Assembly: GCA_027482225.1 (NCBI GenBank) | Contig: JAIXWD010000016.1 | Coordinates: forward strand, 142,050 to 206,049 | DNA: 64,000 nucleotides | Reading direction: 5' to 3' | Origin: Bacteroidota bacterium | GTDB taxonomy: Bacteria; Bacteroidota; Bacteroidia; UKL13-3 | In this document: positions 1-64,000 of the stretch, piece by piece | Position numbering within the stretch: position 1 is the first letter of the stretch | Layout: each line of letters starts with the position of its first letter | Program-made: the position numbers and the translations under genes | The notes under the pieces: generated by a model | Told to the model about the DNA's origin: nothing | Databases searched by the model: none | The model's input: the letters and a program-made list of their open reading frames with translations, nothing else

Positions 1-1560
1 AAAAATATGCGTATTACTTCACAAAAATTAATGTGTATACAAGAGCGCAAAGTGGTTACTTACGATGCCCAATTTACCCCCACATTTTTTGGTATTGCTG
101 GTGCACTTGATGGTGTTATAAATGCTGCTGGAAATTACAGTTTAGCTATTGTAGAGCAAGGCTTAGTATTGTTTGAACCTAATGGCAATAGATATTTAGC
201 TCCTGCTGGAGCGTGGGGTAATACGGCATCTAAATTTTCATATTCATCTTTACGTAAGCAACTTTTTGTAGCAGGAGGGATGGTTGATGGAATTGGTGCT
301 GCAACAGGATTAAAAAGCACTGGAAATAATAATAAGTATTATGTTTTTGATGGCAACATGTGGTATAACTCTGCTGTAATTAATAATGTACTGGTTAATA
401 AATGCCGCGATTTTTTAGATGTTACTTGTGATGATAAAACAGGAAAAGCTTACCTGACAAGTTTTGGTTTTGGATTGTTGGAAGTTAATAATTTAACTCC
501 AACTGTTTTGTATGATACCAGTAACAGTGCCATTGGTTTTTTTGTAACCGAGTTTGCAACTTTTAGGCCTGTTTATGCTGCAGGAACTACTATTGATAAT
601 TTAGGAAATGTATGGGTTACAAGTTATGGTGCCGCAAAACCACTTGCTGTAAAAACACCATCAAACCAATGGTATTCTTTTGCTTTTAACGGTGGTAATG
701 CCAATGTTAGTTATCTGGTTTGCGATAATAATTTCCCTCGTAATAATAAATGGATTATTAATAACCGTGGCGGAGGATTATACGTATACAATGAGGGTGC
801 AAATATTGCCACTGATGCTGATGATAGGTTTAAAATATTGGGTAAAGAAAAAGGCAATGGATTATTGCCAAGTAACAACGTATTGAGCATGGCTTTAGAT
901 AAAAATGGTGAAATGTGGGTTGGAACCGATAATGGTTTATGCATTATCAGTGATCCAACTGCTGTGTTTAGTAATTCATCAAGTCGTAGTTTTGATGCCC
1001 GACAATTGGTAATTAGTACAGGTAGTTTTAATAGCATAATTTTAGGTACAGATGCCATATTATGTATTAAGGTTGATGGCGCAAATCGTAAGTGGATTGG
1101 TACACGAAATGGTGTTTGGTTGTTGAGTGAAGATGGTTATACTGTTATTCGTAATTTTACTACCGATAATAGTCCATTGTTATCTAATGTAGTTTTTGAT
1201 ATTGGTATTTTTGAAGAGACAGGAGAAGTGTTTTTTGCAACAGAAAAAGGAATTATCAGTTACGCGGGTGATGCCACCCAAGCTGATGCAACGCATGGTA
1301 AAGTAGTGTTATATCCAAATCCAGTAAGGCCTGATTATAATGGAGAAATAGCTATTCGTGGCCTTGCCGAAAATACCAATGTGAAGATAACCGATATAGC
1401 AGGTAACTTGGTTTACGAAACCAAAGCAAATGGTGGTATGGCCACATGGAATGGCAGAAACTTTGCAGGAAAACGCGCTGCTACAGGCGTGTACTTAATA
1501 TACAGTAGCAACGAAGATGCCACAGAAACTTACGTTACTAAGTTGTTGTTTGTAAACTAA
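1..1560 (+). CDS. 5'-truncated secreted protein with two-component-regulator-propeller-like beta-propeller repeats and a T9SS type-A C-terminal sorting domain
   Basis: The reading frame is open to the window edge. It contains repeated W(V/I)GT.NG(L/V) propeller-type motifs. The C-terminus (VLYPNP...GVYLIYSS...KLLFVN) fits the Por secretion tail pattern. Confidence 0.6.
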   Translation, partial: KNMRITSQKLMCIQERKVVTYDAQFTPTFFGIAGALDGVINAAGNYSLAIVEQGLVLFEPNGNRYLAPAGAWGNTASKFSYSSLRKQLFVAGGMVDGIGAATGLKSTGNNNKYYVFDGNMWYNSAVINNVLVNKCRDFLDVTCDDKTGKAYLTSFGFGLLEVNNLTPTVLYDTSNSAIGFFVTEFATFRPVYAAGTTIDNLGNVWVTSYGAAKPLAVKTPSNQWYSFAFNGGNANVSYLVCDNNFPRNNKWIINNRGGGLYVYNEGANIATDADDRFKILGKEKGNGLLPSNNVLSMALDKNGEMWVGTDNGLCIISDPTAVFSNSSSRSFDARQLVISTGSFNSIILGTDAILCIKVDGANRKWIGTRNGVWLLSEDGYTVIRNFTTDNSPLLSNVVFDIGIFEETGEVFFATEKGIISYAGDATQADATHGKVVLYPNPVRPDYNGEIAIRGLAENTNVKITDIAGNLVYETKANGGMATWNGRNFAGKRAATGVYLIYSSNEDATETYVTKLLFVN

Positions 1561-1596
1561 TCTTTCCATCACATAAAAAACGTTTATTGTTGTAGC

Positions 1597-2328
1597 ATGC
1601 TAACCAAATGCAGGGCCATTGTTATAAAGTGTATTGATTACAGCGAAACAAGTGTAATACTTAAATGCTTTACAAACGTATTTGGTATGCAATCTTATTT
1701 GATAAATGGTGTAAGAAAAAATAAAGGTACCATACGTCAATCACAATTGCAGCCTTTAACCATACTTGAGCTTGAGGCATACCACCAACAAAATAAAAAC
1801 CTACAACGCATTAAAGAATTAAAATGCACTCCTCAACTAAGCAGCCTACATTTTAATATGCATAAAAGTGCCATTGGTATGTTTATGGCCGAAGTGATTT
1901 ACCGCAGCATCAAAGAAGAAAACCAACCAGACGCTAACTTATTTGAATACTTAAACAGCACCATTCAAATTTTAGATATGGAACAAGAGCGAACGGCTAA
2001 CTTTCCACTCTTTTTTCTCATAAATTTATCTCGTTTCTTAGGTTTTTATCCTAAATTAAACAACAGTGGAACCACCACAATGGGATTTAATTTTAGAGAT
2101 GGAGTATTTGAACCTTTCGATGATAAAAATCCATTTCAAATTGATTTAGTGAGTAGCCAACTACTTATTGAATTGATGAATTGTAATTATGATGAACAAA
2201 AAATAATGCAAATTCACGGCCTTCACCGTAAACAATTAATACAAGCTTTAGTTATATACTACAATCAGCATTTAAGCGGATTTAGTAACATGCGTAGCCA
2301 TGAAATTTTGGCAGAGGTATTGGAGTAG
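1597..2328 (+). CDS. recO: DNA repair protein RecO
   Basis: 243 aa of typical RecO length. The N-terminal OB-fold segment (KCRAIVIKCIDYSETSVILKCFT) and overall architecture match the RecO family. Confidence 0.75.
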   Translation: MLTKCRAIVIKCIDYSETSVILKCFTNVFGMQSYLINGVRKNKGTIRQSQLQPLTILELEAYHQQNKNLQRIKELKCTPQLSSLHFNMHKSAIGMFMAEVIYRSIKEENQPDANLFEYLNSTIQILDMEQERTANFPLFFLINLSRFLGFYPKLNNSGTTTMGFNFRDGVFEPFDDKNPFQIDLVSSQLLIELMNCNYDEQKIMQIHGLHRKQLIQALVIYYNQHLSGFSNMRSHEILAEVLE

Positions 2329-2339
2329 TTTTATATTTA

Positions 2340-2933
2340 TCAAAGTTTGTATTTGTGAATACCTGTCCAATCTAAATTATTAATTGTAAAATTGTTATTG
2401 GTAAAAAATGTGTTTGGGTTAATTCCTGTATAAGCATGTATCTTCATTAAAGACTTCGCGCTTACAATTAGTTTACCATCTTTTATTTTAGGCTTGGTAT
2501 TGGTAATATTTTTAATAAGCATGCTATAATACCTATACTCTTCTATTGATTTTTTTCTATCAATTTTAAATATATCATTAGAATTATATAATTGGTTGCT
2601 AAGTATTAATTTAAATGGAACCAATTCTTCATGTCTTATGCTTTTTTTTATAAGCTGTTGTATATCTATGGTAAATAGCGGACTTAAAACTAAATCAAAC
2701 GAATTTATATTTAATGTTTGATTCCATTTTAATGTGTTTATTTTTTTGATTGTATCATCATCAAAAATGAATAAACCATTTATCCCTTCCATTTTCCCAG
2801 TTTTTTCTATTAACCTGGCCAGTTGGTTAAATTGTTCTGCATTATATTTAAACAATTGTATGTGTCTTTCTGAGTTTTCGTCAAAGCCTACATACGTTGT
2901 TAATGTTGGTTGCTCCGCAATTTGTGTTACCAT
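2340..2933 (-). CDS. Hypothetical cytoplasmic protein in an AT-rich gene with no recognisable domain
   Basis: Clean 197-aa ORF with no signal peptide. GC is much lower than neighbouring core genes (roughly 27% by eye). It is convergent with recO. Confidence 0.5.
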   Translation of the reverse strand: MVTQIAEQPTLTTYVGFDENSERHIQLFKYNAEQFNQLARLIEKTGKMEGINGLFIFDDDTIKKINTLKWNQTLNINSFDLVLSPLFTIDIQQLIKKSIRHEELVPFKLILSNQLYNSNDIFKIDRKKSIEEYRYYSMLIKNITNTKPKIKDGKLIVSAKSLMKIHAYTGINPNTFFTNNNFTINNLDWTGIHKYKL

Positions 2934-3045
2934 TAGTCGAAACTATCATGGTATTATGCAGTAAATTGTAGATTTTATTCTGTTAAAAAGATTATTAGTT
3001 CATCATATTGTTCAATTATTTTACCTATTTTATCCATATTATCGA

Positions 3046-3069
3046 TTTTGTAGTATTAAATCTACAAAA
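3046..3069. promoter_or_regulatory. 8-bp perfect inverted repeat (TTTTGTAG-n8-CTACAAAA) in the divergent intergenic region
   Basis: Read directly from the sequence. It lies between the divergently oriented 197-aa gene and the LuxR-type regulator gene. Confidence 0.35.
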
Positions 3070-3107
3070 AGTTCGATTAAATTCTTATTGATGCATCACC
3101 TTTTATA

Positions 3108-3136
3108 TTGATATTTGATTTCCATTAAAATATCAA
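3108..3136. promoter_or_regulatory. 9-bp perfect inverted repeat (TTGATATTT-n11-AAATATCAA), a candidate operator
   Basis: Perfect palindromic half-sites ending 21 bp upstream of the ATG of the LuxR-type regulator gene. Its size is typical of a dimeric HTH regulator site. Confidence 0.4.
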
Positions 3137-3156
3137 ACCATTTATATCATTAAACT

Positions 3157-3864
3157 ATGTTAAGATTTCTTTATTTAGACGAACATGAATTGTGTCGTAT
3201 TGGTTTCAAAACCATTTTATCCGAAATTTCACCTTCATATATTTTAGATGATGCAGCTAACGCTGAGGAATTACTTAGCCTCTTTAAATTGCATTCACAC
3301 AGCATTGTTATAATTGAAATTAACCTCACTAATACCAATGTATACGAATTAGTTCTACAGATTCTAGAATTAAATGACAATTGTAAAATATTAATCTTGT
3401 CTTCTTTAAGTGAAAAACTATATGCCATTAATTACATTAAAATTGGCGTTAAAGGATTTGTAGCCAAATACGAATCGGCTAAAACTATTAAAGAAGCAAT
3501 TAATGCTATGGTTAATAATAAACGCTTTTTTAGTGATACTGTTATTGATATGCTTTTAAATTTATCTTACAATACACCACGCTCTAATTTGGCTGATAAA
3601 CCTCATGTTAATGGAAGTAATAGGGTAATAGTTCAGCCCAAACTTAGTTTAAAAGAAAGTGAAATATTAAGGATGATTTTACAAGGTATGGGTACCAAAG
3701 AAATTGCTAATGCAAATAGCATAAGATTAAATACCGTTAGCACATACAAATCGAGAATTTTTGAAAAATTTAACGTGAAAAATCTTGTTGAATTAATGCA
3801 AATTGTGAAACAAAATAACATGTATGATGCCTCAGGAATTGAACAGCATTATACACAATATTAG
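3157..3864 (+). CDS. Atypical LuxR/NarL-family response regulator with a Glu at the phospho-acceptor position
   Basis: The C-terminal LuxR-type HTH (ESEILRMILQGMGTKEIANANSIRLNTVSTYKSRIFEKF) is clear. The N-terminal receiver-like domain aligns to NarL with conserved Ser/Thr (ILSSLSE) and Lys (GFVAKYE). The acceptor Asp is replaced by Glu (IVIIEINL) and the acidic pair DD is DE. Confidence 0.75.
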   Translation: MLRFLYLDEHELCRIGFKTILSEISPSYILDDAANAEELLSLFKLHSHSIVIIEINLTNTNVYELVLQILELNDNCKILILSSLSEKLYAINYIKIGVKGFVAKYESAKTIKEAINAMVNNKRFFSDTVIDMLLNLSYNTPRSNLADKPHVNGSNRVIVQPKLSLKESEILRMILQGMGTKEIANANSIRLNTVSTYKSRIFEKFNVKNLVELMQIVKQNNMYDASGIEQHYTQY

Positions 3865-4036
3865 TGGTTTTTTATTATTACCTTTTGATGCTATAGTGTA
3901 ATTTTTTTTAAATAAATTATTACATTTTTTTTCAAAAAGTAGAATTAATACTACGTTTTTTCTGCTATTACTCTACAAATGGTAAAAGACTAGCATACGA
4001 ATTTCGCATCGAATTTAAAATCAATCGATACGATCT

Positions 4037-7000
4037 ATGTTTAAAGTTACATCAATTAGGGTAATAACACTACTGTTATTAGTTTTTATTCATTTTTCTG
4101 GTCATTCTCAAAATACTTTAGATGGTGTTGGTTTAACCGCAGCAACACCTTCTACAGTTTCATTTAGTTTACGTAAATTAAGTTCTTCATACTCGGGCCC
4201 AGCAATCCAAGTTAGGCGCAGTTCCGATAACGCCACACAAAATATTGGCTTTGATGTGAATGGTAACCTAGATACTGCTGCTCTTATTTCATGGGTGAGC
4301 AGTGGGTCTGGTTTTGTTTCTATTTGGTATGACCAAAGTGGTAATGGATTAAATGCTACACAAGCTACAGCGGCTAACCAACCAGCAATTGTCATTTCAG
4401 GTAATATTAATAGATATAATGGAAGAGTTGCCATAAGTTTTGATGTTATTAGCCAGCACTTTGCTATTTCTTCATTACCCAACACTTTGGTATGGACTAA
4501 CGGTGTATCATCCAATGCAGTTGTTGCATTTAATAATAATGCAAATTGGGCAAGAGTATACGATTTTGGAAATGGAGCAGGAAATAATAACATTCTACTT
4601 ACTCGCAATAGTACTAGTAATACAATAACATTTAGTTTATATGATGGAGGTAATACAACTGCACAACCTTCCGTAACCAATGCTATATCAACAGGCATCA
4701 ATAATATTTATACTACCATTCAGTCGGCTGCTACTTACCCTGGTTCAGCGGCAACCAATATACGCGTAAATGGATCGGCACAAACAACTGCTCCAGCAAC
4801 ATCTAATATCACCCAGCAGGTTACACGTACAAGTAATTTTATTGGCAGGAGCAATTGGAGTGGTGATGCCTATTTTAATGGCAGTATGCAAGAGTTGTTG
4901 TTTTTTAATGTTGCTTTAACAACAACTCAGGCTCAAACACTTGAAAATAGTCAAAGTAGTTACTATTCAATAAATCAACCAACTATCACAAGTACCGCAA
5001 CAGGTGGTAATTGGACAAGTCCTTCAACTTGGGTTGGAGGTGTTGTGCCAAGCAGCACTAATAACGTGGTAATTGCAACTACAGGAGCAAATGCTGTTAC
5101 ATTAAATACGACTGCTACTGTAAATAACTTGGTAATTAATAGTAACTCTAGATTAAATACCGGAGTAAATTCAATAAGTGTATCAGGAGCATTAACATGT
5201 AATGGGATAATATTAACAGCTAGTAGTCAAGGTGTAATTGGAACATTTCCCGGGTTACCATTAAATCGAATTATTTTAAATACGGGTTCTACTGTAGATT
5301 ACATCGGAACAACTTCACAAAATATTTCACCATTAACTTATGGTAATTTAACAGTAAGCAATACTTCTGCACCTAGCACTTTAACAGGTACAACAAGTGT
5401 AGCAGGAAATTTAACCATAAATACCTCTGCTATTTTAGATAAAAGTACTTTTGGTTTAACAGTTAGTAATACTATTTTTAATAACGGAACTTTTAGAACA
5501 AGTGGTGGACGACTTTCAACAGCTGGTGGTACTGCTTATAATTTAGCTTTTGCTACTGGTGCAAATACCTTAGATACTTTAATCGTGAATAGGTCAGCAC
5601 CCATTACATTAACTTCGCCATTAACTATAAATAACTTATTAACGTTAACCAGTGGTATACTAACGGTACCTGCTGGTAATTTAACCCTTTCAACTAATGC
5701 AATTGCAACAGGTGGTTCTAACACTGCATTTATAAACGGACAAGTAATTGTTAATACAAATACCACAAACAGCAGAAACATACCTTTAGGCAAAAACAAT
5801 TTACTTGGTTCAATATCTCTAATGCCTGAATCATCTGCGGCATCAACCTATACTTTAGAGTATTTTAATGGGGCTGGTGTTACTCCTAATTCAGGAAACT
5901 TAGGGGCAGGTTTAGCAGGTGTTGCTACCAATCAATTTTGGAGTATAACTAAAATTGGTACTAATGCTTCATTTACCTTCAATTACAATAGTTCACCGGG
6001 AGGTACCAATGCTCAACAAATTACATTAGTTAAGCGTACAGGAGGTCAGTGGGTTATACAACCAACCTATAGTAGTAGCATGGCTAACGCTTCTAGTGGG
6101 CAAGCCACATCTGTAAATGCCATTACTGGTAGTTATGGTGATTTTGGTTTAGGATTTATTAATGGAGCAGCTGAAAATGGTTTAGATAGTATAGGTTTAA
6201 CAGCCGCTACACCTGCTGCTGCAGCTTATGCCATGCGCAAATTAAGAAGTGCATACAATGGAGCTGCCTTACGTATTAGAAGAAGCAATGATAATTTAGA
6301 AACCAACATTGGTTTTGATGCAAATGGTCATTTAGATACAACTGCAATTAAAACTTTTACGGGTGTAAATGATGCTTATGTTACCACATGGTACGACCAA
6401 AGTGGTAATAACCGTAATTTTATACAAAACACCCTTGCCAACCAACCTCGAATTGTGTTAGCAGGTGTAATAGATCGTAAAAACGGACAGCCCGCCATTA
6501 GGCATTTGGCAGCAAATACCCATAACCTTAATGTTAATACAGGTGGTTTTGTAACCAATAATAACCCCTGGAGCGTAAGCACTGTATCTGGTTTAGATGG
6601 TGGTGCAAACCAAAGGGTGCTAAGTGGTAACACCAATTGGTTTTTAGGATTTCATGGTGGAGGTGAGAGAAGAGCCTTTTTTGCTAATGTATGGATGCGA
6701 TACAATGGGGTAGATAATTATAACAACGCCACAGCAACTACAAACAACCAAATATACACTGCCGTATCTAATGGAAGCAGCGCAAGTGTATTTAACAATG
6801 GTATGCAATTAGCGGGCACTGTGCCTTCAGGAAATACCTCAATTGGAACATTGTCTACAGGTGGTGGTTTTGGTGAATTCTCAAACTGTGTGGTTCAAGA
6901 AGTAATCATCTTTTCATCAGCTTTATCTTCAGCAAATAGAGCAAGTATAGAGCGAAGCCAAGGACTATATTATGCCATTGGTAATTTTGCCATAAGCACG

Positions 7001-10000
7001 CCTGCAGGTGGTAATTGGAGTAACCCAGCAACTTGGGAAAATGGGGTAGTGCCCACAACATCATCAGATGTGGTGATAAACGCAACAGCAGGTGCTGTGG
7101 TTTTAGATATAAATACCAGTATACGATCAATTAATAACGCACATTTGGCCACCCTAAATTTAGGAGCCGCCAATAACATTACAACGTCTTTAGATGTGAT
7201 TAACCAAGGCACATTAATTACTGCACATCCAAACGGATTAATAGGTAGTAGTGCATCTTTAAATATTGGTGGTACCATTTTAAATACGGCATACAATACC
7301 AGTCGTGTGGTATACAATGGAGCTAATCAATTGGTTAATCCGATATCTTATCGAAATTTAAGTTTATTAAATACGAGCAGTACAAAAACATTGCTTATAG
7401 GTTCGGTAACAACAGTTAGCGACACACTTTTTATAGATAATGGTGTTACGTTTAATAAATCAGCGAATGATTTAAACCTAGCTTGTTTAACTGGCACGGG
7501 TTTATTGTCATCTACAGGTGGTTTACTGCGTTTTAATACTTTTAATATTGCCAATATTGGAACATTACGCATGGCACCTGCTCCCAATAATTCTGTTGCA
7601 TTATTTATTTTATCTAATTTTTTCGCTAATGCATCTTTAACATTGGGTACACCATTGCAAGTAACAACAGATGCTACCTTAGATGCTGGAATTTTAAATA
7701 CCGATTCTGTAAACATATTAAGTCTAATAAATGCAAGTACTATAATGAGTAGGTGGAGCCCCGCTACATTTGTTAATGGCCCTGTTCAATTAATAAGTTC
7801 TTCTATTACCACAAGACAAATTGCAGTTGGTAAAAATGGTACGGGAAATCGAATTTTTATTACACCGCAATCTACTGCTACTACTGTATATAATATTGAG
7901 TATTTTAAAGGAAATGGCAGCGTACCTAACACGTCAAGTTTTGATAGTATTGGTTTGTTTAAAGTATATGATAACCAGTATTGGCGCATCAACAGAACAT
8001 CGGGTGTGGCTAATATTAGGGCTGAATTCGCTTTGAATACAGCTATTAACGGTGGCGTTGCCACAGAAACAGTAACTTTAGCCAATTTTGTGGGTGGTCA
8101 GTGGGTTTCTGTTCCAATTGATAGATTTTTATCGGCTACTGCAGCATTACCTACAGCTATTGCCACCCCTGTGGCAATTAGTAATACGGGGTTATTTGCA
8201 TTTGCCAGCGAAAAAGCAATTGCAACAGCACAAAGTGGCGCATGGAATAACCCCAACACATGGGCTGGTGGATTGGTACCCTCTGTATTTCAATCAACTT
8301 TTATTTCGCCTGGCCATACAGTTGCTGTTTCATCTGCGGCTGAAGCATTAAGTATTACGGTTGCTGCTGGCGCTACATTAGATTTAACTACCAACCAAAT
8401 TACTGGAACCTCGAGTGGTATAATAAATAATGGCACAATATTAACTTCACGCAATGCAGGTTTAATAGGAAGTGGCGCATCTTTACCTGCATGCAATACA
8501 ACTAATACCATTTTAAATGCTGGCAGTAGGGTTATTTATAACGGTGGAGGAGCACAAACAATAAGTGCTCTTACCTACAGGAAATTAACCATAAACAATT
8601 CAGCTTCTACTAAAACATTAGCCGGTAACACGGTTGTTTCCGATTCTTTAACTATTAGTACATTATGTACACTAAATAAAGGGGGATTTAATTTAAATTT
8701 AAACAATGGTATTTTTGGTAGCGGATTTTTACAATCAACAGGTGGTGCTTTTACACTTAGTGGTAATGCATTAAGAAACACCATACAGCTAAATAATTTT
8801 GCCAATACTACAATAAATATTAACTCAACGGCATCTGTTACTGATGTTAGTGCAATTACCCACAGTGGTTTAACTTTAAACATGCAAGCAACTGGTGCAA
8901 CCGACACTGTAAATTTAGTTACACCGCTTTCTGTTGCAAATATTTCGTTGTCTTCAGGATTCATTAAAACAGATTCCATTAATATTTTAACATTAACCGG
9001 AAACGGTACTTATGGTTCAAATGCTTCATACATTAATGGACCTGTGCAGTTTAATACCAGTTCAACCAACAACGTAATACTTGGTTTGGGTAAACAGGGC
9101 ACTTCAAGTAATGTAATAATTACCCCAACTACATCAGTTGCTACCGTTTGGCGAGCAGAGTACTATAGAAGTACACCAACTGCCGCACCTTTAGCTTCTA
9201 ATTTGTTGGGTTTAGGTAATAATCATTATTGGACACTAAGCAGAAACAACACCAACAACGCCATAGTTTCTGTTGGTATTAATCAAGCTGCTGGTGGCAC
9301 ATCTGCCAATACTTTAAAGATGGCTATGTTTACCAACAATACGTGGGGTAATGTACCCATAACAGAAAATACAATATTGGCTAATACCAATATAGCTACA
9401 ATAACATCAGCATCAAGTGTGGTTTTAAATAGCAGTGCTGGTGAAATAGATTATTTCGCATTAGGATTTGGCTCATTGCCTGGTGCACTTCACACTATTG
9501 CAAATGGTAATTGGACTAATCCTGCAATATGGAGCACCAATATTGTTCCATCTACAGGCGATAGCGTAACCATACGCACAGGTTTTACTGTAAATTTAGA
9601 TACAACTATTTTACCAGGTACAGGTCCAAGCACAGTATTAATTCAAACAAATGCTAAACTTAATATCAATTCGGGAGTTATATATTACAACTCTGGAGCT
9701 AATAATAATTTAGTACAAAGCTTAATAACTACAGGTGCTAATCCTTCTGTTGTGTTGGGTTTAAGAAGGCTTTCATCAACATACAATGGTCCTGCAATAC
9801 AGGTAAGAAGGGGTAGTGATAATGTCCTACAAGATGTATTTTTTACATCAGCTGGTAATTTAAATACCAGCACCTTATTGAATTTTGCAGCGGGTTCAAG
9901 TTTGTTTGTGGTAAGGTGGTACGATCAATCTGGTAATGGAAGAGATTTTGTACAAAATACGCCAGGTAACCAACCACGAATTGTAAACAATGGGGTATTA

Positions 10001-13000
10001 GAAATCAAAAATAACCAACCCGCCATAAGGCACATAGCCGCTAATAACAATTTCTTATTTGGTGGTTCGTTGGGTTTAGCTAATAATTTCTTTACCGTAA
10101 ATGTAGTGTCTTCTAATGATGGCGCCACAACAGGCCGGATGTTATCATCTGAAGCCAATAATTGGATGCTAGGCTTTCATCCGGGTATAGAACGTACTGC
10201 ACATTTTGGTGGTGGGAATTGGCAAGTTTACAACACACCTACTACCCCAGCTAACCAAATTTATACCGCTGTTGGTCAAAATACTAATAATGCATTAATA
10301 TATAGAAACGGAACTTTACTACCATTATTGGCTGTGCCATCTAACCGCCCAATTGATTTGAGAACCGCAGGAGCTTATGCTCAGTGGGCTGATGGAACCA
10401 TGCAAGAAATAGTAATTGTACCAACTGCATTAAATGATGCTCAAAGGAACTCAATTGAAAATTCGCAACAATCTTATTATTTAAATGGGGTTTCATTTAT
10501 AACAACTAATGGTATCATCAACAATGGTACAATAGGAATTGCAGATGCCAACGGGTTAGATTCTGCTGTTGTTGGTACTGGTCCAATTTTTAATTCAAGT
10601 TCAACTTTAAATTACAATGGTAGCAGTCAAAATATAACAGCAGTTGTAGCTTCCAATTTGGTATTATCTGGTTCGGGTACTAAAACAATGGTTGGCGATG
10701 TTACTGTTACAGGAAATTTAACGGTTAACAGTGGAATAACGTTTAACAAATCAAACCGCAACTTAAGTTTTTCAGGAACCACCATTACCAATAATGGTAT
10801 AATGCAATCTACGGGAGGTACTTTATCACTTACAGGTAGTGGTAACATTAACATTGGGTTTAATGATGCTACAAATAATGTGTTAGGTAATTTAGTATTA
10901 AGCAGGGGAGGTTCTCATACGCTAACAAATCCTTTAACGATTAATACAAGTATTGCATTAAACAATGGTATTTTAAATACTACAGTTACAAATATAATTA
11001 ACCTTGGTGGCAAAGCAACTACAATAGGTGGCAGTAATACCAGCCACATCAACGGGCCATTAAATTTAATTACAAATTCCTTGTTTCAAAGAACTGCACC
11101 TATAGGTAAAAACAATATGTATGCTCCAGTTCAAATTCAACCACAAACACAAACACAAACAACATACACTGTGCAATACTTTAATGGTGCAGGTGTTACA
11201 CCAAATTCCAACAACAGAGGCCCAGGTATTATAGGTGTTGCAACCAACCAATATTGGAGTATTACCAGAAATAACAGTAACAATGCCATTGTAGGTGTTG
11301 GTTTTAACACAAGTGCAGGTGGTACCAGTGCACAGCAATTGGTGCTAGCCAACAAAATTATCAACACTTGGACACGTAACTCAGTAAACAATACCATATT
11401 AGGTAATGCAATATCAGGTAATTTTGCAACGCAAAGTTTTGTTTCAAATTTTGGTGATTTTACTTTAGGTTACACAAGTGCGTTACCAGATAATGGCTTG
11501 GATAGTTTGGGATTGAATAACACCACAACAACTTCACTTGCTTTAAGCCTACGCAGGTTAAGAAGTGCTTACCAAGGCCCTGCTATAAGGGTTAATCGTT
11601 TAAGAGATTCTGCCGAATTAGACATTTATTTCCAAGACAATGGTTTTTTAGATACCTTAACCTTAAAGAATTTTGCAGCAGGCGCAACAGGAGAAAACTT
11701 GGTTACGTTTAGCGAGGATTTTGATAATTCGGTTTACATCAGAAATGGATCCTCAGCATACAGTATTTTTCCTAATGTAGCCCTTTCACCAATTGGCACA
11801 CTTACTGCCGATTCTATGAACCTAGGTCGCACCAATGGGCAGTGGGATGTGTTTCGTCAAATAAATAATTTAGTAATTGGGCGTACCTATACTTTGTCTA
11901 TGTATATAAGGCTAGGTACTGCCAATAATTTTAATGTGGTTGTAAATAATACCGCTGCTTGGAACACCATTGGTGGTAATTCTTATAATGCCAGCAATGC
12001 CTCATTAAATAATGCAACATGGCAGCGCATAAGCTATACTTTTGTTTGCCCTGCAACCGGTAGGGTTAACGTGCATTTAGGTAGCCATGGCGGTAATCAA
12101 ACTGGCGTTACAGCACAAAGCAATGGTTCTGTTTATATTTGGGGTTTTCAGCTAGAAGAAGGGAGTTCTGCTAATATGTATATTGCCACTGGGCCAATTA
12201 GCATACTTAATTCCGTTAACGTAAAAACATGGTACGATCAAAGTGGTAATGGAAGGCATGCAGTACAAAATAATATTTTTTTACAACCCACTTTAACCTT
12301 AAATGGTGTAATTAATTACATGAATAACAAACCATCTATGTTATATGATGGTGTTGATGATGGTTTTTTAATTAATAACATACCAACAGTTAATAACAAT
12401 GTAAATAGCTTATTCTGGGTGCAACGCGCTACAAAAAACACATACATGAATTTATTCCCTAATACATCTCCCTCAAACGGAATAATCAATTCGGGTAATA
12501 GAATGTTGTTAGCCAGTTTAGGCGATGGAAGTACGGACGTAATAACGGGATTAACCAATAATATTTCCTCGTTTTTAATTAATGGTTTCCAAACAGGTTG
12601 GAGCTCATCTACCACGCGAAATGTGGTTCATCAAGCTTTACAATTTAATCCGTCTATTGTTAATTCGTTAAACCAGCCGTTTAACTTTAATGGTAATATG
12701 GTAATAGCTAACGGACATACAGGTTGGAATTTTGGTGGTGATATGCCCGAAATAGTGGTAACTACTTCTACGTTAGATAGTGCAAGACGCGTTGCGGTTG
12801 AATTAAGTATGGGCAGGTATTATGGCATTGTTACCAAAGAAAGTGATGCTTGGGTAAGTACAGATGTTGGTGGAAACTGGAGCGATATCAATACTTGGGT
12901 ACAAAACTCTGTACCACCTGCAGGAGCAGCTATTGCCATTGCAACAAAGGGAAATAATAGTGTAGTATTAGATACAACCATGACATTCTCTGGTATTACC

Positions 13001-16000
13001 GTGCGTGCAGGTGCAACCCTTAATTTAGGCAATAGTAGAACAACCACATTAAGCGGCCAATTAATTAATAATGGAACTATTATCACATCACATCCTAATG
13101 GTTTAACTGGTGTTTCTGCATCTGTAGTAGGAACAGTAACGCATAATATTGGAAGTACAATTATTTATAATGGTAGCAGCCAAATAGTCACTCCAACAAG
13201 TTACCGAAACTTAAGGGTAAGTGGATTAAATACCATAAAAACAATGGCAATGGGGGCATTAACAGTAAATGATACCCTTACTATAGATTCTGGAGTAACG
13301 TTTGTACAATCAAACAGTGCATTAACTTTAAACGGTAATATATCTGGTACTGGTTTTTTACGACCTAATCCAAGCAATGCAATAAGTATTGGTGGGGGTA
13401 ATGGTGGTAATTTCGGAACTATTCATTTTGATACCCTTACTAATATGAATATAGTGGGTACATTTACTTTAAATAGATCTGGAATTAATCCGTCACTAAC
13501 ACTTGGAAATAACTTACAAGCAAACTCATCAGTTAACCTAAACAATGGATTATTAAATACAAGTAATGGTGCCCTACTAATATTAAATAATATTGGTACA
13601 ATTGGTTCAGGTGGTTCGTATATTAATGGCCCTGCTAGGTTAATTAATGCATCAACTAATACAAATAGAACGATTCACGTAGGTAAAAATGGTCTTTTAG
13701 GAGCAGTTACAATCAATCCTGGTGCAACAAGTTCTACCTCTTGGGATGTTCAATACTTTGGAAGTACACCTGCAAATATTGGTAATGTTAGTGGTACTAT
13801 ATCATCATTAAGCCCAACACAGTATTGGAGTGTAACCAAAAACAGCTCACCAGCTGCAAGTCCAATTTTAGCATTTAATTTTAACCAAGCTCCGGGCGGG
13901 TTGGCAACATCAAGTTTGGCATTGGTAAGGTATCTAACCAATTGGCAGTTGGTGCCTGTTACAGCAAATAGCCTTAATGGTTTATCAGCAAGTGGTACCT
14001 TAACTACTTCTGGTTCTGTATCGTTTCCTGTTGGAGTAAATGGCAATGATTTTGCAATTGGTTATCCAGCACCATTTGAAACTAAAAAATCGGGTAATTG
14101 GAGAGATACATCTGTATGGGTTATGGGTGCAGTTCCTCCTTTGGGTTCAAGGGTATTTATAAGAGCTTCTCATGTGGTTACCGTAGATACTACAATTGCA
14201 ACAGCAGGTACACCATCAAGTATATCTATTTTAAATGGAGGGGAGTTGGTATTCAATTCAATAAATACAATTGGTGCTGTGGCAAGTGGAGTAACTGTTG
14301 CAGGAACTTTAACCACTGCTCATGCTGGTGGAATTAGCACAAGTATAGCGGGCACTATTACCTTTAGTAATGGTAGCCGTTTACGCTACAATGGAGCAGC
14401 TCAAAATGTAACAGCGATAGATTGTGAAGAGCTTGTATTAGAAGGTTCTGGAACAAAAACGCAAACAGGAGCAATATTGGTGAACGATACATTATTAATT
14501 GGTAATGGAATTACGTTTGCTAATTTAACACAAACACTTACTCTATATGGTAATTATGTGTCAAATGGTGGAGGCATAAGTAGCAGCAATGGGAATATAA
14601 TTGTTGGTGGATCGTTAGGTGGTCATTTTGGTAGTTTAAACTTATCTGGAACATTGGCAAACTTTACATTTAGAAGATATGGATCATCACCATCTTTAAA
14701 TGTGGTTAATCCGTTTAGCGTAGCTAATTTAGTTATCGAAAATGGGATAATAAACACAGATACTAACAATGTAATTACATTAACAGGATCGGCAACTTTA
14801 GGTTCATCATCTGCCCATATCAATGGTCCAATAAGGGTAATAACCACATCAGTTTCACCTTTAATTTTACCAATTGGTAAAGGAGGAATTTTAGGTTCTA
14901 TTAATTTTACTCCAAGTACCGCTTCAACAACAACTTGGTATGCCGAGTACTTTAATGCGGCACCAGGAAATACCAATGTTGATACAACCATTAGTTCAAT
15001 AAGTGCATCACAATATTGGTTGTTTAGCCGCTTATCAGGTACAGCCAATGCCGCAGTTACTTTTAATTTTAATAAATCTGCAGGAGGTAACTCATCACAG
15101 GCAATTACTTTAGCACGTTTTGCTTCATCAGCTTGGACACTTCAAAATACGGCATTAAATAATTTAAATGGTGCCACCGTAAATGGTTCATTAAGTTTGC
15201 CAACGCAATCTTTATTCAGTTATTTCGGTGTTGGGTTTTTTAATGAGTTTTTTTCTGTAGCCTCTGGCAACTGGTCTAGTCCTTCTACTTGGAATACCAA
15301 TTCGGTTCCTACATCATCTGCTCGAGTTACCATAAATTCAGGACATGTTGTTAATGTTTTAGGTACCATTAATCCTAAAAGTATAATAATAGAGGCAAAC
15401 GCCCAACTTAACTTAGATACTTTCCAAGTAATTGGTCAGGATGTTACAGTTGATTTAATAGGTACAATTGAAACGGCTCGTGCAGGTGGGTTAATAGGCA
15501 CAGGTGCATCCATTGAACAAGGTAATATTTTGTTAGGTTCATTCGCCAAGGTAGTATACAATGGCTCGGTTCCGCAAGTATTATCGCCATTAAGTTACCG
15601 TAAATTGGTTATAGCAAATCCAGCGGGAGTAACAGCAGGTAACAATCTTATACTTGGCGATTCATTCATTGTATCTTCAGGATTTTTAAATCTCTCAACA
15701 TTCAATCTTACATTAACCGGTGGCTTTAATATGGAATCTAATGCTAGGGGTATTAGAGCAAGTGGAAACAATAACATACAGATTTCATCATCAGGTAATC
15801 TTATGATGGATACCACTGTTAGAGGTGTTACAAATAGGTTGGCTAACTTAACTATAACTGGATCTAATTTAGTAACGCTTTTAAATTTCCTTGAGGCCAA
15901 AGTAGAAGTTAGTGTGAGTGGAGCTAATTTAAACAGCAATGGATTTCTAACATTAATTTCTGATTCATTAGGCACTGCAAGAGTAGCTGCATTGGTATCG

Positions 16001-17662
16001 CCTGCTCAAATAACAGGTAATGTAATTGTGCAGAGGTATATTCCTGCTATAACCCGTAGATCTCGACAGCTTACTTCACCAGTGACTGGTTTTACCTATA
16101 ATCAATTAATTGATGACATTTTCGTTACTGGCCCTGTCGGTGGTATAGGATTCGATATTTCTACTACCAATAATGCATCAATTAATACTTATAACGAACA
16201 AACATCTAACGGAAGGGGCAATAAACCAGTCCAAAATATTAATGACACATTGTTGCCAGGTTTAGGGGCTTTTGTTTTCATTAGGGGAGACCGAACTCTT
16301 CCTTCGCCACAATGGTTTACTCCACCGTTTGTGCCACAAAATGCAGTTACATTAGATTTTGTTGGACCAATTAATCAAGGAGTAGTTTCTCCGCAAATAA
16401 CCTATACACCCACAGGTACACCAACTAATGATGGTTGGAATATGGTAGGAAATCCTTTCCCATCACCAATTGATTGGAGCTTGGTAAATAAAACTGGTTT
16501 AACACCTTTTTACTATACACTAAATCCTTCAACAGGTTCATCTGTGGCTGCTAATGTAGGTATTATAGCATCTGGTCAAGGTATATTTGTACAAGCCTCA
16601 TCAGCTAATCCTACCATTACTTTTAGTGAGTCTTCAAAAGTTTCTGGTACTCCTACAAATTATTTTAAAACCAGTACACCGCCATTATTAATTACCATGA
16701 CAAGGGATGCATTAAATAGTGATGTTGCTATGATGAATTTTAATGCAACATATAGCAGGTCATTTAACAATATGGAAGATGCCTTTAAAATGACAAATGC
16801 TGTTATAAATCTTTCTTTATATGCTGGTACAACGCCTGTTCAAATAAATGGTTTACCAATATTATCTCCATTGGCAACTGATACGTTTGATATAGGTGTA
16901 GATGCTTCTGCTGGTAATTATTCTTTACGATTTAATAATTTAATTGCTATACCAACTGGCTTAAATAGTTATTTAATAGATAGGATGCTTAATACCACTT
17001 TACCAATAGTTGCTGGTGTTGATTATCCGTTTAGTATATCAAGCAGCCCTGCATCGTTTGGTAAAAGATTTGCGATTGTTTTTTCTCCGCTTAATCCTTT
17101 ACCTATTAAGTTACTTAGCTTTAATGCAGCTAAAAGTAATGATAACGTGGTGTTAAATTGGCGCACAGCTTCCGAGTTAAATATGCAAAGTCATATTTTA
17201 GAAAGAAAACTTAGCACTGATTTAACATTTAAAGAAATAGCAGTTATTAAGCCTAATACGGGTGCAGTAGTTGCAACTAACTATGCATACACCGATGCTG
17301 ATATACTAAATAATGCCAGTGGTTTAATATGCTACAGGATAAAGTTGGTAGAAACAAATAAATCATCGTTAAACAGTCATGTTGTTTGTATAGATCCAGT
17401 CATTACAACATCTGCAGCCAACATTTTACTGTTACCAAACCCAGCTCAAGAGGGCGATGTGGTAAAATTAAAAATAGCAGGTTTACAATACGATAGTTAT
17501 GAAATACATGTTGTTGATCTGCTAGGAAGAGTAATACATAAGCAACTAAGTACTACAAACGATATAGATATTGATACCAAACAATTTGATTCTGGTATTT
17601 ATAATATTTTGTTGTTGTCTGATGGCGTTTTGTTGGGAACATCAAAGTTATCAATACAATAA
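4037..17662 (+). CDS. Giant (4541 aa) T9SS-secreted cell-surface protein containing signal peptide, repeated LamG-like jellyroll domains, seven beta-solenoid-like supermodules, one CBM-like insertion, a conserved pre-CTD domain and a type-A T9SS CTD
   Basis: Uninterrupted 13.6 kb ORF. The N-terminal signal peptide is MFKVTSIRVITLLLLVFIHFSGHSQ. The motif (R/K)(K/R)L(S/R)S.Y.GPAI.V.R..D followed by WYDQSGNG....QP.IV recurs at ~4325, 6389, 9917 and 12229. Seven G(G/N)W..P.TW..G.VP...D.V.I motifs occur at ~5004, 7007, 8237, 9506, 12869, 14093 and 15266, each followed by YNG..Q.V...SYR.L, INGP and EYF.G...YW motifs. The C-terminus (LLPNPAQEGDVVKLKIAG...GIYNILLLSDGVLLGTSKLSIQ) is a Por secretion tail. 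Confidence 0.85.
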   Translation: MFKVTSIRVITLLLLVFIHFSGHSQNTLDGVGLTAATPSTVSFSLRKLSSSYSGPAIQVRRSSDNATQNIGFDVNGNLDTAALISWVSSGSGFVSIWYDQSGNGLNATQATAANQPAIVISGNINRYNGRVAISFDVISQHFAISSLPNTLVWTNGVSSNAVVAFNNNANWARVYDFGNGAGNNNILLTRNSTSNTITFSLYDGGNTTAQPSVTNAISTGINNIYTTIQSAATYPGSAATNIRVNGSAQTTAPATSNITQQVTRTSNFIGRSNWSGDAYFNGSMQELLFFNVALTTTQAQTLENSQSSYYSINQPTITSTATGGNWTSPSTWVGGVVPSSTNNVVIATTGANAVTLNTTATVNNLVINSNSRLNTGVNSISVSGALTCNGIILTASSQGVIGTFPGLPLNRIILNTGSTVDYIGTTSQNISPLTYGNLTVSNTSAPSTLTGTTSVAGNLTINTSAILDKSTFGLTVSNTIFNNGTFRTSGGRLSTAGGTAYNLAFATGANTLDTLIVNRSAPITLTSPLTINNLLTLTSGILTVPAGNLTLSTNAIATGGSNTAFINGQVIVNTNTTNSRNIPLGKNNLLGSISLMPESSAASTYTLEYFNGAGVTPNSGNLGAGLAGVATNQFWSITKIGTNASFTFNYNSSPGGTNAQQITLVKRTGGQWVIQPTYSSSMANASSGQATSVNAITGSYGDFGLGFINGAAENGLDSIGLTAATPAAAAYAMRKLRSAYNGAALRIRRSNDNLETNIGFDANGHLDTTAIKTFTGVNDAYVTTWYDQSGNNRNFIQNTLANQPRIVLAGVIDRKNGQPAIRHLAANTHNLNVNTGGFVTNNNPWSVSTVSGLDGGANQRVLSGNTNWFLGFHGGGERRAFFANVWMRYNGVDNYNNATATTNNQIYTAVSNGSSASVFNNGMQLAGTVPSGNTSIGTLSTGGGFGEFSNCVVQEVIIFSSALSSANRASIERSQGLYYAIGNFAISTPAGGNWSNPATWENGVVPTTSSDVVINATAGAVVLDINTSIRSINNAHLATLNLGAANNITTSLDVINQGTLITAHPNGLIGSSASLNIGGTILNTAYNTSRVVYNGANQLVNPISYRNLSLLNTSSTKTLLIGSVTTVSDTLFIDNGVTFNKSANDLNLACLTGTGLLSSTGGLLRFNTFNIANIGTLRMAPAPNNSVALFILSNFFANASLTLGTPLQVTTDATLDAGILNTDSVNILSLINASTIMSRWSPATFVNGPVQLISSSITTRQIAVGKNGTGNRIFITPQSTATTVYNIEYFKGNGSVPNTSSFDSIGLFKVYDNQYWRINRTSGVANIRAEFALNTAINGGVATETVTLANFVGGQWVSVPIDRFLSATAALPTAIATPVAISNTGLFAFASEKAIATAQSGAWNNPNTWAGGLVPSVFQSTFISPGHTVAVSSAAEALSITVAAGATLDLTTNQITGTSSGIINNGTILTSRNAGLIGSGASLPACNTTNTILNAGSRVIYNGGGAQTISALTYRKLTINNSASTKTLAGNTVVSDSLTISTLCTLNKGGFNLNLNNGIFGSGFLQSTGGAFTLSGNALRNTIQLNNFANTTININSTASVTDVSAITHSGLTLNMQATGATDTVNLVTPLSVANISLSSGFIKTDSINILTLTGNGTYGSNASYINGPVQFNTSSTNNVILGLGKQGTSSNVIITPTTSVATVWRAEYYRSTPTAAPLASNLLGLGNNHYWTLSRNNTNNAIVSVGINQAAGGTSANTLKMAMFTNNTWGNVPITENTILANTNIATITSASSVVLNSSAGEIDYFALGFGSLPGALHTIANGNWTNPAIWSTNIVPSTGDSVTIRTGFTVNLDTTILPGTGPSTVLIQTNAKLNINSGVIYYNSGANNNLVQSLITTGANPSVVLGLRRLSSTYNGPAIQVRRGSDNVLQDVFFTSAGNLNTSTLLNFAAGSSLFVVRWYDQSGNGRDFVQNTPGNQPRIVNNGVLEIKNNQPAIRHIAANNNFLFGGSLGLANNFFTVNVVSSNDGATTGRMLSSEANNWMLGFHPGIERTAHFGGGNWQVYNTPTTPANQIYTAVGQNTNNALIYRNGTLLPLLAVPSNRPIDLRTAGAYAQWADGTMQEIVIVPTALNDAQRNSIENSQQSYYLNGVSFITTNGIINNGTIGIADANGLDSAVVGTGPIFNSSSTLNYNGSSQNITAVVASNLVLSGSGTKTMVGDVTVTGNLTVNSGITFNKSNRNLSFSGTTITNNGIMQSTGGTLSLTGSGNINIGFNDATNNVLGNLVLSRGGSHTLTNPLTINTSIALNNGILNTTVTNIINLGGKATTIGGSNTSHINGPLNLITNSLFQRTAPIGKNNMYAPVQIQPQTQTQTTYTVQYFNGAGVTPNSNNRGPGIIGVATNQYWSITRNNSNNAIVGVGFNTSAGGTSAQQLVLANKIINTWTRNSVNNTILGNAISGNFATQSFVSNFGDFTLGYTSALPDNGLDSLGLNNTTTTSLALSLRRLRSAYQGPAIRVNRLRDSAELDIYFQDNGFLDTLTLKNFAAGATGENLVTFSEDFDNSVYIRNGSSAYSIFPNVALSPIGTLTADSMNLGRTNGQWDVFRQINNLVIGRTYTLSMYIRLGTANNFNVVVNNTAAWNTIGGNSYNASNASLNNATWQRISYTFVCPATGRVNVHLGSHGGNQTGVTAQSNGSVYIWGFQLEEGSSANMYIATGPISILNSVNVKTWYDQSGNGRHAVQNNIFLQPTLTLNGVINYMNNKPSMLYDGVDDGFLINNIPTVNNNVNSLFWVQRATKNTYMNLFPNTSPSNGIINSGNRMLLASLGDGSTDVITGLTNNISSFLINGFQTGWSSSTTRNVVHQALQFNPSIVNSLNQPFNFNGNMVIANGHTGWNFGGDMPEIVVTTSTLDSARRVAVELSMGRYYGIVTKESDAWVSTDVGGNWSDINTWVQNSVPPAGAAIAIATKGNNSVVLDTTMTFSGITVRAGATLNLGNSRTTTLSGQLINNGTIITSHPNGLTGVSASVVGTVTHNIGSTIIYNGSSQIVTPTSYRNLRVSGLNTIKTMAMGALTVNDTLTIDSGVTFVQSNSALTLNGNISGTGFLRPNPSNAISIGGGNGGNFGTIHFDTLTNMNIVGTFTLNRSGINPSLTLGNNLQANSSVNLNNGLLNTSNGALLILNNIGTIGSGGSYINGPARLINASTNTNRTIHVGKNGLLGAVTINPGATSSTSWDVQYFGSTPANIGNVSGTISSLSPTQYWSVTKNSSPAASPILAFNFNQAPGGLATSSLALVRYLTNWQLVPVTANSLNGLSASGTLTTSGSVSFPVGVNGNDFAIGYPAPFETKKSGNWRDTSVWVMGAVPPLGSRVFIRASHVVTVDTTIATAGTPSSISILNGGELVFNSINTIGAVASGVTVAGTLTTAHAGGISTSIAGTITFSNGSRLRYNGAAQNVTAIDCEELVLEGSGTKTQTGAILVNDTLLIGNGITFANLTQTLTLYGNYVSNGGGISSSNGNIIVGGSLGGHFGSLNLSGTLANFTFRRYGSSPSLNVVNPFSVANLVIENGIINTDTNNVITLTGSATLGSSSAHINGPIRVITTSVSPLILPIGKGGILGSINFTPSTASTTTWYAEYFNAAPGNTNVDTTISSISASQYWLFSRLSGTANAAVTFNFNKSAGGNSSQAITLARFASSAWTLQNTALNNLNGATVNGSLSLPTQSLFSYFGVGFFNEFFSVASGNWSSPSTWNTNSVPTSSARVTINSGHVVNVLGTINPKSIIIEANAQLNLDTFQVIGQDVTVDLIGTIETARAGGLIGTGASIEQGNILLGSFAKVVYNGSVPQVLSPLSYRKLVIANPAGVTAGNNLILGDSFIVSSGFLNLSTFNLTLTGGFNMESNARGIRASGNNNIQISSSGNLMMDTTVRGVTNRLANLTITGSNLVTLLNFLEAKVEVSVSGANLNSNGFLTLISDSLGTARVAALVSPAQITGNVIVQRYIPAITRRSRQLTSPVTGFTYNQLIDDIFVTGPVGGIGFDISTTNNASINTYNEQTSNGRGNKPVQNINDTLLPGLGAFVFIRGDRTLPSPQWFTPPFVPQNAVTLDFVGPINQGVVSPQITYTPTGTPTNDGWNMVGNPFPSPIDWSLVNKTGLTPFYYTLNPSTGSSVAANVGIIASGQGIFVQASSANPTITFSESSKVSGTPTNYFKTSTPPLLITMTRDALNSDVAMMNFNATYSRSFNNMEDAFKMTNAVINLSLYAGTTPVQINGLPILSPLATDTFDIGVDASAGNYSLRFNNLIAIPTGLNSYLIDRMLNTTLPIVAGVDYPFSISSSPASFGKRFAIVFSPLNPLPIKLLSFNAAKSNDNVVLNWRTASELNMQSHILERKLSTDLTFKEIAVIKPNTGAVVATNYAYTDADILNNASGLICYRIKLVETNKSSLNSHVVCIDPVITTSAANILLLPNPAQEGDVVKLKIAGLQYDSYEIHVVDLLGRVIHKQLSTTNDIDIDTKQFDSGIYNILLLSDGVLLGTSKLSIQ
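4990..16100 (+). repeat. Seven diverged intragenic tandem supermodules of ~1.2 kb (~400 aa) within the giant gene, repeated at protein level
   Basis: The ordered motif series GxW..P.TW / YNG..Q / INGP / EYFxG..YW recurs seven times. There are no long identical DNA repeats, so the duplication is ancient or diversified. Confidence 0.6.
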
Positions 17663-17679
17663 ATTTTAATTCTTAACAC

Positions 17680-18324
17680 ATGAATTTGGCATATCAAATT
17701 ATTATAAAGAGGGGAGTTTTTTTCAGTTTATTATTTTTAACAGCTTTCGATTCCATAGCCCAAAGCGCTTATGGTCAAGCGGGGGATGATGATATCTATA
17801 GTGACTATGGTTATCAGTATTCAAACTATTCTAATTCTGTTTATGAGTTTTCTGAAGAAGAAAAATATAGAAAAAGGCAAGAACGGTTTTATAAAAAAAG
17901 CTACGATGAAGAAGATTTATATAATGGTGGATACAGGGTGAAAAGTCGTTCATCGGAAGTTGATTATTACGCTTTTGGAGGTATTGGCTCAGGTAATATT
18001 GGTAATAGCGTTAAATCATGGTTTAATAGAGACAGTAAAAATGAATCACCTTTACCGAGTAACCAAGAAAAATATAACAACAACGAGGTTGGAACAATTG
18101 ACGGCATTGATAGGTTGGGTGAGGATGGAAAAAGCGGTTTAGCCAACAACAAAGATAATGGTGAGATTTTACAACCAAAAGATGATAAACAAACCGAAAC
18201 CGCACCACCACCGCCAGATGAACCTGATATTCCAATTACAAGTCCTTTATTAAGTATACTCATGATTGTTATAATGATAGGTGTAGCTGTTTTTAACTTA
18301 TCAAACAGATTTAAGATATTATGA
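17680..18324 (+). CDS. Tail-anchored secreted protein that is acidic, Tyr/Asp/Glu/Asn-rich low-complexity, and has a Pro-rich stalk and C-terminal transmembrane helix
   Basis: It has a signal peptide (FFSLLFLTAFDSIAQSA), low-complexity acidic region, PPPPDEPDIP stretch and a C-terminal hydrophobic helix (LLSILMIVIMIGVAVF). It starts 18 bp after the giant gene's stop codon. Confidence 0.55.
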   Translation: MNLAYQIIIKRGVFFSLLFLTAFDSIAQSAYGQAGDDDIYSDYGYQYSNYSNSVYEFSEEEKYRKRQERFYKKSYDEEDLYNGGYRVKSRSSEVDYYAFGGIGSGNIGNSVKSWFNRDSKNESPLPSNQEKYNNNEVGTIDGIDRLGEDGKSGLANNKDNGEILQPKDDKQTETAPPPPDEPDIPITSPLLSILMIVIMIGVAVFNLSNRFKIL

Positions 18325-19457
18325 AAATTAAAACTCTTGTTTTAACTTTAGTTTTGTTTTGTGCATCAACATGCATAGATGTGCAATCACAATCATTATT
18401 TGATAAGAGTACAATAACTGCCCATTCATCTTTAGGTAGAAATTACATCATTAATAATGAATTAGGTAATCCGGGAATGACTTGGACATTGGGCACCTTA
18501 TTTAATTTGGCTAATGTAGTTACTTTAGGATCTAATTACGCTGTGGGGAGTTCTAGCGGTGTAGAAGCTGAGGGAAGTTACAGAAATTCATTTAGAATTT
18601 ATGATGTTGATATTGGGTATATTAAAACATTTAAAAATGCAAAAAGCAACATAATAAATAAGTCATCACTTTCTATTTGTGGTGGTGTTGCACTTTTTCA
18701 TACTAATATTAATTCTTGGAGTGTTAAAAAGGGACTTGCAATATACGATATGTCTTTTTTCTCCTATAAGTTAGGAGCTGGCTACTCTTATAAATTAAAC
18801 GAATTATTAACAGCTAAGGCCAATGTTTCATATTATTTAACATTAACTAATTTATTAGATGGTTTAAACACTGGTAGTAAAGATGATTTACTGGTTTTTT
18901 CGTTAGGCCTTGGTTATAATATAAATGCTTTTGATGCGAGAAAGGAAAGATTACTCCTTTACAATGCGATTCAAGAAAACATAACTATAAACAACAAATT
19001 GTTAATGGAGATTGCAAAAATTGATGGTCAAAGTAAACAAGGAATTAAGAATAATGAATCTCAAAATGGATTAGTAAATGTTAAATCGGATTCAATCTTT
19101 AAAGACAAAGCAGTTAACAATTCAGATTCTTTAAAAATACCTTTAAGTTACACACTTGAAAATGCACCAGAAAAAAATAACGATTCAGTTAAGTATACTA
19201 TAAAGTACCCCCGACATAAATACAATGTAGTATTCGGAGGCTTTTTTAGCATAAAAAATGCACTTTCTGAAGTTGCAAAGATGAAGAAATCTGGTATTAA
19301 TGCTGAGCCCTATTGGAAAGGAGATAAAAGTAAACTGGTGTTTTTAGTTGTTTTCTCTAGTAATGATTATCAGGAAGCCCAAGAGAAGGTTAGATCTTTT
19401 AGGAAAAAGGGATACACTGATGTATGGTTATATACATCTAATTCAACCAAAAAATAA
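18321..19457 (+). CDS. Outer-membrane beta-barrel protein fused to a C-terminal SPOR (septal peptidoglycan-binding) domain
   Basis: It has a signal peptide. The N-terminal ~200 aa show alternating amphipathic beta-strand character with Y/G-rich turns, as in OMP beta-barrels. The C-terminal ~75 aa (YNVVFGGFFSIKNALSEVAKMKKSGINAEPYWKGDKSKLVFLVVFSSNDYQEAQEKVRSFRKKGYTDVWLY) fit the SPOR pattern. Its start overlaps the upstream gene by 4 bp (ATGA). Confidence 0.55.
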   Translation: MKIKTLVLTLVLFCASTCIDVQSQSLFDKSTITAHSSLGRNYIINNELGNPGMTWTLGTLFNLANVVTLGSNYAVGSSSGVEAEGSYRNSFRIYDVDIGYIKTFKNAKSNIINKSSLSICGGVALFHTNINSWSVKKGLAIYDMSFFSYKLGAGYSYKLNELLTAKANVSYYLTLTNLLDGLNTGSKDDLLVFSLGLGYNINAFDARKERLLLYNAIQENITINNKLLMEIAKIDGQSKQGIKNNESQNGLVNVKSDSIFKDKAVNNSDSLKIPLSYTLENAPEKNNDSVKYTIKYPRHKYNVVFGGFFSIKNALSEVAKMKKSGINAEPYWKGDKSKLVFLVVFSSNDYQEAQEKVRSFRKKGYTDVWLYTSNSTKK

Positions 19458-19463
19458 TTTTAA

Positions 19464-20177
19464 ATGAATATTCAAAATCAATCAGAATTTGATTCGAGGT
19501 ATGATTTATTCTTACATGCTGCTCACGAATTAAACACTCCTTTAACGTCTTTAGTAATGGCAACCTTTTTATTAAAGAACGATAAGACGAATTTTGAAAG
19601 TAGGCAAAAATTTTTAAATAGCGTAAATGTTATTGAACGTTCTTGTGATAGACTTCAACGAACCATAAATAATGTAATTCTTTATCATCGATTACAACAA
19701 CCTAATTTCCCAGTATACGATCAAAAGTTAGTAGAGGTGCTTTTTCTTATAAGAGAATGCGCAGAAAAAATATCAAATCAACAAGGTAGAACTGGTGATA
19801 TTGTTTTTAATTTTTCTTTAGATTCTGATGTTGGGTTGTTAATTCCACGTGAATATTTTATGGTAATGATTAATGAGTTAATTCATAATGCATTTAGCTT
19901 TTCTGAAGTTGGATCAAAAGTTATAATCAATTATAGACTATCAAATAAATTTGGTGTTTTTTCTATTACCGATTTTGGCATTGGTATGGGAAAAGAAGAG
20001 GTATCGGCAATAGGTGCTTATACTCAATTTAACAGAGGAATATTGGAACAACAAGGCTTAGGGTTAGGGTTAACTTTAGTGAAACAATTAACGGATAAAC
20101 ATTTTGGTGAGTTAAAGATTAACTCTAGTAAAGGAAAAGGTACAACCGTTCAGTTATGTATTCCTTTGTATTGTTAA
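19464..20177 (+). CDS. Minimal cytoplasmic histidine kinase with HisKA H-box and HATPase_c, lacking sensor and transmembrane domains
   Basis: The H-box (HELNTPLTSL) begins at residue ~21. The N box is NELIHNAF, G1 is DFGIGMG and G2 is GLGLGLTLV. It has no hydrophobic segments. An in-frame stop immediately upstream precludes a longer N-terminus. Confidence 0.75.
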   Translation: MNIQNQSEFDSRYDLFLHAAHELNTPLTSLVMATFLLKNDKTNFESRQKFLNSVNVIERSCDRLQRTINNVILYHRLQQPNFPVYDQKLVEVLFLIRECAEKISNQQGRTGDIVFNFSLDSDVGLLIPREYFMVMINELIHNAFSFSEVGSKVIINYRLSNKFGVFSITDFGIGMGKEEVSAIGAYTQFNRGILEQQGLGLGLTLVKQLTDKHFGELKINSSKGKGTTVQLCIPLYC

Positions 20178-20210
20178 ATATTGATTACATTAATTGTATA
20201 AGTTTTCAAT

Positions 20211-20237
20211 TTTATTTCTATTTCTATTTCTATTTAA
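20211..20237. repeat. Hexanucleotide microsatellite (ATTTCT)x3-4
   Basis: Read directly from the intergenic sequence ttttatttctatttctatttctattt. Confidence 0.5.
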
Positions 20238-20397
20238 AAGAAGGTTATTCATTGAATCATCAATAAATGGTGAGAGGAAATTGGTTATATCCCACCATTT
20301 ACAAATCAAAAATTTTTTTGTGCAGAAAGTTTGTTTAGGTAAAATGTATTTAGCAGTTAATTATTATACAAAAATTAATGCTTGTGTAACATATTTT

Positions 20398-20766
20398 TTA
20401 TCTGCTTAATCCATATTTATCTATAAACGGAAGATTGAATGAATTGCTTTTGGCGCGGTAAATAACCTCACAATTGTTTATTTTATTGCAAATTGCATCA
20501 ACAGGTCCCCATGCATAATTACAGGTGCCTATTTTATCTCCAGATTCATTATATACCACAGTACCTCCATCGTAAACTAATTGACTAAGGCAATATACTT
20601 TTTGGTTGTTGAGAGTACATTCTGAAATTTCTCCGTTAGGGTTTTGCTTATATAGCATATTTACTACCTGATGTTGTAAAGGTTCATCTTTTTTACAACC
20701 GCTGTTGATTAGTATGAATAAGCTTGAATATAGTATAAGGTACTTCATCTTAGTTAATAGATTCAT
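20398..20766 (-). CDS. Small hypothetical lipoprotein
   Basis: It has a signal peptide with a lipobox-like LINSGC. It is 122 aa and Cys-containing. Confidence 0.45.
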   Translation of the reverse strand: MNLLTKMKYLILYSSLFILINSGCKKDEPLQHQVVNMLYKQNPNGEISECTLNNQKVYCLSQLVYDGGTVVYNESGDKIGTCNYAWGPVDAICNKINNCEVIYRAKSNSFNLPFIDKYGLSR

Positions 20767-20910
20767 TTAAGTTTTAAAAATCTGTTTTTCAATACGAATT
20801 TAGGAATAAATTCTAAGTTGATAAATATCAATTTACTTCATACTTTTTACTGCTTAACTTTCAAAAAAAACAACAATAAAACAGAAAAGTGTTTTACACA
20901 CACCAAACAA

Positions 20911-20953
20911 AAAAGTCATCCCTATGCCGCATAATTGGTATGAGATGACTTTT
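20911..20953 (-). terminator. Hairpin (AAAAGTCATC ... GATGACTTTT) 3' of the transketolase C-terminal-subunit gene
   Basis: 10-bp inverted repeat flanked by A/T runs, about 20 nt downstream of the minus-strand gene end at 20974. Confidence 0.45.
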
Positions 20954-20973
20954 AATAATATTATTAATGCTAT

Positions 20974-21927
20974 TTATTTTCTTTTGATAACACGCTCAAC
21001 TGCAGCTACAATATGTGCTGCATCTAACCCGTATTCTTTCATTAATTCATCAGGGGTTCCGCTTTGTCCGAAGCTATCATTTACAGCTACCATTTCTAAT
21101 GGAGTTGGTAATTCTCGAGCCAGTAATTGGCAAATGCTATCACCCAAACCACCGTTCATTTGGTGTTCTTCGGCAGTAACTACTGCGCGGGTTTTACGAA
21201 CACTATTTAATATGGCCTGAGCATCTAATGGTTTAATGGTGTGTATATTTATTAGCTCTACACTAATTCCCTTTTCGGCAAGTATATGACCTGCTTCAAT
21301 GGCTTGCCACACTAAGTGTCCTGTGGCGAAAATAGTTACGTCTGTTCCCTCATTTAACATTAATGCTTTACCAATTTCAAACTTATCTGTAGCACTAGTA
21401 AAGTTAGGCACAGCCGGACGTCCAAAACGTAAGTAAACTGGGTTTTCGTAATCTGCAATAGCAATAGTTGCAGCTTTGGTCTGGTTGTAATCACATGGGT
21501 TAATTACAGTCATATTTGGTAACATTTTCATTAACCCAATATCTTCTAAAATTTGGTGTGTTGCACCATCTTCGCCAAGAGTAACCCCCGCATGTGAAGC
21601 ACAAATTTTAACATTTTTATTGGAGTAAGCTACACTCTGACGAATTTGATCATATACGCGGCCTGTACTGAAATTAGCAAATGTTCCTGTAAACGGAATT
21701 TTACCACCAATGGCCAAGCCTGCTGCTAGTCCAATCATATTGGCTTCAGCAATACCTACTTGATAAAAACGTTCAGGATGTTCTTTCTGAAAAGCATCCA
21801 TTTTAAGAGAGCCTGTTAAATCTGCACAAAGTGCTACTACATTAGGGTTAGTTTTACCTAACTCGCTTAGGCCCGCTCCAAAACCCGAACGGGTGTCTTT
21901 TATGTTTTGTACTTCAAACTTTTTCAT
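20974..21927 (-). CDS. Transketolase, C-terminal (pyrimidine-binding) subunit of the split transketolase
   Basis: There is strong family similarity (GIAEANMIGLAAGLAIGGKIPFTGTFANF; split-transketolase C-terminal half). Confidence 0.85.
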   Translation of the reverse strand: MKKFEVQNIKDTRSGFGAGLSELGKTNPNVVALCADLTGSLKMDAFQKEHPERFYQVGIAEANMIGLAAGLAIGGKIPFTGTFANFSTGRVYDQIRQSVAYSNKNVKICASHAGVTLGEDGATHQILEDIGLMKMLPNMTVINPCDYNQTKAATIAIADYENPVYLRFGRPAVPNFTSATDKFEIGKALMLNEGTDVTIFATGHLVWQAIEAGHILAEKGISVELINIHTIKPLDAQAILNSVRKTRAVVTAEEHQMNGGLGDSICQLLARELPTPLEMVAVNDSFGQSGTPDELMKEYGLDAAHIVAAVERVIKRK

Positions 21928-21978
21928 GTATCAAATAATATTCTTTTTTTATTGTGTTGAATACTTTTTTGTATTCTT

Positions 21979-23364
21979 TTAATTTAAAGTGAAATTAGTT
22001 GCAGCCCCCGAAGTAATGTTAAACTCTCTTTCGAATGTTTGATTACTACGTGTGGAATTTTTAGCACGGTAAATAATTTTGTATTTACCAGGTTGCATAA
22101 TGATGTTATGTATTTTATTTTCTTGCGGCAAACGTGCAAGCCAAACAATTTCGTTACGGTTCATTTGGTATATATCTGCAATATACTGTTGTGTAAATGC
22201 TGATATATTTAGCCTTCCTGGCTGAGCCATTTCTATTGTAGTAGTGGTGTTTTGATCTACGCTCACATCTTTAAATATTTGTCGAGGTAGTGTTAATAAT
22301 TCTAAATCGTATTTTCCTACTAAATATTTTTCTGGGGTATTAGCATTTTGCACATGTAGCGTTTGCATACTTCCTTTTTTACGAATAATACATTTTAAAT
22401 CGTTGTAGTTGGTAACACCTGATATTTTTATGTTTAAAAATCCTTGTGGTGCATCACAGGCAATTATATTGTGTCGTCCAGCAGTGATTTCAATATCGCT
22501 TTTTTCAACTGGTGGAATAGTATTTACCACCATGCGATATTTGTATATTGGGTCTAATAATACAGTATCTGGTATTCCACGTTCGTTCATGGTATGAATG
22601 TAGTTGTACACCAGCTGGTTGCTATGCATATCGTAAAAACTCATGTTTACATTGGTTTCTGTTGGTTTAGCATTTACATCAAGCAAATTAACTTGTACTG
22701 TTGTACTATTTAATGCTTGAGTTATTACTACATTTAACACATTATTAAAACTCTCTTCTGTATTGGCATCATAATATCTGCCTACACATTCAAAAGCTTT
22801 TCTAAAATCTTCGGTACTACCTAAGCCAATTATAAATGGGCGTAAAACCACGCCTTGACTTTGTAATGCTTCTGATACTGCACAAGGGTCTCCATCACAT
22901 TCTTCTATACCATCCGTAATTAAAATAATGATGTTTCTAACACCAGGTTCTTTTGGGAAATCGTAAGCAGATTGCTGTAAAGAATAAGCAATTAATGTGG
23001 TTCCTTTTGGTACTACATCTTTAAGTTTATCTTTTATTTGTTTGTGGTTATTGTATTTAAAAGGAACCTCTAGTTTTGTGTCTTTACAATTTCGCTGCCC
23101 CGGAGAAGTGGTGTGTCCGTATACTCTTAACGCTACTTGTACATCTTTTGCACTCTCTAAACTATCAACAATTTTAGCCAATAATCTTTTGGCTACATTT
23201 ATACGGATGTCTTTATCCATTGCAGCATACATACTTCCGCTTCCATCAAGCAGAAATAAAATACGTGTTTTCGGTTTGGTATAACCTTGGGCACTTACAT
23301 TAAAGTGTATGCCTAAAATCAACCCAACCAAAACAACAAAAAATGTAAGCGATTTAAACTGCAT
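21979..23364 (-). CDS. Secreted von Willebrand factor type A (vWA) domain protein
   Basis: It has a signal peptide and a MIDAS motif (LLDGSGSM ... TDG). The ~250-aa C-terminal region has no recognised motif. Confidence 0.7.
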   Translation of the reverse strand: MQFKSLTFFVVLVGLILGIHFNVSAQGYTKPKTRILFLLDGSGSMYAAMDKDIRINVAKRLLAKIVDSLESAKDVQVALRVYGHTTSPGQRNCKDTKLEVPFKYNNHKQIKDKLKDVVPKGTTLIAYSLQQSAYDFPKEPGVRNIIILITDGIEECDGDPCAVSEALQSQGVVLRPFIIGLGSTEDFRKAFECVGRYYDANTEESFNNVLNVVITQALNSTTVQVNLLDVNAKPTETNVNMSFYDMHSNQLVYNYIHTMNERGIPDTVLLDPIYKYRMVVNTIPPVEKSDIEITAGRHNIIACDAPQGFLNIKISGVTNYNDLKCIIRKKGSMQTLHVQNANTPEKYLVGKYDLELLTLPRQIFKDVSVDQNTTTTIEMAQPGRLNISAFTQQYIADIYQMNRNEIVWLARLPQENKIHNIIMQPGKYKIIYRAKNSTRSNQTFEREFNITSGAATNFTLN

Positions 23365-23382
23365 GGAATAAATAATTGTACT

Positions 23383-24228
23383 TTAGTAATCAGCTAATGT
23401 TGTTGGAAGTTGTGCCAATGCATTTTCTAGATCGCTGTCGCTTGGTGCAATACCATGCCATTTGTGCGAACCCACCATAAAGTCAATGGGATATCCCATT
23501 TCTGTTTTCATGATGATAAATATTGGTTTACCATTACCTGCTGCATTTTTTGCTTTGGCCATGGTTTCAATGATGTTTTGCATGTTATGTCCATCCATGT
23601 GCAAAATTTCCCAACCAAATGCCATCAGTTTGTCCTTGATATCACCACCTAAGCCTAAAACTTCCATGGTGCTGCCATCTATTTGTTGTCCATTGTAGTC
23701 AACCGTTACTATTAAATTGTCTACTTTATGATGAGCAGCAAACATAAATGCCTCCCAATTTTGGCCTTCTTGTAGTTCACCATCACCCATTAAAACATAA
23801 ACTAAGTTTTTATCGCCCTCTAGTTTTTTAGCTAATGCAGTGCCTGCTGCAACAGATACACCTTGACCAAGAGAGCCCGATGCGATACGCACACCAGGTA
23901 AATGTTCAGCGGTTGCAGGATGACCTTGTAAACGAGAGTGTAATTTTCTAAAAGTTTTTAATTCTTCAACAGGGAAGTAACCCGAACGGGCCAGAACGCT
24001 ATAAAATAATGGCGAAATATGTCCGTTTGAAAGAAAAAATACGTCTTCATTTTTTCCATTCATGTTAAATTTAGGGTCGTGGTTTAGTACATTAAAATAA
24101 AGTGCTGTTAAAAAATCAGCACAACCTAATGATCCGCCTGGATGTCCGCTTTTTGCGCCATGTACCATGCGCAGAATGTCTCTTCTTACCTGGGATGCAG
24201 TTTGTTCTAGCGTTCTAATATCAGTCAT
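23383..24228 (-). CDS. Transketolase, N-terminal (TPP-binding) subunit
   Basis: The TPP-binding N-terminal half (GHPGGSLGCADFLTALYF; GDGELQEGQNWEAFMFAAHHKVDNLIV) is recognisable. The start was chosen at MTDIRTLEQ (ATG at 24228) rather than at the longer upstream ORF beginning at 24339. Confidence 0.8.
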   Translation of the reverse strand: MTDIRTLEQTASQVRRDILRMVHGAKSGHPGGSLGCADFLTALYFNVLNHDPKFNMNGKNEDVFFLSNGHISPLFYSVLARSGYFPVEELKTFRKLHSRLQGHPATAEHLPGVRIASGSLGQGVSVAAGTALAKKLEGDKNLVYVLMGDGELQEGQNWEAFMFAAHHKVDNLIVTVDYNGQQIDGSTMEVLGLGGDIKDKLMAFGWEILHMDGHNMQNIIETMAKAKNAAGNGKPIFIIMKTEMGYPIDFMVGSHKWHGIAPSDSDLENALAQLPTTLADY

Positions 24229-24434
24229 TGTATACTTTTTATTTATTTTTTTATCCTGTTTTAGTTTTATGATACTGATAAACAGTAATATAAAGCTTTG
24301 TGTGCACCTATTATTTACATCAAAAGTAACACTTACCACTCTTTTTTATCATTTTTGTTGCTAACATTTTAGCTACATCGTTTATTGCCTATATTTTAAT
24401 GGTGATGCGTTTTAGGATAAAAACCTAACCAATT

Positions 24435-25994
24435 ATGATTAAACAAATTGAAATTGCTTTGCTTCCAGAGCAATGCTTTGATGAAATAACCACATTAGAT
24501 TTCATCAAAAGAAATTCGGGGATTAGTGATATTAATGGAATTCGTGTTTTGCGCAAATCTTTGGATGCCCGAAAAAGACCTATACATTATAATTTATTGG
24601 TTGATTTATATATAGAGGAGCAAGTTGCCGAGCGTGATTTAAACTTTGATTTTAAAAATGTAGCTCATGCACCTCATGTTGTTATTGTTGGTGCTGGTCC
24701 AGCAGGTTTTTTTGCAGCCTTAAAATTGATAGAGCAAGGCATAAAGCCAATTGTTTTTGAACGAGGTAAAGATGTGCGTGAACGCAGGCGAGACCTAGCT
24801 TTAATAACCAGGCACAATACAGTTAATCCCGAAAGTAATTATTGTTTTGGTGAAGGCGGTGCTGGAACTTATAGTGATGGTAAATTGTATACCCGAAGTA
24901 CCAAAAGAGGTGATGTTAAGCGTATTTTAGAGTTATTCGTAAAACATGGAGCGGATGAATGCATATTATATGAAGCACATCCTCACATTGGTACCAATAA
25001 GTTACCCAATATCATCACAGCAATAAGGAATACCATTTTGCATTTTGGTGGCGAAGTACACTTTAACTCAAAACTAACGGATATGGTTATAAAAGATAAT
25101 GCCATAGCCGGAGTTGTTATTAACCAAAATCAAACAGTAGAAACCAAACATGTAATATTGGCTACTGGCCACAGTGCACGAGACATATTTGAGTTACTCA
25201 ATAAGAAAAATATTTTAATTGAAGCTAAACCATTTGCTTTAGGTGTTCGCATCGAACATCCGCAAGCATTAATTGATAGCATTCAATACAAATGTGATAA
25301 CCGTGGCGCCTTTTTACCTGCTGCCAGTTACAGTATAGTAAATCAAAGTTTAGGACATGGTGTATTTAGTTTTTGTATGTGTCCTGGAGGGATTATTGCA
25401 CCGGCAGCTACTGCACCTGGAGAAATTGTTGTAAACGGATGGAGTCCAAGTAAACGAAATAATGCTTTCGCCAATTCGGGTTTAGTGGTAAGTATTGATT
25501 CCAAAGATTTTGGGAAGTACAATGATTACGGACCTTTGGCTGCGTTAAAATTTCAGCAAAGTGTGGAACAAAATTGTTTTTCGGTAACCCAAAGTATGCA
25601 AGCACCCGCTCAACGGGTGTTAGATTTTGTAAATCAAAAGTACTCCAACCAATTGCCCGATTGTAGTTATATACCAGGACTACAATCTCATCATTTGGAT
25701 GATGTATTGCCAACTTTCGTTGCGGCAAGTTTACGTGATGCTTTGCAAGCTTTTGGTAAGAAATTAAAAGGTTACGTGAGTAATGATGCAATTATGGTTG
25801 CTACAGAAAGTCGTACTTCCAGTCCGGTGCGCATACCCCGTGAAAAAGAAACCATGGAACATCCACAAATAAAAGGTTTAATACCATGCGCAGAAGGAGC
25901 TGGATATGCCGGTGGAATTATAAGTGCAGCTATTGATGGTGAGAATTGTGCAATGGCTGTTGTTAAAAATCTTAAATACTTTAATCGTGTTTAA
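24435..25994 (+). CDS. NAD(P)/FAD-dependent oxidoreductase, an uncharacterised COG2509-type FAD-dependent dehydrogenase
   Basis: It has a Rossmann motif (VVIVGAGPAGFFAAL) and a conserved COG2509-like architecture. Confidence 0.65.
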   Translation: MIKQIEIALLPEQCFDEITTLDFIKRNSGISDINGIRVLRKSLDARKRPIHYNLLVDLYIEEQVAERDLNFDFKNVAHAPHVVIVGAGPAGFFAALKLIEQGIKPIVFERGKDVRERRRDLALITRHNTVNPESNYCFGEGGAGTYSDGKLYTRSTKRGDVKRILELFVKHGADECILYEAHPHIGTNKLPNIITAIRNTILHFGGEVHFNSKLTDMVIKDNAIAGVVINQNQTVETKHVILATGHSARDIFELLNKKNILIEAKPFALGVRIEHPQALIDSIQYKCDNRGAFLPAASYSIVNQSLGHGVFSFCMCPGGIIAPAATAPGEIVVNGWSPSKRNNAFANSGLVVSIDSKDFGKYNDYGPLAALKFQQSVEQNCFSVTQSMQAPAQRVLDFVNQKYSNQLPDCSYIPGLQSHHLDDVLPTFVAASLRDALQAFGKKLKGYVSNDAIMVATESRTSSPVRIPREKETMEHPQIKGLIPCAEGAGYAGGIISAAIDGENCAMAVVKNLKYFNRV

Positions 25995-26024
25995 TCGAAG
26001 GTTGGGTATAAATTTGTAGTTCGA

Positions 26025-28088
26025 ATGAAAATTAAGTTATTTATAGTAAGTTGTTTTTTTATCCAATTTGCCTGGTGTGGTGTAATTACTACAAGTATAA
26101 TATCACTTCCAACATTTGGTAATGTATACGTTTTAAATAGTAGTACATCTATTAGGTATACAGTTAGTGCAACTGCTTTAGCCGGTGGTTTAACCATAAC
26201 TGCACCTGCTGGTTTCGAAATATCAACGCAGTACTTGCAAGGTTACACTTCTGTAATTACTTTGTTACCTAATGCAGGAAGTATTCCAACAACTAATATT
26301 TATGCCAGATTTAGTCCTTCAATAATAGGGGCTATGTCTGATAATATCACACATGTTAATATTGGATCGCCTACACAAAATATTAGTGTGCAAGGAACAG
26401 GTATTGCTTGGGCTATTGCTGCTGGTTATTACAGCACGGTATCAACACAACGTAATGCCGCTTTAAAAACAATTTTATATAATAGAATACTTAACCATAC
26501 AAGTTTGAGTTATGCGAATGTTTGGAGTGCCTATTCAACCACAGACAGACAACCCAATGGAAAAGTATGGGATATATACAGTACACGCTTTGATACATCT
26601 TCACCATATGAATATAACATGGGTAGCGATCAATGTGGAACATATGCTACTGAAGGAGATTGTTATAACCGAGAACATTCTTTTCCGCAAAGCTGGTTTG
26701 CTTCAAATACTCCCATGCAAACAGATATTCATCATTTATTTGCTAGTGATGGAAAAGTAAATGGAATGAGGAATAATTATCCTTTTGGTAATGTTTCTGC
26801 TCCTACTTTCACATCTTTATATGGTGGCAAACTAGGCACAGGGACCAACTTCGGCTACACAGGAATTGTATTTGAACCTATTGATGAATACAAAGGAGAC
26901 ATCGCCCGTGCACAATTGTATATGGCTACCCGTTATGAAAATCTAATTGCAGGTTGGATTGGTAATGGCAATGCCAATGATGTATTAGCTGGCAATACTT
27001 TCCCAGCTTACGATGAATGGTTCATCAATTTATTAATCAGTTGGCATAATTTAGATCCTGTAAGTGACAAAGAGCGGAAAAGAAATGATGCTATAAATAC
27101 GATTCAGAACAATAGGAATCCCTTTATTGACAGTCCGCAATTTGTGCAACGTACTTGGGGTGGTGATATTCCTACAGAACCTACAGTGGGTGCCAGTAGT
27201 TTTCAATTAACAAACATAAATAACAATAGTGTTAAGTTAAATTGGGTTAGTGGAAACGGAAACAGAAGAATTGTATTGCTTAGAGCAGGAGCTCCTGTAA
27301 ATGTATTTCCTGCAGATACTTTTCACTATAGTGCAAATGCTAATTTAACTGCTGCACCACAAATTGGCTTGGGTAATTATTTAGTTTATAATGGTACAGG
27401 AAGCACGGTTACATTAACTAACATGCAGGCTGGTGTTAATTATCATTATGCTGTAATAGAATATAATGGATGGTACAGCGCAGCAAATTATAATACGGCT
27501 AATAAACTAACATCTAATGGAGTTACATTACCTGTAACTTGGTTAGGTTTTGATGGTATATATAAAAATAAATCAAACCAATTATTTTGGAGTACTGCAA
27601 GCGAAAAAAATAATAAGGCATTTGTAATTGAGCGCAGTATAGATAATAAAAATTTTGATGCCATTGGCATTGTAAATTGCGAAGGTAATAGCAATGTGGT
27701 TTCTAAATACCAATACACCGATAACCAATTGCCTGAAGCAACTGCATGGTACTACCGACTAAAACAAATAGACTTTGATGGTAAACACAATTACAGTAAA
27801 GTAATTAAAATTGAAGTTGCACAAGATGTGGTTGAATCGGGTTTTGAGGTAAGTCCAAATCCGTTTGTAAATTATATTCGTATCACCTATCAACTAAATC
27901 AGACTGAGTTTGTTTATTATGAATTAACGAACAGCGAGGGCCAATTAATTAAAAAAGGACATGAGAACGCAAATCAAAATAAAGGAGAGTTTGTTATTAA
28001 TTTGGATGAGTATATGGGTAATGGGCTTTATTTCTTGCAAATCAAACACAACAACCGAAACTACATCCACAAAATCATCAAACAATAG
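26025..28088 (+). CDS. Extracellular endonuclease I (EndA/Vvn family) with an FN3-like domain, a conserved pre-CTD domain and a T9SS CTD
   Basis: It carries the Endonuclease_1 motifs (NREHSFPQSWF, DIHHLF, FEPIDEYKGDIARAQLYMATRY). The C-terminus (NGLYFLQIKHNNRNYIHKIIKQ) is a Por secretion tail. Confidence 0.75.
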   Translation: MKIKLFIVSCFFIQFAWCGVITTSIISLPTFGNVYVLNSSTSIRYTVSATALAGGLTITAPAGFEISTQYLQGYTSVITLLPNAGSIPTTNIYARFSPSIIGAMSDNITHVNIGSPTQNISVQGTGIAWAIAAGYYSTVSTQRNAALKTILYNRILNHTSLSYANVWSAYSTTDRQPNGKVWDIYSTRFDTSSPYEYNMGSDQCGTYATEGDCYNREHSFPQSWFASNTPMQTDIHHLFASDGKVNGMRNNYPFGNVSAPTFTSLYGGKLGTGTNFGYTGIVFEPIDEYKGDIARAQLYMATRYENLIAGWIGNGNANDVLAGNTFPAYDEWFINLLISWHNLDPVSDKERKRNDAINTIQNNRNPFIDSPQFVQRTWGGDIPTEPTVGASSFQLTNINNNSVKLNWVSGNGNRRIVLLRAGAPVNVFPADTFHYSANANLTAAPQIGLGNYLVYNGTGSTVTLTNMQAGVNYHYAVIEYNGWYSAANYNTANKLTSNGVTLPVTWLGFDGIYKNKSNQLFWSTASEKNNKAFVIERSIDNKNFDAIGIVNCEGNSNVVSKYQYTDNQLPEATAWYYRLKQIDFDGKHNYSKVIKIEVAQDVVESGFEVSPNPFVNYIRITYQLNQTEFVYYELTNSEGQLIKKGHENANQNKGEFVINLDEYMGNGLYFLQIKHNNRNYIHKIIKQ

Positions 28089-28095
28089 CACCAAC

Positions 28096-28521
28096 ATGAG
28101 CGAATTTGAAATTGTAAAAAGCAACGAAGAATGGAAACAACTGTTATCTCCTGAGCAGTATGCCGTGCTTCGTGAAAAAGGTACCGAGCGTCCGTATACA
28201 GGTAAGTTTGAAGACCATTATGAAACAGGTATATACATTTGTGCAGGATGCGGTAACGAGCTCTTTAAATCGGATACTAAGTTTGATGCAGGTTGTGGTT
28301 GGCCTAGTTTTTATGAGGCATTAGATAAAACCAAGATTATTGAAAAGTTAGACAAAACTTATGGTATGACACGATTGGAAATATTGTGTGCGAAATGTGG
28401 CGGCCATTTAGGGCACGTTTTTAATGATGGCCCACAAGATAAAACAGGTTTACGTTACTGTGTAAATTCACTTTCGTTAGATTTTAAAAAACGAATCAAC
28501 GATTCAACCCAAACAAAATAA
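28096..28521 (+). CDS. msrB: Peptide-methionine (R)-S-oxide reductase MsrB
   Basis: It carries the MsrB motifs (CAGCGNELF, CGWPSF, RYCVNS). The start was chosen at MSEF just after the nuclease stop rather than at the overlapping upstream ORF start. Confidence 0.85.
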   Translation: MSEFEIVKSNEEWKQLLSPEQYAVLREKGTERPYTGKFEDHYETGIYICAGCGNELFKSDTKFDAGCGWPSFYEALDKTKIIEKLDKTYGMTRLEILCAKCGGHLGHVFNDGPQDKTGLRYCVNSLSLDFKKRINDSTQTK

Positions 28522-28525
28522 TATA

Positions 28526-28550
28526 AAGCTACCTCGGTAGCTTTTTTTAT
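28526..28550 (+). terminator. Rho-independent terminator (AAAGCTACCtcGGTAGCTTTTTTT) after msrB
   Basis: A GC-containing stem is followed by a run of seven T's. Confidence 0.6.
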
Positions 28551-28578
28551 GAAGTGTTTTTTAATTAGGTTTGAAACC

Positions 28579-29931
28579 ATGGATAAACGCAAAATACTTT
28601 TTTCCCTATTGGCTTTATTTTTTATTGATGGTGGTTTACATGTTATCAACTGGCTTGAAATAGCAACTTTGCCAAGTGAGTTGTTGCATATCATACGTTG
28701 GGTTTTTATTTTTTCATTGGGTTATTATGCATGGGTTAGTAAAGGCCTAACTATTTACATATTATTATGTATGTTTTTGGGTATTGAGGTAGCTGAATGG
28801 GCGCCCAATGTTGCTAAAGAGTTAAAAGTGTTTAGTGATATTTTCTTGAGGTTAATTAAAACTATTATTGCACCTTTACTATTTAGTACGCTTGTTGTTG
28901 GTATTGCTGGGCACAGTGATTTAAAACAAGTTGGGCGAATGGGTTTAAAATCTATCTTATATTTTGAGGTGGTTACCACTATTGCACTAATTATAGGTTT
29001 GTTTGCTATTAATATAACTCAGGCAGGAGTGGGTTCATCATTACAAGCTCAAACCGAGCAAGTAGATAAAGCCAATAAATTATTGGAACAAAAACATACG
29101 CACAATGTAATACTAGATATTTTTCCGGAGAACATTGCCAAAAGTGTTGCAGAAAATCAAATCTTACAAATTGTAGTGTTTAGTATTTTATTTGGTATTG
29201 CATTGGCACAATTAAAAGGCCAGCGTAAAGAGCAAATGGTTCATGCCATAGAAAGTTTAGCTGAGGTGATGTTTAAGTTTACCAATTTGGTTATGTATGT
29301 TGCACCTTTGGCTGTAGGTGGTGCTATAGGCTATGCCATTGCTACCATGGGTTATGGCGTATTACACGATTTATTAAAACTATTGGTTACCCTGTATGTG
29401 GCATTAATTGCTTTTGTTATTTTAGTTTTAATACCAATAGGTTTATTGGTTAAGCTTCCTTTTAAAAAGTTTCTCAATCATATTAGCGAGCCACTTTCTA
29501 TCGCATTTGCAACAGCCAGCTCTGAGGCTGCATTACCCAAAGCAATGGAGAATTTAGAGAAAATGGGTGTACCAAGAAAAGTAGTAGCTTTTGTATTGCC
29601 AACGGGTTTTAGTTTTAACTTGGATGGTACAACCTTATACCTTTCATTAGCCTCTGTTTTTGTAGCGCAAGTAAGTGGAGTTGATTTAACTATTGGACAA
29701 CAAATTTCTATGTGTTTGGTGTTGATGTTAACCAGCAAAGGTGTGGCAGGAGTTAGAGGTGCTTCGTTTTTAATATTGGTTAGTACAGTGGCCTCATTGG
29801 GTTTAGATCCTCAAAAAGCATTTGCTATTTTAGCTATTGATGCTTTTATGGATATGGGCAGAACTTCTGTTAATTTAATTGGAAACTGTTTAGCCACATA
29901 TGTTATTGCTAAATGGGAAGGAGAAGTTTAA
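28579..29931 (+). CDS. Dicarboxylate/amino acid:cation symporter (DAACS/GltP-DctA family) with an unusually long N-terminal extension
   Basis: It carries the family motifs (LPTGFSFNLDGTTLY, SSEAALP). The start was placed at MDKRK (28579), downstream of the msrB terminator. The exact start is uncertain. Confidence 0.7.
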   Translation: MDKRKILFSLLALFFIDGGLHVINWLEIATLPSELLHIIRWVFIFSLGYYAWVSKGLTIYILLCMFLGIEVAEWAPNVAKELKVFSDIFLRLIKTIIAPLLFSTLVVGIAGHSDLKQVGRMGLKSILYFEVVTTIALIIGLFAINITQAGVGSSLQAQTEQVDKANKLLEQKHTHNVILDIFPENIAKSVAENQILQIVVFSILFGIALAQLKGQRKEQMVHAIESLAEVMFKFTNLVMYVAPLAVGGAIGYAIATMGYGVLHDLLKLLVTLYVALIAFVILVLIPIGLLVKLPFKKFLNHISEPLSIAFATASSEAALPKAMENLEKMGVPRKVVAFVLPTGFSFNLDGTTLYLSLASVFVAQVSGVDLTIGQQISMCLVLMLTSKGVAGVRGASFLILVSTVASLGLDPQKAFAILAIDAFMDMGRTSVNLIGNCLATYVIAKWEGEV

Positions 29932-29953
29932 ATAAAGGTTAATCGCCAAAGTT

Positions 29954-30871
29954 TTATTCCATAAAAAAATGCTCGCCTTCGTTGGCAATAAAACTATTTG
30001 CAAATTGTGTACGTGTTTCGGCTAATAGTTCATCCAGCACATCATACCTAGAAGAAAAATGACCAATAATTAATTTGGCTACGTTTGCTTTTTGTGCAAC
30101 TGTACCTGCTTGCAAAGCTGTGCTGTGTTTAGTCTCTTCTGCACGGTTCAATTTATCATGTAAAAAAGTGGCTTCATGATATAACAAATTAACGTTTTTT
30201 ATAGCTTCAATTACACGTTCATCATATATGGTATCGCTGCAATAAGCATAACTAAATGGTTCGCCTTTATCAAGCGTTAATTCACTATTTGGTATAATTA
30301 TTTTTCCATCATCACTTACATAATCTTTGCCTCGTTTAATATCAGTGTACTTAGCAAAAGGGATGTTATTTTTTTTACAACTAAAAATATTTAGTTTCTT
30401 AAGTTTTGGTTGTTCTTCAAACAAAAAACCTGTAGTTGGTACTCTATGAAATAATGGAAATGATGAAACTTTTATTGTAGCATCTTCAAAAATTACTTCT
30501 TTTATATCTGGGTTGGTAATGTGTTTGATAATTTCAAAACGAAGTTCACTTTCAGTATTTTTATGAAATAAATCAATAATTTCAAACAAGGTATCTGGTC
30601 CATAAATATGCAGTGGTTCGGTACGTTGCATTAAATTCATACTAAATAATAAGCCCGGCAACCCTAACATATGATCAGCATGAATATGGCTAATAAAAAC
30701 ATGCTTAATTTTAGATTTTTTTATTTTATAACGCTGCATCTGCATTTGTGTTCCCTCGCCACAATCAATAAGAAGGTGGTGATCTAAAACCTGTAAATAC
30801 TGTGCAGATGGAAATCTGTTAAGGGTTGGCGTTGCAGAGCTATTTCCTAAAATTACTAATTCAAAACTCAT
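29954..30871 (-). CDS. rnz: Ribonuclease Z (tRNA 3' endonuclease)
   Basis: It has the metallo-beta-lactamase motif HIHADHMLGLPGLL and an RNase Z-like N-terminus. Confidence 0.8.
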   Translation of the reverse strand: MSFELVILGNSSATPTLNRFPSAQYLQVLDHHLLIDCGEGTQMQMQRYKIKKSKIKHVFISHIHADHMLGLPGLLFSMNLMQRTEPLHIYGPDTLFEIIDLFHKNTESELRFEIIKHITNPDIKEVIFEDATIKVSSFPLFHRVPTTGFLFEEQPKLKKLNIFSCKKNNIPFAKYTDIKRGKDYVSDDGKIIIPNSELTLDKGEPFSYAYCSDTIYDERVIEAIKNVNLLYHEATFLHDKLNRAEETKHSTALQAGTVAQKANVAKLIIGHFSSRYDVLDELLAETRTQFANSFIANEGEHFFME

Positions 30872-31257
30872 TTTGTATCTGTATCATCTTCCATGTTCAA
30901 AAATTGTTTTTCTAATTGGTCCATAAATACAAAATCAACAGCTTCCACATCAGTTGGTATAAAAGTAATATCAGCTTTAGCAAACAGTCTTGTAAACGTA
31001 TCTTCAGCTTCTGTAATAATTAACAAACCATCATTTTCTCTTAGTTCAACACCAAGGCTTATTAACTCCCTTGTGGCATCTGCATTGCACTCCTTAACAC
31101 CACCAATGTTTACAATTACATATTTACTACTACTAGCCACTTCATGTCTTACTTTTTTTATTAGCAAAGAGGCTGTGTTTTTATCAAGTGCTACAATATC
31201 TGTTTTAATTAATGAATATTGGTCGCTTTTTTCTATTGTGTAATTCATACTTCGCAA
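30868..31257 (-). CDS. STAS-domain (anti-sigma-factor-antagonist-like) protein
   Basis: 129 aa with a STAS-like pattern. There is a 4-bp overlap with the downstream rnz gene. Confidence 0.5.
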   Translation of the reverse strand: MRSMNYTIEKSDQYSLIKTDIVALDKNTASLLIKKVRHEVASSSKYVIVNIGGVKECNADATRELISLGVELRENDGLLIITEAEDTFTRLFAKADITFIPTDVEAVDFVFMDQLEKQFLNMEDDTDTK

Positions 31258-31327
31258 TTTATTGTGTAAATTTACGTTTCGGCAAGTAATTATTTATATA
31301 ATTTGCAGAAAAATTAATCGTCATTAA

Positions 31328-32092
31328 ATGAGTAGGAAAATAGCCTTAATTACAGGGTCATCAGCAGGTATAGGAGCGGCCACGGCAAAATTATTAGCAT
31401 CACAACAATATAATTTAATTTTAGCAGCTCGTAGAATTGATGCTTTAAAACAATTATCAACTGAATTAAATACCCAATTTGGGATTAATACTTTGGTTGT
31501 TCAACTTGATGTTAGAAATCGTAATGAAGTTGAAAAAACAATTTCTGAGCTTCCTTTAGAATGGAAGAAAATAAATGTTTTAATTAATAATGCTGGTTTA
31601 GCAAGTGGTTTGAGTAGTATTGATGAAGGTGATATTGATGATTGGGATGCTATGATTGATACCAATATTAAAGGACTTTTATACGTTACGCGAAATGTAA
31701 TTCCTCTTATGAAAAATAATGATTCCGGGCATATCATCAACATTGGCTCTATAGCAGGAAAAGAAGTTTATGCAAATGGAAACGTATACTGTGCAACTAA
31801 ACATGCTGTTGATGCATTAAATAAAGCCATGCGTTTAGAGTTATCTAAATTTCCTATTAAAGTAACTGCCATACATCCCGGTGCTGTTGAAACTGAATTT
31901 AGTGTGGTACGTTTTCATGGAGATAAGGAACGTGCAGCTAAAGTATATGAGGGTTTTGAAAACTTAGTAGCAGATGATATTGCTGACGCAATTTGGTATG
32001 CAATCAGTCGACCTGCTCATGTAAATATTAACGAACTTACCATTATGCCAACTGCACAACCTATGGCTGGTGTTATTCACCGTAAAAATTAA
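31328..32092 (+). CDS. SDR-family NADP-dependent oxidoreductase, YdfG-like
   Basis: It carries TGSSAGIG, NNAG and the YxxxK active site (YCATKHAV). Confidence 0.8.
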   Translation: MSRKIALITGSSAGIGAATAKLLASQQYNLILAARRIDALKQLSTELNTQFGINTLVVQLDVRNRNEVEKTISELPLEWKKINVLINNAGLASGLSSIDEGDIDDWDAMIDTNIKGLLYVTRNVIPLMKNNDSGHIINIGSIAGKEVYANGNVYCATKHAVDALNKAMRLELSKFPIKVTAIHPGAVETEFSVVRFHGDKERAAKVYEGFENLVADDIADAIWYAISRPAHVNINELTIMPTAQPMAGVIHRKN

Positions 32093-32099
32093 ATTGATT

Positions 32100-33377
32100 A
32101 TGTTAAGGGGTGTTCTATTTTTATTGTTAATTATATTTCAAGCTATGCGTTTATTTGCACAGCAAGAAAAAACTGTTGCATTAACAACGTATGCTCGTGA
32201 CGATAGGTTTGACCGACTAAATTTAAACTTGGCATTGTTTGAATTGGAAAATGATACGATACTAACTTGGGATTTTGAGGGGTTAAAAAAAGCAAAGGCA
32301 ATTCCCATTATAAAACCCGAAGGATTTAAAGCCTATGCATATGGGTTTGTTTTTTTTGCAGCTAATTGTCAGGGAAATAATACAGGTTTTATAACTGTGC
32401 TGTTGGGTAATCCTTATCATACAAAGCCCACATTATATGCCGATTTAAATAATAACAACAACTTTACAGATGATAATTATTCAGTAATACTTCCTTGGCG
32501 TGGTGATACTACTGAAATTGAAATGTGTATTTCGGGTACTAAATTATGTACTAAAATAAAGTTCACTAGGCATTTAATGGAGAATAAACAAATGTACAAG
32601 CAGTTGATGAATGAGTTTTATCAACTTACCTATCCCAATAGAAAGTTTATTGGCATGGATCACTGCTACCGGATACAGCAATATCAGATAAAATGTGGTT
32701 TAGCAATTGCAGGAGAAGATAGTATTAGGGTTGCTTTGTTTGACGGGAATAATAATGGTTTATACAATGAGCCAGATAGTGACAGGTTTATATTAGCTAA
32801 TTTAAGCGATACCGTTTTTTATCCCTTTGATGATTTATACAGCAGCACAATTAATAAAAAAAATGGTCATTGTTTTGTAGATAAAAATGGAAAGCAAATT
32901 GAATTTGTAAGGGCTTCACCATACGGTGAAAATTTGACCTTTAATGTTTTAGACCAAACCAATAATAGCGAACATATTAAAGTAGGTAAAAAATTACCTC
33001 GCTTTAAATACATAACTTGGAAGGGTGAACACCAAAAAATAAATAAGCTTAAAAAATACGAGCTGTATATTTATTTTGGAAGCCCTTTAGCTAATAACTT
33101 TTCCTCAGATACAGCAGCTTTGAGGCTTTTAGCTAGTAGATACTCAAAATCGTTAAGGGTAATTGGGTTTATAGAAGTAAACAAATCATACGAATTAAGC
33201 ATATTCGGGCAATACAGTTATTTGAATTGGATTCTTGCATACAAAAATAAAGACCTAAACCGTATGTTAGGTATTAGAGGGTTGCCAAGCAGTATTTATA
33301 CCCAAAAACGCAGACGTGTTATCAGATATAACTTAACACCAAATGAGCTTTTACAAGAGCTAAAATATAAAGAATAG
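32100..33377 (+). CDS. Secreted hypothetical protein with a C-terminal thioredoxin-fold-like region lacking the CxxC motif
   Basis: It has a signal peptide (MLRGVLFLLLIIFQAMRLFAQQ). The C-terminal ~110 aa follow a TlpA-like pattern without cysteines. The start was chosen after the upstream SDR gene stop. Confidence 0.45.
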   Translation: MLRGVLFLLLIIFQAMRLFAQQEKTVALTTYARDDRFDRLNLNLALFELENDTILTWDFEGLKKAKAIPIIKPEGFKAYAYGFVFFAANCQGNNTGFITVLLGNPYHTKPTLYADLNNNNNFTDDNYSVILPWRGDTTEIEMCISGTKLCTKIKFTRHLMENKQMYKQLMNEFYQLTYPNRKFIGMDHCYRIQQYQIKCGLAIAGEDSIRVALFDGNNNGLYNEPDSDRFILANLSDTVFYPFDDLYSSTINKKNGHCFVDKNGKQIEFVRASPYGENLTFNVLDQTNNSEHIKVGKKLPRFKYITWKGEHQKINKLKKYELYIYFGSPLANNFSSDTAALRLLASRYSKSLRVIGFIEVNKSYELSIFGQYSYLNWILAYKNKDLNRMLGIRGLPSSIYTQKRRRVIRYNLTPNELLQELKYKE

Positions 33378-33459
33378 AATCGAAATATGTTTCGCTCAAA
33401 GCACTATTAATATTATTTAAACAGAATTCCGATTGGTTTTGGCAGAAGGAGGATAGAAT

Positions 33460-34473
33460 TTATTTACTCCCCTTCAATTCTGTATCTCTTTTTTTATCTG
33501 TTTTGTTAGCACGCTTACTATTACCAAAAACACTTACAGTAAAATACCTACCTGGATATTTTTGCATATCAGCTAAAAGTAAAGTTAGCTCTCTACTGCT
33601 ACCACTAATGTTTTTATATAATGAATCATTGTTTGCCAATTGGCCTAAAGTGCCTTCTCCACGATTAATTTTATCTAGCATAACCCCCATTTCAAAAAGA
33701 GATTTATTTAGGTTATTAATCATACAGGTAACATCAGCAGCTGCAATACTATCTGTTATATTTTTTATATTTTTAATGGTGTGAGATAGAAGCTCATTAT
33801 TATTACGTAAGTTGCGCATAATACTTTCGGTATGTGAAAACATATCTCGTATTTTTAGTTCTTCCCCTTTGGTAAGGTTATCTAATCTACCAGTTATATT
33901 TTTTACGTGATTTAATGTGGTTGATAAATCATCAACACCTTTTGATAGTTTAGCAGTTCCAGTAGAGTCGAATACATCATTCATACTCAATAGCACTTTG
34001 TCTAAAGTAGCCAGTACTTGTTCGCTCTTTTCTTTTATTGGCGATACCATGTTACTTATTGATTCGGATAATCCTTCTTCAATTGAAGCATTAAGCGTAT
34101 CATTTGGTTGCACAATTTCTATTGACTGACCTAATTTTATGTTGATGATTTTAGTGCCTAATAAATCGCTACTAGCAATTTCGCCTACCGTACCTTTTGG
34201 CATCAAAATCTCTCCATCAACCATAATTGTAACTAGTATTTTAGAGGCATTTCCAGTTTCTAACAACCTTACATCCTCTACTTGGCCAATTTTAAAACCA
34301 TTTATAAGTACTTGGGTAGATTTAACTACACCACCAGCATTGCTGTATACAATATAATAACGAGAATATGGTTTAAGAAAGTTAAACCCTTTCATAAAGT
34401 TAAACCCTATAAAAAGTATAATTATGCCTAAAAAGGCGAATAATCCAACTTTGGCGTCTTTATTAATCTTCAA
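33460..34473 (-). CDS. MCE/MlaD-family protein
   Basis: It has an N-terminal transmembrane helix and an MCE domain (VYSNAGGVVKSTQVLINGFKIGQVEDV). Confidence 0.75.
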   Translation of the reverse strand: MKINKDAKVGLFAFLGIIILFIGFNFMKGFNFLKPYSRYYIVYSNAGGVVKSTQVLINGFKIGQVEDVRLLETGNASKILVTIMVDGEILMPKGTVGEIASSDLLGTKIINIKLGQSIEIVQPNDTLNASIEEGLSESISNMVSPIKEKSEQVLATLDKVLLSMNDVFDSTGTAKLSKGVDDLSTTLNHVKNITGRLDNLTKGEELKIRDMFSHTESIMRNLRNNNELLSHTIKNIKNITDSIAAADVTCMINNLNKSLFEMGVMLDKINRGEGTLGQLANNDSLYKNISGSSRELTLLLADMQKYPGRYFTVSVFGNSKRANKTDKKRDTELKGSK

Positions 34474-34540
34474 AATACTATTTAATAATTATCTGGACAA
34501 AAATATAAAAACTACTGGCAATACAAGTTAAAAAAGATAA

Positions 34541-35362
34541 CTAGTTTTCTTTTTCTAAAGATAACTTGTATTGTTTTACAGCTTCAGCTATTGCTTTTGC
34601 CAATTCATCTTGTCCTTTATTACTTGTAAGGTAGGCTCTTTCTTTAGGATTGCTAATAAAACCTGTTTCAATAAGTATACTTGGCATTTTACATTTCCAT
34701 AATACCATAAAACCTGCTTGTTTAACACCACGACTAACGCGTTTTACGTTGGTAAAGTTTTTTTCAACGTTAGCAGCAATCTTTAAACTTTGCTCTAAAT
34801 ATGCATTTTGTAAAAAGCTAAAATAAATATGCGCTTCTGGCGAGTTTGGGTCAAAACCTTCGTATTTTTCCTCATAATCTTTTTCCAATAAAATTACTGC
34901 ATTCTCACGTCTTGCTACATCTAAGTTGCCTTCACTTTTATGTAAACCCATGCTAAAAGTTTCGGTACCAAATACATCAGTTTTTTTGTTGGCATTGCAA
35001 TGTAGGCTTATAAATAAGTCGGCATTTTTCCTATTGGCAATACCTGCACGTTCGTATAGCTCAATAAATTCATCTTTATCCCTGGTATAAATAATATCCA
35101 CATCAGGCATACTTGCCTTAATAACATCGCCCAATTTTAGTGCAACAGCAAGGGCTATGTCTTTTTCATGTGTTCCACTGTAACTGGCTCCTACATCTTT
35201 ACCTCCGTGTCCAGCATCAATGGTTATCGTTTTAATTTTAGGCTGCTGCATTTGGTCTAATGGAGCATACGCACAAAGCATTATCAACAACAATAAACAA
35301 GATATTGTGAAAGGTAATTTTAATAAGTACTGAGTTTTATATAGTTTTGCGCGCATTGACAT
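34541..35362 (-). CDS. N-acetylmuramoyl-L-alanine amidase (Amidase_3 family)
   Basis: It carries TIDAGHGGKDVGA and an Amidase_3 pattern. Confidence 0.75.
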   Translation of the reverse strand: MSMRAKLYKTQYLLKLPFTISCLLLLIMLCAYAPLDQMQQPKIKTITIDAGHGGKDVGASYSGTHEKDIALAVALKLGDVIKASMPDVDIIYTRDKDEFIELYERAGIANRKNADLFISLHCNANKKTDVFGTETFSMGLHKSEGNLDVARRENAVILLEKDYEEKYEGFDPNSPEAHIYFSFLQNAYLEQSLKIAANVEKNFTNVKRVSRGVKQAGFMVLWKCKMPSILIETGFISNPKERAYLTSNKGQDELAKAIAEAVKQYKLSLEKEN

Positions 35363-56378: not shown

Positions 56379-57002
56379 TTAATTTATAATGCCTAACCAA
56401 TTAATTTTGTTGCTGCGTGAAATCCCGGCCGGATTAATTCCTGGTTTACCTTCAGGTATTTCAATGTTTAACTTTTTATAATAATCAACCCATGCCTTAA
56501 AGTAATCATTGCTATTAGGTGTTTTAAAGGTCATAGGTTCTAATTCAAAAAACGGGTTGTTTTGGTTTGATGATTTAAATGCATCATAAATCAACTCGCT
56601 GCAATAGTACTTTTGATTTTTGTATAAAAATGGCTCATCATAGGGTACACCAATTTGTTTGATGGCAAATGAAAGAGCACTGTCAATTAAAGATGAATAA
56701 TTTGCTTTAACACGTCCTAAGTATAGTGAGTTTTGTGTACGATTTTTAAATTCCTGGTAAGGCGTTAACTTAACCGATTTCCCAATAGCCTCAATTACAT
56801 AAACACTATCTTGTTTAATGTAAATTAAACCAATGTGTGAAAATTTTAAACTGTCTCTTCCAAAAGTAACTTGCTCTATGGCATCGCATAAAGGGCCACA
56901 ATCTAAATTTTGAAACAATAAATCACCTTGCTTAAAAGATTGTTGTGCCCAAGTTATTTTTACAACAGCAATTAATAAAATCAAATAAATAAATCGTTTC
57001 AT
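56379..57002 (-). CDS. YiiX/YaeF-family permuted papain-like (C92) protein, secreted
   Basis: It has a signal peptide and carries QGDLLFQ, SHIGLIYIKQDSVYVIEA and CSELIYDAF, which are characteristic of the family. Confidence 0.55.
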   Translation of the reverse strand: MKRFIYLILLIAVVKITWAQQSFKQGDLLFQNLDCGPLCDAIEQVTFGRDSLKFSHIGLIYIKQDSVYVIEAIGKSVKLTPYQEFKNRTQNSLYLGRVKANYSSLIDSALSFAIKQIGVPYDEPFLYKNQKYYCSELIYDAFKSSNQNNPFFELEPMTFKTPNSNDYFKAWVDYYKKLNIEIPEGKPGINPAGISRSNKINWLGIIN

Positions 57003-57018
57003 TTTAATTGAGTTTAAT

Positions 57019-57894
57019 TTACATATCGTTTACAAAGCGCTGTTTTATTAGCGGGTAAGTAAATACACTAATTAAAATAATTACAGCTCCAACATAAAAC
57101 CCACTACTCATGTATTCGGTGTCGCCAAATAACAATAGTGAAAAAACGATGCCGTAAACAGGTTCTAGGTTATTGGTTATAATTACGGTAAGCGGACTAA
57201 AATGTTTTAATATTTCAATACTCCAAGTAAATGCAATTATTGTACATAGCACACTTAAAATAATTAACCCAAAACCATCACTAATTCCAATAGATGGCAG
57301 CTCAAATCCTTTTTCATCAAAACCTAATTTGGCTATTGTGATGAATATAAGAGCGCCTATAAACTCGTAAAAAGTAATTTTATACGCACCATGTGTAGCT
57401 ATTAGTTTACCATTGTAAACTCCAAAAAAAGCTCCTGTTAATGCGGCTAATATTCCATAAATTATTCCTGCTAATTGGTCGGTTTCAAACTTGAAAATAA
57501 TACCTAATCCAATTACCAAAATTATACCATAAATAAAATCGCCCCAAAAGAATTTCTTTTTAAGTAGGAGTGGTTGCAAAAGGCTAGCAAATAAGGTTAA
57601 TGTGCTAAATCCGGCCATGGTAACGCTTACATTACTTACTTTAATAGCATGATAAAAAAAGTACCAATGTAAACCTACTGTTGTTCCTATTAAACCTATA
57701 TGTATTATGGATTTAATTTCCATAGTTATAGGTTGTTTTATGTACCACATAAAAAGTAATAAACCTAAAAGAGAAATGGCCAATCTGTACCAAACCAAAT
57801 CTAAAGCCCCAAAAGAAATAAACTTCCCTAATACAGGTGTTAACCCCCAAAATAAGATAATGATGTGAAGTTGAATAAACTTGTTTGCCTTCAT
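57019..57894 (-). CDS. EamA/DMT-family transporter
   Basis: It has ten predicted transmembrane helices and a duplicated EamA pattern. Confidence 0.65.
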   Translation of the reverse strand: MKANKFIQLHIIILFWGLTPVLGKFISFGALDLVWYRLAISLLGLLLFMWYIKQPITMEIKSIIHIGLIGTTVGLHWYFFYHAIKVSNVSVTMAGFSTLTLFASLLQPLLLKKKFFWGDFIYGIILVIGLGIIFKFETDQLAGIIYGILAALTGAFFGVYNGKLIATHGAYKITFYEFIGALIFITIAKLGFDEKGFELPSIGISDGFGLIILSVLCTIIAFTWSIEILKHFSPLTVIITNNLEPVYGIVFSLLLFGDTEYMSSGFYVGAVIILISVFTYPLIKQRFVNDM

Positions 57895-57897
57895 AAG

Positions 57898-59001
57898 TTA
57901 TTTCGGAGCCGATTTAGTCATTAATAGTGCAATAATCATAAATAGCACATTCGGTATCCAAACGGCAATCAAAGGAAGTAATACATTGGTGGCACCTATT
58001 GTATTAAATACTTGTATAATCAATAAAAATGCTGCTGTCAGAAATATACCTACACTCAAATGTAATCCAGTGCCTCCTCTACTTTTTCGTGAGGAAATGG
58101 CAACAGCCAAAAGGGTTAGTATAAAAAAAGAAAATGGACTTGCAATTCGCTTATACAATTCAACATAATATTTGCTAATGCTTGCCGAACCTTTTTCTTT
58201 TTCTCGTTTAATGTATTCGTTTAGCTCTGGATTTGTCATGGATGAAACAAACTTTGATTTTACAACAAACTCATCAGGGCTTATTCTAAGCGTGGTATCA
58301 AGTATATTTCCTTTTTCTATTATTTCTATTCCGTTTTTAAATAGTCTTCGTTGATAATATTCGAGCCGCCAATTTTGTGTTTCTCTGTTCCATAATAACC
58401 TATTAGCAAATACCCTTTGGCTTACTTTATAGTTGTCAAATCGTTCTATCGAAATATTATAACCAGTGCTATCCAAATAATTGAACGATTCCATGTGAAG
58501 TATTGTGCCTGGTTCTATCACACAACTAATATTATTGCTTTGTGTGGTCTTTTTTTCATTAATCCATGCTTCTTCAAATGAATAGCGTTTCTTATCACAA
58601 TACGGAATTACCAGAGTATTTAAATACAAGAATACCGTTGCTAAAATTGTAGCTGCTACCAAATACGGACGTAAAAATCTTTTATAACTTATTCCACTAT
58701 TTAGTATTGCTATAATTTCGCTGTTTTGAGCCAATTTACTGTTAAAAAACATTGCACTTAGAAACACAAAAATTGGGCTAAACATGCCAAAGAAATAGGG
58801 TAAAAAGTAGATATAGTAATCAAATACAACTACAAAAAATGGTGGCTTACGTTTTAGGAAATCATCAATTTTTTCGCTGATATCGATAAAAATTGCAATA
58901 AGTGAAAACAATCCCAATGTAAATACAAAGGTTAATAGAAATTTTTTTATGATGTATCGGTCTAGTGTTTTCATTTGTTTGTTGCTTGGTTTGGCAACCA
59001 T
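57898..59001 (-). CDS. LptF/LptG-family permease (YjgP/YjgQ)
   Basis: It has an MKTLDRYIIKKFL N-terminus and a periplasmic insert domain between transmembrane helices. Confidence 0.75.
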   Translation of the reverse strand: MVAKPSNKQMKTLDRYIIKKFLLTFVFTLGLFSLIAIFIDISEKIDDFLKRKPPFFVVVFDYYIYFLPYFFGMFSPIFVFLSAMFFNSKLAQNSEIIAILNSGISYKRFLRPYLVAATILATVFLYLNTLVIPYCDKKRYSFEEAWINEKKTTQSNNISCVIEPGTILHMESFNYLDSTGYNISIERFDNYKVSQRVFANRLLWNRETQNWRLEYYQRRLFKNGIEIIEKGNILDTTLRISPDEFVVKSKFVSSMTNPELNEYIKREKEKGSASISKYYVELYKRIASPFSFFILTLLAVAISSRKSRGGTGLHLSVGIFLTAAFLLIIQVFNTIGATNVLLPLIAVWIPNVLFMIIALLMTKSAPK

Positions 59002-59053
59002 GCAATAATAGTGTGCAAATTTATTTTTTATTAAATTTGTTCATTGTTTGAAT

Positions 59054-60172
59054 TTACAACCTTGTGGTAATTTGTTTTAGTATTTGTGTTTTCCATGTAG
59101 CAAAATCTCCTTCAATAATGTGCTTTCTTGCTTCTTTTACCAACCACAAATAAAACATCAAGTTTTGTTTACTTGCAATTTGTGCTCCAAGATTTTCTCC
59201 TGTATGAATTAAATGTCTTAAATAAGCTTTGCTGTATTCGGGTGTAAAAGGTTTGTCTAATGGACTGTAATCAAATTGCCACTTTTTATTTTTGATGTTT
59301 ATTATACCTTGACTAGTAAAAATAAAACCATGTCGCGCATTGCGAGTTGGCATTACACAATCAAACATATCAATACCCAATGCAATACATTCTAATATGT
59401 TTTGAGGTGTGCCTACACCCATTAAATAACGAGGTTTATCTTTAGGTAAAATACCACAAACCAGTTCAGTCATTTCATACATATCTTCTGCTGGTTCACC
59501 AACGCTTAAACCTCCAATAGCATTTCCTTCACGATTTTGTTCAGCAATAAACTCTGCAGATTGTTTGCGTAAATCTTTGTAAACACTTCCTTGTACAATA
59601 GGGAATAAATTTTGTTCAACACCATACAATGGTTCTGTTTTATCAAATTGTTCAATACATCTTTTTAACCAACGATGGGTCATGTGCATAGAACGTTTTG
59701 CATAGTCATATTCGCAAGGGTAAGGGGTACACTCATCAAATGCCATAACAATATCAGCGCCAATTGTTCTTTGTATATCCATCACATTTTCGGGCGTAAA
59801 TTGATGCTTACTTCCATCTAAATGCGATTTAAACTCAACACCTTGTTCGCTAATCTTTCTGATATCATTTAAAGAGAAAACTTGAAAGCCTCCACTATCA
59901 GTAAGCATGGGTCTATCCCAATTCATAAACTGATGAATACCGCCAGCTTTATTAATAACCTCGAGACCCGGACGTAAATACACATGGTACGTATTTGCCA
60001 AAATAATTTGGGCATTTACGTCTGTTTTTAGTTGTTGCTGATTTACATTTTTAACCGTGGCTTGCGTGCCTACAGGCATAAAAATAGGCGTTTCTATTGG
60101 TCCACGACCTGTTTGCAAAACACCTGCACGAGCATGGGTGTGGGTATCTGTTTTTAATAAATTAAAATTCAT
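59054..60172 (-). CDS. tgt: Queuine tRNA-ribosyltransferase
   Basis: It has a strong Tgt pattern (TPIFMPVGTQATVK, DSGGFQ, zinc-binding C-terminus). Confidence 0.85.
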   Translation of the reverse strand: MNFNLLKTDTHTHARAGVLQTGRGPIETPIFMPVGTQATVKNVNQQQLKTDVNAQIILANTYHVYLRPGLEVINKAGGIHQFMNWDRPMLTDSGGFQVFSLNDIRKISEQGVEFKSHLDGSKHQFTPENVMDIQRTIGADIVMAFDECTPYPCEYDYAKRSMHMTHRWLKRCIEQFDKTEPLYGVEQNLFPIVQGSVYKDLRKQSAEFIAEQNREGNAIGGLSVGEPAEDMYEMTELVCGILPKDKPRYLMGVGTPQNILECIALGIDMFDCVMPTRNARHGFIFTSQGIINIKNKKWQFDYSPLDKPFTPEYSKAYLRHLIHTGENLGAQIASKQNLMFYLWLVKEARKHIIEGDFATWKTQILKQITTRL

Positions 60173-60197
60173 TATTTAGCGTGCGTAGGTAAATAGC

Positions 60198-60896
60198 TTA
60201 TCCTTCAAAGTGTAAAGAAAATTGAATTAATTGAGGAACCAATCGGTCGATAGATTCGGTATAAATATAACCATCATGGTAAAGACTATTGCCAATGGTG
60301 TTGTAAAACTTAATTTCTGGAGAGAATTTAAAATATTCGAAATACATATCCAAACCAAAACCAACTTCGTAACCAAAAGTAATTGGAACAAGTGAAACAA
60401 CGGGTTTATTTATACTTCTGTCTTGTTTTACTGTTGATGCTAAATCATAACTGGCCCTCATGCCTCCAATAACATATACACGAACATTTTTTCTTCGGTC
60501 TGATTTAAATTTAATCAGCATGTCAGCATCACAATAAGCGGATTCTATCTGGGTCGTTTTTTTGCTGTTTTCAAACTCGTAATTGATGTTTCGTTGTACA
60601 AAAGAAATTACAGGAAACAATAAACGTAAATCCCAGTTTTGTCCCAAATGTAAGTTAGTAATTGCTCCTAAACCTATACCTGGGAAAGTAACCGAATTAA
60701 TACTTTTAACCGTATCAAACGGTGCACGGTCTGCGCGTCTGTCAATTCGCACACGACCAGTATTGGTTCCTATAGTAAAACCAAAGTGTATTCGTTTATT
60801 ATCGTATTGCTCCATATTGGCTTGGGCAAACAAATTGAAACTACATAACAATATTGTTAGTGTTGTTATTATTTTATGGCTGTGTAAAGCGTACAA
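60198..60896 (-). CDS. Outer-membrane beta-barrel protein (PorT-like size and pattern)
   Basis: It has a signal peptide and ~230 aa of alternating beta-strands ending in an aromatic residue. Assignment to a family is tentative. Confidence 0.4.
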   Translation of the reverse strand: MYALHSHKIITTLTILLCSFNLFAQANMEQYDNKRIHFGFTIGTNTGRVRIDRRADRAPFDTVKSINSVTFPGIGLGAITNLHLGQNWDLRLLFPVISFVQRNINYEFENSKKTTQIESAYCDADMLIKFKSDRRKNVRVYVIGGMRASYDLASTVKQDRSINKPVVSLVPITFGYEVGFGLDMYFEYFKFSPEIKFYNTIGNSLYHDGYIYTESIDRLVPQLIQFSLHFEG

Positions 60897-61594
60897 ATTC
60901 CAAATGTTAAAGGTTCTATTTCTATTTTCTTGTATCCAGCATTTTTTAAGTATGCTGCAAAATTTTCTCCCTCAGGAAAATGTTCTACAGATTCTGGTAA
61001 GTAGGTGTAGGCTGTTTTACTTTTACTAATTAAACCACCCCAACTTGGTAAAATATATTTAAAGTAAAAGTTATATAGCTGTTTAAACGGAAACGATTTT
61101 GGTTTGCTGAATTCTAATACAGCCAATTTACCTCCATTACGTGTTACACGATACATTTGGTTGATACCTTGTTGTAAAAATTCGAAGTTACGTACGCCAA
61201 ATGCAACGGTAATGGCATCAAATTTATTGTCTTCAAAAGGCAAATTTGCTGAGTCAGCTTGTTGAAGTGTGATTTTACTATTAAGCGCTTTATTGCTAAT
61301 TTTATTACGCCCTACTTCCAACATTTGGTTGCTAATATCAATTCCGGTTACGTAATCCGGATTAAGCTTTAAGGCAGCAATAGCTAGATCTGCAGTGCCA
61401 GTTGCAACATCTAGGATTTGCTTAGGGTTAATCTCTTTCAATGAGTTAATCGCTCTTTTGCGCCATATTTGGTCTATTCCTATCGATAAGAAACGATTTA
61501 GAAAATCGTATTTAGGAGCGATACTATCAAACATCTGCTCAACTTGCTCACGTTTACTGCTTTGTGTGTCTTTGTATGGTTTAACTTCTATCAA
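60869..61594 (-). CDS. ubiE: Demethylmenaquinone / ubiquinone C-methyltransferase
   Basis: It carries FDSIAPKYDFLNRFLS and LDVATGTADLAI SAM-binding motifs. Confidence 0.8.
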   Translation of the reverse strand: MIEVKPYKDTQSSKREQVEQMFDSIAPKYDFLNRFLSIGIDQIWRKRAINSLKEINPKQILDVATGTADLAIAALKLNPDYVTGIDISNQMLEVGRNKISNKALNSKITLQQADSANLPFEDNKFDAITVAFGVRNFEFLQQGINQMYRVTRNGGKLAVLEFSKPKSFPFKQLYNFYFKYILPSWGGLISKSKTAYTYLPESVEHFPEGENFAAYLKNAGYKKIEIEPLTFGICTLYTAIK

Positions 61595-61661
61595 AATCGT
61601 AAAAAATTATTTGCAAAAATAAGGTATTCCATTTAGGTTGTTAGCTTTGTAAGATTATTAC

Positions 61662-62270
61662 ATGGAAATTAAACAAGTAAAGTTCGTAAAAAGTTCGGCA
61701 GATTTATCAGGCTGCCCCGAGGGGCCATTCCCTGAATTTGTATTCACAGGAAGAAGTAATGTTGGTAAATCATCTCTTATTAATATGATTGTGAATAGGA
61801 ATGAAATGGCCCGCACTTCCTCTAATCCCGGGAAAACCATTACAATAAATCATTATTTGATAGAAGATAAATGGTATTTAGTTGATTTGCCTGGTTATGG
61901 TTATGCCCGCAGAAGTAAAACCTTGCGTTCTAAATGGGAGGATTCTATGGAAGATTATATCAAAAATAGAGAGCAATTACAATTGGTTTTTATCTTAGTT
62001 GATAGCCGTATTGATCCTCAAAATAAAGACTTAGATTTTATTAATAGTGTTGCTGATTGGGGTATACCATTAGCTATTATTTTTACCAAAACAGACAAGA
62101 ATAAACAGTCAGATACAGTAAAAAACATCAATAAATTTAAAACAGAGTTGTTAAAAAGTTGGGAAGAATTGCCCTTGATGTTTGAAACGTCATCGCTAAA
62201 AAAGCGTGGTAGAGAGGAAATTTTGAATTTTATTAGTGAATGTACTAAAAACTATTACTCTTTAAGGTAA
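61662..62270 (+). CDS. engB: Ribosome biogenesis GTP-binding protein EngB/YsxC
   Basis: It carries GRSNVGKSSLIN and DLPGYGYA motifs. Confidence 0.85.
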   Translation: MEIKQVKFVKSSADLSGCPEGPFPEFVFTGRSNVGKSSLINMIVNRNEMARTSSNPGKTITINHYLIEDKWYLVDLPGYGYARRSKTLRSKWEDSMEDYIKNREQLQLVFILVDSRIDPQNKDLDFINSVADWGIPLAIIFTKTDKNKQSDTVKNINKFKTELLKSWEELPLMFETSSLKKRGREEILNFISECTKNYYSLR

Positions 62271-62273
62271 TTG

Positions 62274-63449
62274 TTAGTCAAAAAACAAATCACTTGCTAT
62301 ACCATCTGCTAAAATAAAGGCCTTTGGAGTAAGTTTAAAACTTATCCCATTATCTATTATTTTTTGGTTAATGATGTAAGGCTCTATTTTTTGTTTCAAA
62401 ATTTTAGCTAATTGAATACCGAATCTTGTATTTATTACCTGCCAATTGCACCCCCAAATGGTTCTTAGGCCTGTCATGATATACTCGTTAATGCTATTCT
62501 CTAAGGTTAGGTTTTCAATTTCTAATGATAATTTACCCGAAACTAATTGTTTCATGTAAAGTTGGTTATTAGCTATGTTCCAACTTCTTTGTTTCCCATT
62601 AAAACTATGTGCTGATGGCCCAACACCCAAGTATGGTTCGTTTTGCCAGTAGCTTGTATTATGAACCGCGTATTCATGGTTACGTGCAAAATTACTTATC
62701 TCATATTGTTCAAATCCATATTCACCAAGCTGATTAACGAGTATTTTAAATTGCTTTGCGGCTTTTTCTTCATCAAGTGCGGGTAATTTCCCTTTGAATA
62801 TTTGACTTTGCAAAGCAGTTTGAGGCTCAACAGTTAAACAATAAGCTGATACATGGTTCAATCCAAGTTCGTTTACTTTTGCTAGGTTTTTTATCCAGTT
62901 TTGATTCAATAGGGTAGGGCCTCCATAAATCAAATCGATACTAATTTTATTAAAGCCAAAATCTTGAACTAGCTTAATACTGTCTTCTGCTTCATGTGCC
63001 TTATGCGCTCTATTCATCCAAATTAAATCGTCATCAAAAAAACTTTGAACGCCCATACTAAACCTGTTTACAGGCGTTTTTTTTATGGCATGTAATTTTA
63101 CAGTTGTAATATCGTCTGGGTTTGCCTCAATAGTTATTTCAGCGTTTTTTTCTATTTCAAAGTTGTTATTAATGCTTTCAAACAAATCGTTTAATAATGA
63201 TTCACTCAAAATACTTGGGGTGCCGCCACCTATATAAATGCTATTAAGTGGTTTGTTTGGTAACTCATGTTTACGTATTACTATCTCCAATGAGATGGCT
63301 TTAACCATATCAGCTGCATAATGAACTTGTGTACTGAAATGAAAGTTGCAGTAGTTACAAGCTTGTTTGCAAAATGGGATATGAATATACAGTGATGCCA
63401 ATGTTTTGTGTAATTCCAGAGATAAATCGTTTAATTTGAAACGTGCCAC
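62274..63449 (-). CDS. hemW: Radical SAM haem chaperone HemW (HemN-like)
   Basis: It carries LYIHIPFCKQACNYCNF plus a HemN C-terminal domain. Confidence 0.8.
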   Translation of the reverse strand: MARFKLNDLSLELHKTLASLYIHIPFCKQACNYCNFHFSTQVHYAADMVKAISLEIVIRKHELPNKPLNSIYIGGGTPSILSESLLNDLFESINNNFEIEKNAEITIEANPDDITTVKLHAIKKTPVNRFSMGVQSFFDDDLIWMNRAHKAHEAEDSIKLVQDFGFNKISIDLIYGGPTLLNQNWIKNLAKVNELGLNHVSAYCLTVEPQTALQSQIFKGKLPALDEEKAAKQFKILVNQLGEYGFEQYEISNFARNHEYAVHNTSYWQNEPYLGVGPSAHSFNGKQRSWNIANNQLYMKQLVSGKLSLEIENLTLENSINEYIMTGLRTIWGCNWQVINTRFGIQLAKILKQKIEPYIINQKIIDNGISFKLTPKAFILADGIASDLFFD

Positions 63450-63514
63450 AAAGGTATTTTAAAATAATTGTATTGTTGGTTGTGCTGCAAATAAAAACAG
63501 CATACCCACAAGCT

Positions 63515-64000
63515 ATGTTCAAAATTAAGTGGATATCCGATAGCGCTTCTACTAATGCTGTAAAACTAATATTGTTAGATGATCAAACTTTTATTGATTC
63601 AACCAAGTGCATACAAAAAATTAGTCAAGTTATAAATAAGCTTGCCGAGCAATCTTATCTTACTGCGGGTGTATCAAATATTCGTTTCAACGATTCACTT
63701 TGTTTGGTTACAATAAACCCAGGTAATAGTTACAAGTGGATTAAGTTGTCGGGTGGCAATATTCCTGAAGACATATTTACGGCAAGTGGTTGGCGGCAAA
63801 ATTTATTTTATAATCAGATTTTTAATTATCAAATTTACGTTCAAAAAATAACACAAATAATTAGCTATCTTGAGCAAAACGGATACCCATTTGCGCAAAT
63901 TAAATTTGATAGTGTAGAAGTGCTTAGCGATGGAATATCTGCAGTGTTAAATTTAGATAAAGGCGATTTAGTAAAGTTTGATACCATTGAAATTATTGGT
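63515..64000 (+). CDS. 3'-truncated outer-membrane protein with an N-terminal POTRA-like region
   Basis: An ATG at 63515 opens a reading frame that runs to the window edge. The sequence is signal-like and beta-rich, and the family assignment is tentative. Confidence 0.35.
   Translation, partial: MFKIKWISDSASTNAVKLILLDDQTFIDSTKCIQKISQVINKLAEQSYLTAGVSNIRFNDSLCLVTINPGNSYKWIKLSGGNIPEDIFTASGWRQNLFYNQIFNYQIYVQKITQIISYLEQNGYPFAQIKFDSVEVLSDGISAVLNLDKGDLVKFDTIEIIG

What the first reader, a model, noticed from the sequence alone, without database searches (positions are those of the whole stretch)
2340..20766. Candidate novel surface-protein system: atypical regulator, giant T9SS cargo, tail-anchored protein, OMP-SPOR fusion and minimal histidine kinase in one locus
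Genes 4037-20177 sit on one strand with gaps of 18, -4 and 7 bp and no terminators, so the giant cargo gene is probably co-transcribed with three accessory genes. The first encodes a tail-anchored acidic protein, the second an outer-membrane beta-barrel fused to a peptidoglycan-binding SPOR domain, and the third a sensorless minimal histidine kinase. 170 bp upstream lies an AT-rich gene for a LuxR-type response regulator whose receiver domain cannot be conventionally phosphorylated. I know of no described T9SS or gliding-adhesin locus that matches this combination: a giant cargo with a dedicated OMP-SPOR partner, flanked by an orphan kinase and a pseudo-receiver regulator. It could be a self-contained module in which surface display of one giant adhesin is coupled to a phosphorylation-independent transcriptional circuit.
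Basis: partly seen in the sequence, partly recalled or inferred. Interest (0 to 1): 0.8.

Follow-up and report, generated by a model that had tools for sequence, protein, structure and literature searches.

The report
Rare T9SS giant-adhesin accessory gene cassette
A giant secreted surface protein of a freshwater Bacteroidota bacterium is always inherited with three small partner genes (a membrane-anchored periplasmic protein, an OmpA-like outer-membrane barrel ending in a cell-wall-binding SPOR domain, and a sensorless kinase); the combination is real, very rare, apparently undescribed, and of unknown function.

Summary
The giant gene (4541 aa) is a type-A-CTD T9SS cargo. The 378-aa protein is an 8-stranded OmpA/OmpX-type barrel, a long helix and a SPOR-fold domain. 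It is not PorP/SprF, PorV, PorG or OmpA_C. The 237-aa protein is a catalytically intact DHp+CA kinase with no sensor. The regulator is a LuxR-type response regulator with Glu at the phospho-Asp site, a known kind of aspartate-less receiver.

One correction: the 214-aa protein has a signal peptide, so it is a periplasmic protein held by a C-terminal helix, not a tail-anchored one.

The barrel-SPOR family is extremely rare. In every informative context it sits next to the kinase, with the small Pro-rich-motif anchored protein in nearly all, and downstream of a T9SS cargo wherever upstream DNA exists. This holds down to about 21% identity, with changed gene order and flanks.

The regulator is a lineage-specific addition. 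A palindrome, TGTAG-N8-CTACA, flanks it on both sides, suggesting it controls the operon. The locus is a mosaic of old divergent alleles between near-identical genomes.

Mechanism is inferred. Verdict: new variant of a known kind, moderate interest.

The parts
2340..2933 (-). o3: 197-aa cytoplasmic protein of unknown family, divergently transcribed from the regulator
   Evidence: ORF. No Pfam, NCBIfam, PADLOC or PDB match. A 196-198-aa homologue lies head-to-head with the regulator in L006-L009. It is only 62% identical in a genome whose flanking genes are 94-99% identical.
2967..2983 (.). Degenerate copy of the palindromic operator-like motif (TGTAGATTTTATTCTGT), next to the o3 start
   Evidence: Two-mismatch match to TGTAGNNTTNANNCTAC. 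Equivalent sites occur in L006/L007 (GTAGATTTTAATCTAT) and in L009 (TTGTAGAATAAAATCTTAAT, seen by eye in the printed intergenic sequence).
3049..3066 (.). Palindrome TGTAGTATTAAATCTACA, about 91 nt upstream of the regulator start: candidate LuxR-dimer operator
   Evidence: GTAG-N8-CTAC occurs exactly twice in the 64-kb window (0.36 expected), and both copies flank the regulator gene. The same motif lies about 55 nt (motif end to ATG) upstream of the 53%-identical regulator in L009/L010.
3157..3864 (+). o4: LuxR/NarL-type response regulator with an aspartate-less (Glu54) receiver
   Evidence: GerE 57 bits and Response_reg 47 bits. Glu at the NarL-D59/CheY-D57 column in all 8 family members, Asp in the outgroups; D8, S82 and K104 are retained. 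The family has only about 8 members before identity drops to 28%.
3938..3955 (.). Palindrome AGTAGAATTAATACTACG, 82 nt (motif end to ATG) upstream of the giant gene: second candidate operator
   Evidence: A one-mismatch copy sits at the same place in L006/L007. An exact copy lies 71 nt downstream of the regulator stop in L010.
4037..17662 (+). Giant T9SS cargo, 4541 aa. Signal peptide, then repeated LamG/AbfB-like jelly-roll modules and about 400-aa 'GGNWxxPxTW' G8/beta-helix-like modules, then a conserved C-terminal module and a type A CTD
   Evidence: Pfam ArabFuran-catal x3, G8 and Por_Secre_tail. Motif positions. Asn/Thr/Ser/Gly-rich composition.
15929..17620 (+). Conserved C-terminal module of the cargo (aa 3965-4528), including the type A CTD (aa 4467-4528, nt 17435-17620)
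   Evidence: 38% identity over 568 aa to the 772-aa cargo of the distant locus L012 (E 1e-114). Only the last ~190 aa align to the L014 cargo. TIGR04183 28.2 bits against a cutoff of 23. This end is 92.5% identical to L002, whereas the N-terminal end is 70% identical to L006.
17680..18324 (+). o6: Sec-exported, acidic, Tyr/Gly/Ser-rich protein (mature part pI 4.5). Invariant EEDLYNGGY and PPPPDEPDIPI motifs, then a C-terminal TM helix and a short basic tail
   Evidence: Alignment A3. Composition. The same Pro-rich motif + TM + basic tail appears in L011, L012, L014 and L015 without other sequence similarity. No family or PDB match.
18321..19457 (+). o7: outer-membrane protein. 8-stranded barrel (aa 31-200, nt 18411-18920), long helix (aa 206-248), disordered linker, SPOR-fold domain (aa 300-372, nt 19218-19436)
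   Evidence: AF2 models. Foldseek matches the barrel to the OmpA, OmpX, Ail and NspA TM domains (E down to 1e-10). The C-terminal domain's top hits are the CwlC, RlpA, DedD and FtsN SPOR domains (E 0.04-0.4). Family members pass the Pfam SPOR threshold. No PorP/SprF, PorV or OmpA_C hit.
19464..20177 (+). o8: soluble DHp+CA histidine kinase with no sensor or TM domain
   Evidence: HisKA 44.8 bits and HATPase_c 59 bits. H21, N142, DFGIGM and GLGLGL are invariant. Orthologous to the kinase core of the L014 REC*-HK (32% identity, E 2e-32). PorY model 50.9 bits against a cutoff of 350.

Best explanation
The locus is a conserved, very rare cassette of a freshwater Bacteroidota (Chitinophagales-like) lineage. 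A type-A-CTD T9SS cargo is encoded together with three dedicated partners.

Inferred mechanism, step by step:
1. The giant protein is exported by Sec and the T9SS and displayed on the cell surface. The CTD and signal peptide are shown here; display is inferred from established T9SS biology.
2. o7 sits in the outer membrane as an OmpA-architecture protein. Its helix and linker span the periplasm, and its SPOR domain binds peptidoglycan. SPOR domains bind denuded glycan strands, which are enriched at septa. The fold is shown; binding is inferred.
3. o6 is anchored in the inner membrane by its C-terminal helix. It projects an acidic, disordered arm with two invariant motifs into the periplasm. 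Topology is inferred from the sequence.
4. Together o6 and o7 form an inner membrane - cell wall - outer membrane tether or positioning device for the cargo. This is functionally analogous to the dedicated PorP/SprF partners of type B cargos, but built from different parts.
5. The co-encoded soluble kinase provides the cytoplasmic regulatory arm.
6. In the window's clade, a Glu-type aspartate-less LuxR regulator was added upstream. It probably binds the TGTAG-N8-CTACA palindromes in front of its own gene/o3 and in front of the giant operon.

The surface-exposed parts (the N-terminal modules of the cargo and the o7 barrel) are exchanged as old, divergent alleles between otherwise near-identical genomes. 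This is expected for structures under phage or grazer pressure.
For: Linkage:
- The order cargo / ~215 aa / ~378 aa / kinase, with the same 17, -4 and 6-nt junctions, recurs in L002. The same order recurs in L003, L004 and the P0005 contig, which has different downstream genes. L005 starts at the o6 gene and shows only o6 / o7 / kinase.
- At ~23% o7 identity, L012/L013 has cargo (772 aa, Por_Secre_tail) / barrel-SPOR / 205 aa / kinase, with the two middle genes swapped.
- At ~21%, L014/L015 has cargo (1677 aa) / 174 aa / barrel-SPOR / REC*-kinase.
- L011 has an o6-like C-terminus (PPPPDEPDVPI + TM) directly upstream of the barrel gene.
- L016 has a divergent kinase homologue directly upstream.

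Rarity: 5 close homologues, 35 representative clusters, and only 2 loci each in the genome and metagenome scans. This excludes a generic paralogue.

Folds.

T9SS context: PorZ lies at 7-1560 (390 bits against a cutoff of 260), and three more type A cargos are in the window.

Kinase: catalytic motifs are invariant, with dN/dS 0.11.

Operator.

Hypervariability:
- Flanking genes are 97-99% identical with dS 0.30-0.39.
- The o7 barrel has dS 1.33 and dN 0.37.
- Giant aa 101-500 has dS 1.9.
- The SPOR domain, the kinase and the cargo C-terminus stay about 90% identical.
Against: - No interaction, localisation or expression data exist. Every mechanistic step beyond domain identity and linkage is inferred.
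- Type A CTD cargos are normally handled by the general PorV/PorU/PorZ machinery and need no dedicated partner (abstracts of PMC12618676, PMC9143113).
- The cargo's C-terminal module is not strictly tied to the accessory genes. A 32%-identical module in L019 is followed by a gene on the opposite strand. The L014 cargo shares only the generic last 190 aa.
- All contexts come from about ten metagenomic contigs of one clade. PGM/YchF or YceI/DUF5777 genes recur downstream, so part of the linkage could be synteny by descent.
- o6 has only a 5-8-residue, non-conserved cytoplasmic tail, and the kinase has no membrane segment. No route from the envelope to the kinase is visible.
- The most distant kinase homologue (L016) has degenerate N and G2 boxes and no Pfam hit.
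- SPOR statistics for the window protein itself are weak (Pfam E 0.096; Foldseek E 0.04; PDB sequence profile E 1).
Confidence: 0.5

Rival explanations
1. o6-o7-kinase is an autonomous envelope or septal-peptidoglycan module, for signalling or structure. It is merely co-transcribed with whichever T9SS cargo lies upstream, and the cargo is not its client.
For: The tightest linkage is barrel-SPOR with the kinase (10 of 10 contexts). The cargos differ greatly: 772, 1677 and 4541 aa, with only the last ~190 aa shared by all. The C-terminal cargo module can occur without the accessory genes. In L016 the kinase homologue and the barrel gene are adjacent and the next gene is an unrelated convergent radical-SAM gene.
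Against: A Por_Secre_tail cargo lies immediately upstream on the same strand in every context that has upstream DNA. Junctions of 17 nt to the cargo stop are conserved. The window-type and L012-type cargos share a 565-aa module at 38% identity. There is no visible way for periplasmic o6/o7 to signal to a soluble kinase.
Confidence: 0.22
2. o7 is a dedicated T9SS shuttle or anchor of the PorP/SprF/PorV or PorG type for the giant cargo. That is, it is a divergent member of a known T9SS outer-membrane family.
For: It is adjacent to a giant T9SS cargo, as sprF is to sprB and as PorP-like genes are to type B cargos (PMC12618676, PMC9143113). PorG is also an 8-stranded OM protein with a functional periplasmic tail (PMC12635249).
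Against: There is no hit to any PorP/SprF, PorV or PorG model in Pfam or NCBIfam at E<=0.1. The cargo CTD is type A, not type B. The barrel matches the OmpA/OmpX/Ail class. The periplasmic tail has no cysteine (Cys only at 14, 18 and 120), whereas tail cysteines are the functional feature of PorG and SprF.
Confidence: 0.08
3. There is no functional unit. The gene order is conserved only because all the contigs come from related genomes, and the proteins have unrelated jobs.
For: All loci are from one clade. Downstream neighbours (PGM, YchF, YceI/DUF5777) recur across the distant loci. The regulator association exists only in the closest lineages.
Against: The flanks do change: transketolase/VWA in the window, YceI/DUF5777 in the P0005 contig, PGM in L012/L014. 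The order of the two middle genes is swapped in L012, yet the set stays together. The genes overlap or are 6-17 nt apart. The linkage survives divergence down to 21% identity for o7 and 32% for the kinase.
Confidence: 0.1
4. The kinase and the Glu54 regulator form a non-canonical pair: kinase binding, sequestration, or an alternative modification instead of Asp phosphorylation. In distant relatives the pseudo-receiver is fused to the kinase.
For: The window's clade has a kinase with no receiver plus a separate Glu-type aspartate-less regulator. The L014/L015 clade has a pseudo-receiver fused N-terminally to the orthologous kinase. That receiver has Gly at the Asp column, KT instead of DD, and no conserved Lys. 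No Asp-bearing receiver is seen in any locus.
Against: The two receivers show no specific similarity (best E 0.46). The regulator is absent from the L012 and L014 flanks. The kinase's intact ATP-binding and His motifs argue for a real, still unidentified Asp-receiver partner elsewhere in the genome. The rest of the genome could not be searched.
Confidence: 0.1

Closest known systems
SprB/SprF and other type B CTD cargo + PorP/SprF-like partner pairs (Flavobacterium johnsoniae, Porphyromonas gingivalis; PMC12618676, PMC9143113, PMC12635249)
   Same: A very large T9SS-secreted surface protein is encoded next to a dedicated outer-membrane beta-barrel protein. The likely role is retention or positioning of the cargo on the cell surface.
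   Different: The cargo here has a type A, not a type B, CTD. The barrel is an 8-stranded OmpA/OmpX-type with no PorP/SprF model match. It ends in a SPOR domain, not a cysteine tail that bonds to GldK. The cassette also contains an inner-membrane-anchored protein and a kinase.
OmpA (8-stranded barrel + periplasmic peptidoglycan-binding domain)
   Same: The overall architecture matches. Full-length OmpA and its TM domain are the best Foldseek hits (E 7e-11 to 1e-10).
   Different: The peptidoglycan-binding module is a SPOR fold rather than OmpA_C (PF00691 does not match). A ~43-residue helix and a ~50-residue disordered linker lie between the two domains. The protein is rare and locus-specific rather than an abundant housekeeping porin.
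SPOR-domain proteins FtsN, DamX, DedD, RlpA, CwlC (PMC6895207)
   Same: The C-terminal domain is a beta-alpha-beta-beta-alpha-beta fold whose top structural matches are the CwlC, RlpA, DedD and FtsN SPOR domains. Relatives pass the Pfam SPOR threshold.
   Different: Known SPOR proteins are inner-membrane bitopic proteins, lipoproteins or amidases of the division machinery. Here SPOR is fused to an integral outer-membrane barrel and encoded in a T9SS cargo operon. Binding to denuded glycan is untested.
T9SS components PorE (OmpA_C-like peptidoglycan anchor; PMC7192894, PMC12773672) and PorG (8-stranded OM protein with a functional tail; PMC12635249)
   Same: They show that the T9SS uses both a peptidoglycan-binding periplasmic module and a small 8-stranded barrel. 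o7 combines both ideas in one polypeptide.
   Different: There is no sequence-model match to either. PorE is a multi-domain lipoprotein, and PorG works through tail cysteines that o7 lacks. Both are core machinery, not cargo-linked genes.
Aspartate-less receiver (ALR) / pseudo-receiver regulators, e.g. ChxR with Glu at the phospho-site (PMC4395418; PMC12632262)
   Same: o4 has Glu at the phospho-Asp position and keeps the first acidic residue, Ser/Thr and Lys. Glu is the commonest ALR substitution (26%).
   Different: It has a LuxR/GerE output domain, belongs to a tiny family (about 8 sequences) and is placed beside a T9SS cargo operon. Its activity state is unknown.
PorX/PorY, the orphan two-component pair that controls the T9SS (PMC11320123)
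   Same: Two-component-type proteins are dedicated to T9SS-related output.
   Different: o8 scores 50.9 bits against a cutoff of 350 for the PorY model and has no TM segments. o4 is a LuxR-type regulator, not a PorX (REC + PglZ) protein.

Membership tests
T9SS type A CTD cargo | C-terminal type A sorting domain above the curated threshold | tested here: met
   TIGR04183 28.2 bits (cutoff 23) on the last 153 aa. PF18962 28.4 bits (cutoff 27).
T9SS type A CTD cargo | N-terminal Sec signal peptide, and T9SS machinery in the same genome | tested here: met
   The N-terminus MFKVTSIRVITLLLLVFIHFSGHS|Q was read. PorZ (NF052228, 390 bits, cutoff 260) lies at 7-1560. The rest of the machinery could not be checked because only this window is available.
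PorP/SprF family (TIGR03519 / PF11751) dedicated shuttle | Match to the PorP/SprF profile | tested here: not met
   No NCBIfam hit at all, and no such Pfam hit, at E<=0.1 for the 378-aa protein.
PorP/SprF family (TIGR03519 / PF11751) dedicated shuttle | Partner cargo carries a type B CTD | tested here: not met
   Only type A models match the giant's C-terminus at E<=1.
OmpA family | 8-stranded N-terminal transmembrane barrel | tested here: met
   AF2 predicts 8 strands over aa 31-200, block pLDDT mostly ~65-87 (range 52-87). Foldseek to the OmpA TM domain: E 1e-10, TM-score 0.79 on the target. Pfam OMP_b-brl is sub-threshold only (E 0.002).
OmpA family | C-terminal OmpA_C (PF00691) peptidoglycan-binding domain | tested here: not met
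   No PF00691 hit. The C-terminal domain has a SPOR fold instead.
SPOR domain (PF05036) | Profile match above the gathering score | tested here: inconclusive
   The window protein scores 13.5 bits against a cutoff of 21. Homologous family members score 32, 25.7 and 24 bits.
SPOR domain (PF05036) | RNP-like beta-alpha-beta-beta-alpha-beta fold matching solved SPOR domains | tested here: met
   The AF2 domain model has pLDDT 90. The top Foldseek PDB hits are CwlC 1x60 (prob 0.98), RlpA 6i09, DedD 6ztg and FtsN 1uta, but the E-values are only 0.04-0.4.
SPOR domain (PF05036) | Binding to denuded peptidoglycan glycan strands / septal localisation | not testable with these tools
   Needs a sacculus-binding assay and localisation microscopy.
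PorG | 8-stranded OM barrel whose periplasmic C-tail carries functional cysteine(s) | tested here: not met
   The barrel is present, but the only Cys residues are at 14, 18 (signal peptide) and 120. There are none in the tail, and no conserved Cys in the family alignment.
Classical sensor histidine kinase | H-box His and N, G1 and G2 boxes | tested here: met
   HisKA and HATPase_c pass their thresholds. H21, N142, D170-G174 and G198-G202 are invariant across five orthologues.
Classical sensor histidine kinase | Input (sensor) domain and/or transmembrane segments | tested here: not met
   The DHp domain starts at about residue 14 of 237. There are no other Pfam domains and no hydrophobic segment in the sequence.
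PorY family kinase (NF052314) | Profile score above the cutoff | tested here: not met
   50.9 bits against a cutoff of 350.
NarL/FixJ (LuxR-type) response regulator | Receiver + GerE HTH domains | tested here: met
   PF00072 47.4 bits and PF00196 57 bits.
NarL/FixJ (LuxR-type) response regulator | Phospho-acceptor Asp at the end of beta-3 | tested here: not met
   Glu54 occupies that column in all 8 family members, and Asp in NarL, CheY, PhoB and the two nearest outgroups. The protein therefore belongs to the aspartate-less receiver class.
Tail-anchored membrane protein | Single C-terminal TM helix with no N-terminal signal sequence, the bulk of the protein facing the cytoplasm | tested here: not met
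   The C-terminal helix is present, but there is also an N-terminal signal peptide (n-region KR, h-region VFFSLLFLTAF, AQS|A), conserved in the orthologues.
PEP-CTERM / other exosortase-type C-terminal sorting signals | Match to a curated sorting-domain model (motif + TM + basic cluster) | tested here: inconclusive
   The tripartite layout (PPPPDEPDIPI, TM helix, short basic tail) resembles such signals. No NCBIfam model matches the last 47 aa at E<=1, and no exosortase gene could be looked for outside the window.

The most novel reading that the evidence does not exclude
The cassette is a self-contained trans-envelope device. A T9SS surface fibre is tied, through an outer-membrane barrel with a SPOR domain and an inner-membrane Pro-rich anchored protein, to septal (denuded) peptidoglycan, so it is placed at division sites or new poles. 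Expression is governed by a kinase/pseudo-receiver pair that works without Asp phosphorylation. The pseudo-receiver is fused to the kinase in distant relatives. In this clade it is split off as a Glu-type LuxR regulator that binds the TGTAG-N8-CTACA operators.
Probability: 0.15. Interest if true: 0.8.

Novelty: new variant of a known kind. Interest (0 to 1): 0.55.

Why it matters
Dedicated partners are currently known only for type B T9SS cargos (the PorP/SprF family). Type A cargos are thought to rely on the general PorV/PorU/PorZ route. A type A cargo that is consistently inherited with its own barrel-SPOR protein, a periplasmic anchored protein and a kinase would indicate a second, differently built way of anchoring or positioning giant surface proteins. 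It would also be the first link between SPOR-type recognition of septal peptidoglycan and the T9SS.

The cassette also offers a natural case of a sensorless but catalytically intact kinase that is always paired with pseudo-receivers.

The mosaic hypervariability between near-identical genomes marks the locus as a probable target of phage or grazer selection in freshwater Bacteroidota.

The limits are serious. The family is tiny, known only from metagenomes, and has no cultured host.

Tried and rejected
- PorP/SprF, PorV, PorG, OmpA_C and PorY memberships were tested with Pfam and NCBIfam and rejected.
- Anti-phage defence island: PADLOC gave only a trivial HTH match and a weak (E 0.003) HATPase_c-region match of the kinase.
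- Structured RNA leader or riboswitch: no Rfam hit in the whole window. Tandem repeats: only a TTTCTA x5.5 array after the kinase.
- Sigma-70-type promoter scan: fewer hits than in shuffles, and not suited to Bacteroidota. A TAnnTTTG-like -7 element search in the intergenic regions was inconclusive.
- Internal repeats of the giant protein by self-BLAST returned only the self-hit. The modules were located by motif instead.
- PDB sequence searches for o3, o6 and the cargo C-terminal module found nothing. The profile of the SPOR-like domain reached CwlC only at E=1.
- Specific relatedness between the o4 receiver and the pseudo-receiver fused to the L014 kinase: none.
- Other receiver-domain genes or paralogues of o6, o7 and o8 in the window: none by tblastn, but the search was insensitive. 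It did not even detect o4 with the CheY, NarL or PhoB queries.
- The 15-sequence family alignment was too divergent for the metagenome scan. The narrower one returned only 2 loci. The AFDB fold library was unavailable.
- A second regulator in the distant loci: the divergent ORF at the start of L012 is a signal-peptide/propeller-like protein, not an o4 homologue.

Full report

Yes.
- On the + strand: 3157-3864 (235 aa), 4037-17662 (4541 aa), 17680-18324 (214 aa), 18321-19457 (378 aa) and 19464-20177 (237 aa).
- On the - strand, at the two ends of the range: 2340-2933 (197 aa, 'o3') and 20398-20766 (122 aa, 'o9').
- The junctions are 17 nt, a 4-nt ATGA overlap and 6 nt. The regulator-to-giant gap is 172 nt.
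- The consensus scan finds no + strand terminator-like hairpin between 14153 and 21453. That scan, and its sigma-70 promoter model, carry little weight in Bacteroidota.
- The regulator gene and the accessory genes are AT-rich: GC 0.27-0.30 for o3, o4, o7 and o8 (o6 is 0.34), against 0.345 for the window.

**2. What the proteins are**

*Giant protein.* It has an N-terminal signal peptide. It carries three matches to the AbfB-type jelly-roll, a G8 match, and a type A T9SS sorting domain. The sorting domain passes both curated thresholds: PF18962 28.4 against 27, and TIGR04183 28.2 against 23. Motif mapping shows about four 'RKLxSxYxGPA...WYDQSGN' jelly-roll modules. They are interleaved with at least seven ~400-aa modules that begin 'GGNWxxPxTW'.

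The window also encodes PorZ at 7-1560 (390 bits, cutoff 260) and three more type A cargos. The organism therefore has a working T9SS context.

*The 378-aa protein (o7).*
- It has no NCBIfam hit, and only sub-threshold OMP_b-brl (E 0.002) and SPOR (E 0.096) Pfam hits.
- AlphaFold2 on the family alignment gives an 8-stranded barrel (aa 31-200), a 43-residue helix (206-248), a disordered stretch, and a beta-alpha-beta-beta-alpha-beta domain (303-372).
- Foldseek matches the barrel to the OmpA, OmpX, Ail and NspA transmembrane domains, with E down to 1e-10.
- Modelled alone, the C-terminal domain reaches pLDDT 90. Its best PDB matches include the SPOR domains of CwlC, RlpA, DedD and FtsN, but only at E 0.04-0.4.
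- More distant family members pass the Pfam SPOR threshold (32, 25.7 and 24 bits). One of them also shows OMP_b-brl plus coiled-coil matches.
- A PDB sequence-profile search reached CwlC only at E=1.

I accept 'OmpA-architecture barrel with a SPOR domain in place of OmpA_C'. PorP/SprF, PorV, PorG and OmpA_C are rejected as family assignments. The periplasmic tail has no cysteine, which is the functional feature of PorG and SprF tails (PMC12635249).

*The 214-aa protein (o6).* It is not tail-anchored in the usual sense.
- It begins with a Sec signal peptide.
- An acidic (pI 4.5), Asp/Glu/Tyr/Gly/Ser-rich and probably disordered region follows, with an invariant RQxRFYKKSxxEEDLYNGGY block.
- Next comes an invariant PPPPDEPDIPI motif directly before a C-terminal helix and a short basic tail.
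- It has no Pfam, NCBIfam or PDB relatives.

*The 237-aa protein (o8).* It is HisKA + HATPase_c and nothing else. The His, N, G1 and G2 motifs are invariant in the orthologues. It is not a PorY family member (50.9 bits against 350).

*The regulator (o4).* It is Response_reg + GerE. Glu54 sits in the phospho-Asp column in all eight family members. NarL, CheY, PhoB and the nearest outgroups have Asp there. D8, S82 and K104 are kept. This is the commonest type of aspartate-less receiver (Glu = 26% of ALRs; ChxR is an example; PMC4395418).

**3. Is the gene set a unit?**

o7 has only five close homologues among 5.8 billion proteins. A profile search of 1.84 billion representatives finds 35 clusters. 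Genome and metagenome scans each return two loci, all from MAGs or metagenomes.

Contexts:

| Locus | o7 identity to the window | Gene order seen |
|---|---|---|
| L004 | 93% | giant / ~215 aa / ~378 aa / kinase |
| L005 | 81% | (contig starts at the o6 gene) ~215 aa / ~378 aa / kinase |
| L002 | 56% | same order as L004, with identical 17/-4/6-nt junctions |
| L003 | 44% | same order as L004 |
| P0005 contig | 48% | same order as L004, different downstream genes (bPH_4, YceI, DUF5777) |
| L012/L013 | ~23% | 772-aa Por_Secre_tail cargo / 391-aa barrel-SPOR / 205-aa protein with EEDLYNGLYR and LPPDPDIPI+TM / 253-aa kinase. Same set, with the two middle genes swapped |
| L014/L015 | ~21% | 1677-aa cargo / 174-aa protein ending PPPPPDPPDLPL+TM+basic tail / barrel-SPOR / 359-aa kinase with an N-terminal receiver |
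| L011 | 26-28% | an o6-like C-terminus directly upstream of the barrel gene |
| L016 | ~20% | a divergent kinase homologue (21% identity, pairwise E 6e-10, degenerate N and G2 boxes) directly upstream of the barrel gene |

The receiver fused to the L014/L015 kinase is itself a pseudo-receiver: Gly at the Asp column, KT for DD, and no conserved Lys. The kinase cores are orthologous (32% identity, E 2e-32).

So a kinase gene is adjacent in ten of ten informative contexts. The o6-type protein is adjacent in nine. A T9SS cargo is upstream whenever upstream DNA is present.

The cargos of the window and of L012 share a 565-aa C-terminal module (aa 3965-4528; 38% identity, E 1e-114). The L014 cargo shares only the last ~190 aa. 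That module is itself rare, with six hits. One 32% relative (L019) is not followed by accessory genes, so the module is not sufficient to predict the cassette.

**4. The regulator**

It is a clade-specific addition.
- Its family has about eight members, and then identity falls to 28%.
- recO / o3 / o4 / giant is conserved in L006-L008.
- o3 / o4 is conserved in the 53%-identical lineage L009/L010. L010 comes from the same sample (SRR30451266) as the 44% o7 homologue.
- No o4 or o3 homologue lies within 10 kb in L012 or L014.

Within the clade there is a clear footprint.
- GTAG-N8-CTAC occurs exactly twice in 64 kb (0.36 expected), at 3050-3065 and 3939-3954. These are the two intergenic regions on either side of o4.
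- A degenerate third copy sits at 2967.
- The same palindrome recurs at equivalent positions upstream and downstream of the 53% regulator (L009 1041; L010 23 and 917). One-mismatch copies occur in L006/L007.

I found the motif by inspecting these regions, so the statistics are post hoc. The cross-lineage conservation is independent support. Binding by o4 is an inference.

**5. Hypervariability**

The L002/L006 genome is nearly the same organism as the window.
- Transketolase subunits and the VWA protein are 97-99% identical. recO is 94% identical.
- dS is 0.30-0.39 and dN/dS 0.02-0.05 in the transketolase, VWA and PorZ genes; recO is higher (dS 0.67, dN/dS 0.05).

Inside the locus the picture is different:

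| Gene or segment | Protein identity | dS | dN or dN/dS |
|---|---|---|---|
| o7 (whole) | 58% | 0.98 | dN/dS 0.32 |
| o7 barrel | | 1.33 | dN 0.37 |
| o7 SPOR domain | | 0.50 | dN/dS 0.11 |
| o6 | 71% | 0.77 | dN/dS 0.24 |
| o3 | 62% | 0.97 | dN/dS 0.25 |
| o4 | 80% | 0.35 | dN/dS 0.33 |
| Giant, N-terminal 1300 aa | 70% | 0.81 (1.9 over aa 101-500) | dN/dS 0.29 |
| Giant, C-terminus | 92.5% | 0.22 | dN/dS 0.17 |
| Kinase | 90% | 0.45 | dN/dS 0.11 |

The DNA identity profile shows sharp dips to 53-67% inside 92-95% flanks. Both dS and dN rise in the dips. These are therefore old, divergent alleles swapped by recombination, not just fast local evolution. The pattern is typical of surface structures under frequency-dependent selection.

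The pattern fits surface exposure of the barrel and of the N-terminal cargo modules. It also fits conserved periplasmic and cytoplasmic interfaces (SPOR domain, kinase, cargo C-terminus).

**6. Most likely mechanism**

Confidence is 0.5 for the overall model. The individual steps are marked.
- *Shown:* a T9SS type A cargo; an OmpA-like barrel plus a SPOR-fold protein; a signal-peptide + C-terminal-TM protein; an intact soluble kinase; tight, conserved linkage.
- *Established knowledge:* type A cargos are exported by the T9SS and attached to the surface (PMC9143113). SPOR domains bind denuded glycan strands enriched at septa (PMC6895207).
- *Inferred:*
  - o7 ties the outer membrane to the wall.
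  - o6 reaches up from the inner membrane.
  - Together they hold or position the giant protein.
  - The kinase and, in this clade, the Glu-type regulator set expression through the palindromic operators.

The weakest link is the kinase. Nothing connects it physically to the envelope, and its phospho-acceptor is unknown.

Rivals are listed separately:
- an autonomous envelope module;
- a divergent PorP/PorG-type shuttle;
- synteny by descent;
- a non-canonical kinase/pseudo-receiver pair.

**7. Comparison and novelty**

The nearest functional analogy is the SprB/SprF pair, or more generally a type B cargo with its PorP-like partner. The membership tests fail: no profile match, a type A CTD, an 8-stranded barrel, and no tail cysteines.

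The architecture is OmpA-like, but with SPOR instead of OmpA_C. PorE and PorG show that the T9SS uses peptidoglycan anchors and small barrels, but neither matches.

Full-text searches for SPOR together with type IX secretion found no description of such a cassette. Pfam and NCBIfam have no models for o6 or o7.

I rate the finding a new variant of a known kind: a T9SS cargo with dedicated partners, built from different parts and with a regulatory arm.

Interest is moderate (0.55). It is well supported as a unit and is unexplained. But it is confined to a tiny uncultured clade, and no function has been demonstrated.

Noticed in passing
window 7-1560 (+): A partial gene for the T9SS component PorZ (NF052228, 390 bits against a cutoff of 260) lies 2.5 kb upstream of the giant cargo, followed by recO (1597-2328). 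The same PorZ-recO-o3-o4-giant order appears in L006. It is probably neighbourhood, not function, because the distant loci lack it.
   Followed up: partly
window 26025-28088 (+), 41679-44033 (-), 48967-50724 (-): Three further type A CTD T9SS cargos: an endonuclease-I-like protein, an M6 metalloprotease, and a 585-aa protein of unknown family. The pre-CTD domain of the endonuclease is 26% identical to that of the giant.
   Followed up: partly
window 20398-20766 (-): o9 is a 122-aa lipoprotein-like ORF with a weak DUF6970 match. It is not part of the cassette.
   Followed up: partly
window 20974-24228 (-): The two halves of a split transketolase (N-terminal subunit ~23383-24228, C-terminal subunit 20974-21927) are separated by a 461-aa secreted VWA-domain gene (21979-23364). 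This odd arrangement is conserved in L002 and L004.
   Followed up: no
window 2250-5500 and 17630-19100, compared with L006/L002: DNA identity to a near-identical genome drops from 92-95% to 53-67% in discrete blocks: o3, giant aa ~100-500, and o6 to the o7 barrel. dS is raised three- to six-fold in these blocks. This is a recombination mosaic of old alleles.
   Followed up: yes
window 20204-20235: A short TTTCTA x5.5 tandem repeat lies in the AT-rich spacer just after the kinase stop. Its significance is unknown.
   Followed up: no
L012 908-4518: In the distant locus, two paralogous secreted proteins (577 and 613 aa) sit directly upstream of the cargo. They share an N-terminal domain, and the first has a Pfam FGE-sulfatase hit (the second shows none on record). 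GldJ/GldK/PorK-type T9SS/gliding lipoproteins belong to the same superfamily.
   Followed up: no
L014 11056-12135 and L015 1272-2351: The orthologous kinase in distant relatives carries an N-terminal pseudo-receiver lacking the phospho-Asp (Gly), the acidic pair (KT) and the conserved Lys. Its best NCBIfam match is the receiver of PorX, at only 40 bits.
   Followed up: partly
L016 1-678: The most distant kinase homologue next to a barrel-SPOR gene has lost the N-box Asn and the G2 box, and gets no Pfam hit. It may be a pseudokinase.
   Followed up: partly
L019 1084-3681: A 596-aa T9SS cargo carrying the giant's C-terminal module (32% identity) follows an Ice_binding-domain protein and has no accessory genes after it.
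   Followed up: no

What the first reader, a model, noticed from the sequence alone, without database searches (positions are those of the whole stretch)
3157..3864. LuxR-family response regulator with Glu replacing the phospho-acceptor Asp (pseudo-receiver)
Aligned to NarL, the receiver-like domain keeps the conserved Ser/Thr (ILSSLSE) and Lys (GFVAKYE). The acceptor position in the beta3 strand is Glu (IVIIEINL in place of the usual LDLNMP) and the N-terminal acidic pair is DE rather than DD. An Asp-to-Glu change at this position acts as a phosphomimetic or phosphorylation-independent state in other regulators, such as the atypical HP1043/FrzS/NblR-like regulators. The regulator next to the giant cargo gene is therefore probably not controlled by the nearby kinase through canonical phosphotransfer.
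Basis: partly seen in the sequence, partly recalled or inferred. Interest (0 to 1): 0.6.

Follow-up and report, generated by a model that had tools for sequence, protein, structure and literature searches.

The report
Aspartate-less LuxR-type regulator beside giant adhesin gene
The gene encodes a two-component-type transcription factor whose phosphorylation-site aspartate is a conserved glutamate, a common and already described kind of "pseudo-receiver", so it is a fairly ordinary find, although it sits in a conserved gene module with a giant secreted protein and a sensor-less histidine kinase.

Summary
ORF 3157-3864 (+) encodes a 235-aa REC + LuxR/GerE-HTH protein. Glu54 (GAA, 3316-3318) occupies the phospho-acceptor column, aligning without gaps to VraR D55 and EvgA D52, and it ends strand beta3 in an AlphaFold model. 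D8/E9, S82, F101 and K104 are kept. All 28 family sequences (down to 53% identity) carry Glu, and the receiver domain is as conserved as the HTH. This is a functional aspartate-less receiver (ALR), not decay or error.

The class is known: about 4% of receivers are ALRs and Glu is the commonest replacement (26%). AtvR, CmrT and ChxR are described precedents.

New here:
- A 16-bp 7-2-7 palindrome, GTAG-N8-CTAC, lies upstream of the regulator gene (3050-3065) and of the giant T9SS cargo gene (3939-3954). It starts 60 bp before a -7-like promoter box wherever both could be read.
- The module 197-aa gene / regulator / giant gene / 214-aa / 378-aa / input-less HisKA kinase is co-conserved.

Most likely mechanism: a phosphorylation-independent, probably constitutively active-like, autoregulated activator of the giant-gene operon.

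Verdict: new member of a known kind, modest interest.

The parts
3157..3864 (+). Gene for the 235-aa aspartate-less NarL/LuxR-type regulator: REC residues 1-122, long linker about 138-159, GerE HTH 161-222
   Evidence: ORF. Pfam REC 47.4 bits and GerE 57 bits. AF2 model, and Foldseek top hits VraR/EvgA/LiaR/RcsB/NarL.
3316..3318 (+). Codon GAA = Glu54, in the phospho-acceptor column at the C-terminal end of beta3
   Evidence: Aligns to VraR D55 and EvgA D52. Beta3 is residues 50-54 in the model. Glu in 28/28 family sequences. Codon read.
3178..3183 (+). Codons for the acidic pair D8-E9 (DD motif, second residue Glu)
   Evidence: Invariant in the family. Column counts.
3400..3402 (+). Codon for Ser82 (conserved T/S position at the end of beta4)
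   Evidence: Invariant. Aligned to the VraR Thr. Beta4 is residues 77-82.
3466..3468 (+). Codon for Lys104 (conserved K after beta5). Phe101 (K-3 switch residue) lies at 3457-3459
   Evidence: Invariant. Beta5 is residues 100-103.
3568..3633 (+). Family-specific expanded interdomain linker (residues about 138-159, disordered in the model)
   Evidence: pLDDT below 50 for residues 138-159. The span 126-163 holds 37-38 residues in every family member, against a median of 23 and a maximum of 32 in 154 relatives.
3050..3065 (.). Candidate operator B, GTAGTAT-TA-AATCTAC (7-2-7 palindrome), upstream of the regulator gene
   Evidence: One of only 2 matches to GTAG-N8-CTAC in 64 kb (expected 0.36). Conserved in L001, L002, L005, L008, L011/L012 and L013. 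Starts exactly 60 bp before the -7-like box in all 8 loci.
3939..3954 (.). Candidate operator C, GTAGAATTAATACTAC, upstream of the giant gene. Its reverse complement matches operator B at 15 of 16 positions
   Evidence: (I6, 94% complementary). Starts 60 bp before the -7-like box in the window and L001.
2968..2983 (.). Candidate operator A, GTAGATTTTATTCTGT, near the start of the divergent 197-aa gene
   Evidence: Third and last zero-mismatch hit to the degenerate box in 64 kb. Conserved in L008 and L013, with one or two changes in L001/L002.
3110..3117 (+). -7-like promoter box GATATTTG (7 of 8 matches to the Bacteroidetes TAnnTTTG consensus) for the regulator gene
   Evidence: ATATTTGA is invariant in all six aligned loci. 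Spacing. The consensus itself is from my own knowledge.
3999..4006 (+). -7-like box GAATTTCG (GAATTTTG in L001) for the giant-gene operon
3108..3136 (.). Present in the window but not conserved
   Evidence: Sequence. The right arm degenerates in L002 and the segment is absent in L011/L013.
2340..2933 (-). Divergently transcribed 197-aa protein of unknown fold, always paired with the regulator gene
4037..17662 (+). Giant 4541-aa T9SS cargo protein, the presumed regulated target
   Evidence: Por_Secre_tail at residues 4467-4528, ArabFuran-catal-like and G8-like repeats. Orthologous in L008 (68%) and L016 (73%).
17680..18324 (+). 214-aa low-complexity protein with hydrophobic N- and C-termini, second gene of the presumed operon
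   Evidence: Sequence. Conserved in L014/L015 and L016.
18321..19457 (+). 378-aa protein with an N-terminal hydrophobic, signal-peptide-like segment, weak OM beta-barrel and SPOR-like matches
   Evidence: (sub-threshold hits).
19464..20177 (+). 237-aa input-less HisKA + HATPase histidine kinase, last gene of the module
   Evidence: Pfam. H21, N142, G1, F and G2 boxes invariant in orthologues. It is the only kinase in the 64 kb, and the regulator holds the only receiver domain. Co-conserved module.

Best explanation
The gene encodes a functional aspartate-less receiver (ALR, or pseudo-receiver) fused to a LuxR/GerE helix-turn-helix. In other words, it is an atypical NarL-family response regulator that cannot be phosphorylated on the canonical site.

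**Shown:**
- Glu54 sits in the acceptor position.
- The rest of the pocket (D8, E9, S82, F101, K104) and the whole receiver domain are under purifying selection.
- The family also lost the Pro at D+4 and gained about 14 linker residues.
- A conserved 16-bp 7-2-7 palindrome (GTAGWWT-WW-AWWCTAC) lies at a fixed 60-bp distance from a -7-like promoter box upstream of the regulator gene in all eight loci, and at 60-61 bp upstream of the giant T9SS-cargo operon in the four loci where that promoter can be read.

**Inferred:**
- The protein dimerises and binds these palindromes, roughly 65 bp upstream of the start site. A third box lies at the divergent promoter.
- It thereby activates its own gene and the operon giant gene / 214-aa / 378-aa / kinase.
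- Glu54, contacting S82 and K104, biases the receiver towards the active-like conformation, and the long linker frees the HTH. Activity would then be set mainly by how much protein is made (positive autoregulation) rather than by His-Asp phosphotransfer.
For: - **Domain calls and acceptor column:**
- **Conservation of the Glu:** 28/28 family sequences carry it, while 145 of 154 relatives have Asp.
- **Receiver domain under selection:** it is 52-94% identical across the family, against 61-100% for the HTH, with 52 of 122 residues invariant.
- **Further family changes:** D+4 Pro is lost (133 of 154 relatives have it), K+2 Glu is invariant, and the linker is 37-38 residues against a median of 23.
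- **Operator boxes:** GTAG-N8-CTAC occurs only at 3050 and 3939 in 64 kb (expected 0.36). The degenerate box has zero-mismatch hits only at 2968, 3050 and 3939. The boxes are conserved in loci down to 53% protein identity, including both flanks of the gene in L012 and L013. The 60-bp spacing is exact in 8 of 8 loci.
- **Operon structure:** gaps of 17 and 6 nt and a 4-nt overlap, with no terminator on the coding strand.
- **Literature:** Glu is the commonest ALR replacement and can be phosphomimetic. AtvR and CmrT (D-to-E) are inferred to be constitutively active, and SecR (a NarL/RcsB-like ARR) is a phosphorylation-independent, positively autoregulated dimer (PMC4395418, PMC12632262, PMC12548384, PMC13199381).
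Against: - No experiment exists, so binding of this protein to the boxes is inferred only from position, palindromic 7-2-7 form and conservation. Another factor could bind them.
- D-to-E alone is often not enough for constitutive activity (CheY, PhoB, Spo0A), and in ChxR the Glu is dispensable (PMC4395418).
- An intact histidine kinase and an unknown 197-aa protein are co-conserved with the regulator. That hints at additional input beyond simple control by expression level.
- The domain arrangement in the AF2 model is uncertain (pTM 0.58).
Confidence: 0.6

Rival explanations
1. Non-canonical partnership with the co-conserved kinase. The input-less HisKA kinase at the end of the operon controls the Glu-receiver regulator, or is controlled by it, through binding rather than phosphotransfer. 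This could be allosteric activation, sequestration, or feedback from the operon's own product.
For: - The regulator holds the only receiver domain, and this is the only kinase, in 64 kb.
- Kinase orthologues have the same narrow phyletic spread as the regulator family: 96-54% against 94-53% identity.
- The whole module lies on one 127-kb contig (L015 + L017) at 75-78% identity.
- The module survives in L016 although the downstream flank differs.
- The kinase's catalytic boxes are invariant.
- A paper title (PMC4251995, seen but not read in detail) describes kinase-driven allosteric activation of response regulators 'beyond phosphorylation'. That it concerns the NarL-family DesK-DesR pair is from my own knowledge.
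- The pseudo-receiver review considers such models for CmrT/CmrS.
Against: - The kinase keeps every residue needed for catalysis, which suggests it has a real phospho-acceptor somewhere. That acceptor could simply be encoded outside the window.
- The kinase is of the HisKA type. From my own knowledge, NarL-type regulators usually pair with HisKA_3 kinases.
- Co-conservation may only mean that the kinase is a regulated product of the operon.
Confidence: 0.15
2. Heterodimer or auxiliary model. The Glu-receiver protein acts with a canonical Asp-containing NarL-type regulator encoded elsewhere, which would be the true substrate of the module's kinase. This would resemble WhiI/BldM or CmrT/CmrR.
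For: - Precedents are described in the review and the CmrT paper.
- An intact kinase without a canonical partner in the window needs a substrate.
- The receiver dimerisation surfaces are conserved.
Against: - No second regulator lies in the module in any locus examined.
- The operators are symmetric palindromes, which suits a homodimer.
Confidence: 0.1
3. Control by the divergently encoded 197-aa protein, or by a small ligand. The partner would act as an anti-activator or co-factor (as MirA does for the ARR Rem), or a ligand would bind the altered beta3-alpha3 region (as in JadR1 and RedZ).
For: - The 197-aa gene is always divergent from the regulator gene, even at 37% and 53% identity respectively, and has the same lineage-restricted distribution.
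- Operator-like box A lies in its promoter region.
- The review lists partner-protein and ligand control of pseudo-receivers and notes changes in the beta3-alpha3 loop.
- The family's loop has lost the D+4 Pro.
Against: - The 197-aa protein has no recognisable domain or fold, so nothing links it to regulators beyond gene position.
- It may simply be another regulated target.
Confidence: 0.1
4. The Glu is a sequencing error, or the gene is a decaying, non-functional remnant of a two-component system.
For: GAA differs from the Asp codons GAT and GAC by a single base.
Against: - Glu is present in 28 independent sequences from several metagenomes and MAGs.
- The reading frame is intact, and the receiver is as conserved as the HTH.
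- Pocket residues are invariant.
- The operators are conserved.
Confidence: 0.01

Closest known systems
AtvR of Pseudomonas aeruginosa (atypical NarL-family response regulator)
   Same: It has a NarL/LuxR output and Asp-to-Glu at the phosphorylation site, and keeps T/S, K and the aromatic residue at K-3. It is inferred to be active whenever expressed (PMC12548384).
   Different: It is not an orthologue: the best non-family relatives of the window protein are at most 38% identical, and these are unnamed NarL-type regulators. AtvR lacks one DD residue and keeps Pro at D+4. This family keeps both acidic residues (D-E) and has lost the D+4 Pro. AtvR is not described as linked to a kinase or a T9SS cargo operon.
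CmrT of Clostridioides difficile (CmrRST system)
   Same: It has Glu at the acceptor position (E53) with few other deviations. It is one of the few characterised pseudo-receiver regulators that are not orphans, being encoded with a histidine kinase.
   Different: CmrT has an OmpR-family output. Its operon also encodes a canonical regulator (CmrR), whereas no second regulator is present here. Its kinase is adjacent rather than separated by a 13.6-kb gene.
ChxR of Chlamydia trachomatis
   Same: It is a natural Glu-for-Asp aspartate-less receiver and a phosphorylation-independent, dimeric DNA binder that is autoregulatory.
   Different: It belongs to the OmpR/PhoB family, and its Glu was shown not to be required for DNA binding. 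It is not homologous beyond the REC fold.
SecR (RcsB-like atypical regulators of Alphaproteobacteria)
   Same: It has a NarL/RcsB-type architecture and is a phosphorylation-independent homodimer. It shows positive autoregulation and activates an adjacent operon through a conserved motif. Some homologues retain linkage to a kinase gene.
   Different: It comes from a different lineage and has a different target pathway (the serine cycle). I did not establish which residue replaces the Asp in SecR.
Canonical NarL/VraR/EvgA-type response regulators
   Same: Same fold and domain order. They are the best sequence and structure matches. From my own knowledge of NarL, the 7-2-7 palindromic operator architecture is also shared.
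   Different: They carry the acceptor Asp and depend on a cognate kinase. Their linkers are about 14 residues shorter.

Membership tests
Receiver domain (REC, PF00072), canonical phosphorylatable form | (beta-alpha)5 fold recognised by the REC profile | tested here: met
   47.4 bits against a cutoff of 30.2, covering profile positions 3-111 of 111. The AF2 model has five strands and five helices. Foldseek finds VraR, EvgA and NarL.
Receiver domain (REC, PF00072), canonical phosphorylatable form | Asp phospho-acceptor at the C-terminal end of beta3 | tested here: not met
   Glu54 aligns to VraR D55 and EvgA D52. Beta3 is residues 50-54. There is no Asp in residues 46-63.
Receiver domain (REC, PF00072), canonical phosphorylatable form | Acidic pair after beta1 (DD) | tested here: met
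   D8-E9. Both are acidic and invariant in the family.
Receiver domain (REC, PF00072), canonical phosphorylatable form | Thr/Ser at the end of beta4 and Lys after beta5 | tested here: met
   S82 and K104 are invariant.
Aspartate-less receiver (ALR) / pseudo-receiver | Recognised as REC but lacking the D residue (definitions in PMC4395418 and PMC12632262) | tested here: met
Aspartate-less receiver (ALR) / pseudo-receiver | Absence of phosphorylation in vitro or in vivo | not testable with these tools
   Needs acetyl-phosphate or kinase phosphotransfer assays.
NarL/FixJ (LuxR/GerE-HTH) response-regulator family | C-terminal GerE-type four-helix HTH | tested here: met
   PF00196 at 57 bits against a cutoff of 23.5. 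Helices at 165-175, 180-186, 191-204 and 210-219.
NarL/FixJ (LuxR/GerE-HTH) response-regulator family | Membership of a named equivalog (FimZ, UvrY/GacA, EvgA, NarL, and so on) | tested here: not met
   The best NCBIfam scores are 85 and 83 bits against cutoffs of 271 and 280.
Classical two-component pair | Adjacent cognate histidine kinase, usually HisKA_3 for the NarL family (own knowledge) | tested here: not met
   No kinase is adjacent. The only kinase in 64 kb is a HisKA-type, input-less protein 15.6 kb downstream.
Classical two-component pair | Kinase and regulator co-inherited | tested here: met
   Same phyletic spread and same contig.
Autoregulated transcription factor with a palindromic operator | Conserved palindromic site in its own promoter and the target promoter | tested here: met
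Autoregulated transcription factor with a palindromic operator | Direct binding of this protein to the site | not testable with these tools
   Needs EMSA, footprinting or ChIP.

The most novel reading that the evidence does not exclude
The Glu-receiver regulator and the input-less but catalytically intact HisKA kinase form a co-evolved two-component module that no longer uses His-Asp transfer between them. The kinase, co-transcribed with the giant T9SS cargo and two envelope proteins, would report on cargo production or secretion. It would feed back on the regulator by binding, or act through a third, unlinked regulator that heterodimerises with it. This would be a pseudo-receiver wired into a secretion-coupled feedback loop.
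Probability: 0.12. Interest if true: 0.6.

Novelty: new member of a known kind. Interest (0 to 1): 0.3.

Why it matters
Pseudo-receivers are common, but how they are switched on and off is largely unknown (PMC12632262). Nearly all characterised bacterial examples are orphans.

This lineage-restricted family from freshwater Bacteroidota offers a clean case:
- The phospho-acceptor Asp-to-Glu change is the only alteration among the five defining active-site residues. Outside that set the family also lost the D+4 Pro, fixed Glu at K+2 and gained a longer linker.
- It has a well-defined, conserved operator and promoter architecture.
- Its likely target is a 4541-aa T9SS-secreted surface protein.
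- A kinase and an unknown protein are co-inherited with it.

If studied, it could show how giant adhesin-like T9SS cargoes are regulated. It could also show whether a kinase can remain functionally tied to a receiver that has lost its aspartate. As a sequence observation alone it is ordinary.

Tried and rejected
1. **Alternative register giving an Asp.** Rejected. The alignments around beta3 are ungapped and no Asp is nearby.
Rejected, because it is not conserved.
3. **More related loci.** Genome and metagenome scans gave only 2 + 1 close loci. The rest came from exact look-ups.
5. **Sigma-70 promoter and terminator scan.** Uninformative for this Bacteroidota-like sequence, and it found no terminators around the gene.
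6. **Rfam on 2300-4300.** Nothing credible.
7. **MAFFT alignment of the two promoters.** It chose a different register and was not useful. An ungapped comparison from the box start gave only 40 of 101 identities, within background. The shared features are therefore the box, the proximal TCT and the -7-like box, not overall similarity.
8. **Other receivers or kinases in the window.** None found.

Full report
**1. Observation**

The window holds an uninterrupted ORF at 3157-3864 (+) of 235 aa. Pfam finds a full-length receiver domain (PF00072, 47.4 bits, residues 6-116 on profile positions 3-111 of 111) and a GerE/LuxR HTH (PF00196, 57 bits, residues 163-216). NCBIfam places it nearest FimZ, UvrY/GacA, EvgA and NarL, but far below every equivalog cutoff.

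- Ungapped phmmer alignments to solved structures put the query's E54 (IVIIE54INL) opposite the acceptor Asp of VraR (LILMD55LLM) and EvgA (IVIID52VDI).
- The same alignments put D8-E9 opposite VraR's DD, S82 opposite its Thr and K104 opposite its Lys.
- An AlphaFold2 model (mean pLDDT 77; REC blocks mostly 84-95, one block of 67) gives strands 2-7, 28-33, 50-54, 77-82 and 100-103. E54 therefore ends beta3, and the other pocket residues sit at their canonical loop positions.
- Foldseek returns VraR, EvgA, spr1814, ChrA, LiaR, RcsB and NarL.
- The codon is GAA at 3316-3318.

**2. Is it real and selected?**

The indexed protein search found seven close cluster representatives (94-54% identity) and then a gap to at most 28%. 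The exhaustive search of 1.84 billion representatives found only one other 50% cluster (P0006, 59%) before dropping to 38% identity.

- All 28 available family sequences have Glu at the acceptor column.
- D8, E9, S82, S83, F101 and K104 are invariant.
- The receiver is as conserved as the HTH: 52-94% against 61-100% identity, with 52 of 122 and 32 of 62 residues invariant. The linker and tail drift.
- Among 154 more distant NarL-type relatives the column is D in 145, E in 7, H in 1 and S in 1. The seven other Glu forms are at most 40% identical to one another and no closer to the query than the Asp forms, so the D-to-E change is recurrent.
- The family has further fixed differences. Pro at D+4 (present in 133 of 154 relatives) is S, T or A in all members but one. 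Glu is invariant at K+2. The span between residues 126 and 163 holds 37-38 residues, against a median of 23 and a maximum of 32.

**3. Surroundings**

The source is a freshwater Bacteroidota lineage. The related MAG contigs are labelled 'Bacteroidetes bacterium' and 'Chitinophaga pinensis'.

The gene order is:
- PorZ-like T9SS protein and RecO;
- a 197-aa unknown protein on the minus strand;
- the regulator;
- a 4541-aa protein with a T9SS C-terminal sorting domain;
- a 214-aa protein and a 378-aa protein;
- a 237-aa HisKA + HATPase kinase.

The last four genes are separated by 17 nt, a 4-nt overlap and 6 nt, which suggests an operon. Within the 64 kb the regulator holds the only receiver domain and this is the only kinase.

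The kinase has no input domain. It keeps the H, N, G1, F and G2 boxes in all orthologues. Its nearest non-orthologous relatives are REC-HisKA-HATPase hybrids.

Kinase orthologues occur at 96, 94, 94, 91, 75, 75, 56 and 54% identity, which mirrors the spread of the regulator family. Three results show the module is co-inherited:
- On one 127-kb contig the 197-aa gene, the regulator, a 4516-aa giant gene, the 214-aa and 378-aa genes and the kinase are all present (L015 + L017).
- In L016 (kinase 56% identical) the giant-gene tail (73%), the 214-aa (44%) and 378-aa (49%) homologues and the kinase persist although the downstream genes differ.
- The 197-aa gene stays divergent from the regulator gene even in the most distant lineage (L011).

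**4. Candidate operators and promoters**

The pattern GTAG-N8-CTAC occurs only twice in the 64 kb (0.36 expected). One copy is at 3050-3065, upstream of the regulator gene. The other is at 3939-3954, upstream of the giant gene. The two are 15 of 16 identical when one is reverse-complemented.

A degenerate form has zero-mismatch hits only at these two sites and at 2968-2983, next to the divergent 197-aa gene. The boxes are invariant in L001, L002 and L005, and recognisable in L008, L011/L012 and L013 on both sides of the regulator gene.

Each box reads as two inverted heptamers separated by 2 bp (GTAGTAT-TA-AATCTAC). From my own knowledge, this is the 7-2-7 layout known for NarL.

In all eight loci the box upstream of the regulator starts exactly 60 bp before an invariant ATATTTG(A) element. 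That element resembles the Bacteroidetes -7 box TAnnTTTG (my own knowledge). Upstream of the giant gene, the window and L001 show the same 60-bp spacing to GAATTTCG or GAATTTTG, and L002 and L008 have a TTTG one base further on. A proximal TCT-containing element sits at +34 to +36 from the box start in both promoter types.

Its right arm decays in L002, and the segment is missing where the ATG follows the box directly (L011-L013). It is therefore not a good operator candidate.

**5. How it most likely works**

Shown:
- The protein is a conserved, selected Asp-less receiver fused to a LuxR HTH.
- Palindromic boxes at fixed promoter geometry flank its gene.
- It is co-inherited with the giant-gene operon.

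Inferred:
- The protein binds the boxes as a dimer and activates its own promoter and the giant-gene operon from about position -65.
- Glu54, together with S82 and K104, favours the active-like state, and the long linker relieves receiver-HTH occlusion.
- Output then depends on protein level, through positive autoregulation.

This matches what is proposed or shown for AtvR, CmrT, ChxR and SecR.

Caveats:
- D-to-E is not always activating.
- The intact co-conserved kinase and the unknown 197-aa protein suggest extra inputs. The rival models are kinase binding without phosphotransfer, heterodimerisation with an unlinked canonical regulator, and control by a partner protein or ligand.

**6. Comparison with what is known, and novelty**

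About 4% of receiver domains lack the Asp, roughly two per bacterial genome. Glu is the most frequent replacement (26%), and LuxR/GerE is the second most common DNA-binding output (PMC4395418). The 2025 review defines such domains as pseudo-receivers or ALRs. [quoted passage not shown]

The finding is thus a new member of a known kind. Two aspects are mildly unusual: the sole change among the five defining active-site residues is at the acceptor, and the regulator is inherited together with an input-less kinase in a module that contains no canonical regulator.

**7. Verdict**

Novelty is low and interest about 0.3.

The most novel reading not excluded is a non-phosphotransfer kinase/pseudo-receiver feedback loop tied to secretion of the giant T9SS cargo (probability about 0.12).

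Noticed in passing
window 7-1560 (+): This is the C-terminal part of a PorZ-like T9SS component (Reg_prop, Por_Secre_tail). The full-length orthologue is 771 aa with a PorZ_N beta-propeller in L017/L018. It lies two genes upstream of the regulator and of the giant T9SS cargo gene.
   Followed up: partly
window 2340-2933 (-): A 197-aa cytoplasmic-looking protein with no detectable domain or fold, found only in this lineage. It is always divergently paired with the Glu-receiver regulator, and an operator-like box (2968-2983) lies in its promoter region.
   Followed up: yes
L011 1101-1114; L012 83-96; L013 362-376: In the two most divergent lineages the regulator's ATG follows the -7-like box AATATTTG by only 4 nt, which implies a leaderless or near-leaderless mRNA. 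The window lineage has an extra leader of about 39 nt.
   Followed up: partly
window 19464-20177 (+): This histidine kinase consists only of DHp and catalytic domains (237 aa, with no TM, PAS or other input). Its nearest non-orthologous relatives carry an N-terminal receiver domain as input (REC-HisKA-HATPase, 360-405 aa).
   Followed up: partly
window 4037-17662 (+): The giant 4541-aa protein has three stretches matching the N-terminal part of the alpha-L-arabinofuranosidase B catalytic-domain profile. It also has G8-like repeats, internal repeats of about 30-38% identity and a T9SS C-terminal domain. Its N-terminal 1340 residues are 68% identical in L008.
   Followed up: partly
window 17680-18324 and 18321-19457 (+): Two conserved proteins lie between the giant gene and the kinase. 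One is a 214-aa low-complexity protein with hydrophobic N- and C-termini. The other is a 378-aa protein with an N-terminal hydrophobic, signal-peptide-like segment and sub-threshold OM beta-barrel and SPOR-like matches.
   Followed up: partly
window 3075-3086 and 3966-3977: Both promoters carry a conserved proximal element, GATTWWWTTCTT upstream of the regulator gene and CTCTAC(AA) upstream of the giant gene. Each places a TCT at +34 to +36 from the operator start. It may be an extra half-site or part of the -33 region.
   Followed up: partly
L017 9793-9921; L018 6584-6712: A 42-aa ORF was called by the source annotation inside the intergenic region between the regulator gene and the 197-aa gene. 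It overlaps the operator and promoter region and is probably a spurious call.
   Followed up: no

Follow-up and report, generated by a model that had tools for sequence, protein, structure and literature searches.

A 4541-residue T9SS cargo with seven predicted beta-helical supermodules and four ConA/LamG-like domains, one of them nested, in an uncultured Bacteroidota bacterium

Giant T9SS cargo is abundant in environmental Bacteroidota, and to our knowledge almost none of it has a known function. The G8 domain (PF10162) is found in eukaryotic CEMIP/TMEM2/fibrocystin-type proteins, and a literature search returned no paper in which both T9SS and this domain are mentioned. Proteins above 100 kDa with a C-terminal sorting domain (CTD) have been catalogued for Cytophaga hutchinsonii, the type-A pathway and its attachment complex have been reviewed, and the type-B CTD is the type linked to motility adhesins (PMC11611037).

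The gene described here lies in a stretch of 64,000 nt (the window) from an uncultured, Chitinophagaceae-like organism known from metagenome assemblies alone. Its product is best read, with moderate confidence, as a very large adhesin or glycan-binding fibre on the cell surface of this Chitinophagaceae-like member of the Bacteroidota, probably without enzymatic activity, and is a protein of an ordinary kind for that phylum. The open reading frame (13.6 kb, 4541 aa, zero internal stops) is divided as follows, in window coordinates.

4037..17662, + strand: complete gene, 4541 codons plus stop (same product on two independent contigs; colinear orthologues)
4037..4108, + strand: Sec-type signal peptide, aa 1-24, MFKVTSIRVITLLLLVFIHFSGHS ahead of QN (by inspection of the sequence)
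4109..4981, + strand: A1, ConA/LamG-like jelly roll with a GH54-N-like start, aa 25-315 (PF13385, PF09206)
4982..6148, + strand: M1, supermodule 1, aa 316-704 (motifs, self-BLAST, module alignment, profile)
6149..6991, + strand: A2, ConA/LamG-like, aa 705-985 (PF09206 35 bits; 49% identity to A1 over 127 aa)
6992..8224, + strand: M2, supermodule 2, aa 986-1396 (self-BLAST, module alignment, profile)
8225..9496, + strand: M3, supermodule 3, aa 1397-1820 (self-BLAST, module alignment, profile)
9497..9688, + strand: M4-N, cap and first turns of supermodule 4, aa 1821-1884 (held-out profile positions 2-62, E 4e-9)
9689..10492, + strand: A3, ConA/LamG-like, nested in supermodule 4, which it splits, aa 1885-2152
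10493..11470, + strand: M4-C, remainder of supermodule 4, aa 2153-2478 (profile positions 42-399, E 4e-78)
11471..12856, + strand: A4, ConA/LamG-like, split by an insert, aa 2479-2940 (both ends align with A1-A3)
11693..12220, + strand: phage head-spike-fibre/CBM-like domain inside A4, aa 2553-2728 (NF048003)
12857..14080, + strand: M5, supermodule 5, aa 2941-3348 (self-BLAST, module alignment, profile)
14081..15253, + strand: M6, supermodule 6, aa 3349-3739 (module chosen for the AF2 model)
15254..15988, + strand: M7, cap and beta-helix, without INGP or EYF, aa 3740-3984 (profile positions 4-251, E 8e-32)
15989..17416, + strand: pre-CTD region, 476 aa, aa 3985-4460 (zero Pfam/NCBIfam matches)
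17435..17620, + strand: T9SS type-A CTD, aa 4467-4528 (PF18962, TIGR04183)

The cap motif G.W....W..P is present in exactly seven copies, at aa 324, 992, 1401, 1824, 2946, 3353 and 3744 (nucleotides 5006, 7010, 8237, 9506, 12872, 14093 and 15266). These positions fall within 3 nt of those in a first-pass annotation of the DNA, and the cap-to-cap spacings (2004, 1227, 1269, 3366, 1221 and 1173 nt) are irregular, as stated there. YNG..Q follows all seven caps, while INGP and EYF...YW follow six, module 7 being without both. A supermodule measures ~400 aa and consists of a G8-type cap, a beta-helix and, in six of the seven, an all-beta C-terminal subdomain of ~130 aa; the proposed seven supermodules stand, six of them complete and the last beta-helix only. 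Chunked self-BLAST gave 105 off-diagonal HSPs with 25-52% identity and E-values down to 2e-41, the repeats overall ranging from 1e-9 to 1e-41. When a profile was built from modules 1, 2, 3, 5 and 6, leaving out modules 4 and 7, it recovered module 4 in two pieces (E 4e-9 and E 4e-78) and module 7 (E 8e-32), and the module profile had zero matches among the other ORFs of the window. Asn, Thr, Ser and Gly, whose abundance had been remarked upon, together make up 44.4% of the residues.

The AF2 model of M6 (pTM 0.77, with pLDDT below 50 in parts of the C-terminal subdomain) is beta-helical, as the first reading of the modules had supposed; on this model the modules are right-handed parallel beta-helices of roughly 8-10 turns. 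The GxW...W motif had also been likened to the PATR repeat, a membership that is rejected here: PF12951/TIGR02601 were unmatched in Pfam and NCBIfam both at E<=1 with the whole protein and at E<=5 with ten segments. Judged by its alignment, the motif is more probably a G8-type cap, corresponding to the N-terminal half of the Pfam model, since G.W....W..G.VP...D.V.I aligns to positions 2-67 of the 124 of PF10162. Over these positions only, PF10162 scores 32.6 bits with the whole protein (cut-off 22.9), and the single modules M6, M7 and M1 score 22.7, 16.0 and 11.6 bits against the same cut-off; the cap also weakly matches the Amnionless N-terminus. The G8 proteins share the cap motif and the beta-helix after it, but differ in that the present protein has a bacterial T9SS context and matches only the first half of the model. 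Apart from this partial match, neither Pfam nor NCBIfam offers a model for the ~400-aa supermodule.

Relatives of the module are numerous: an exhaustive profile search with a threshold of E<=1e-10 returned 2651 representative clusters. A word-indexed search with a single module found one 93%-identical fragment only, because of the low-complexity composition, and when PDB sequences were searched, the module profile and A1 by itself each matched ribosomal entries only, by chance. The 100 best module-bearing proteins include 52 that end in a type-A CTD and 11 that end in a type-B CTD (63/100 T9SS); the pairing of module and T9SS CTD is typical, and not unusual for a type-A CTD as had been thought. 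All relatives carry the name "hypothetical", "T9SS type A sorting domain-containing" or "G8 domain-containing", the last including a Limibacter protein in UniRef, and a characterised homologue was not found.

Four copies each of the markers RKLSSSY.GPAI and WYDQSGN (aa 46/97, 734/785, 1910/1961 and 2506/2732) mark the A-domains, whose LamG/ConA jelly-roll identity agrees in fold and in family (in A1, PF13385, Laminin_G_3, scores 38.3 bits against a cut-off of 27.6). The domains had been placed between supermodules, which is correct in part, but A3 sits in a loop of module 4 and separates M4-N from the remainder of that module. In A4 the distance from RRLRSAY to WYDQSGN is 226 aa rather than 51, and the nested 176-aa insert matches NF048003 (GTA_spike_fiber) over positions 8-174 of 182 with 86.1 bits (E 4e-24, cut-off 36), and CBM_4_9 with 25.9 bits, exactly at cut-off. 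The likeness consists of a near end-to-end model match and of phage virion and tail homologues (28-30% identity by tblastn); the difference is that the domain here does not belong to a virion protein but is nested in a LamG unit of a protein secreted by a cell. Both nested insertions (A3 and the phage-type domain) are retained in the orthologue P0002, and the phage-type insert is absent from the more distant orthologue P0003.

The A-domain family has at least 2052 members at E<=1e-5, which are bacterial, ~260-470 aa long and either stand-alone or fused, some of them to T9SS CTDs or prepilin N-termini. Its NCBI label is "arabinofuranosidase catalytic domain-containing". On a rival reading the protein would be a multi-catalytic polysaccharide degrader, in which the A-domains act as GH54-type arabinofuranosidases and the beta-helices as depolymerases or lyases (phage tailspike, PL/GH28-like). 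Such a function is unlikely. PF09206 reaches 36.8 bits in A1 but is limited to positions 8-90 of the 315 in the profile, and a 48-sequence A-family profile aligns solely with residues 13-88 of 1wd3/6sxr (GH54), so that the fungal arabinofuranosidase is matched over no more than its ~75 N-terminal residues, which lie outside the catalytic region. The GH54 catalytic residues are reportedly Glu221 and Asp297; the region that holds the acid and nucleophile is unaligned, and bona fide GH54 membership is rejected. The domain of GH54 alpha-L-arabinofuranosidase B (PF09206; 1wd3, 6sxr) has 315 positions against ~270 aa here, and in structure the A-domain comes closest to lectin and CBM modules, GH54 appearing at rank 39. 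The label on these LamG-like units is thus a likely annotation trap. For the beta-helices, Pfam Beta_helix, Pectate_lyase, NosD and GH28 were unmatched at E<=5, and Pfam and NCBIfam scans of the protein gave no CAZyme, lyase or peptidase family except the N-terminal third of GH54. An alignment of five modules has 39 invariant columns, none of which is Asp, Glu, His or Arg, although catalytic residues could be module-specific and hence hidden in a paralogue alignment.

Both ends of the protein carry predicted export signals. The orthologue P0002 has the same start and the same S.xQN cleavage site (by inspection), and the first-pass assignment to T9SS cargo with a type-A CTD holds, as TIGR04183 (26.8 bits, cut-off 23) and PF18962 (32.3 bits, cut-off 27) both exceed their curated cut-offs in a segment scan; in the whole-protein scan PF18962 scores 28.4 bits and TIGR04183 is not reported. 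The pre-CTD region is kept directly ahead of the CTD in P0003, P0043, P0106 and P0102. The organism encodes T9SS machinery: porZ (PF21544) is found at the window start, 2.5 kb upstream of the gene (seen via locus L001), and three further type-A CTD (Por_Secre_tail) proteins lie within the window. The gene is flanked by a LuxR-type response regulator upstream and a histidine kinase downstream (a two-component system). At the related loci L003 and L004 none of these neighbours was recovered, the sole one retained being the response regulator upstream, in the 93%-identical locus L002; being unconserved beyond it, the two-component flank was dropped as a functional clue, and the genomic neighbours give no functional hint. 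Upstream in L003 lies an unrelated HATPase_c protein.

A gliding-motility adhesin moved along the cell surface, analogous to SprB/RemA of Flavobacterium johnsoniae, would likewise be a T9SS cargo of giant size, repetitive and equipped with lectin-type domains, and the 11 relatives with a type-B (CHU_C) CTD could be taken in its favour. This role appears quite improbable here, as the CTD is type-A, no PorP/SprF-like gene was recognised adjacent (the downstream 378-aa protein is a weak OMP_b-brl match) and no gld/spr motility gene was found among the window ORFs scanned. Membership among SprB-like, type-B adhesins, already discounted in the first-pass annotation, is rejected: TIGR04131/PF13585 (CHU_C) were unlisted at E<=5 with both the C-terminal segment and the passenger, and the SprB-repeat family is missing from the Pfam matches.

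That the gene is an artefact of assembly or annotation (repeats collapsed or joined as chimeras, or a fusion of genes) can be dismissed as extremely improbable, for although metagenome assemblies are error-prone at long repetitive genes, the modules are only 27-39% identical in protein sequence and therefore cannot mis-assemble onto each other, the 13.6 kb run without a stop codon, gene calls on two independent assemblies give the identical protein, locus L002 carries a 93%-identical copy, and other MAGs hold colinear orthologues of 4739 aa (60% identity over aa 1-3978) and 3451 aa. The frame disruption or fusion that had been raised as a concern is accordingly set aside. Positional orthologues share 50-60% identity against 27-39% for paralogous modules, which, together with the insertions retained in P0002, suggests that the domain architecture may be under selection. 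Scans for sigma-70 promoters and terminators gave counts no higher than shuffle expectation, the sigma-70 consensus being ill-suited to Bacteroidota.

The adhesin or glycan-binding fibre favoured above would be carried over the inner membrane by Sec and over the outer membrane by the T9SS. By analogy with type-A cargo, its CTD would then be removed and the PorU/PorV/PorQ/PorZ attachment complex would fix the protein to the surface, so that it is expected to stay anchored and not to be shed into the medium. The beta-helices may serve as rigid spacers, forming a rod of tens of nanometres on which several lectin-like domains would be displayed and could bind multivalently to polysaccharide carried by particles or other cells. 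A more specific version is put forward only tentatively: the supermodule would represent an uncurated, mainly T9SS-associated family with thousands of members, stacked seven times in a small freshwater Chitinophagaceae-like clade, with lectins spliced into loops in "Russian-doll" fashion (CBM-like in LamG, LamG in beta-helix), and the whole would form a rigid rod that binds glycans multivalently and has a defined target, for instance an algal or cyanobacterial polysaccharide. Understanding of the T9SS and of bacterial adhesion is unchanged by this protein, and its value is therefore descriptive and one of domain curation: a clean fold-by-fold parsing of a giant T9SS cargo, a profile that can be reused to find a widespread module without a Pfam or NCBIfam model, and two conserved cases of domain-in-domain nesting.

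No well-characterised named family with the same full architecture, whose existence would have spoken against the first description, turned up in Pfam, NCBIfam, the relatives or the literature. With the large type-A-CTD T9SS cargo, the protein shares the signal peptide, the TIGR04183/PF18962 CTD and a very large repetitive passenger, as well as T9SS genes and other cargo nearby; it differs in its passenger architecture, which is unmatched among characterised members. The beta-helical adhesins compared, namely the Caldicellulosiruptor tapirins (6n2b), the two-partner-secretion proteins HMW1/EtpA and the autotransporter passengers Vag8/UpaB, show 8-12% identity only and resemble it in fold only. 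Identity as a type V autotransporter or TPS exoprotein is rejected, Autotransporter and Haemagg_act being unmatched in Pfam. Those adhesins follow a type V or Gram-positive route, whereas the present protein would follow the T9SS, has neither a PATR repeat nor a beta-barrel translocator, and has its helix cut into seven capped units, with a small all-beta domain in each complete one.

The giant gene appears in the ORF listing of the window as a single ORF (4037..17662, + strand, 4541 codons). Its product combines seven supermodules (M1-M7; G8-type cap, beta-helix and, in all but M7, a C-terminal all-beta subdomain) with four ConA/LamG-like units (A1-A4) and ends in a type-A C-terminal sorting domain (CTD), an architecture conserved among its orthologues.

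Layout of the predicted protein
aa 1-24: signal peptide
aa 25-315: A1
aa 316-704: M1
aa 705-985: A2
aa 986-1396: M2
aa 1397-1820: M3
aa 1821-1884: M4, N-terminal cap
aa 1885-2152: A3, nested in M4
aa 2153-2478: M4, remainder
aa 2479-2940: A4, with a 176-aa insert at aa 2553-2728
aa 2941-3348: M5
aa 3349-3739: M6
aa 3740-3984: M7, helix only
aa 3985-4460: region ahead of the CTD, without family match
aa 4467-4528: CTD (profile match)

Searched as a regular expression, the cap motif G.W....W..P has exactly seven occurrences (aa 324, 992, 1401, 1824, 2946, 3353 and 3744; DNA 5006, 7010, 8237, 9506, 12872, 14093 and 15266), which reproduces the module spacings of 2.0, 1.2, 1.3, 3.4, 1.2 and 1.2 kb reported in the first-pass annotation. 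The sevenfold motif set described there holds for the caps and for YNG..Q, which lies downstream of all seven, but only six of the caps are followed by INGP and EYF...YW; there are four copies each of the LamG markers RKLSSSY.GPAI and WYDQSGN. Chunked self-BLAST of the protein returns 105 off-diagonal alignments (25-52% identity, E down to 2e-41), repetition far beyond chance expectation. An HMM trained on modules 1, 2, 3, 5 and 6 recovers both held-out modules: module 4 as a short match (aa 1820-1883, profile 2-62, E 4e-9) and a separate long one (aa 2136-2480, profile 42-399, E 4e-78), and module 7 as a single match (aa 3742-3984, profile 4-251, E 8e-32), with no further match in the rest of the window. 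Charge is very low throughout the protein (D+E 3.9%, K+R 4.4%). Matches to the Bacteroidota O-glycosylation sequon D[ST][AILVMT] number 27, where 500 shuffles give 12.0 +/- 3.2; part of this excess comes from its placement at conserved repeat positions.

The insertion of A3 into M4 is clean: the preceding sequence stops at the consensus '...LNLG..N.I' and restarts at '...INNGTI.TA..GL'. It is also present in two orthologues, P0002 (4739 aa) and P0003 (3451 aa). In P0002 the order of the seven caps, four A-units and six EYF motifs is unchanged. P0003/P0154 (L004 4559..14914, + strand) lacks A1-M1-A2, beginning straight at a supermodule, and lacks the phage-type insert of A4. Both the N-terminal units and the nested CBM-like domain were therefore gained or lost later within the clade. 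Positional orthologues are 50-60% identical, well above the paralogous modules (only 27-39%), which indicates ancient duplications and preservation of the layout since then. The 476 aa preceding the CTD recur at the same position in P0003 and in the relatives P0043, P0106 and P0102.

The CTD exceeds the cut-offs of both PF18962 (32.3 bits, cut-off 27) and TIGR04183 (26.8 bits, cut-off 23) and matches none of the type-B models, confirming its earlier assignment to type A; the definitions of the two types and the PorU/V/Q/Z attachment route have been reviewed (PMC11611037). The 5' edge of the window (7..1560, + strand) falls within porZ, whose product belongs to the T9SS attachment complex; the fragment has a Reg_prop match and a sub-threshold Por_Secre_tail, and the full 771-aa gene at L001, the locus with the identical giant protein, has PF21544 (PorZ_N_b_propeller). 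Three further type-A CTD cargo genes lie inside the 64-kb window:

26025..28088, + strand: endonuclease I with CTD
41679..44033, - strand: M6 peptidase with PKD and CTD
48967..50724, - strand: 585-aa protein, CTD its only recognised domain

Searched exhaustively against 1.84 billion representatives, the module profile has 6718 matches at E<=1e-3, a number that falls to 2651 at E<=1e-10 and to 243 at E<=1e-30, and matches to the cap plus first turns extend into other phyla. Among the 150 best relatives, near-complete modules occur at least once in 50, at least twice in 16, and three or more times in only four (P0002, P0003, P0004, P0009). Many of the 150 match just 'YNG..Q......Y..L.LSG.G.KT' (profile ~80-200), in many copies, suggesting that this stretch recurs as a repeat across many other giant proteins. 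The combination with a type-A CTD had been called unusual, a view the C-termini of the 100 best relatives do not bear out: 52 carry Por_Secre_tail and 11 CHU_C, making the module typical T9SS cargo material. Close relatives occur in MAGs labelled Bacteroidetes bacterium RE-16jun15-135 (93%), Chitinophagaceae bacterium ME2015 (59%) and Bacteroidia bacterium Prado080 (50%). Source records call the module-bearing proteins 'hypothetical protein' or 'T9SS type A sorting domain-containing protein', with 'G8 domain-containing protein' used in UniRef. A literature search for T9SS and G8 domain in one paper found none. The 90% cluster of P0029 (4797 aa) includes many 43-54-aa Mycobacterium 'acetylglutamate kinase' fragments, which look like a clustering artefact, not biology.

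Within the supermodule, the Pfam match reaches no further than the N-terminal half of the G8 model (positions 2-67 of 124; 32.6 bits for the whole protein and 22.7, 16 and 11.6 bits for single modules, cut-off 22.9), with a weak match to Amnionless N-terminal. PATR, Beta_helix, NosD and pectate-lyase models find nothing in it even at E<=5, nor does NCBIfam, leaving the proposed PATR resemblance unsupported. The beta-helix proposal is supported: an AF2 model of supermodule M6 from the five-module alignment (pLDDT 76, pTM 0.77) predicts a confident all-beta fold for residues 1-260; residues 270-391 are ill-defined yet contain about seven strands. Foldseek of this model against the PDB gives no significant match.

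The A-units are likewise predicted to adopt the proposed ConA/LamG-like fold, A1 scoring above threshold against Laminin_G_3 (38.3 bits). A1-A3 also pass PF09206, restricted to profile positions 8-90 of 315, and their profile matches no fewer than 2052 proteins (E<=1e-5), mostly of 260-470 aa with PF09206; some bear a T9SS CTD, prepilin N-terminus or F5/8-C domain, and some are named 'arabinofuranosidase catalytic domain-containing protein' by NCBI. Against GH54 AbfB structures, a 48-sequence A-unit profile aligns (E 2e-10) only with chain residues 13-88, YDQSGNG included. The A-units therefore have a common origin with the first part of GH54, and the GH54 label extends over no more than a non-catalytic third of that domain; there is no sign that the units are GH54 enzymes. 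The A4 insert matches the phage head-spike-fibre domain NF048003 (86 bits, E 4e-24), scores exactly at the CBM_4_9 cut-off, and in tblastn resembles cyanophage, Nonlabens-phage and Xanthomonas-phage structural/tail proteins (28-30% identity).

Following established T9SS biology (PMC11611037), the protein would be exported by Sec, translocated by the T9SS, relieved of its CTD and attached to the cell surface. Its role is probably non-enzymatic, with multivalent glycan binding by the four LamG units and the phage-type CBM-like domain and a rigid-spacer function for the beta-helices, as judged from the fold neighbours, the lack of a catalytic family and an alignment of modules 1, 2, 3, 5 and 6 in which no acidic, His or Arg position is invariant. 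A polysaccharide-degrading multi-enzyme, the main rival, is unlikely, and keeps its standing because beta-helix depolymerases have the same fold; a gliding-motility adhesin is a doubtful candidate, ranking just below it. That the gene is an assembly artefact is scarcely credible, given the low identity between paralogous modules, the identical protein annotated on two contigs, and, in other MAGs, a 93%-identical copy, the colinear 4739-aa orthologue (60% identity, aa 1-3978) and the 3451-aa orthologue; the translation has no internal stop codon, and the frame disruption or fusion raised as a caveat in the first-pass annotation is absent.

The neighbouring genes are as follows:

3157..3864, + strand: LuxR-type response regulator, 173 nt upstream of the giant gene
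17680..20177, + strand: operon-like downstream trio (gaps 17, -4 and 6 nt), comprising a 214-aa protein (signal peptide, C-terminal TM segment), a 378-aa protein (weak OMP beta-barrel match, C-terminus SPOR-like by eye) and a soluble kinase (HisKA/HATPase_c)

The response regulator is retained at the locus of the 93%-identical copy (L002). No homologues of the flanking genes, downstream trio included, are detectable beside the orthologues at the more distant loci L003 and L004, and the neighbours were dropped as a functional clue.

New as description are the parsed supermodule, for which neither Pfam nor NCBIfam has a curated model, the conserved pair of nested insertions, and the limited, non-catalytic reach of the GH54 label. 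The components themselves are known folds, giant repetitive T9SS cargo adhesins are a well-known class, and the orthologues are already in public databases under hypothetical protein names.

Follow-up and report, generated by a model that had tools for sequence, protein, structure and literature searches.

A CBM-like beta-sandwich of phage-fibre type nested in one of four GH54-like domains of a giant, predicted T9SS-secreted protein of a Bacteroidota bacterium

The fourth of the four sandwich domains in a giant protein encoded on a stretch of 64,000 nucleotides from a Bacteroidota bacterium (contig JAIXWD010000016.1; hereafter the window) is interrupted by a second, complete domain. The host domain, of ~280 aa, is repeated four times in the protein and is GH54-like. 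The insert, of ~174 aa, is related to phage head-spike-fibre and tail-fibre proteins and to the carbohydrate-binding modules CBM4/9/22. We regard it as highly probable that copy 4 is a discontinuous host domain (A1-B-A2) and that the nesting is real. The features discussed here are listed in Table 1.

Table 1. Coordinates of the giant gene, of its domains and of adjacent genes in the window
Feature	Residues (aa)	Position (nt)	Strand	Remarks
PorZ homologue (T9SS anionic-LPS delivery)		7-1560	+	NF052228, E 2e-116, profile positions 244-757 only
Giant ORF, 4541 aa		4037..17662	+	All four sandwich copies and the insert lie inside
Host copy 1, uninterrupted	24-312	4106..4972	+	Profile A3 positions 14-281, 235 bits; PF09206 at aa 35-115
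Host copy 2, uninterrupted	711-981	6167..6979	+	Profile A3, 224 bits
Host copy 3, uninterrupted	1880-2148	9674..10480	+	Profile A3, 225 bits
Copy 4, host N piece	2489-2552	11501..11692	+	Profile A3 positions 19-82, E 3e-19
Insert, CBM4/9/22-like beta-sandwich of phage head-spike-fibre/tail-fibre type	2553-2726	11693..12214	+	
Copy 4, host C piece	2727-2931	12215..12829	+	Profile A3 positions 82-281, E 7e-29
T9SS type A C-terminal sorting domain	4467-4528	17435..17620	+	PF18962, TIGR04183
Two ORFs, 214 and 378 aa		17680-18324 and 18321-19457	+	Directly 3' of the giant gene

The interruption is apparent from the spacing of two motifs. WYDQSG occurs four times in the giant protein. The distance from R(R/K)L..Y.G(P/A)A to WYDQSG is 51 aa in copies 1-3 (aa 46/97, 734/785 and 1910/1961) versus 226 aa from RRL/RKL to WYDQSG in copy 4 (aa 2506/2732; nt 11552 and 12230), so copy 4 holds ~175 extra residues. 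When the four copies are aligned with MAFFT, a single gap block of ~175 aa opens, flanked by homologous sequence. Similarly, against a family profile of 282 positions built from 54 uninterrupted family members (A3), each of copies 1-3 gives one unbroken match of 224-235 bits, and copy 4 gives two collinear matches that break at one profile position (~82). The two pieces of copy 4 reach 56 + 88 bits against the family profile, versus 225-235 bits for copies 1-3. Chance would not be expected to yield such a split collinear match. The N piece carries the RRLRSAYQGPAIRVNR...LDTLTLKNFAAG motif and is modelled as three strands plus a helix, while the C piece has the VKTWYDQSGNG strand as its first element and the ...ELSMGRYYGI helix as its last.

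A nested insertion in copy 4 had been proposed in the initial annotation, at coordinates that were right within ~20 nt, and the spacing, the four-copy alignment and the split profile match all agree with it. The same annotation had called the insert unique in the protein. This was confirmed by phmmer and by an insert-family profile, which found one significant match (aa 2552-2719, E 3e-51). It had also considered that copy 4 might be two complete LamG domains separated by an unrelated linker. This arrangement is ruled out by the collinear profile halves and by the alignments, both of the four copies and of the loop with and without the insert: one host domain is split at a single loop. A disordered linker as a reading of the insert was rejected as well.

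The nested unit was modelled with AlphaFold2 from an alignment of 89 sequences (A2), with a pLDDT of 83.3 and a pTM of 0.78. This model supersedes an earlier one from a 63-sequence alignment (pLDDT 70.7). The pLDDT is 94-95 in the N piece, mostly 85-97 in the insert, which has ~ten strands, and 93-95 at the start of the C piece, where some later loops are poorly predicted. In the predicted model, the host N and C pieces form one domain that closes around the inserted sandwich, the outcome that the AlphaFold check was meant to reveal. The insert, which might have turned out to lack a beta-sandwich, is modelled with a CBM-type one. Fold matches in BFVD were mostly to phage proteins in which CBM-like and ConA-like domains stand in tandem; their rmsd was high, and they included nothing decisive on nesting.

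The description of the host as LamG-like holds in the broad, ConA-like sense only: the domain is not a Pfam LamG domain and is nearer to GH54, by way of the N-terminal part of PF09206. For PF09206 (ArabFuran-catal), the protein total is 97 bits. A whole-domain match was not reached, the best stretch covering profile positions 8-90 of 315 only, about a quarter of the Pfam model, and copy 4 searched alone gave no PF09206 match. The family profile also matches the GH54 structure 1WD3 (residues 16-87, E 1.2e-10), in a stretch that continues without a break past the site of the copy 4 insertion, and the host fold is the 1WD3 fold. A phmmer search of copy 1 against PDB sequences returned only a spurious match to uL18; GH54 came up only with the family profile. 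The host is a GH54-like member of the ConA-like sandwich superfamily. Unlike the catalytic domain of GH54 alpha-L-arabinofuranosidase B (PF09206; 1WD3), it is a domain of ~280 aa repeated in surface and virion proteins, it comes without the AbfB arabinose-binding domain, its catalytic region is not detectably conserved and a second domain breaks it up in copy 4. That no similarity is detectable in the catalytic part speaks against an enzymatic activity of the host.

For the insert, a search of PDB sequences gave the RcGTA head spike fibre Rcc01080 (E 1.8e-6 over 173 aa, query residues 7-179) and a weak match to the CBM4 of laminarinase 16A. In PHROG, the insert matched phrog_5939 (tail, E 4.9e-12), phrog_34853 (E 4.4e-10) and phrog_8510 (E 1.5e-9). 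Rcc01080 and these three families are homologous to the insert end to end, and an N-terminal 'NLLxxSEEF' and a C-terminal 'WGAQLExG...Y' are common to the insert and to Rcc01080 and the PHROG tail families. In Pfam, the insert scores 25.7 bits (E 1.6e-5) against CBM_4_9 (PF02018), short by 0.2 of the cut-off of 25.9; its relatives P0160 and P0124 lie above that cut-off, at 29.5 and 26.6 bits. Together with the modelled fold, these matches support the initial view of the insert as a CBM-like or tail-fibre-like jellyroll. The best fold matches of the modelled insert are genuine ligand-binding CBMs.

The setting of the insert differs from that of its relatives. In Rcc01080 and the phage tail proteins, the domain is free-standing or in tandem on a virion fibre, whereas here it is nested within another sandwich in a cellular protein, a predicted T9SS cargo. 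Compared with the CBM4/CBM9/CBM22/CBM16 sandwiches (PF02018; e.g. 1GUI, 4BJ0, 4XUO, 2ZEW and 8XMZ), it falls below the Pfam gathering threshold and has no recognisable glycoside hydrolase attached to it. The head spike fibre is required for binding to capsule-bearing R. capsulatus cells, and the fibre alone also binds CPS-bearing cells (PMC10218006, PMC7296036). Rcc01080 is built for residues 2-10 only in 6TB9, and the region homologous to the insert is outside the resolved part; the homologue thus gives functional and not structural evidence. By this analogy, we lean slightly towards a glycan-binding or ligand-specificity role for the insert. It may not be the main specificity determinant, as the host domains could contribute.

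Orthologous segments were found in two freshwater MAGs from different lakes, with 93% and 76% protein identity. The MAGs are labelled 'Bacteroidetes bacterium RE-16jun15-135' and Chitinophagaceae (ME2015 series). Both orthologues keep the nested unit, with the same junctions and the reading frame intact. The dN/dS of the insert is 0.17 versus L001 and 0.11 versus L002, and that of the host pieces 0.05-0.08. These ratios indicate that the insert is under purifying selection and evolves somewhat faster than the host pieces, a difference that is significant against one orthologue only (Fisher p 0.004 for L001, p 0.31 for L002).

Beyond the orthologues, the closest relatives of the copy 4 C piece are in other giant proteins, P0123 (184 bits) and P0142 (110 bits). 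In both, the loop is uninterrupted, '...FVGSGSG' passing directly into 'FISLWYDQSGN...' (a loop of the P0123 type: '...FVGSGSGFISLWYDQ...'), and the same G8-like module as in copy 4 follows. Because copy 4 has its own close counterparts there, it is an old, distinct paralogue type and not a recent internal duplicate, and because these closest paralogous giant proteins are without the insert, the insertion is specific to this lineage. The ~35 best insert relatives beyond the orthologue are all non-nested domains (65-123 bits), and the nested inserts of other proteins reach 58 bits or less against the window insert. In a scan of ten relatives, the insert-only proteins matched tail or virion-structural families of PHROG, often in the form insert plus Laminin_G_3, and one of them sits in a run of Laminin_G_3 genes. 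The insert occurs alone or in tandem in many proteins (P0182, P0187, P0160 and others) and is thus an autonomous domain. A word-indexed homologue search with the insert alone as query gave no matches; an exhaustive search of representatives had to be used in its place. Near the junctions, direct repeats are only short and imperfect, as chance predicts, and the GC shift at the insertion is slight (0.39-0.41 versus 0.32-0.37); the insertion would be old enough to have left no DNA scars. The most economical interpretation is that a phage-tail-type module entered a domain of the copy 4 type in this lineage only.

The giant protein starts with a signal-peptide-like leader and is made up of the four GH54-like sandwiches, repeated G8-like 'GNWxxPxxW' modules and the C-terminal sorting domain, which scores above both cut-offs (PF18962, 28.4 bits, cut-off 27; TIGR04183, 26 bits, cut-off 23). 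This layout, together with the PorZ homologue encoded a short way upstream, identifies it as a predicted T9SS-secreted surface protein. NCBIfam has no model for the giant protein as such, and neither of the two ORFs directly downstream had a match in Pfam or NCBIfam. The start and stop codons of these ORFs overlap, which suggests co-transcription, and their products could serve the T9SS cargo as accessory or anchoring partners. Since NF052228 is matched only from position 244, the N-terminal third of the PorZ model is missing from the listed ORF, and the PorZ gene probably starts upstream of the window. The genes flanking the giant ORF are ordinary chromosomal ones (RecO, a two-component system and transketolase). 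A LuxR-type response regulator is encoded directly upstream of the giant gene (3157-3864, +) and a short HisKA/HATPase protein downstream of it (19464-20177, +); the two might be regulators of the giant gene.

The motif 'GNWxxPxxWxxxxVP' repeats at aa 326, 994, 1403, 1826, ~2947, ~3361 and 3746 of the giant protein (nt ~5012 to 15272). Each occurrence opens a Thr/Ser/Asn-rich module of ~350-420 aa between or after the sandwich domains, and Pfam G8 gives a weak match at aa 3361-3428. These G8-like modules are probably beta-helix-like repeats.

The explanation that we consider likely is that a complete CBM4/9/22-type sandwich was spliced into a surface loop of copy 4, between the N-terminal three-strand-plus-helix unit ('...LDTxxLKxFxxG') and the 'VxTWYDQSGN' strand, and that the host sandwich would close around it despite the interruption. 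The insertion would have arisen in this freshwater Chitinophagaceae-like lineage, from a source whose nearest relatives are free-standing phage-tail-like domains, and purifying selection would have kept it since. The giant protein would be a T9SS-exported cell-surface adhesin. The insert would project from copy 4 and provide the adhesin with one additional site for glycans, different from the remainder of the protein, and so may give the copy-4 part of the scaffold a ligand specificity of its own, by analogy with the capsule-binding RcGTA head spike fibre.

Other explanations accept the nesting and differ on function. The insert could be a structural spacer or a protein-protein module with no glycan role, specificity then lying in the host sandwiches or the G8 modules. 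We think this unlikely given the ligand-binding CBMs among its best fold matches, the binding of its only characterised sequence homologue to capsule-bearing cells, and the recurrence of the module where phage, pilin and T9SS surface proteins have their exposed ends. It is also conceivable that the host is an active GH54-like glycosidase with the insert as its substrate-targeting CBM, which would make the protein an enzyme unit and not an adhesin. Several observations make this improbable: the Pfam and PDB-profile matches span the first 80-90 of 315 positions and leave the region of the catalytic residues without detectable conservation, copy 4 by itself is not recognised by PF09206, the near-invariant residues of the family lie in the N-terminal structural motif and in a LamG-like 'QExIxY' strand, and the family is typical of phage virion proteins.

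Other explanations dispute the nesting itself. The ~60-aa N motif could be an independent mini-domain, so that N piece, insert and C piece are beads on a string. The occurrence of N pieces in tandem before several C pieces in other proteins (patterns NNFCC and NNICC, described below) could, taken alone, suggest that the N piece is autonomous; we consider this very improbable. Finally, an assembly chimera or frameshift artefact was rejected, and its probability is negligible: two independent MAGs from different lakes have the same junctions and an intact frame, the dN/dS is well below 1, and there are neither flanking repeats nor a clear break in composition. A nested, lineage-specific insert that probably contributes a binding site to an adhesin remains the reading that we prefer.

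Domain insertion is common, and there is ample precedent for CBM-type sandwiches and for phage fibre modules. Nested, multi-level domain insertions have been documented in a survey (Protein Sci 2026, PMC13114784), and the A1-B-A2 insertions described there resemble copy 4 in that a smaller domain occupies a surface loop and makes the host discontinuous. In the open-access papers searched, we found no mention of this pairing of host and insert, or of this host inserting recursively into itself at one loop. Searches of open-access text on PF09206 beyond the fungal enzymes, on the WYDQSG motif and on nested LamG or tail-fibre insertions likewise gave no description of the architecture. In the window, the insertion singles out, within a surface protein of 4541 aa that is otherwise repetitive, one module that is distinct in structure and probably binds glycans; the corresponding fragment (aa ~2553-2726) is a concrete handle on the ligand of an uncultured freshwater bacterium of Chitinophagaceae-like type.

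Copy 4 is one case of a widespread architecture that is seen again in numerous metagenomic proteins. With the nested unit as query, an exhaustive search led to 6421 representative proteins at E ≤ 1e-3. In 269 fetched proteins, full host domains (F), split host pieces (N and C) and inserts (I) were labelled by two profiles. The host is split in 88 of the 236 fetched proteins that contain it, a sample biased towards nested proteins since the query was itself nested. The loop of these split hosts is occupied by CBM-like domains or by whole host copies, in the patterns NFFC (15 proteins), NIC (12), NNFCC (11), NFC (6), NIIC (5), NNICC (2) and NNIICC (1). Bracket-like patterns are seen in P0001, P0012, P0127, P0235 and others, and are consistent with up to three nesting levels. 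The N pieces stop at profile positions 77-83 and the C pieces begin at 79-81, with a second class of 21 C pieces that begin at position 95, directly past the WYDQSGN strand. The junction motifs are conserved among the split hosts.

The loop (positions ~77-83, with the second site at ~95) could be a general insertion 'socket' that takes one to three CBM-like receptor-binding domains or recursive host copies, to three apparent levels (N[N[F]C]C, N[N[I]C]C), a proposal that we make tentatively and hold to be slightly less probable than not. The recursive split-host pattern, seen in a biased sample of sequences, would be a lead and not a conclusion. If the proposal is right, binding modules could be exchanged or stacked in phages, type IV pilins and T9SS giant proteins with the scaffold undisturbed, and copy 4 of the window would be an independent use of the socket, its insert coming from a different, phage-tail-like subfamily than most nested inserts. 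This behaviour at the family level is a more interesting lead than the window case. A GH54-like sandwich that is common among virion proteins of phages, modular pilins and T9SS adhesins would tolerate, and repeatedly gain, binding domains at one loop. This matters for annotation, because such proteins now receive partial 'arabinofuranosidase' labels or none. It is also relevant to the prediction of phage receptor-binding proteins, and the loop may be a permissive site for engineered domain grafting.

The host-insert-host units were found in at least three settings: a phage head-gene module, a type IV pilin-like protein and T9SS proteins. P0012 (pattern NNICC; L006, 7338-9545) lies in a siphovirus-like head module with the order TerL, portal, ClpP-like protease, capsid, connector-like protein, P0012 and head closure. 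This position, with the analogy to the RcGTA head spike fibre, suggests that P0012 is a head fibre or decoration protein. In P0044 (L007, 4172-6043; L008, 4544-6415), as well as in P0034 and P0038, the host-insert-host unit stands behind a prepilin-type N-terminal helix. This helix gives a weak N_methyl match and the genes adjoin T2SSE/T2SSF, which suggests that these proteins are modular type IV pilins with a nested lectin-like module. In addition, a second insertion site past the WY(D/T)Q strand is seen in P0023, P0124, P0133 and others. In P0023, a second CBM-like domain comes after 'GFVTKWYTQDSNG', and the host resumes at 'RRDASQSTAANQPQIV'.

Follow-up and report, generated by a model that had tools for sequence, protein, structure and literature searches.

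Why would a protein with the look of an outer-membrane barrel joined to a peptidoglycan-binding fold share an operon with a giant secreted protein? The question is posed by an open reading frame at positions 18321-19457 of the window (the whole 64,000-nucleotide stretch of Bacteroidota DNA analysed here), which lies on the + strand, as do all features described below, and encodes 378 aa. A sequence-only reading had proposed that its product might recall the cargo-specific PorP/SprF-type partners of T9SS surface proteins. Judging from the ORF list, the homologues and an AF2 model, this is a real gene, the protein being kept in both close and distant relatives.

The predicted protein comprises a Sec signal peptide, an eight-stranded barrel embedded in the outer membrane, a flexible spacer of ~90 residues and a C-terminal SPOR-type domain. 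The full-length AF2 model, with a modest mean pLDDT of 59, likewise runs from eight strands through a spacer to a domain of beta-alpha-beta-beta-alpha-beta order. The signal peptide (residues 1-24; 18321-18392), read from the sequence, places a hydrophobic core after an n-region of MKIK, and cleavage is likely between VQS and QS, which would leave Gln at +1; residues 2-28 form a helix at low confidence in the AF2 model. Cys14 and Cys18 were considered as signs of a lipoprotein, a reading that was rejected since the relative P0003 has ALS followed by QS at this site and no Cys in its signal peptide. By this comparison, the signal-peptide Cys is not a conserved lipobox. An RlpA-like lipoprotein, defined by a lipobox Cys and a DPBB domain, was rejected as well, because the Cys is not conserved and Pfam matched no DPBB domain in the window protein.

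The expectation that the N-terminal ~200 aa form a small outer-membrane barrel was borne out. AF2 models this region (residues 25-205; 18393-18935) as a barrel rather than a soluble domain, with DSSP assigning eight strands at residues 31-44, 52-63, 67-82, 85-103, 115-134, 138-158, 163-173 and 189-200. The best Foldseek match in the PDB was the OmpA TM domain (E 1e-10, TM 0.79), with further matches to Ail, NspA, OmpX and OprF-N. Pfam OMP_b-brl aligned to residues 64-200 below threshold (E 0.002; 18.7 bits vs a cut-off of 28.7). At the level of the model, these comparisons confirmed an OmpA/OmpX-type barrel of eight strands spanning residues ~31-200. Both ends of the barrel face the periplasm, and the SPOR-type domain is placed to reach the peptidoglycan layer. 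The intervening periplasmic spacer (residues 206-292; 18936-19196) was modelled as a low-confidence helix at residues 206-248 followed by a disordered stretch, and its length among relatives ranges from 57 to 265 aa. A coiled-coil stalk was rejected: the heptad periodicity of helix 206-250 was 0.46, not above that of shuffles (0.49 ± 0.07), which argues for a flexible spacer. Coiled-coil Pfam matches in distant relatives were all sub-threshold.

The C-terminal domain (residues 300-372; 19218-19436) also proved to have the anticipated SPOR fold, in a diverged form. Modelled alone, it adopts the SPOR (RNP-like) fold of ~70 aa in beta-alpha-beta-beta-alpha-beta order with a pLDDT of 91. Pfam SPOR (PF05036) aligned to residues 300-367 below its gathering threshold (E 0.096; 13.5 bits vs 21). 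In profile comparisons, the family profile matched the SPOR domains of CwlC (E 4e-4) and FtsN (E 0.04) in the PDB, and hhalign of the domain against residues 243-319 of E. coli FtsN gave an E value of 4.7e-4. Moreover, the close-family profile found the SPOR regions of relatives encoded beside mutS at E values of 1e-6 to 1e-7, and these relatives themselves pass the Pfam SPOR threshold with 24-27 bits. SPOR homology of the window domain is thus supported transitively, via the mutS-branch and FtsN profile matches. Three relatives from the window's own branch (P0006, P0009 and P0010) gave no Pfam SPOR match, a single-sequence phmmer search with the domain returned only designed TIM-barrel artefacts, and the full-length profile had no meaningful match among PDB sequences.

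In FtsN (Q251 and R285) and RlpA (Q270 and R309), a Gln and an Arg touch the lactyl carboxylate on the NAM units of denuded glycan, and W416 of DamX stacks on NAM (PMC6895207). In the hhalign register, Q251 aligns to V304 and R285 to F342 of the window protein, so that the polar ligand-contact residues are replaced; among relatives, the distant branch alone retains the Arg. The last strand contains an invariant Trp, W369, and Y301 is near-invariant across the family. Binding to denuded septal peptidoglycan, which the earlier reading gave as the normal function of the fold, is not to be assumed for a domain with Val and Phe at the Gln and Arg positions. We infer from fold and homology that the domain binds peptidoglycan, and because it lacks the Gln and Arg through which characterised SPOR domains recognise the free carboxylate, its wall ligand may differ from that of FtsN or RlpA; if so, the known recognition range of the SPOR fold would broaden. 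Between the window and its close counterpart L001, the SPOR domain is 88 % identical, the barrel 51 % and the spacer 45 %, and the rest of the locus is ~90 % identical at the DNA level. The divergence forms an island at 18230-19120, for which diversifying selection and allelic replacement are both candidate causes. This pattern is in keeping with a barrel exposed at the surface and a periplasmic binding domain under constraint, with the SPOR domain, as judged from these identities, under strong purifying selection.

Five close relatives (44-93 % identity) and ~30 distant ones were identified; a profile search returned 35 relatives, and a second, word-indexed homology search with a wide alignment added nothing. 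The three-part layout, with a barrel of ~180-200 aa, a spacer of variable length and a SPOR-type domain of ~85 aa, is kept family-wide and by the window protein. The near-invariant residues of the family, namely D180, D188 and G196 in and after predicted outer loop 4, together with Y301 and W369, are likewise all present in the window protein; T176 and L179 also belong to the conserved loop-4 motif. In a Pfam screen of 37 family members, 14 matched SPOR and 8 matched OMP_b-brl, and every member whose source name was looked up is annotated as "hypothetical". These proteins constitute a rare, unnamed Bacteroidota family of barrel-spacer-SPOR architecture. To our knowledge, every characterised SPOR protein is anchored in the inner membrane, anchored as a lipoprotein or secreted, and a full-text literature search (SPOR with T9SS, beta-barrel or outer-membrane tether) found no description of an integral outer-membrane barrel-SPOR fusion. 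The tying of the outer membrane to the wall is less well mapped in Bacteroidota than in Proteobacteria, and the family offers a compact candidate tether.

The family falls into two branches. In one, the deeper branch, the gene stands alone beside mutS (P0012 and P0019) in the core-genome order rpmB-rpmG-ftsY-rimO-bshC-SpoU-X-mutS, where X is the barrel-SPOR gene. The other, to which the window belongs, carries the gene within a cassette. The stand-alone setting leaves a general envelope role possible, and in a rival account the protein would serve the envelope or cell division at large by tying the outer membrane to peptidoglycan, septal or lateral, in the manner of RlpA, Pal or OmpA, without a specific tie to the giant, and with neighbouring genes merely hitch-hiking. 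Such an account agrees with the canonical, above-threshold SPOR domain of the mutS branch and with the loop-4 motif (D180, D188) common to both branches. We nevertheless regard it as unlikely in view of the gene neighbourhoods of the second branch.

In the window, the cassette begins with a giant T9SS cargo of 4541 aa with internal repeats (4037-17662). Its identification as T9SS cargo was correct: a type A C-terminal sorting domain (CTD) lies at residues 4467-4528 (17435-17620; TIGR04183 and PF18962), within a conserved C-terminal module (residues ~3920-4541; 15794-17662) defined by identity to other cargos. The barrel-SPOR gene does not follow the giant directly, as had been stated, since a gene for a 214 aa protein (17680-18324) stands between them, its stop overlapping the barrel-SPOR start (ATGA). 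This small protein has a signal peptide, a low-complexity region rich in Tyr and acidic residues that contains EEDLYNGGYR, the invariant motif PPPPDEPDIP and, at its C terminus, a TM helix with a short basic tail (~4-10 residues) predicted to be cytoplasmic; its counterparts at other loci are ~200 aa long and end in PPPPDxPD[IV]P and a TM helix. Six nucleotides past the barrel-SPOR stop begins the gene for a sensorless histidine kinase (19464-20177; 237 aa) composed of HisKA and HATPase_c only. The remaining junctions measure 18 nt between giant and small protein and -4 nt between small protein and barrel. A promoter and terminator scan gave fewer hits than shuffles in this AT-rich DNA, the tool's model not being one of Bacteroidota promoters.

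Does the barrel-SPOR protein serve the giant as a dedicated partner of the PorP/SprF kind, or as an equivalent of PorP plus PorE, in its secretion or attachment? Such a role would agree with the presence of an outer-membrane protein in the operon of a giant cargo, with the conservation of this linkage and with the precedent of PorE as a peptidoglycan-binding outer-membrane component. The PorP/SprF models (PF11751 and TIGR03519), however, gave no match at E <= 1 to the window protein in Pfam and NCBIfam searches, and none at E <= 0.01 among the 37 family members, so the impression that the protein lacks a PorP signature was right while the PorP/SprF analogy itself did not survive. PorP/SprF-type partners go with type B CTD cargos, a pairing rejected here because the giant carries a CTD of type A; the type A model TIGR04183 is also matched by the L005 and L010 cargos. 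Furthermore, related cargos are found with no barrel-SPOR gene nearby, and eight-stranded barrels of the OmpA/OmpX type are physically implausible as exporters of a 4541 aa protein. OmpA_C (PF00691) was equally without a match at E <= 1 in the window protein and five close relatives, so that of the OmpA-family features the eight-stranded N-terminal barrel is present and the C-terminal domain is not. Across the four families for which HMM searches had been suggested, OMP_b-brl and SPOR were thus sub-threshold, and PorP/SprF and OmpA without match; membership in PorP/SprF, OmpA_C or DPBB families was rejected on these grounds. We read the protein as neither a translocation channel nor a PorP/SprF homologue, and consider a role as cargo-specific T9SS secretion partner quite improbable. 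The earlier suggestion of a role in anchoring or exporting the giant therefore divides: the link to the cargo stands on conserved linkage, and export falls with the eight-stranded barrel.

That linkage is the evidence on which our preferred reading turns. Flanks could be read at six cassette-branch loci (the window, L001, the P0005 contig, L005/L006, L010 and L015), and at every one of them the barrel-SPOR gene is linked to a type-A-CTD cargo, a small Pro-motif protein and a histidine kinase or pseudokinase; the cassette also recurs in L011 and L012. The linkage persists at 20-56 % identity and through three gene orders: small protein-barrel-kinase, barrel-small protein-kinase and small protein-pseudokinase-barrel. 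A C-terminal module of ~600 aa is common to the cargos in five of the six loci; the window's copy is 33-41 % identical to the cargos of L005, L015, L016 and L017 (38-41 % for L005 and L015). Hitch-hiking is unlikely, given that the neighbours are kept in all six loci despite the shuffled order, and two overlaps of the translational-coupling type, one between the barrel-SPOR and small-protein genes of the window, the other between the barrel-SPOR and kinase genes of L011, also speak against a general tether without ties. More favourable to it are L016, L017 and L018, where the cargo module and the small protein occur with no barrel-SPOR gene within 10 kb, although L018 is perhaps not independent, as its contig carries the same protein (P0070) as L016. 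A metagenome scan seeded with the small protein yielded five loci, mostly short. These gene-order data support a functional tie between the barrel-SPOR protein and the cargo.

The steadiest immediate neighbour of the barrel-SPOR gene is the kinase or kinase-like gene, not the cargo, which raises the idea of trans-envelope signalling. Here the barrel-SPOR protein and the Pro-motif inner-membrane protein would report the state of the surface or wall, for example the load on the giant adhesin, to the kinase, which would steer the operon via a LuxR-type regulator upstream. The kinase has no TM or sensor domain and so needs an external input, and in the window it brackets the cassette together with a NarL/LuxR-type response regulator (3157-3864), upstream of the giant gene, that is possibly its partner. 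However, the regions ahead of the L005 and L010 cargo genes showed no such regulator, and no path across the inner membrane is evident, the tail of the small protein amounting to those ~4-10 residues. Phosphotransfer cannot be universal, because the kinase homologues of L015 and L012 no longer have the His of the H-box, nor the N, G1 and G2 boxes; the kinases of L010 and L011 each contain a receiver domain, which points to a further kinase as the source of input. Taken together, we find signalling doubtful, about on a par with the general tether.

We therefore favour, with a probability of roughly one half, an OmpA-like tether between outer membrane and wall that a surface-protein cassette has taken on as an accessory. 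The barrel-SPOR protein would hold outer membrane and wall together like a staple, and within the window's branch it would have joined a conserved four-gene cassette made up of a surface giant with a type A CTD and the ~600 aa module, the small Pro-motif membrane protein, the barrel-SPOR protein and the sensorless kinase. There it would most likely offer the surface protein, or the envelope complex to which this belongs, a platform in the outer membrane that is anchored to the wall. If the barrel does anchor the cargo, type-A-CTD proteins would have a means of surface retention other than A-LPS attachment. A more ambitious view is that the four genes encode a new envelope-spanning Bacteroidota system in which the wall-anchored barrel and a proline-stalk inner-membrane protein physically couple the giant to the cytoplasmic kinase or pseudokinase. 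Such coupling would amount to sensing of surface contact or mechanical force, with the SPOR domain repurposed for a ligand other than denuded glycan; we hold this to be speculative and somewhat less probable than plain signalling. The cassette branch also delimits a set of four genes, centred on very large T9SS surface proteins, that lends itself to testing.

Among known systems, the closest architectural parallel to the tether that we favour is OmpA/OprF, which shares with the window protein the signal peptide, eight-stranded barrel, flexible hinge and C-terminal periplasmic wall-binding domain. The wall module differs, being a SPOR fold in place of a PF00691 domain; the spacer of the window family is much longer and more variable, and sequence homology is detectable at no finer level than the generic OMP_b-brl clan. 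RlpA, a SPOR protein anchored in the outer membrane as a lipoprotein, has a lytic transglycosylase domain of the DPBB type, whereas the window protein is an integral barrel with no enzymatic domain detected and with Val and Phe at the equivalents of Q270 and R309. FtsN, DamX, DedD and CwlC, which are inner-membrane bitopic or secreted proteins, share the fold and profile-level homology of their SPOR domains with the window protein, whose invariant last-strand Trp recalls W416 of DamX; the window domain differs in its sub-threshold score and in the absent Gln and Arg. The resemblance to PorP/SprF and PorE lies in an outer-membrane protein encoded beside a very large T9SS cargo and tied to peptidoglycan, a connection supplied in P. 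gingivalis by PorE; homology to PorP/SprF is absent, the PorP-type barrel is larger and the cargo CTD differs. Finally, Dma, compared here by description, provides a Bacteroidota precedent in which a small barrel of the outer membrane is connected to a regulator in the cytoplasm. In Dma a single chain crosses both membranes and acts on an ECF sigma factor, whereas the window barrel protein lacks any portion in the inner membrane or cytoplasm and is encoded next to a histidine kinase.

The barrel-SPOR open reading frame (18321-19457, + strand) encodes 378 residues and opens within an ATGA at 18321-18324, sharing its start with the end of an upstream gene for a 214-residue protein (ATG over stop codon). 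Its N-terminus reads as a putative Sec signal peptide, with MKIK, a hydrophobic core and a VQS/QS cleavage site; a lipoprotein reading was rejected because the signal-peptide cysteines vary among relatives. Pfam gave sub-threshold matches to OMP_b-brl (residues 64-200, E = 0.002, 18.7 bits where 28.7 is required) and SPOR (residues 300-367, E = 0.096, 13.5 bits where 21 is required), and NCBIfam models did not match the protein. Both Pfam matches fall where the sequence-only reading had placed an N-terminal outer-membrane barrel and a C-terminal SPOR fold, and structural analysis confirmed this architecture. A full-length AF2 model built from six close sequences is of modest overall confidence (pLDDT 59) with a clear topology: eight strands within residues 31-200, a low-confidence helix (206-248), disorder up to about residue 300 and a beta-alpha-beta-beta-alpha-beta unit (303-372). 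Foldseek comparison with the PDB matched the barrel part to eight-stranded outer-membrane barrels, namely the OmpA transmembrane domain (E = 1e-10, TM 0.79), Ail, NspA, OmpX and OprF-N. The C-terminal 86 residues, modelled alone from a 26-sequence domain alignment (A3), reached a pLDDT of 91 and a pTM of 0.80. Top Foldseek matches of this model were the SPOR domains of CwlC, DedD and RlpA, with DamX and FtsN lower and an uncharacterised protein (6ozd) ranked second; fold scores were 4.8 for DamX, 4.3 for DedD and 3.6 for FtsN, every other non-SPOR fold scoring at most 4.7. Supporting the SPOR assignment, CwlC (E = 4e-4) and FtsN (E = 0.04) were the only natural matches of the A3 profile among PDB sequences, designed TIM barrels in that list being repeat artefacts, and an hhalign comparison with the SPOR sequence of E. 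coli FtsN itself gave E = 4.7e-4 in the expected register.

The sequence-only reading also noted that SPOR domains normally bind denuded septal peptidoglycan. The free lactyl carboxylate of NAM, a hallmark of denuded glycan, is contacted by FtsN Q251 (RlpA Q270) and R285 (RlpA R309); FtsN W283, for which RlpA has Leu, is merely hydrophobic, S254 can do without its side chain, and DamX stacks through a beta4 Trp (PMC6895207). According to the hhalign register and A3, the Q251 equivalent is Val or Ile nearly throughout the family (V304 in the window protein), and the R285 equivalent, still Arg in the mutS branch described below, is F342 in the window protein and hydrophobic across the cassette branch. 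The W283 and S254 equivalents are Leu and Gly, and a last-strand Trp (W369) is invariant in the family. Thus, although fold and homology are those of a SPOR domain, the altered Q251 and R285 equivalents mean that specificity for denuded glycan cannot be assumed for the window protein.

The protein belongs to an unannotated family. A word-indexed search of 5.8 billion proteins returned only five relatives (44-93% identity, all unnamed), and an exhaustive profile search of 1.84 billion representatives returned 35 at E <= 1e-3, most of them full-span. All share a barrel of about 180-200 residues, a spacer of 57-265 and a C-terminal domain of about 85; Pfam detected SPOR in 14 of 37 members (best E = 3.4e-10) and OMP_b-brl in eight. 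Members are "hypothetical protein" wherever sources name them, genome matches are Bacteroidota MAGs, and no description of the fusion was found in the literature searched. The family has two branches. In the more distant mutS branch (P0012, P0019), the gene stands alone between a SpoU-type methylase gene and mutS, a conserved core-genome context (10001-11329 in L007-L009; two paralogues in L014, 5925-7358 and 8001-9371); its SPOR domains score 24-27 bits, above Pfam's own threshold, and the spacer tends to be longer and to vary more, being Pro-rich in some members. In these Bacteroidota, such proteins are candidate tethers of a general kind, linking outer membrane and wall or serving in division. 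The other, cassette branch comprises the window protein and P0001-P0014, with SPOR scores below threshold in Pfam. That the window protein is likewise a general envelope or division tether, unrelated to any cargo, seems rather unlikely to us, given the gene company that its branch keeps.

In the window, the giant T9SS cargo gene (4037-17662, +) is followed after 18 nt by the small-protein gene (17680-18324, +), which overlaps the barrel-SPOR gene by 4 nt; the kinase gene (19464-20177, +) begins 6 nt further on, and 220 nt separate it from the next gene, which is convergent. The barrel-SPOR gene does not, therefore, directly follow the giant gene as first read. Cargo, small protein, barrel-SPOR and histidine kinase (HK) recur in this order in L001 (56% identity to the window protein) and on the P0005 contig (48%; >731 aa protein, 220 aa protein, barrel, HK). 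More distant loci carry type-A cargo-barrel-small-HK (L005/L006, 22%), type-A cargo-small-barrel-REC-HK (L010, 20%), small-barrel-REC-HK with a 4 nt overlap (L011, 22%), cargo-small-pseudoHK-59 aa-barrel (L015, 23%), pseudoHK-barrel (L012, 20%) and small-barrel (L004, 27%). That these four families have stayed together across three gene orders, at identities as low as ~20%, strongly supports a functional link.

The cargos share a C-terminal module of about 600 residues that ends in a type A sorting domain (15794-17662 in the window; residues ~3920-4541 of the giant). The module is 41% identical in L015 and 38% in L005, lies at 33-41% in the far shorter cargos (772-1767 aa) of L005, L015, L016 and L017, and is matched by the L010 cargo over the last ~190 residues alone (27%). 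The rest of the giant consists of internal repeats; these include a G8 domain and three stretches that partially match the model of the GH54 arabinofuranosidase-B catalytic domain. Elsewhere in the window, a 687 aa endonuclease I family protein (26025-28088, +) exceeds the T9SS sorting-domain threshold at 30.8 bits, and a 517 aa Reg_prop-repeat protein (7-1560, +) falls below it (Por_Secre_tail, 22.8 bits against 27).

The small proteins, a family of 48 clusters named "hypothetical" wherever a source name is given, adjoin or lie near a type-A cargo in every locus with readable flanks (L001, 2752-3387; L005, 8252-8869; L010, 9432-9956; L015, 4052-4672; L016, 10001-10639; L017, 10001-10618). They carry a signal peptide, a low-complexity Tyr/acid-rich region with the conserved motif Y-RKRQERFYKKSY-EEDLYNGGYR, and an invariant PPD-PD-P motif (PPPPDEPD[IV]P) immediately before a C-terminal transmembrane helix and short basic tail. 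This tail resembles a tripartite sorting signal of the PEP-CTERM style; an inner-membrane anchor carrying a proline stalk would explain it equally well.

The cassette kinases are homologous across loci (30-37% identity). The window kinase is a HisKA and HATPase core with neither transmembrane nor sensor domain, and those of L010 and L011 have an N-terminal receiver domain. In L015 (4669-5370) and L012 (1-678), homologues kept beside the barrel-SPOR gene align over their full length and are pseudokinases, since Gln replaces the H-box His, the N, G1 and G2 boxes have disappeared and Pfam finds no match. A trans-envelope signalling module, in which the barrel-SPOR protein feeds the sensorless kinase, seems rather unlikely to us. 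In this genome, a NarL/LuxR-type response regulator gene (3157-3864, +) immediately precedes the giant gene on its strand, and regulator and kinase thus bracket the cassette; the L005 and L010 cargos show no such regulator upstream.

Was the barrel, as proposed, a dedicated PorP/SprF-like partner of the giant? Loci sampled in reverse, from the small-protein side (L016, L017 and L018, the last on a contig that carries the same protein, P0070, as L016 and perhaps not an independent case), again place the small protein 3' of a cargo with the same module (33-37% in L016 and L017, whose cargos were compared), with no barrel-SPOR gene or kinase within 10 kb. The cargo module is thus most tightly paired with the small protein, and barrel-SPOR with the kinase; the window lineage joins both pairs. 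PorP/SprF-type partners serve cargos with type B sorting domains, whereas that of the giant is type A. PorP_SprF models of Pfam and NCBIfam matched neither the window protein nor the family members scanned, bearing out the remark that the PorP signature was not evident. OmpA/OmpX-type eight-stranded barrels lack a channel through which a 4541 aa protein could pass, which argues against export of the giant. The conserved linkage stands; a PorP/SprF-like secretion role is very unlikely.

Comparison with L001 revealed a mosaic. At the DNA level, the 3' end of the cargo gene is 88-97% identical, the N-terminal part of the small protein 75-77%, and the SPOR domain and kinase 83-93%. Identity falls to 57-69% in an island at ~18230-19120 (otherwise 83-97% in the locus) that spans the small protein's transmembrane tail and, in the barrel-SPOR gene, the signal peptide, barrel and spacer. 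Protein identities are 51% for the barrel, 45% for the spacer, 88% for the SPOR domain, 90% for the kinase, 92% for the cargo C-terminus and 70% for the small protein. Edges this sharp suggest either that a module was replaced by recombination or that a surface-exposed barrel has been under diversifying selection. The strong constraint on the SPOR domain indicates a working domain, even with its unusual binding face. D180, D188 and G196, in and after predicted outer loop 4, are nonetheless nearly invariant in both branches and suggest that the barrel has a conserved site, either on its outer face or in its upper lumen. L001 also shares with the window a transketolase encoded as two separate genes (20974-24339, -; N-terminal half and pyrimidine/C-terminal half) flanking the gene for a 461 aa VWA-domain protein.

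The analysis establishes the domain layout, the family, the conserved cassette and the selection pattern. From these we propose that the barrel is seated in the outer membrane, its two termini in the periplasm, and that the spacer allows the SPOR-type domain to reach peptidoglycan; a membrane-seated barrel with a wall-reaching domain would staple the outer membrane to the wall. In the cassette branch, the giant surface protein or its envelope complex would most likely thereby gain a platform anchored to the wall. We put the probability of this tether-and-platform reading at roughly one half; the sequence-only interpretation is supported in part. The finding introduces no new principle and offers T9SS and envelope biologists a clean, testable module. 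As judged from sequence and models, the protein is a probable OmpA-like tether between outer membrane and wall, built with a diverged SPOR domain, from an unannotated Bacteroidota family within an uncharacterised, conserved four-gene cassette. OmpA fills the same stapling role by another domain, and RlpA with another anchor.

Follow-up and report, generated by a model that had tools for sequence, protein, structure and literature searches.

The closest described systems come from two directions. In histidine kinases of the Rec-HK type (REC-DHp-CA; prototype LvrB of Leptospira, also PhcR of Ralstonia), a receiver domain (REC) precedes the catalytic core. [quoted passage not shown] Isolated kinase cores suffice for phosphoryl-transfer catalysis, engineered cytoplasmic cores being catalytically competent alone, and the LvrB partner LvrC had to be found via phosphotransfer profiling (PMC13269768). 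On the regulator side, glutamate is a frequent substitute at the acceptor site of pseudo-receivers, whose activation mechanisms in bacteria have been called “a mystery” (PMC12632262). CmrT of Clostridioides difficile carries such a residue (Glu53) with the remaining pocket residues kept; it is reported to be constitutively active, and its activity is thought to be governed by its expression level (PMC12548384). Of 20 characterised atypical regulators, all except CmrT and FrzS are orphans (PMC12632262). No usable figure was found in the literature on the prevalence of sensor-less kinases.

The locus analysed here lies in a 64,000-nt stretch of DNA (the window) from an uncultured freshwater Bacteroidia bacterium, and its features are listed in Table 1. 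What is new is that three things occur together: a kinase core of the Rec-HK lineage that naturally lacks REC, a LuxR-type regulator with Glu at its acceptor site and a conserved candidate operator, and, between the two, an operon for a giant T9SS cargo protein.

Table 1. Features of the kinase locus (positions within the window; aa, amino acids)
Feature	Position	Strand	Basis or remarks
197-aa cytoplasmic protein	2340..2933	-	divergent from regulator; conserved
Palindrome GTAGTATTAAATCTAC (extended TTTTGTAG-N8-CTACAAAA), candidate auto-operator	3050..3065	.	92 nt upstream of regulator gene
LuxR/NarL-type regulator, Asp-less (pseudo-)receiver	3157..3864	+	Pfam; alignment A2 with NarL
Palindrome GTAGAATTAATACTAC, candidate operator	3939..3954	.	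83 nt upstream of giant gene
Giant repetitive protein, T9SS C-terminal sorting domain	4037..17662	+	4541 aa; Por_Secre_tail, ArabFuran-catal-like modules
214-aa protein	17680..18324	+	translation, hydropathy; conserved in cassette
378-aa protein, signal peptide, SPOR-like C-terminal region	18321..19457	+	Pfam sub-threshold; conserved L002-L009
Stand-alone histidine kinase core (DHp + CA)	19464..20177	+	237 aa; Pfam, AF2 model, orthologues, dN/dS
H-box HELNTPL, kinase residues 21-27	19524..19544	+	sequence; invariant in alignments A1, A5
N-box ELIHNAFSFS (E138 to S147)	19875..19904	+	alignments A1, A4
G1 box DFGIG	19971..19985	+	D170, G172, G174 invariant; Asp170 adenine-binding in homologues
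F-box to G2 box, QFNRGILEQQGLGLG	20025..20069	+	signature scan of 215 proteins; alignment A4

The first-pass annotation of this DNA, made from the sequence alone, had described a short kinase with its H-box about 20 residues from the N-terminus, and the reading frame bears this out, with the acceptor at His21. The 378-aa ORF just upstream is read in the same frame, and the junction consists of TAA (19455-57), TTT, TAA (19461-63) and then directly the kinase ATG; these two in-frame stops exclude read-through to a longer protein. The two genes are separate in every orthologous locus, and the upstream ORF encodes a secreted protein with a beta-barrel match and no sensor. A sensor domain hidden by a frameshift, which the annotation had named as evidence against its own reading, is rejected on the double stop, the secreted nature of the upstream protein and the separation of the genes in all loci.

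Within the kinase, Pfam placed HisKA (PF00512) at residues 14-79 (44.8 bits against a cut-off of 26.9) and HATPase_c (PF02518) at residues 134-235 (59 bits against a cut-off of 26.4), and no PAS, GAF or any further domain was returned by Pfam or NCBIfam. The NCBIfam matches were partial and sub-threshold, and fell on the C-terminal cores of many sensor kinases; membership of the PorY family (NF052314) was rejected at 50.9 bits against a cut-off of 350. Hydropathy analysis (Kyte-Doolittle, 19 residues) revealed no membrane segment, with a maximum of 0.98 and no window at or above 1.6. The kinase thus has neither a transmembrane helix nor an input domain, as originally described. The AlphaFold2 model (pLDDT 80, pTM 0.78) is limited to two long helices (3-39 and 47-78) and an alpha/beta sandwich. 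Foldseek matched this model over its whole length to the crystallised cores of DivL, HK853 and WalK with TM scores of 0.75-0.81, the E-values for the DivL and HK853 cores being 1e-14 to 1e-15. By sequence and fold, the protein consists solely of a complete, soluble catalytic core of class I (HisKA type), in which His21 lies on the DHp hairpin and the ATP site of the CA domain looks functional; the enzyme is of an ordinary type, and it is the wiring around it that is unusual.

The protein is catalytically plausible, its motif residues being kept with one exception. In the H-box, the acceptor His21 is followed by Glu22 at H+1 (the kinase general base) and Thr25 at H+4 (the phosphatase residue), these roles being taken from PMC8292422. 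F189/R191 and the G2 glycines (G198-x-G200-x-G202) are present and invariant among the orthologues, as are His21, Glu22, Thr25, Asn142, Asp170/Gly172/Gly174 and Phe189. Also invariant are T28, S29, M32, A33 and L36 (H+7, +8, +11, +12 and +15), which we take, by analogy with an HK853-type interface, to be the response-regulator docking positions. The earlier statement that the N, G1 and G2 boxes are intact therefore stands for the Mg-binding Asn142 and for G1 and G2, and falls for the Lys/Arg at N+3 of the N-box, which is replaced by Ser145 here and by Asn in the most distant orthologues, so that it is absent from the entire orthologous group (Ser or Asn). VicK and WalK read NNAIKYS at this position. 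As the N-box Lys/Arg contacts the ATP triphosphate (PMC10312584), its absence from all orthologues means that autokinase activity may be weak. Detailed alignment, which had been suggested as a check on the ATP-binding residues, found them present and invariant bar this one. A pseudo-histidine kinase was considered as an identity for the protein and rejected, given that His21, Asn142, Asp170 and the Gly boxes are all kept and only the N-box Lys is gone.

Orthologues of the kinase were recovered from 5.8 billion proteins as at least eight clusters (54-96% identity, 236-250 aa). In the two longest annotations an earlier start had been chosen, overlapping the upstream gene, and the conserved N-terminus begins from the equivalent Met. 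Kinase length and N-terminus are identical across independent assemblies from many samples, and dN/dS against four orthologues was 0.14-0.27. The gene is under purifying selection and is genuine, not an artefact. Its distribution is very narrow, the REC-less type being confined to a few lake Bacteroidia: orthologous loci were found in 2 of 185,579 species-representative genomes (both freshwater Bacteroidia MAGs), two further orthologues lie on short JGI contigs, and at 50% identity the orthologues make up just one cluster among the 1.84 billion representatives searched. The ranking in this last search was dominated by proteins with multiple kinase cores (for which scores are summed) and is uninformative on nearest relatives.

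The nearest relatives were obtained by word- or pattern-filtered searches. The best seven non-orthologous relatives all contain REC (359-405 aa), and those examined consist of an N-terminal REC, then a linker, then the kinase core. The four non-orthologous matches that rank highest in the species genomes include two REC-DHp-CA proteins, L013 and, in first place, L010. The signature [FY]xQFx[RS]....QQGxGxG was matched by regular expression in 18 of the 215 retrieved proteins, namely 9 orthologues and 9 others; in each of the 9 others, the REC domain immediately precedes the core and ends approximately 190 residues before the motif, and 9 of 9 Rec-HK cores carry the motif. The short kinases start, in alignment A4, where the REC alpha-5 helix of these relatives ends. 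Among the best 80 relatives in the genomes, the only two without an N-terminal extension are orthologues, and the 76 non-orthologues with a closed frame carry an extension of at least 111 residues (median 144). Closeness of the core to Rec-HK cores is a criterion of our own, with no published definition, and by it the kinase groups with them. The defining feature of a Rec-HK is missing, there being no REC domain or alpha-S-joined input and 20 residues before His21. It is concluded that the kinase is in all probability a member of the Rec-controlled lineage whose REC domain was lost. With REC absent, an activation switch of the LvrB type cannot operate in this protein.

The upstream regulator matches Response_reg (PF00072) at 47.4 bits against a cut-off of 30.2, and GerE at 57 bits (Pfam). 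Its acceptor position, aligned with NarL Asp59, is Glu54 (codon GAA, 3316-3318), while the pocket residues D8, E9, S82 and K104 are kept. Glu occupies the acceptor site in 8/8 orthologous regulator sequences, down to 53% identity; non-orthologues have Asp. The regulator is thus an aspartate-less receiver, or pseudo-receiver, which agrees with its initial description, and the circuit is therefore non-canonical. It is also the sole REC protein in the 64-kb window, just as the 237-aa protein is the sole kinase, no further gene of either kind having been found there. Because of the Glu at the acceptor site, the regulator cannot be the phospho-acceptor of the kinase.

The motif GTAG-N8-CTAC has exactly two matches in the 64 kb (chance mean 0.36), and these are situated at the promoters of the regulator gene and of the giant gene. 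Before the regulator, the motif occurs at the same position in L092-L096 and with one mismatch in L088-L090. Before the giant gene, it occurs at the same position in L093, L094 and L095 and with one mismatch in L088, L089 and L091; in L096 the site is upstream of the regulator only. Of these palindrome-bearing loci, L094, L095 and L096 belong to the lineage in which the kinase is 75% identical (the 75% lineage), and L092 and L093 to the 54% lineage. The motif fits the operator of a dimeric LuxR-type regulator, and its conservation at both positions implies that the regulator may control its own gene as well as the giant operon, including the kinase.

The kinase is the terminal gene of a same-strand operon with intergenic distances of, in order, 17 nt, -4 nt (a 4-nt overlap of the 378-aa gene with the preceding 214-aa gene) and 6 nt (from the end of the 378-aa gene to the kinase), and the gene past it (20398..20766) is convergent. 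From this spacing we infer that the giant operon is co-transcribed, including the kinase. A promoter scan gave no more sigma-70-like matches than shuffled sequence, no terminator was found 3' of the kinase, and the Bacteroidetes TAnnTTTG motif is absent from the intergenic regions. The cassette of giant T9SS cargo, 214-aa gene, 378-aa gene and kinase is kept in L001-L009, which include the 75% lineage (L002-L005, L008 and L009), L006 (kinase 56%) and L007 (54%), synteny having been tested among lineages down to 54% identity. The first-pass annotation had placed the kinase last in a giant-cargo operon and proposed a survey of orthologues beside giant CTD proteins; the gene spacing, the convergent neighbour and conservation in four lineages confirm the former, and the survey found the kinase always terminal in the giant-cargo cassette. 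In L006, the genes downstream of the cassette are unrelated to those in the window. At the other end, recO, the divergent 197-aa gene and the regulator gene are syntenic in three lineages, and a single 127-kb contig of the 75% lineage carries both the regulator end and the kinase end.

Secretion of the giant protein, as had been claimed, is supported by Por_Secre_tail in its last 75 residues (31 bits against a cut-off of 27), and its C-terminus is 73-86% identical in L002, L006 and L008. The 214-aa protein has no family match; it comprises a signal-like N-terminal segment, a low-complexity middle rich in acidic residues and Tyr and, at the C-terminus, a membrane helix (about residues 182-214, hydropathy 2.56 at 190-208) with a short basic tail. 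The 378-aa protein has a hydrophobic N-terminal segment, and its Pfam matches all lie below the cut-offs (OMP_b-brl, E=0.002, 18.7 bits; SPOR, E=0.096; SOUL). No PorP_SprF match was obtained (Pfam to E 0.1; NCBIfam returned nothing). Its earlier designation as the OMP partner of the giant protein is thus not upheld, the beta-barrel match being weak and the SPOR-like one sub-threshold. No recognisable sensor fold was found in the 197-aa protein.

The mechanism that we regard as the most likely, and advance tentatively, is dosage-driven signalling to an unlinked canonical receiver. Lacking an input domain, the kinase would have its activity set mainly by the amount made, and it would be produced only while the operon of approximately 16 kb is transcribed. 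The probable driver of this transcription would be the LuxR-type regulator, which lacks the Asp and is presumably active constitutively, acting via the GTAG-N8-CTAC sites. The kinase would then autophosphorylate at His21 and pass the phosphoryl group to an unlinked, canonical, Asp-containing receiver, which would link a second regulon to the expression of the giant surface protein. The acceptor is most probably of this unlinked kind because the neighbouring regulator has Glu54, and no canonical receiver that could accept the phosphoryl group is present in the 64 kb, where the only REC is Asp-less. The Rec-HK of L010 adjoins an upstream PAS kinase and has no adjacent downstream regulator; this layout, the case of LvrB and LvrC and the invariant docking positions make an unlinked partner plausible.

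The main rival of the unlinked-receiver mechanism is a putative phosphorylation-independent feedback, in which the DHp helix of the kinase would dock on the Asp-less receiver and alter its dimerisation or DNA binding. Several observations favour such binding: regulator and kinase, the sole REC protein and sole kinase of the 64 kb, flank the same operon, their phylogenetic spread matches (regulator 94/80/59/54%, kinase 96/75/56/54%), the receiver keeps D8, E9, S82 and K104 along with a conserved alpha-1 helix, the DHp docking residues are invariant, and phosphorylation-independent allosteric coupling by kinases is deemed conceivable for pseudo-receivers (PMC12632262). Pure binding, however, gives no reason why His21, Glu22, Asn142 and the G1, F and G2 boxes are so strictly conserved, and the presence of regulator and kinase on a single contig is limited to the window and the 75% lineage, the contigs of the distant lineages being too short. 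Moreover, NarL/LuxR-type regulators usually have HisKA_3 kinases as partners. We consider this feedback possible but unlikely. A quite improbable reading is that the input-less pair was rewired without phosphotransfer between its members, as an “operon completed” dosage feedback on the level of the giant adhesin. The Glu-bearing regulator would turn on the 16-kb operon, the REC-less core would be present only after the full transcript had been completed and translated, and the core would then bind the pseudo-receiver or phosphorylate a heterodimer partner of it.

The kinase might instead be mainly a phosphatase or phospho-sink, or a heterodimer connector in the style of RetS/GacS, that damps another two-component pathway when the operon is on. 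The Thr25 needed at H+4 for phosphatase activity is conserved, the loss of the N-box Lys/Arg (Ser145) could reduce autokinase activity, and a DHp free of N-terminal domains could form pairs with other DHp domains, RetS-GacS being the precedent (PMC8498467). Retention of the Glu22 base at H+1, the Mg-binding Asn142 and the adenine-binding Asp170 speaks against this role, which we judge distinctly unlikely. Rather improbable, too, is regulation in trans, with a separate protein supplying the signal of the lost REC; the candidates would be the 197-aa protein, the 214-aa protein through its short cytoplasmic tail, and a free single-domain receiver. Input control is the rule among the relatives, given that all non-orthologues with a closed frame among the best 80 are extended N-terminally by at least 111 aa, and the 197-aa protein is conserved beside the regulator in three lineages with no other assignable role. 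In Rec-HKs, however, the signal runs through a covalently continuous alpha-S helix (PMC13269768), which would be hard to mimic in trans; the 197-aa protein lacks a recognisable sensor fold, and the 214-aa protein has only about 8 cytoplasmic residues. The initial suggestion that this kinase acts as a phosphatase or connector, or needs a partner for its input, is unproven. Finally, so narrow a family (2 of 185,579 species genomes, one 50% cluster) might raise the suspicion that the gene is the non-functional remainder of a truncated kinase gene or stems from a frameshift or assembly error. This explanation is hardly credible and is largely refuted by conservation: length and N-terminus are constant in independent assemblies, dN/dS is 0.14-0.27, the catalytic motifs are all invariant, and the upstream ORF encodes a secreted protein and not a sensor.

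The locus bears on how natural kinases without input are controlled and on how Asp-less receivers are switched. It is a compact, conserved case in which both oddities are placed around one operon with a candidate operator, and few purified proteins would be needed for its study. The kinase appears to illustrate one evolutionary fate of Rec-controlled kinases, namely loss of the REC domain, and the locus points to a layer of regulation over giant T9SS surface proteins in abundant freshwater Bacteroidia.

Among known proteins, the best structural match of the kinase model is the C-terminal core of the pseudo-histidine kinase DivL. DivL has Tyr in place of the phospho-acceptor His, whereas in the kinase this His, the Glu at H+1 and the ATP-binding motifs are all retained. 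Engineered cores (HK853cp, WalK/VicK and EnvZ) have the same domain content and a near-equal length, with approximately 232-240 residues superposed; they are laboratory truncations of membrane sensors, whereas the kinase is a natural, conserved gene product. The PorY/PorX system is similar in that a histidine kinase is tied to T9SS biology in Bacteroidota, but PorY is a membrane sensor and no PorX-like regulator is present at the kinase locus.

The Rec-HKs belong to the same core subfamily (28-33% identity over 87-95% of the query) and share with the kinase the F-to-G2 signature IGAYxQFxR....EQQGLGLGLTL and the N-box E-L-x-x-N-A-F-x-F-S. LvrB, like the kinase, has no adjoining downstream regulator. 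In contrast to the Rec-HKs, the kinase is without the N-terminal REC and most of the alpha-S linker, and where these relatives have the N-box Lys and a G1 box of DxGRG, it has Ser or Asn and DFGIG.

The closest analogue of the locus as a whole is CmrRST of Clostridioides difficile, composed of the kinase CmrS, the canonical regulator CmrR and the Glu-bearing, Asp-less CmrT. As in the regulator described here, CmrT has Glu at the acceptor site with the other pocket residues kept, and a histidine kinase is encoded at the same locus. CmrT is of OmpR type, however, whereas this regulator is of LuxR/NarL type, and CmrS is described as signal-responsive (its signal is still unknown), whereas this kinase is without an input domain. 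CmrRST includes a canonical Asp regulator as the kinase target, whereas none is present within the 64 kb here, and only at the present locus does a giant T9SS cargo operon sit between the regulator and the kinase.

The GTAG-N8-CTAC palindrome occurred only twice in the 64 kb window, and both of its positions were retained in the orthologous loci. The Asp-less regulator may use this palindrome as its operator. Coordinates for these copies and for the neighboring features are provided in the table.

Features around the giant-cargo operon (positions within the window)
Feature	Position	Strand	Remark
PorZ-like T9SS component, C-terminal part only	7-1560	+	Reg_prop match, weak Por_Secre_tail match
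197-aa cytoplasmic protein gene	2340-2933	-	divergent from regulator gene
GTAG-N8-CTAC copy 1	3050-3065		5' of LuxR-type regulator gene
GTAG-N8-CTAC copy 2	3939-3954		5' of giant gene
214-aa protein gene	17680-18324	+	
Split transketolase and inserted VWA gene	20974-24339	-	N- and C-terminal halves are separate genes

The 197-aa protein was kept next to the regulator in three lineages and was restricted to this clade; family and fold searches with this protein returned no match. The PorZ-like gene is located two genes 5' of the regulator gene with recO in between, and its orthologue in L094 (an orthologous locus of the 75% lineage) is full-length at 771 aa and includes PorZ_N_b_propeller.

Position N+3 of the kinase N-box, usually occupied by Lys or Arg, was Ser145 (nt 19896-19898). 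Ser was also found at this position in the 75-96% orthologues, Asn was found in the 54-56% orthologues, and Lys was mostly kept among the Rec-controlled histidine kinase (Rec-HK) relatives.

Downstream of the kinase gene, the transketolase halves are separated by a VWA-domain gene whose 461-aa product has a signal-like N-terminus, an arrangement common to four cassette-bearing loci (L001-L004). In one of these, from a single metagenome assembly (L004, 1-5405), the giant gene was called as separate 1365-aa and 406-aa pieces, which reflects either an artefact of assembly or frameshift in this repetitive gene or a genuine disruption. Another cassette-bearing locus, the 75% orthologue on a metagenome-bin MAG contig (L009), was labelled "Chitinophaga pinensis"; contrary to this label, its cassette matches uncultured freshwater Bacteroidia loci, and the species assignment looks doubtful.

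At its C-terminus, the 214-aa protein carries a Pro/Asp/Glu-rich stretch (PPPPDEPDIP) followed by a membrane helix and then a short basic tail (RFKIL). No model matched this sorting-signal-like C-terminus, the layout of which is reminiscent of PEP-CTERM-type sorting signals. In a Chitinophagaceae MAG (L010, 8440-10708), a PAS kinase gene is directly followed by a Rec-HK gene of the kinase's core subfamily, with no regulator gene adjoining downstream of the latter. This gene order is that of the LvrA/LvrB two-kinase relay.
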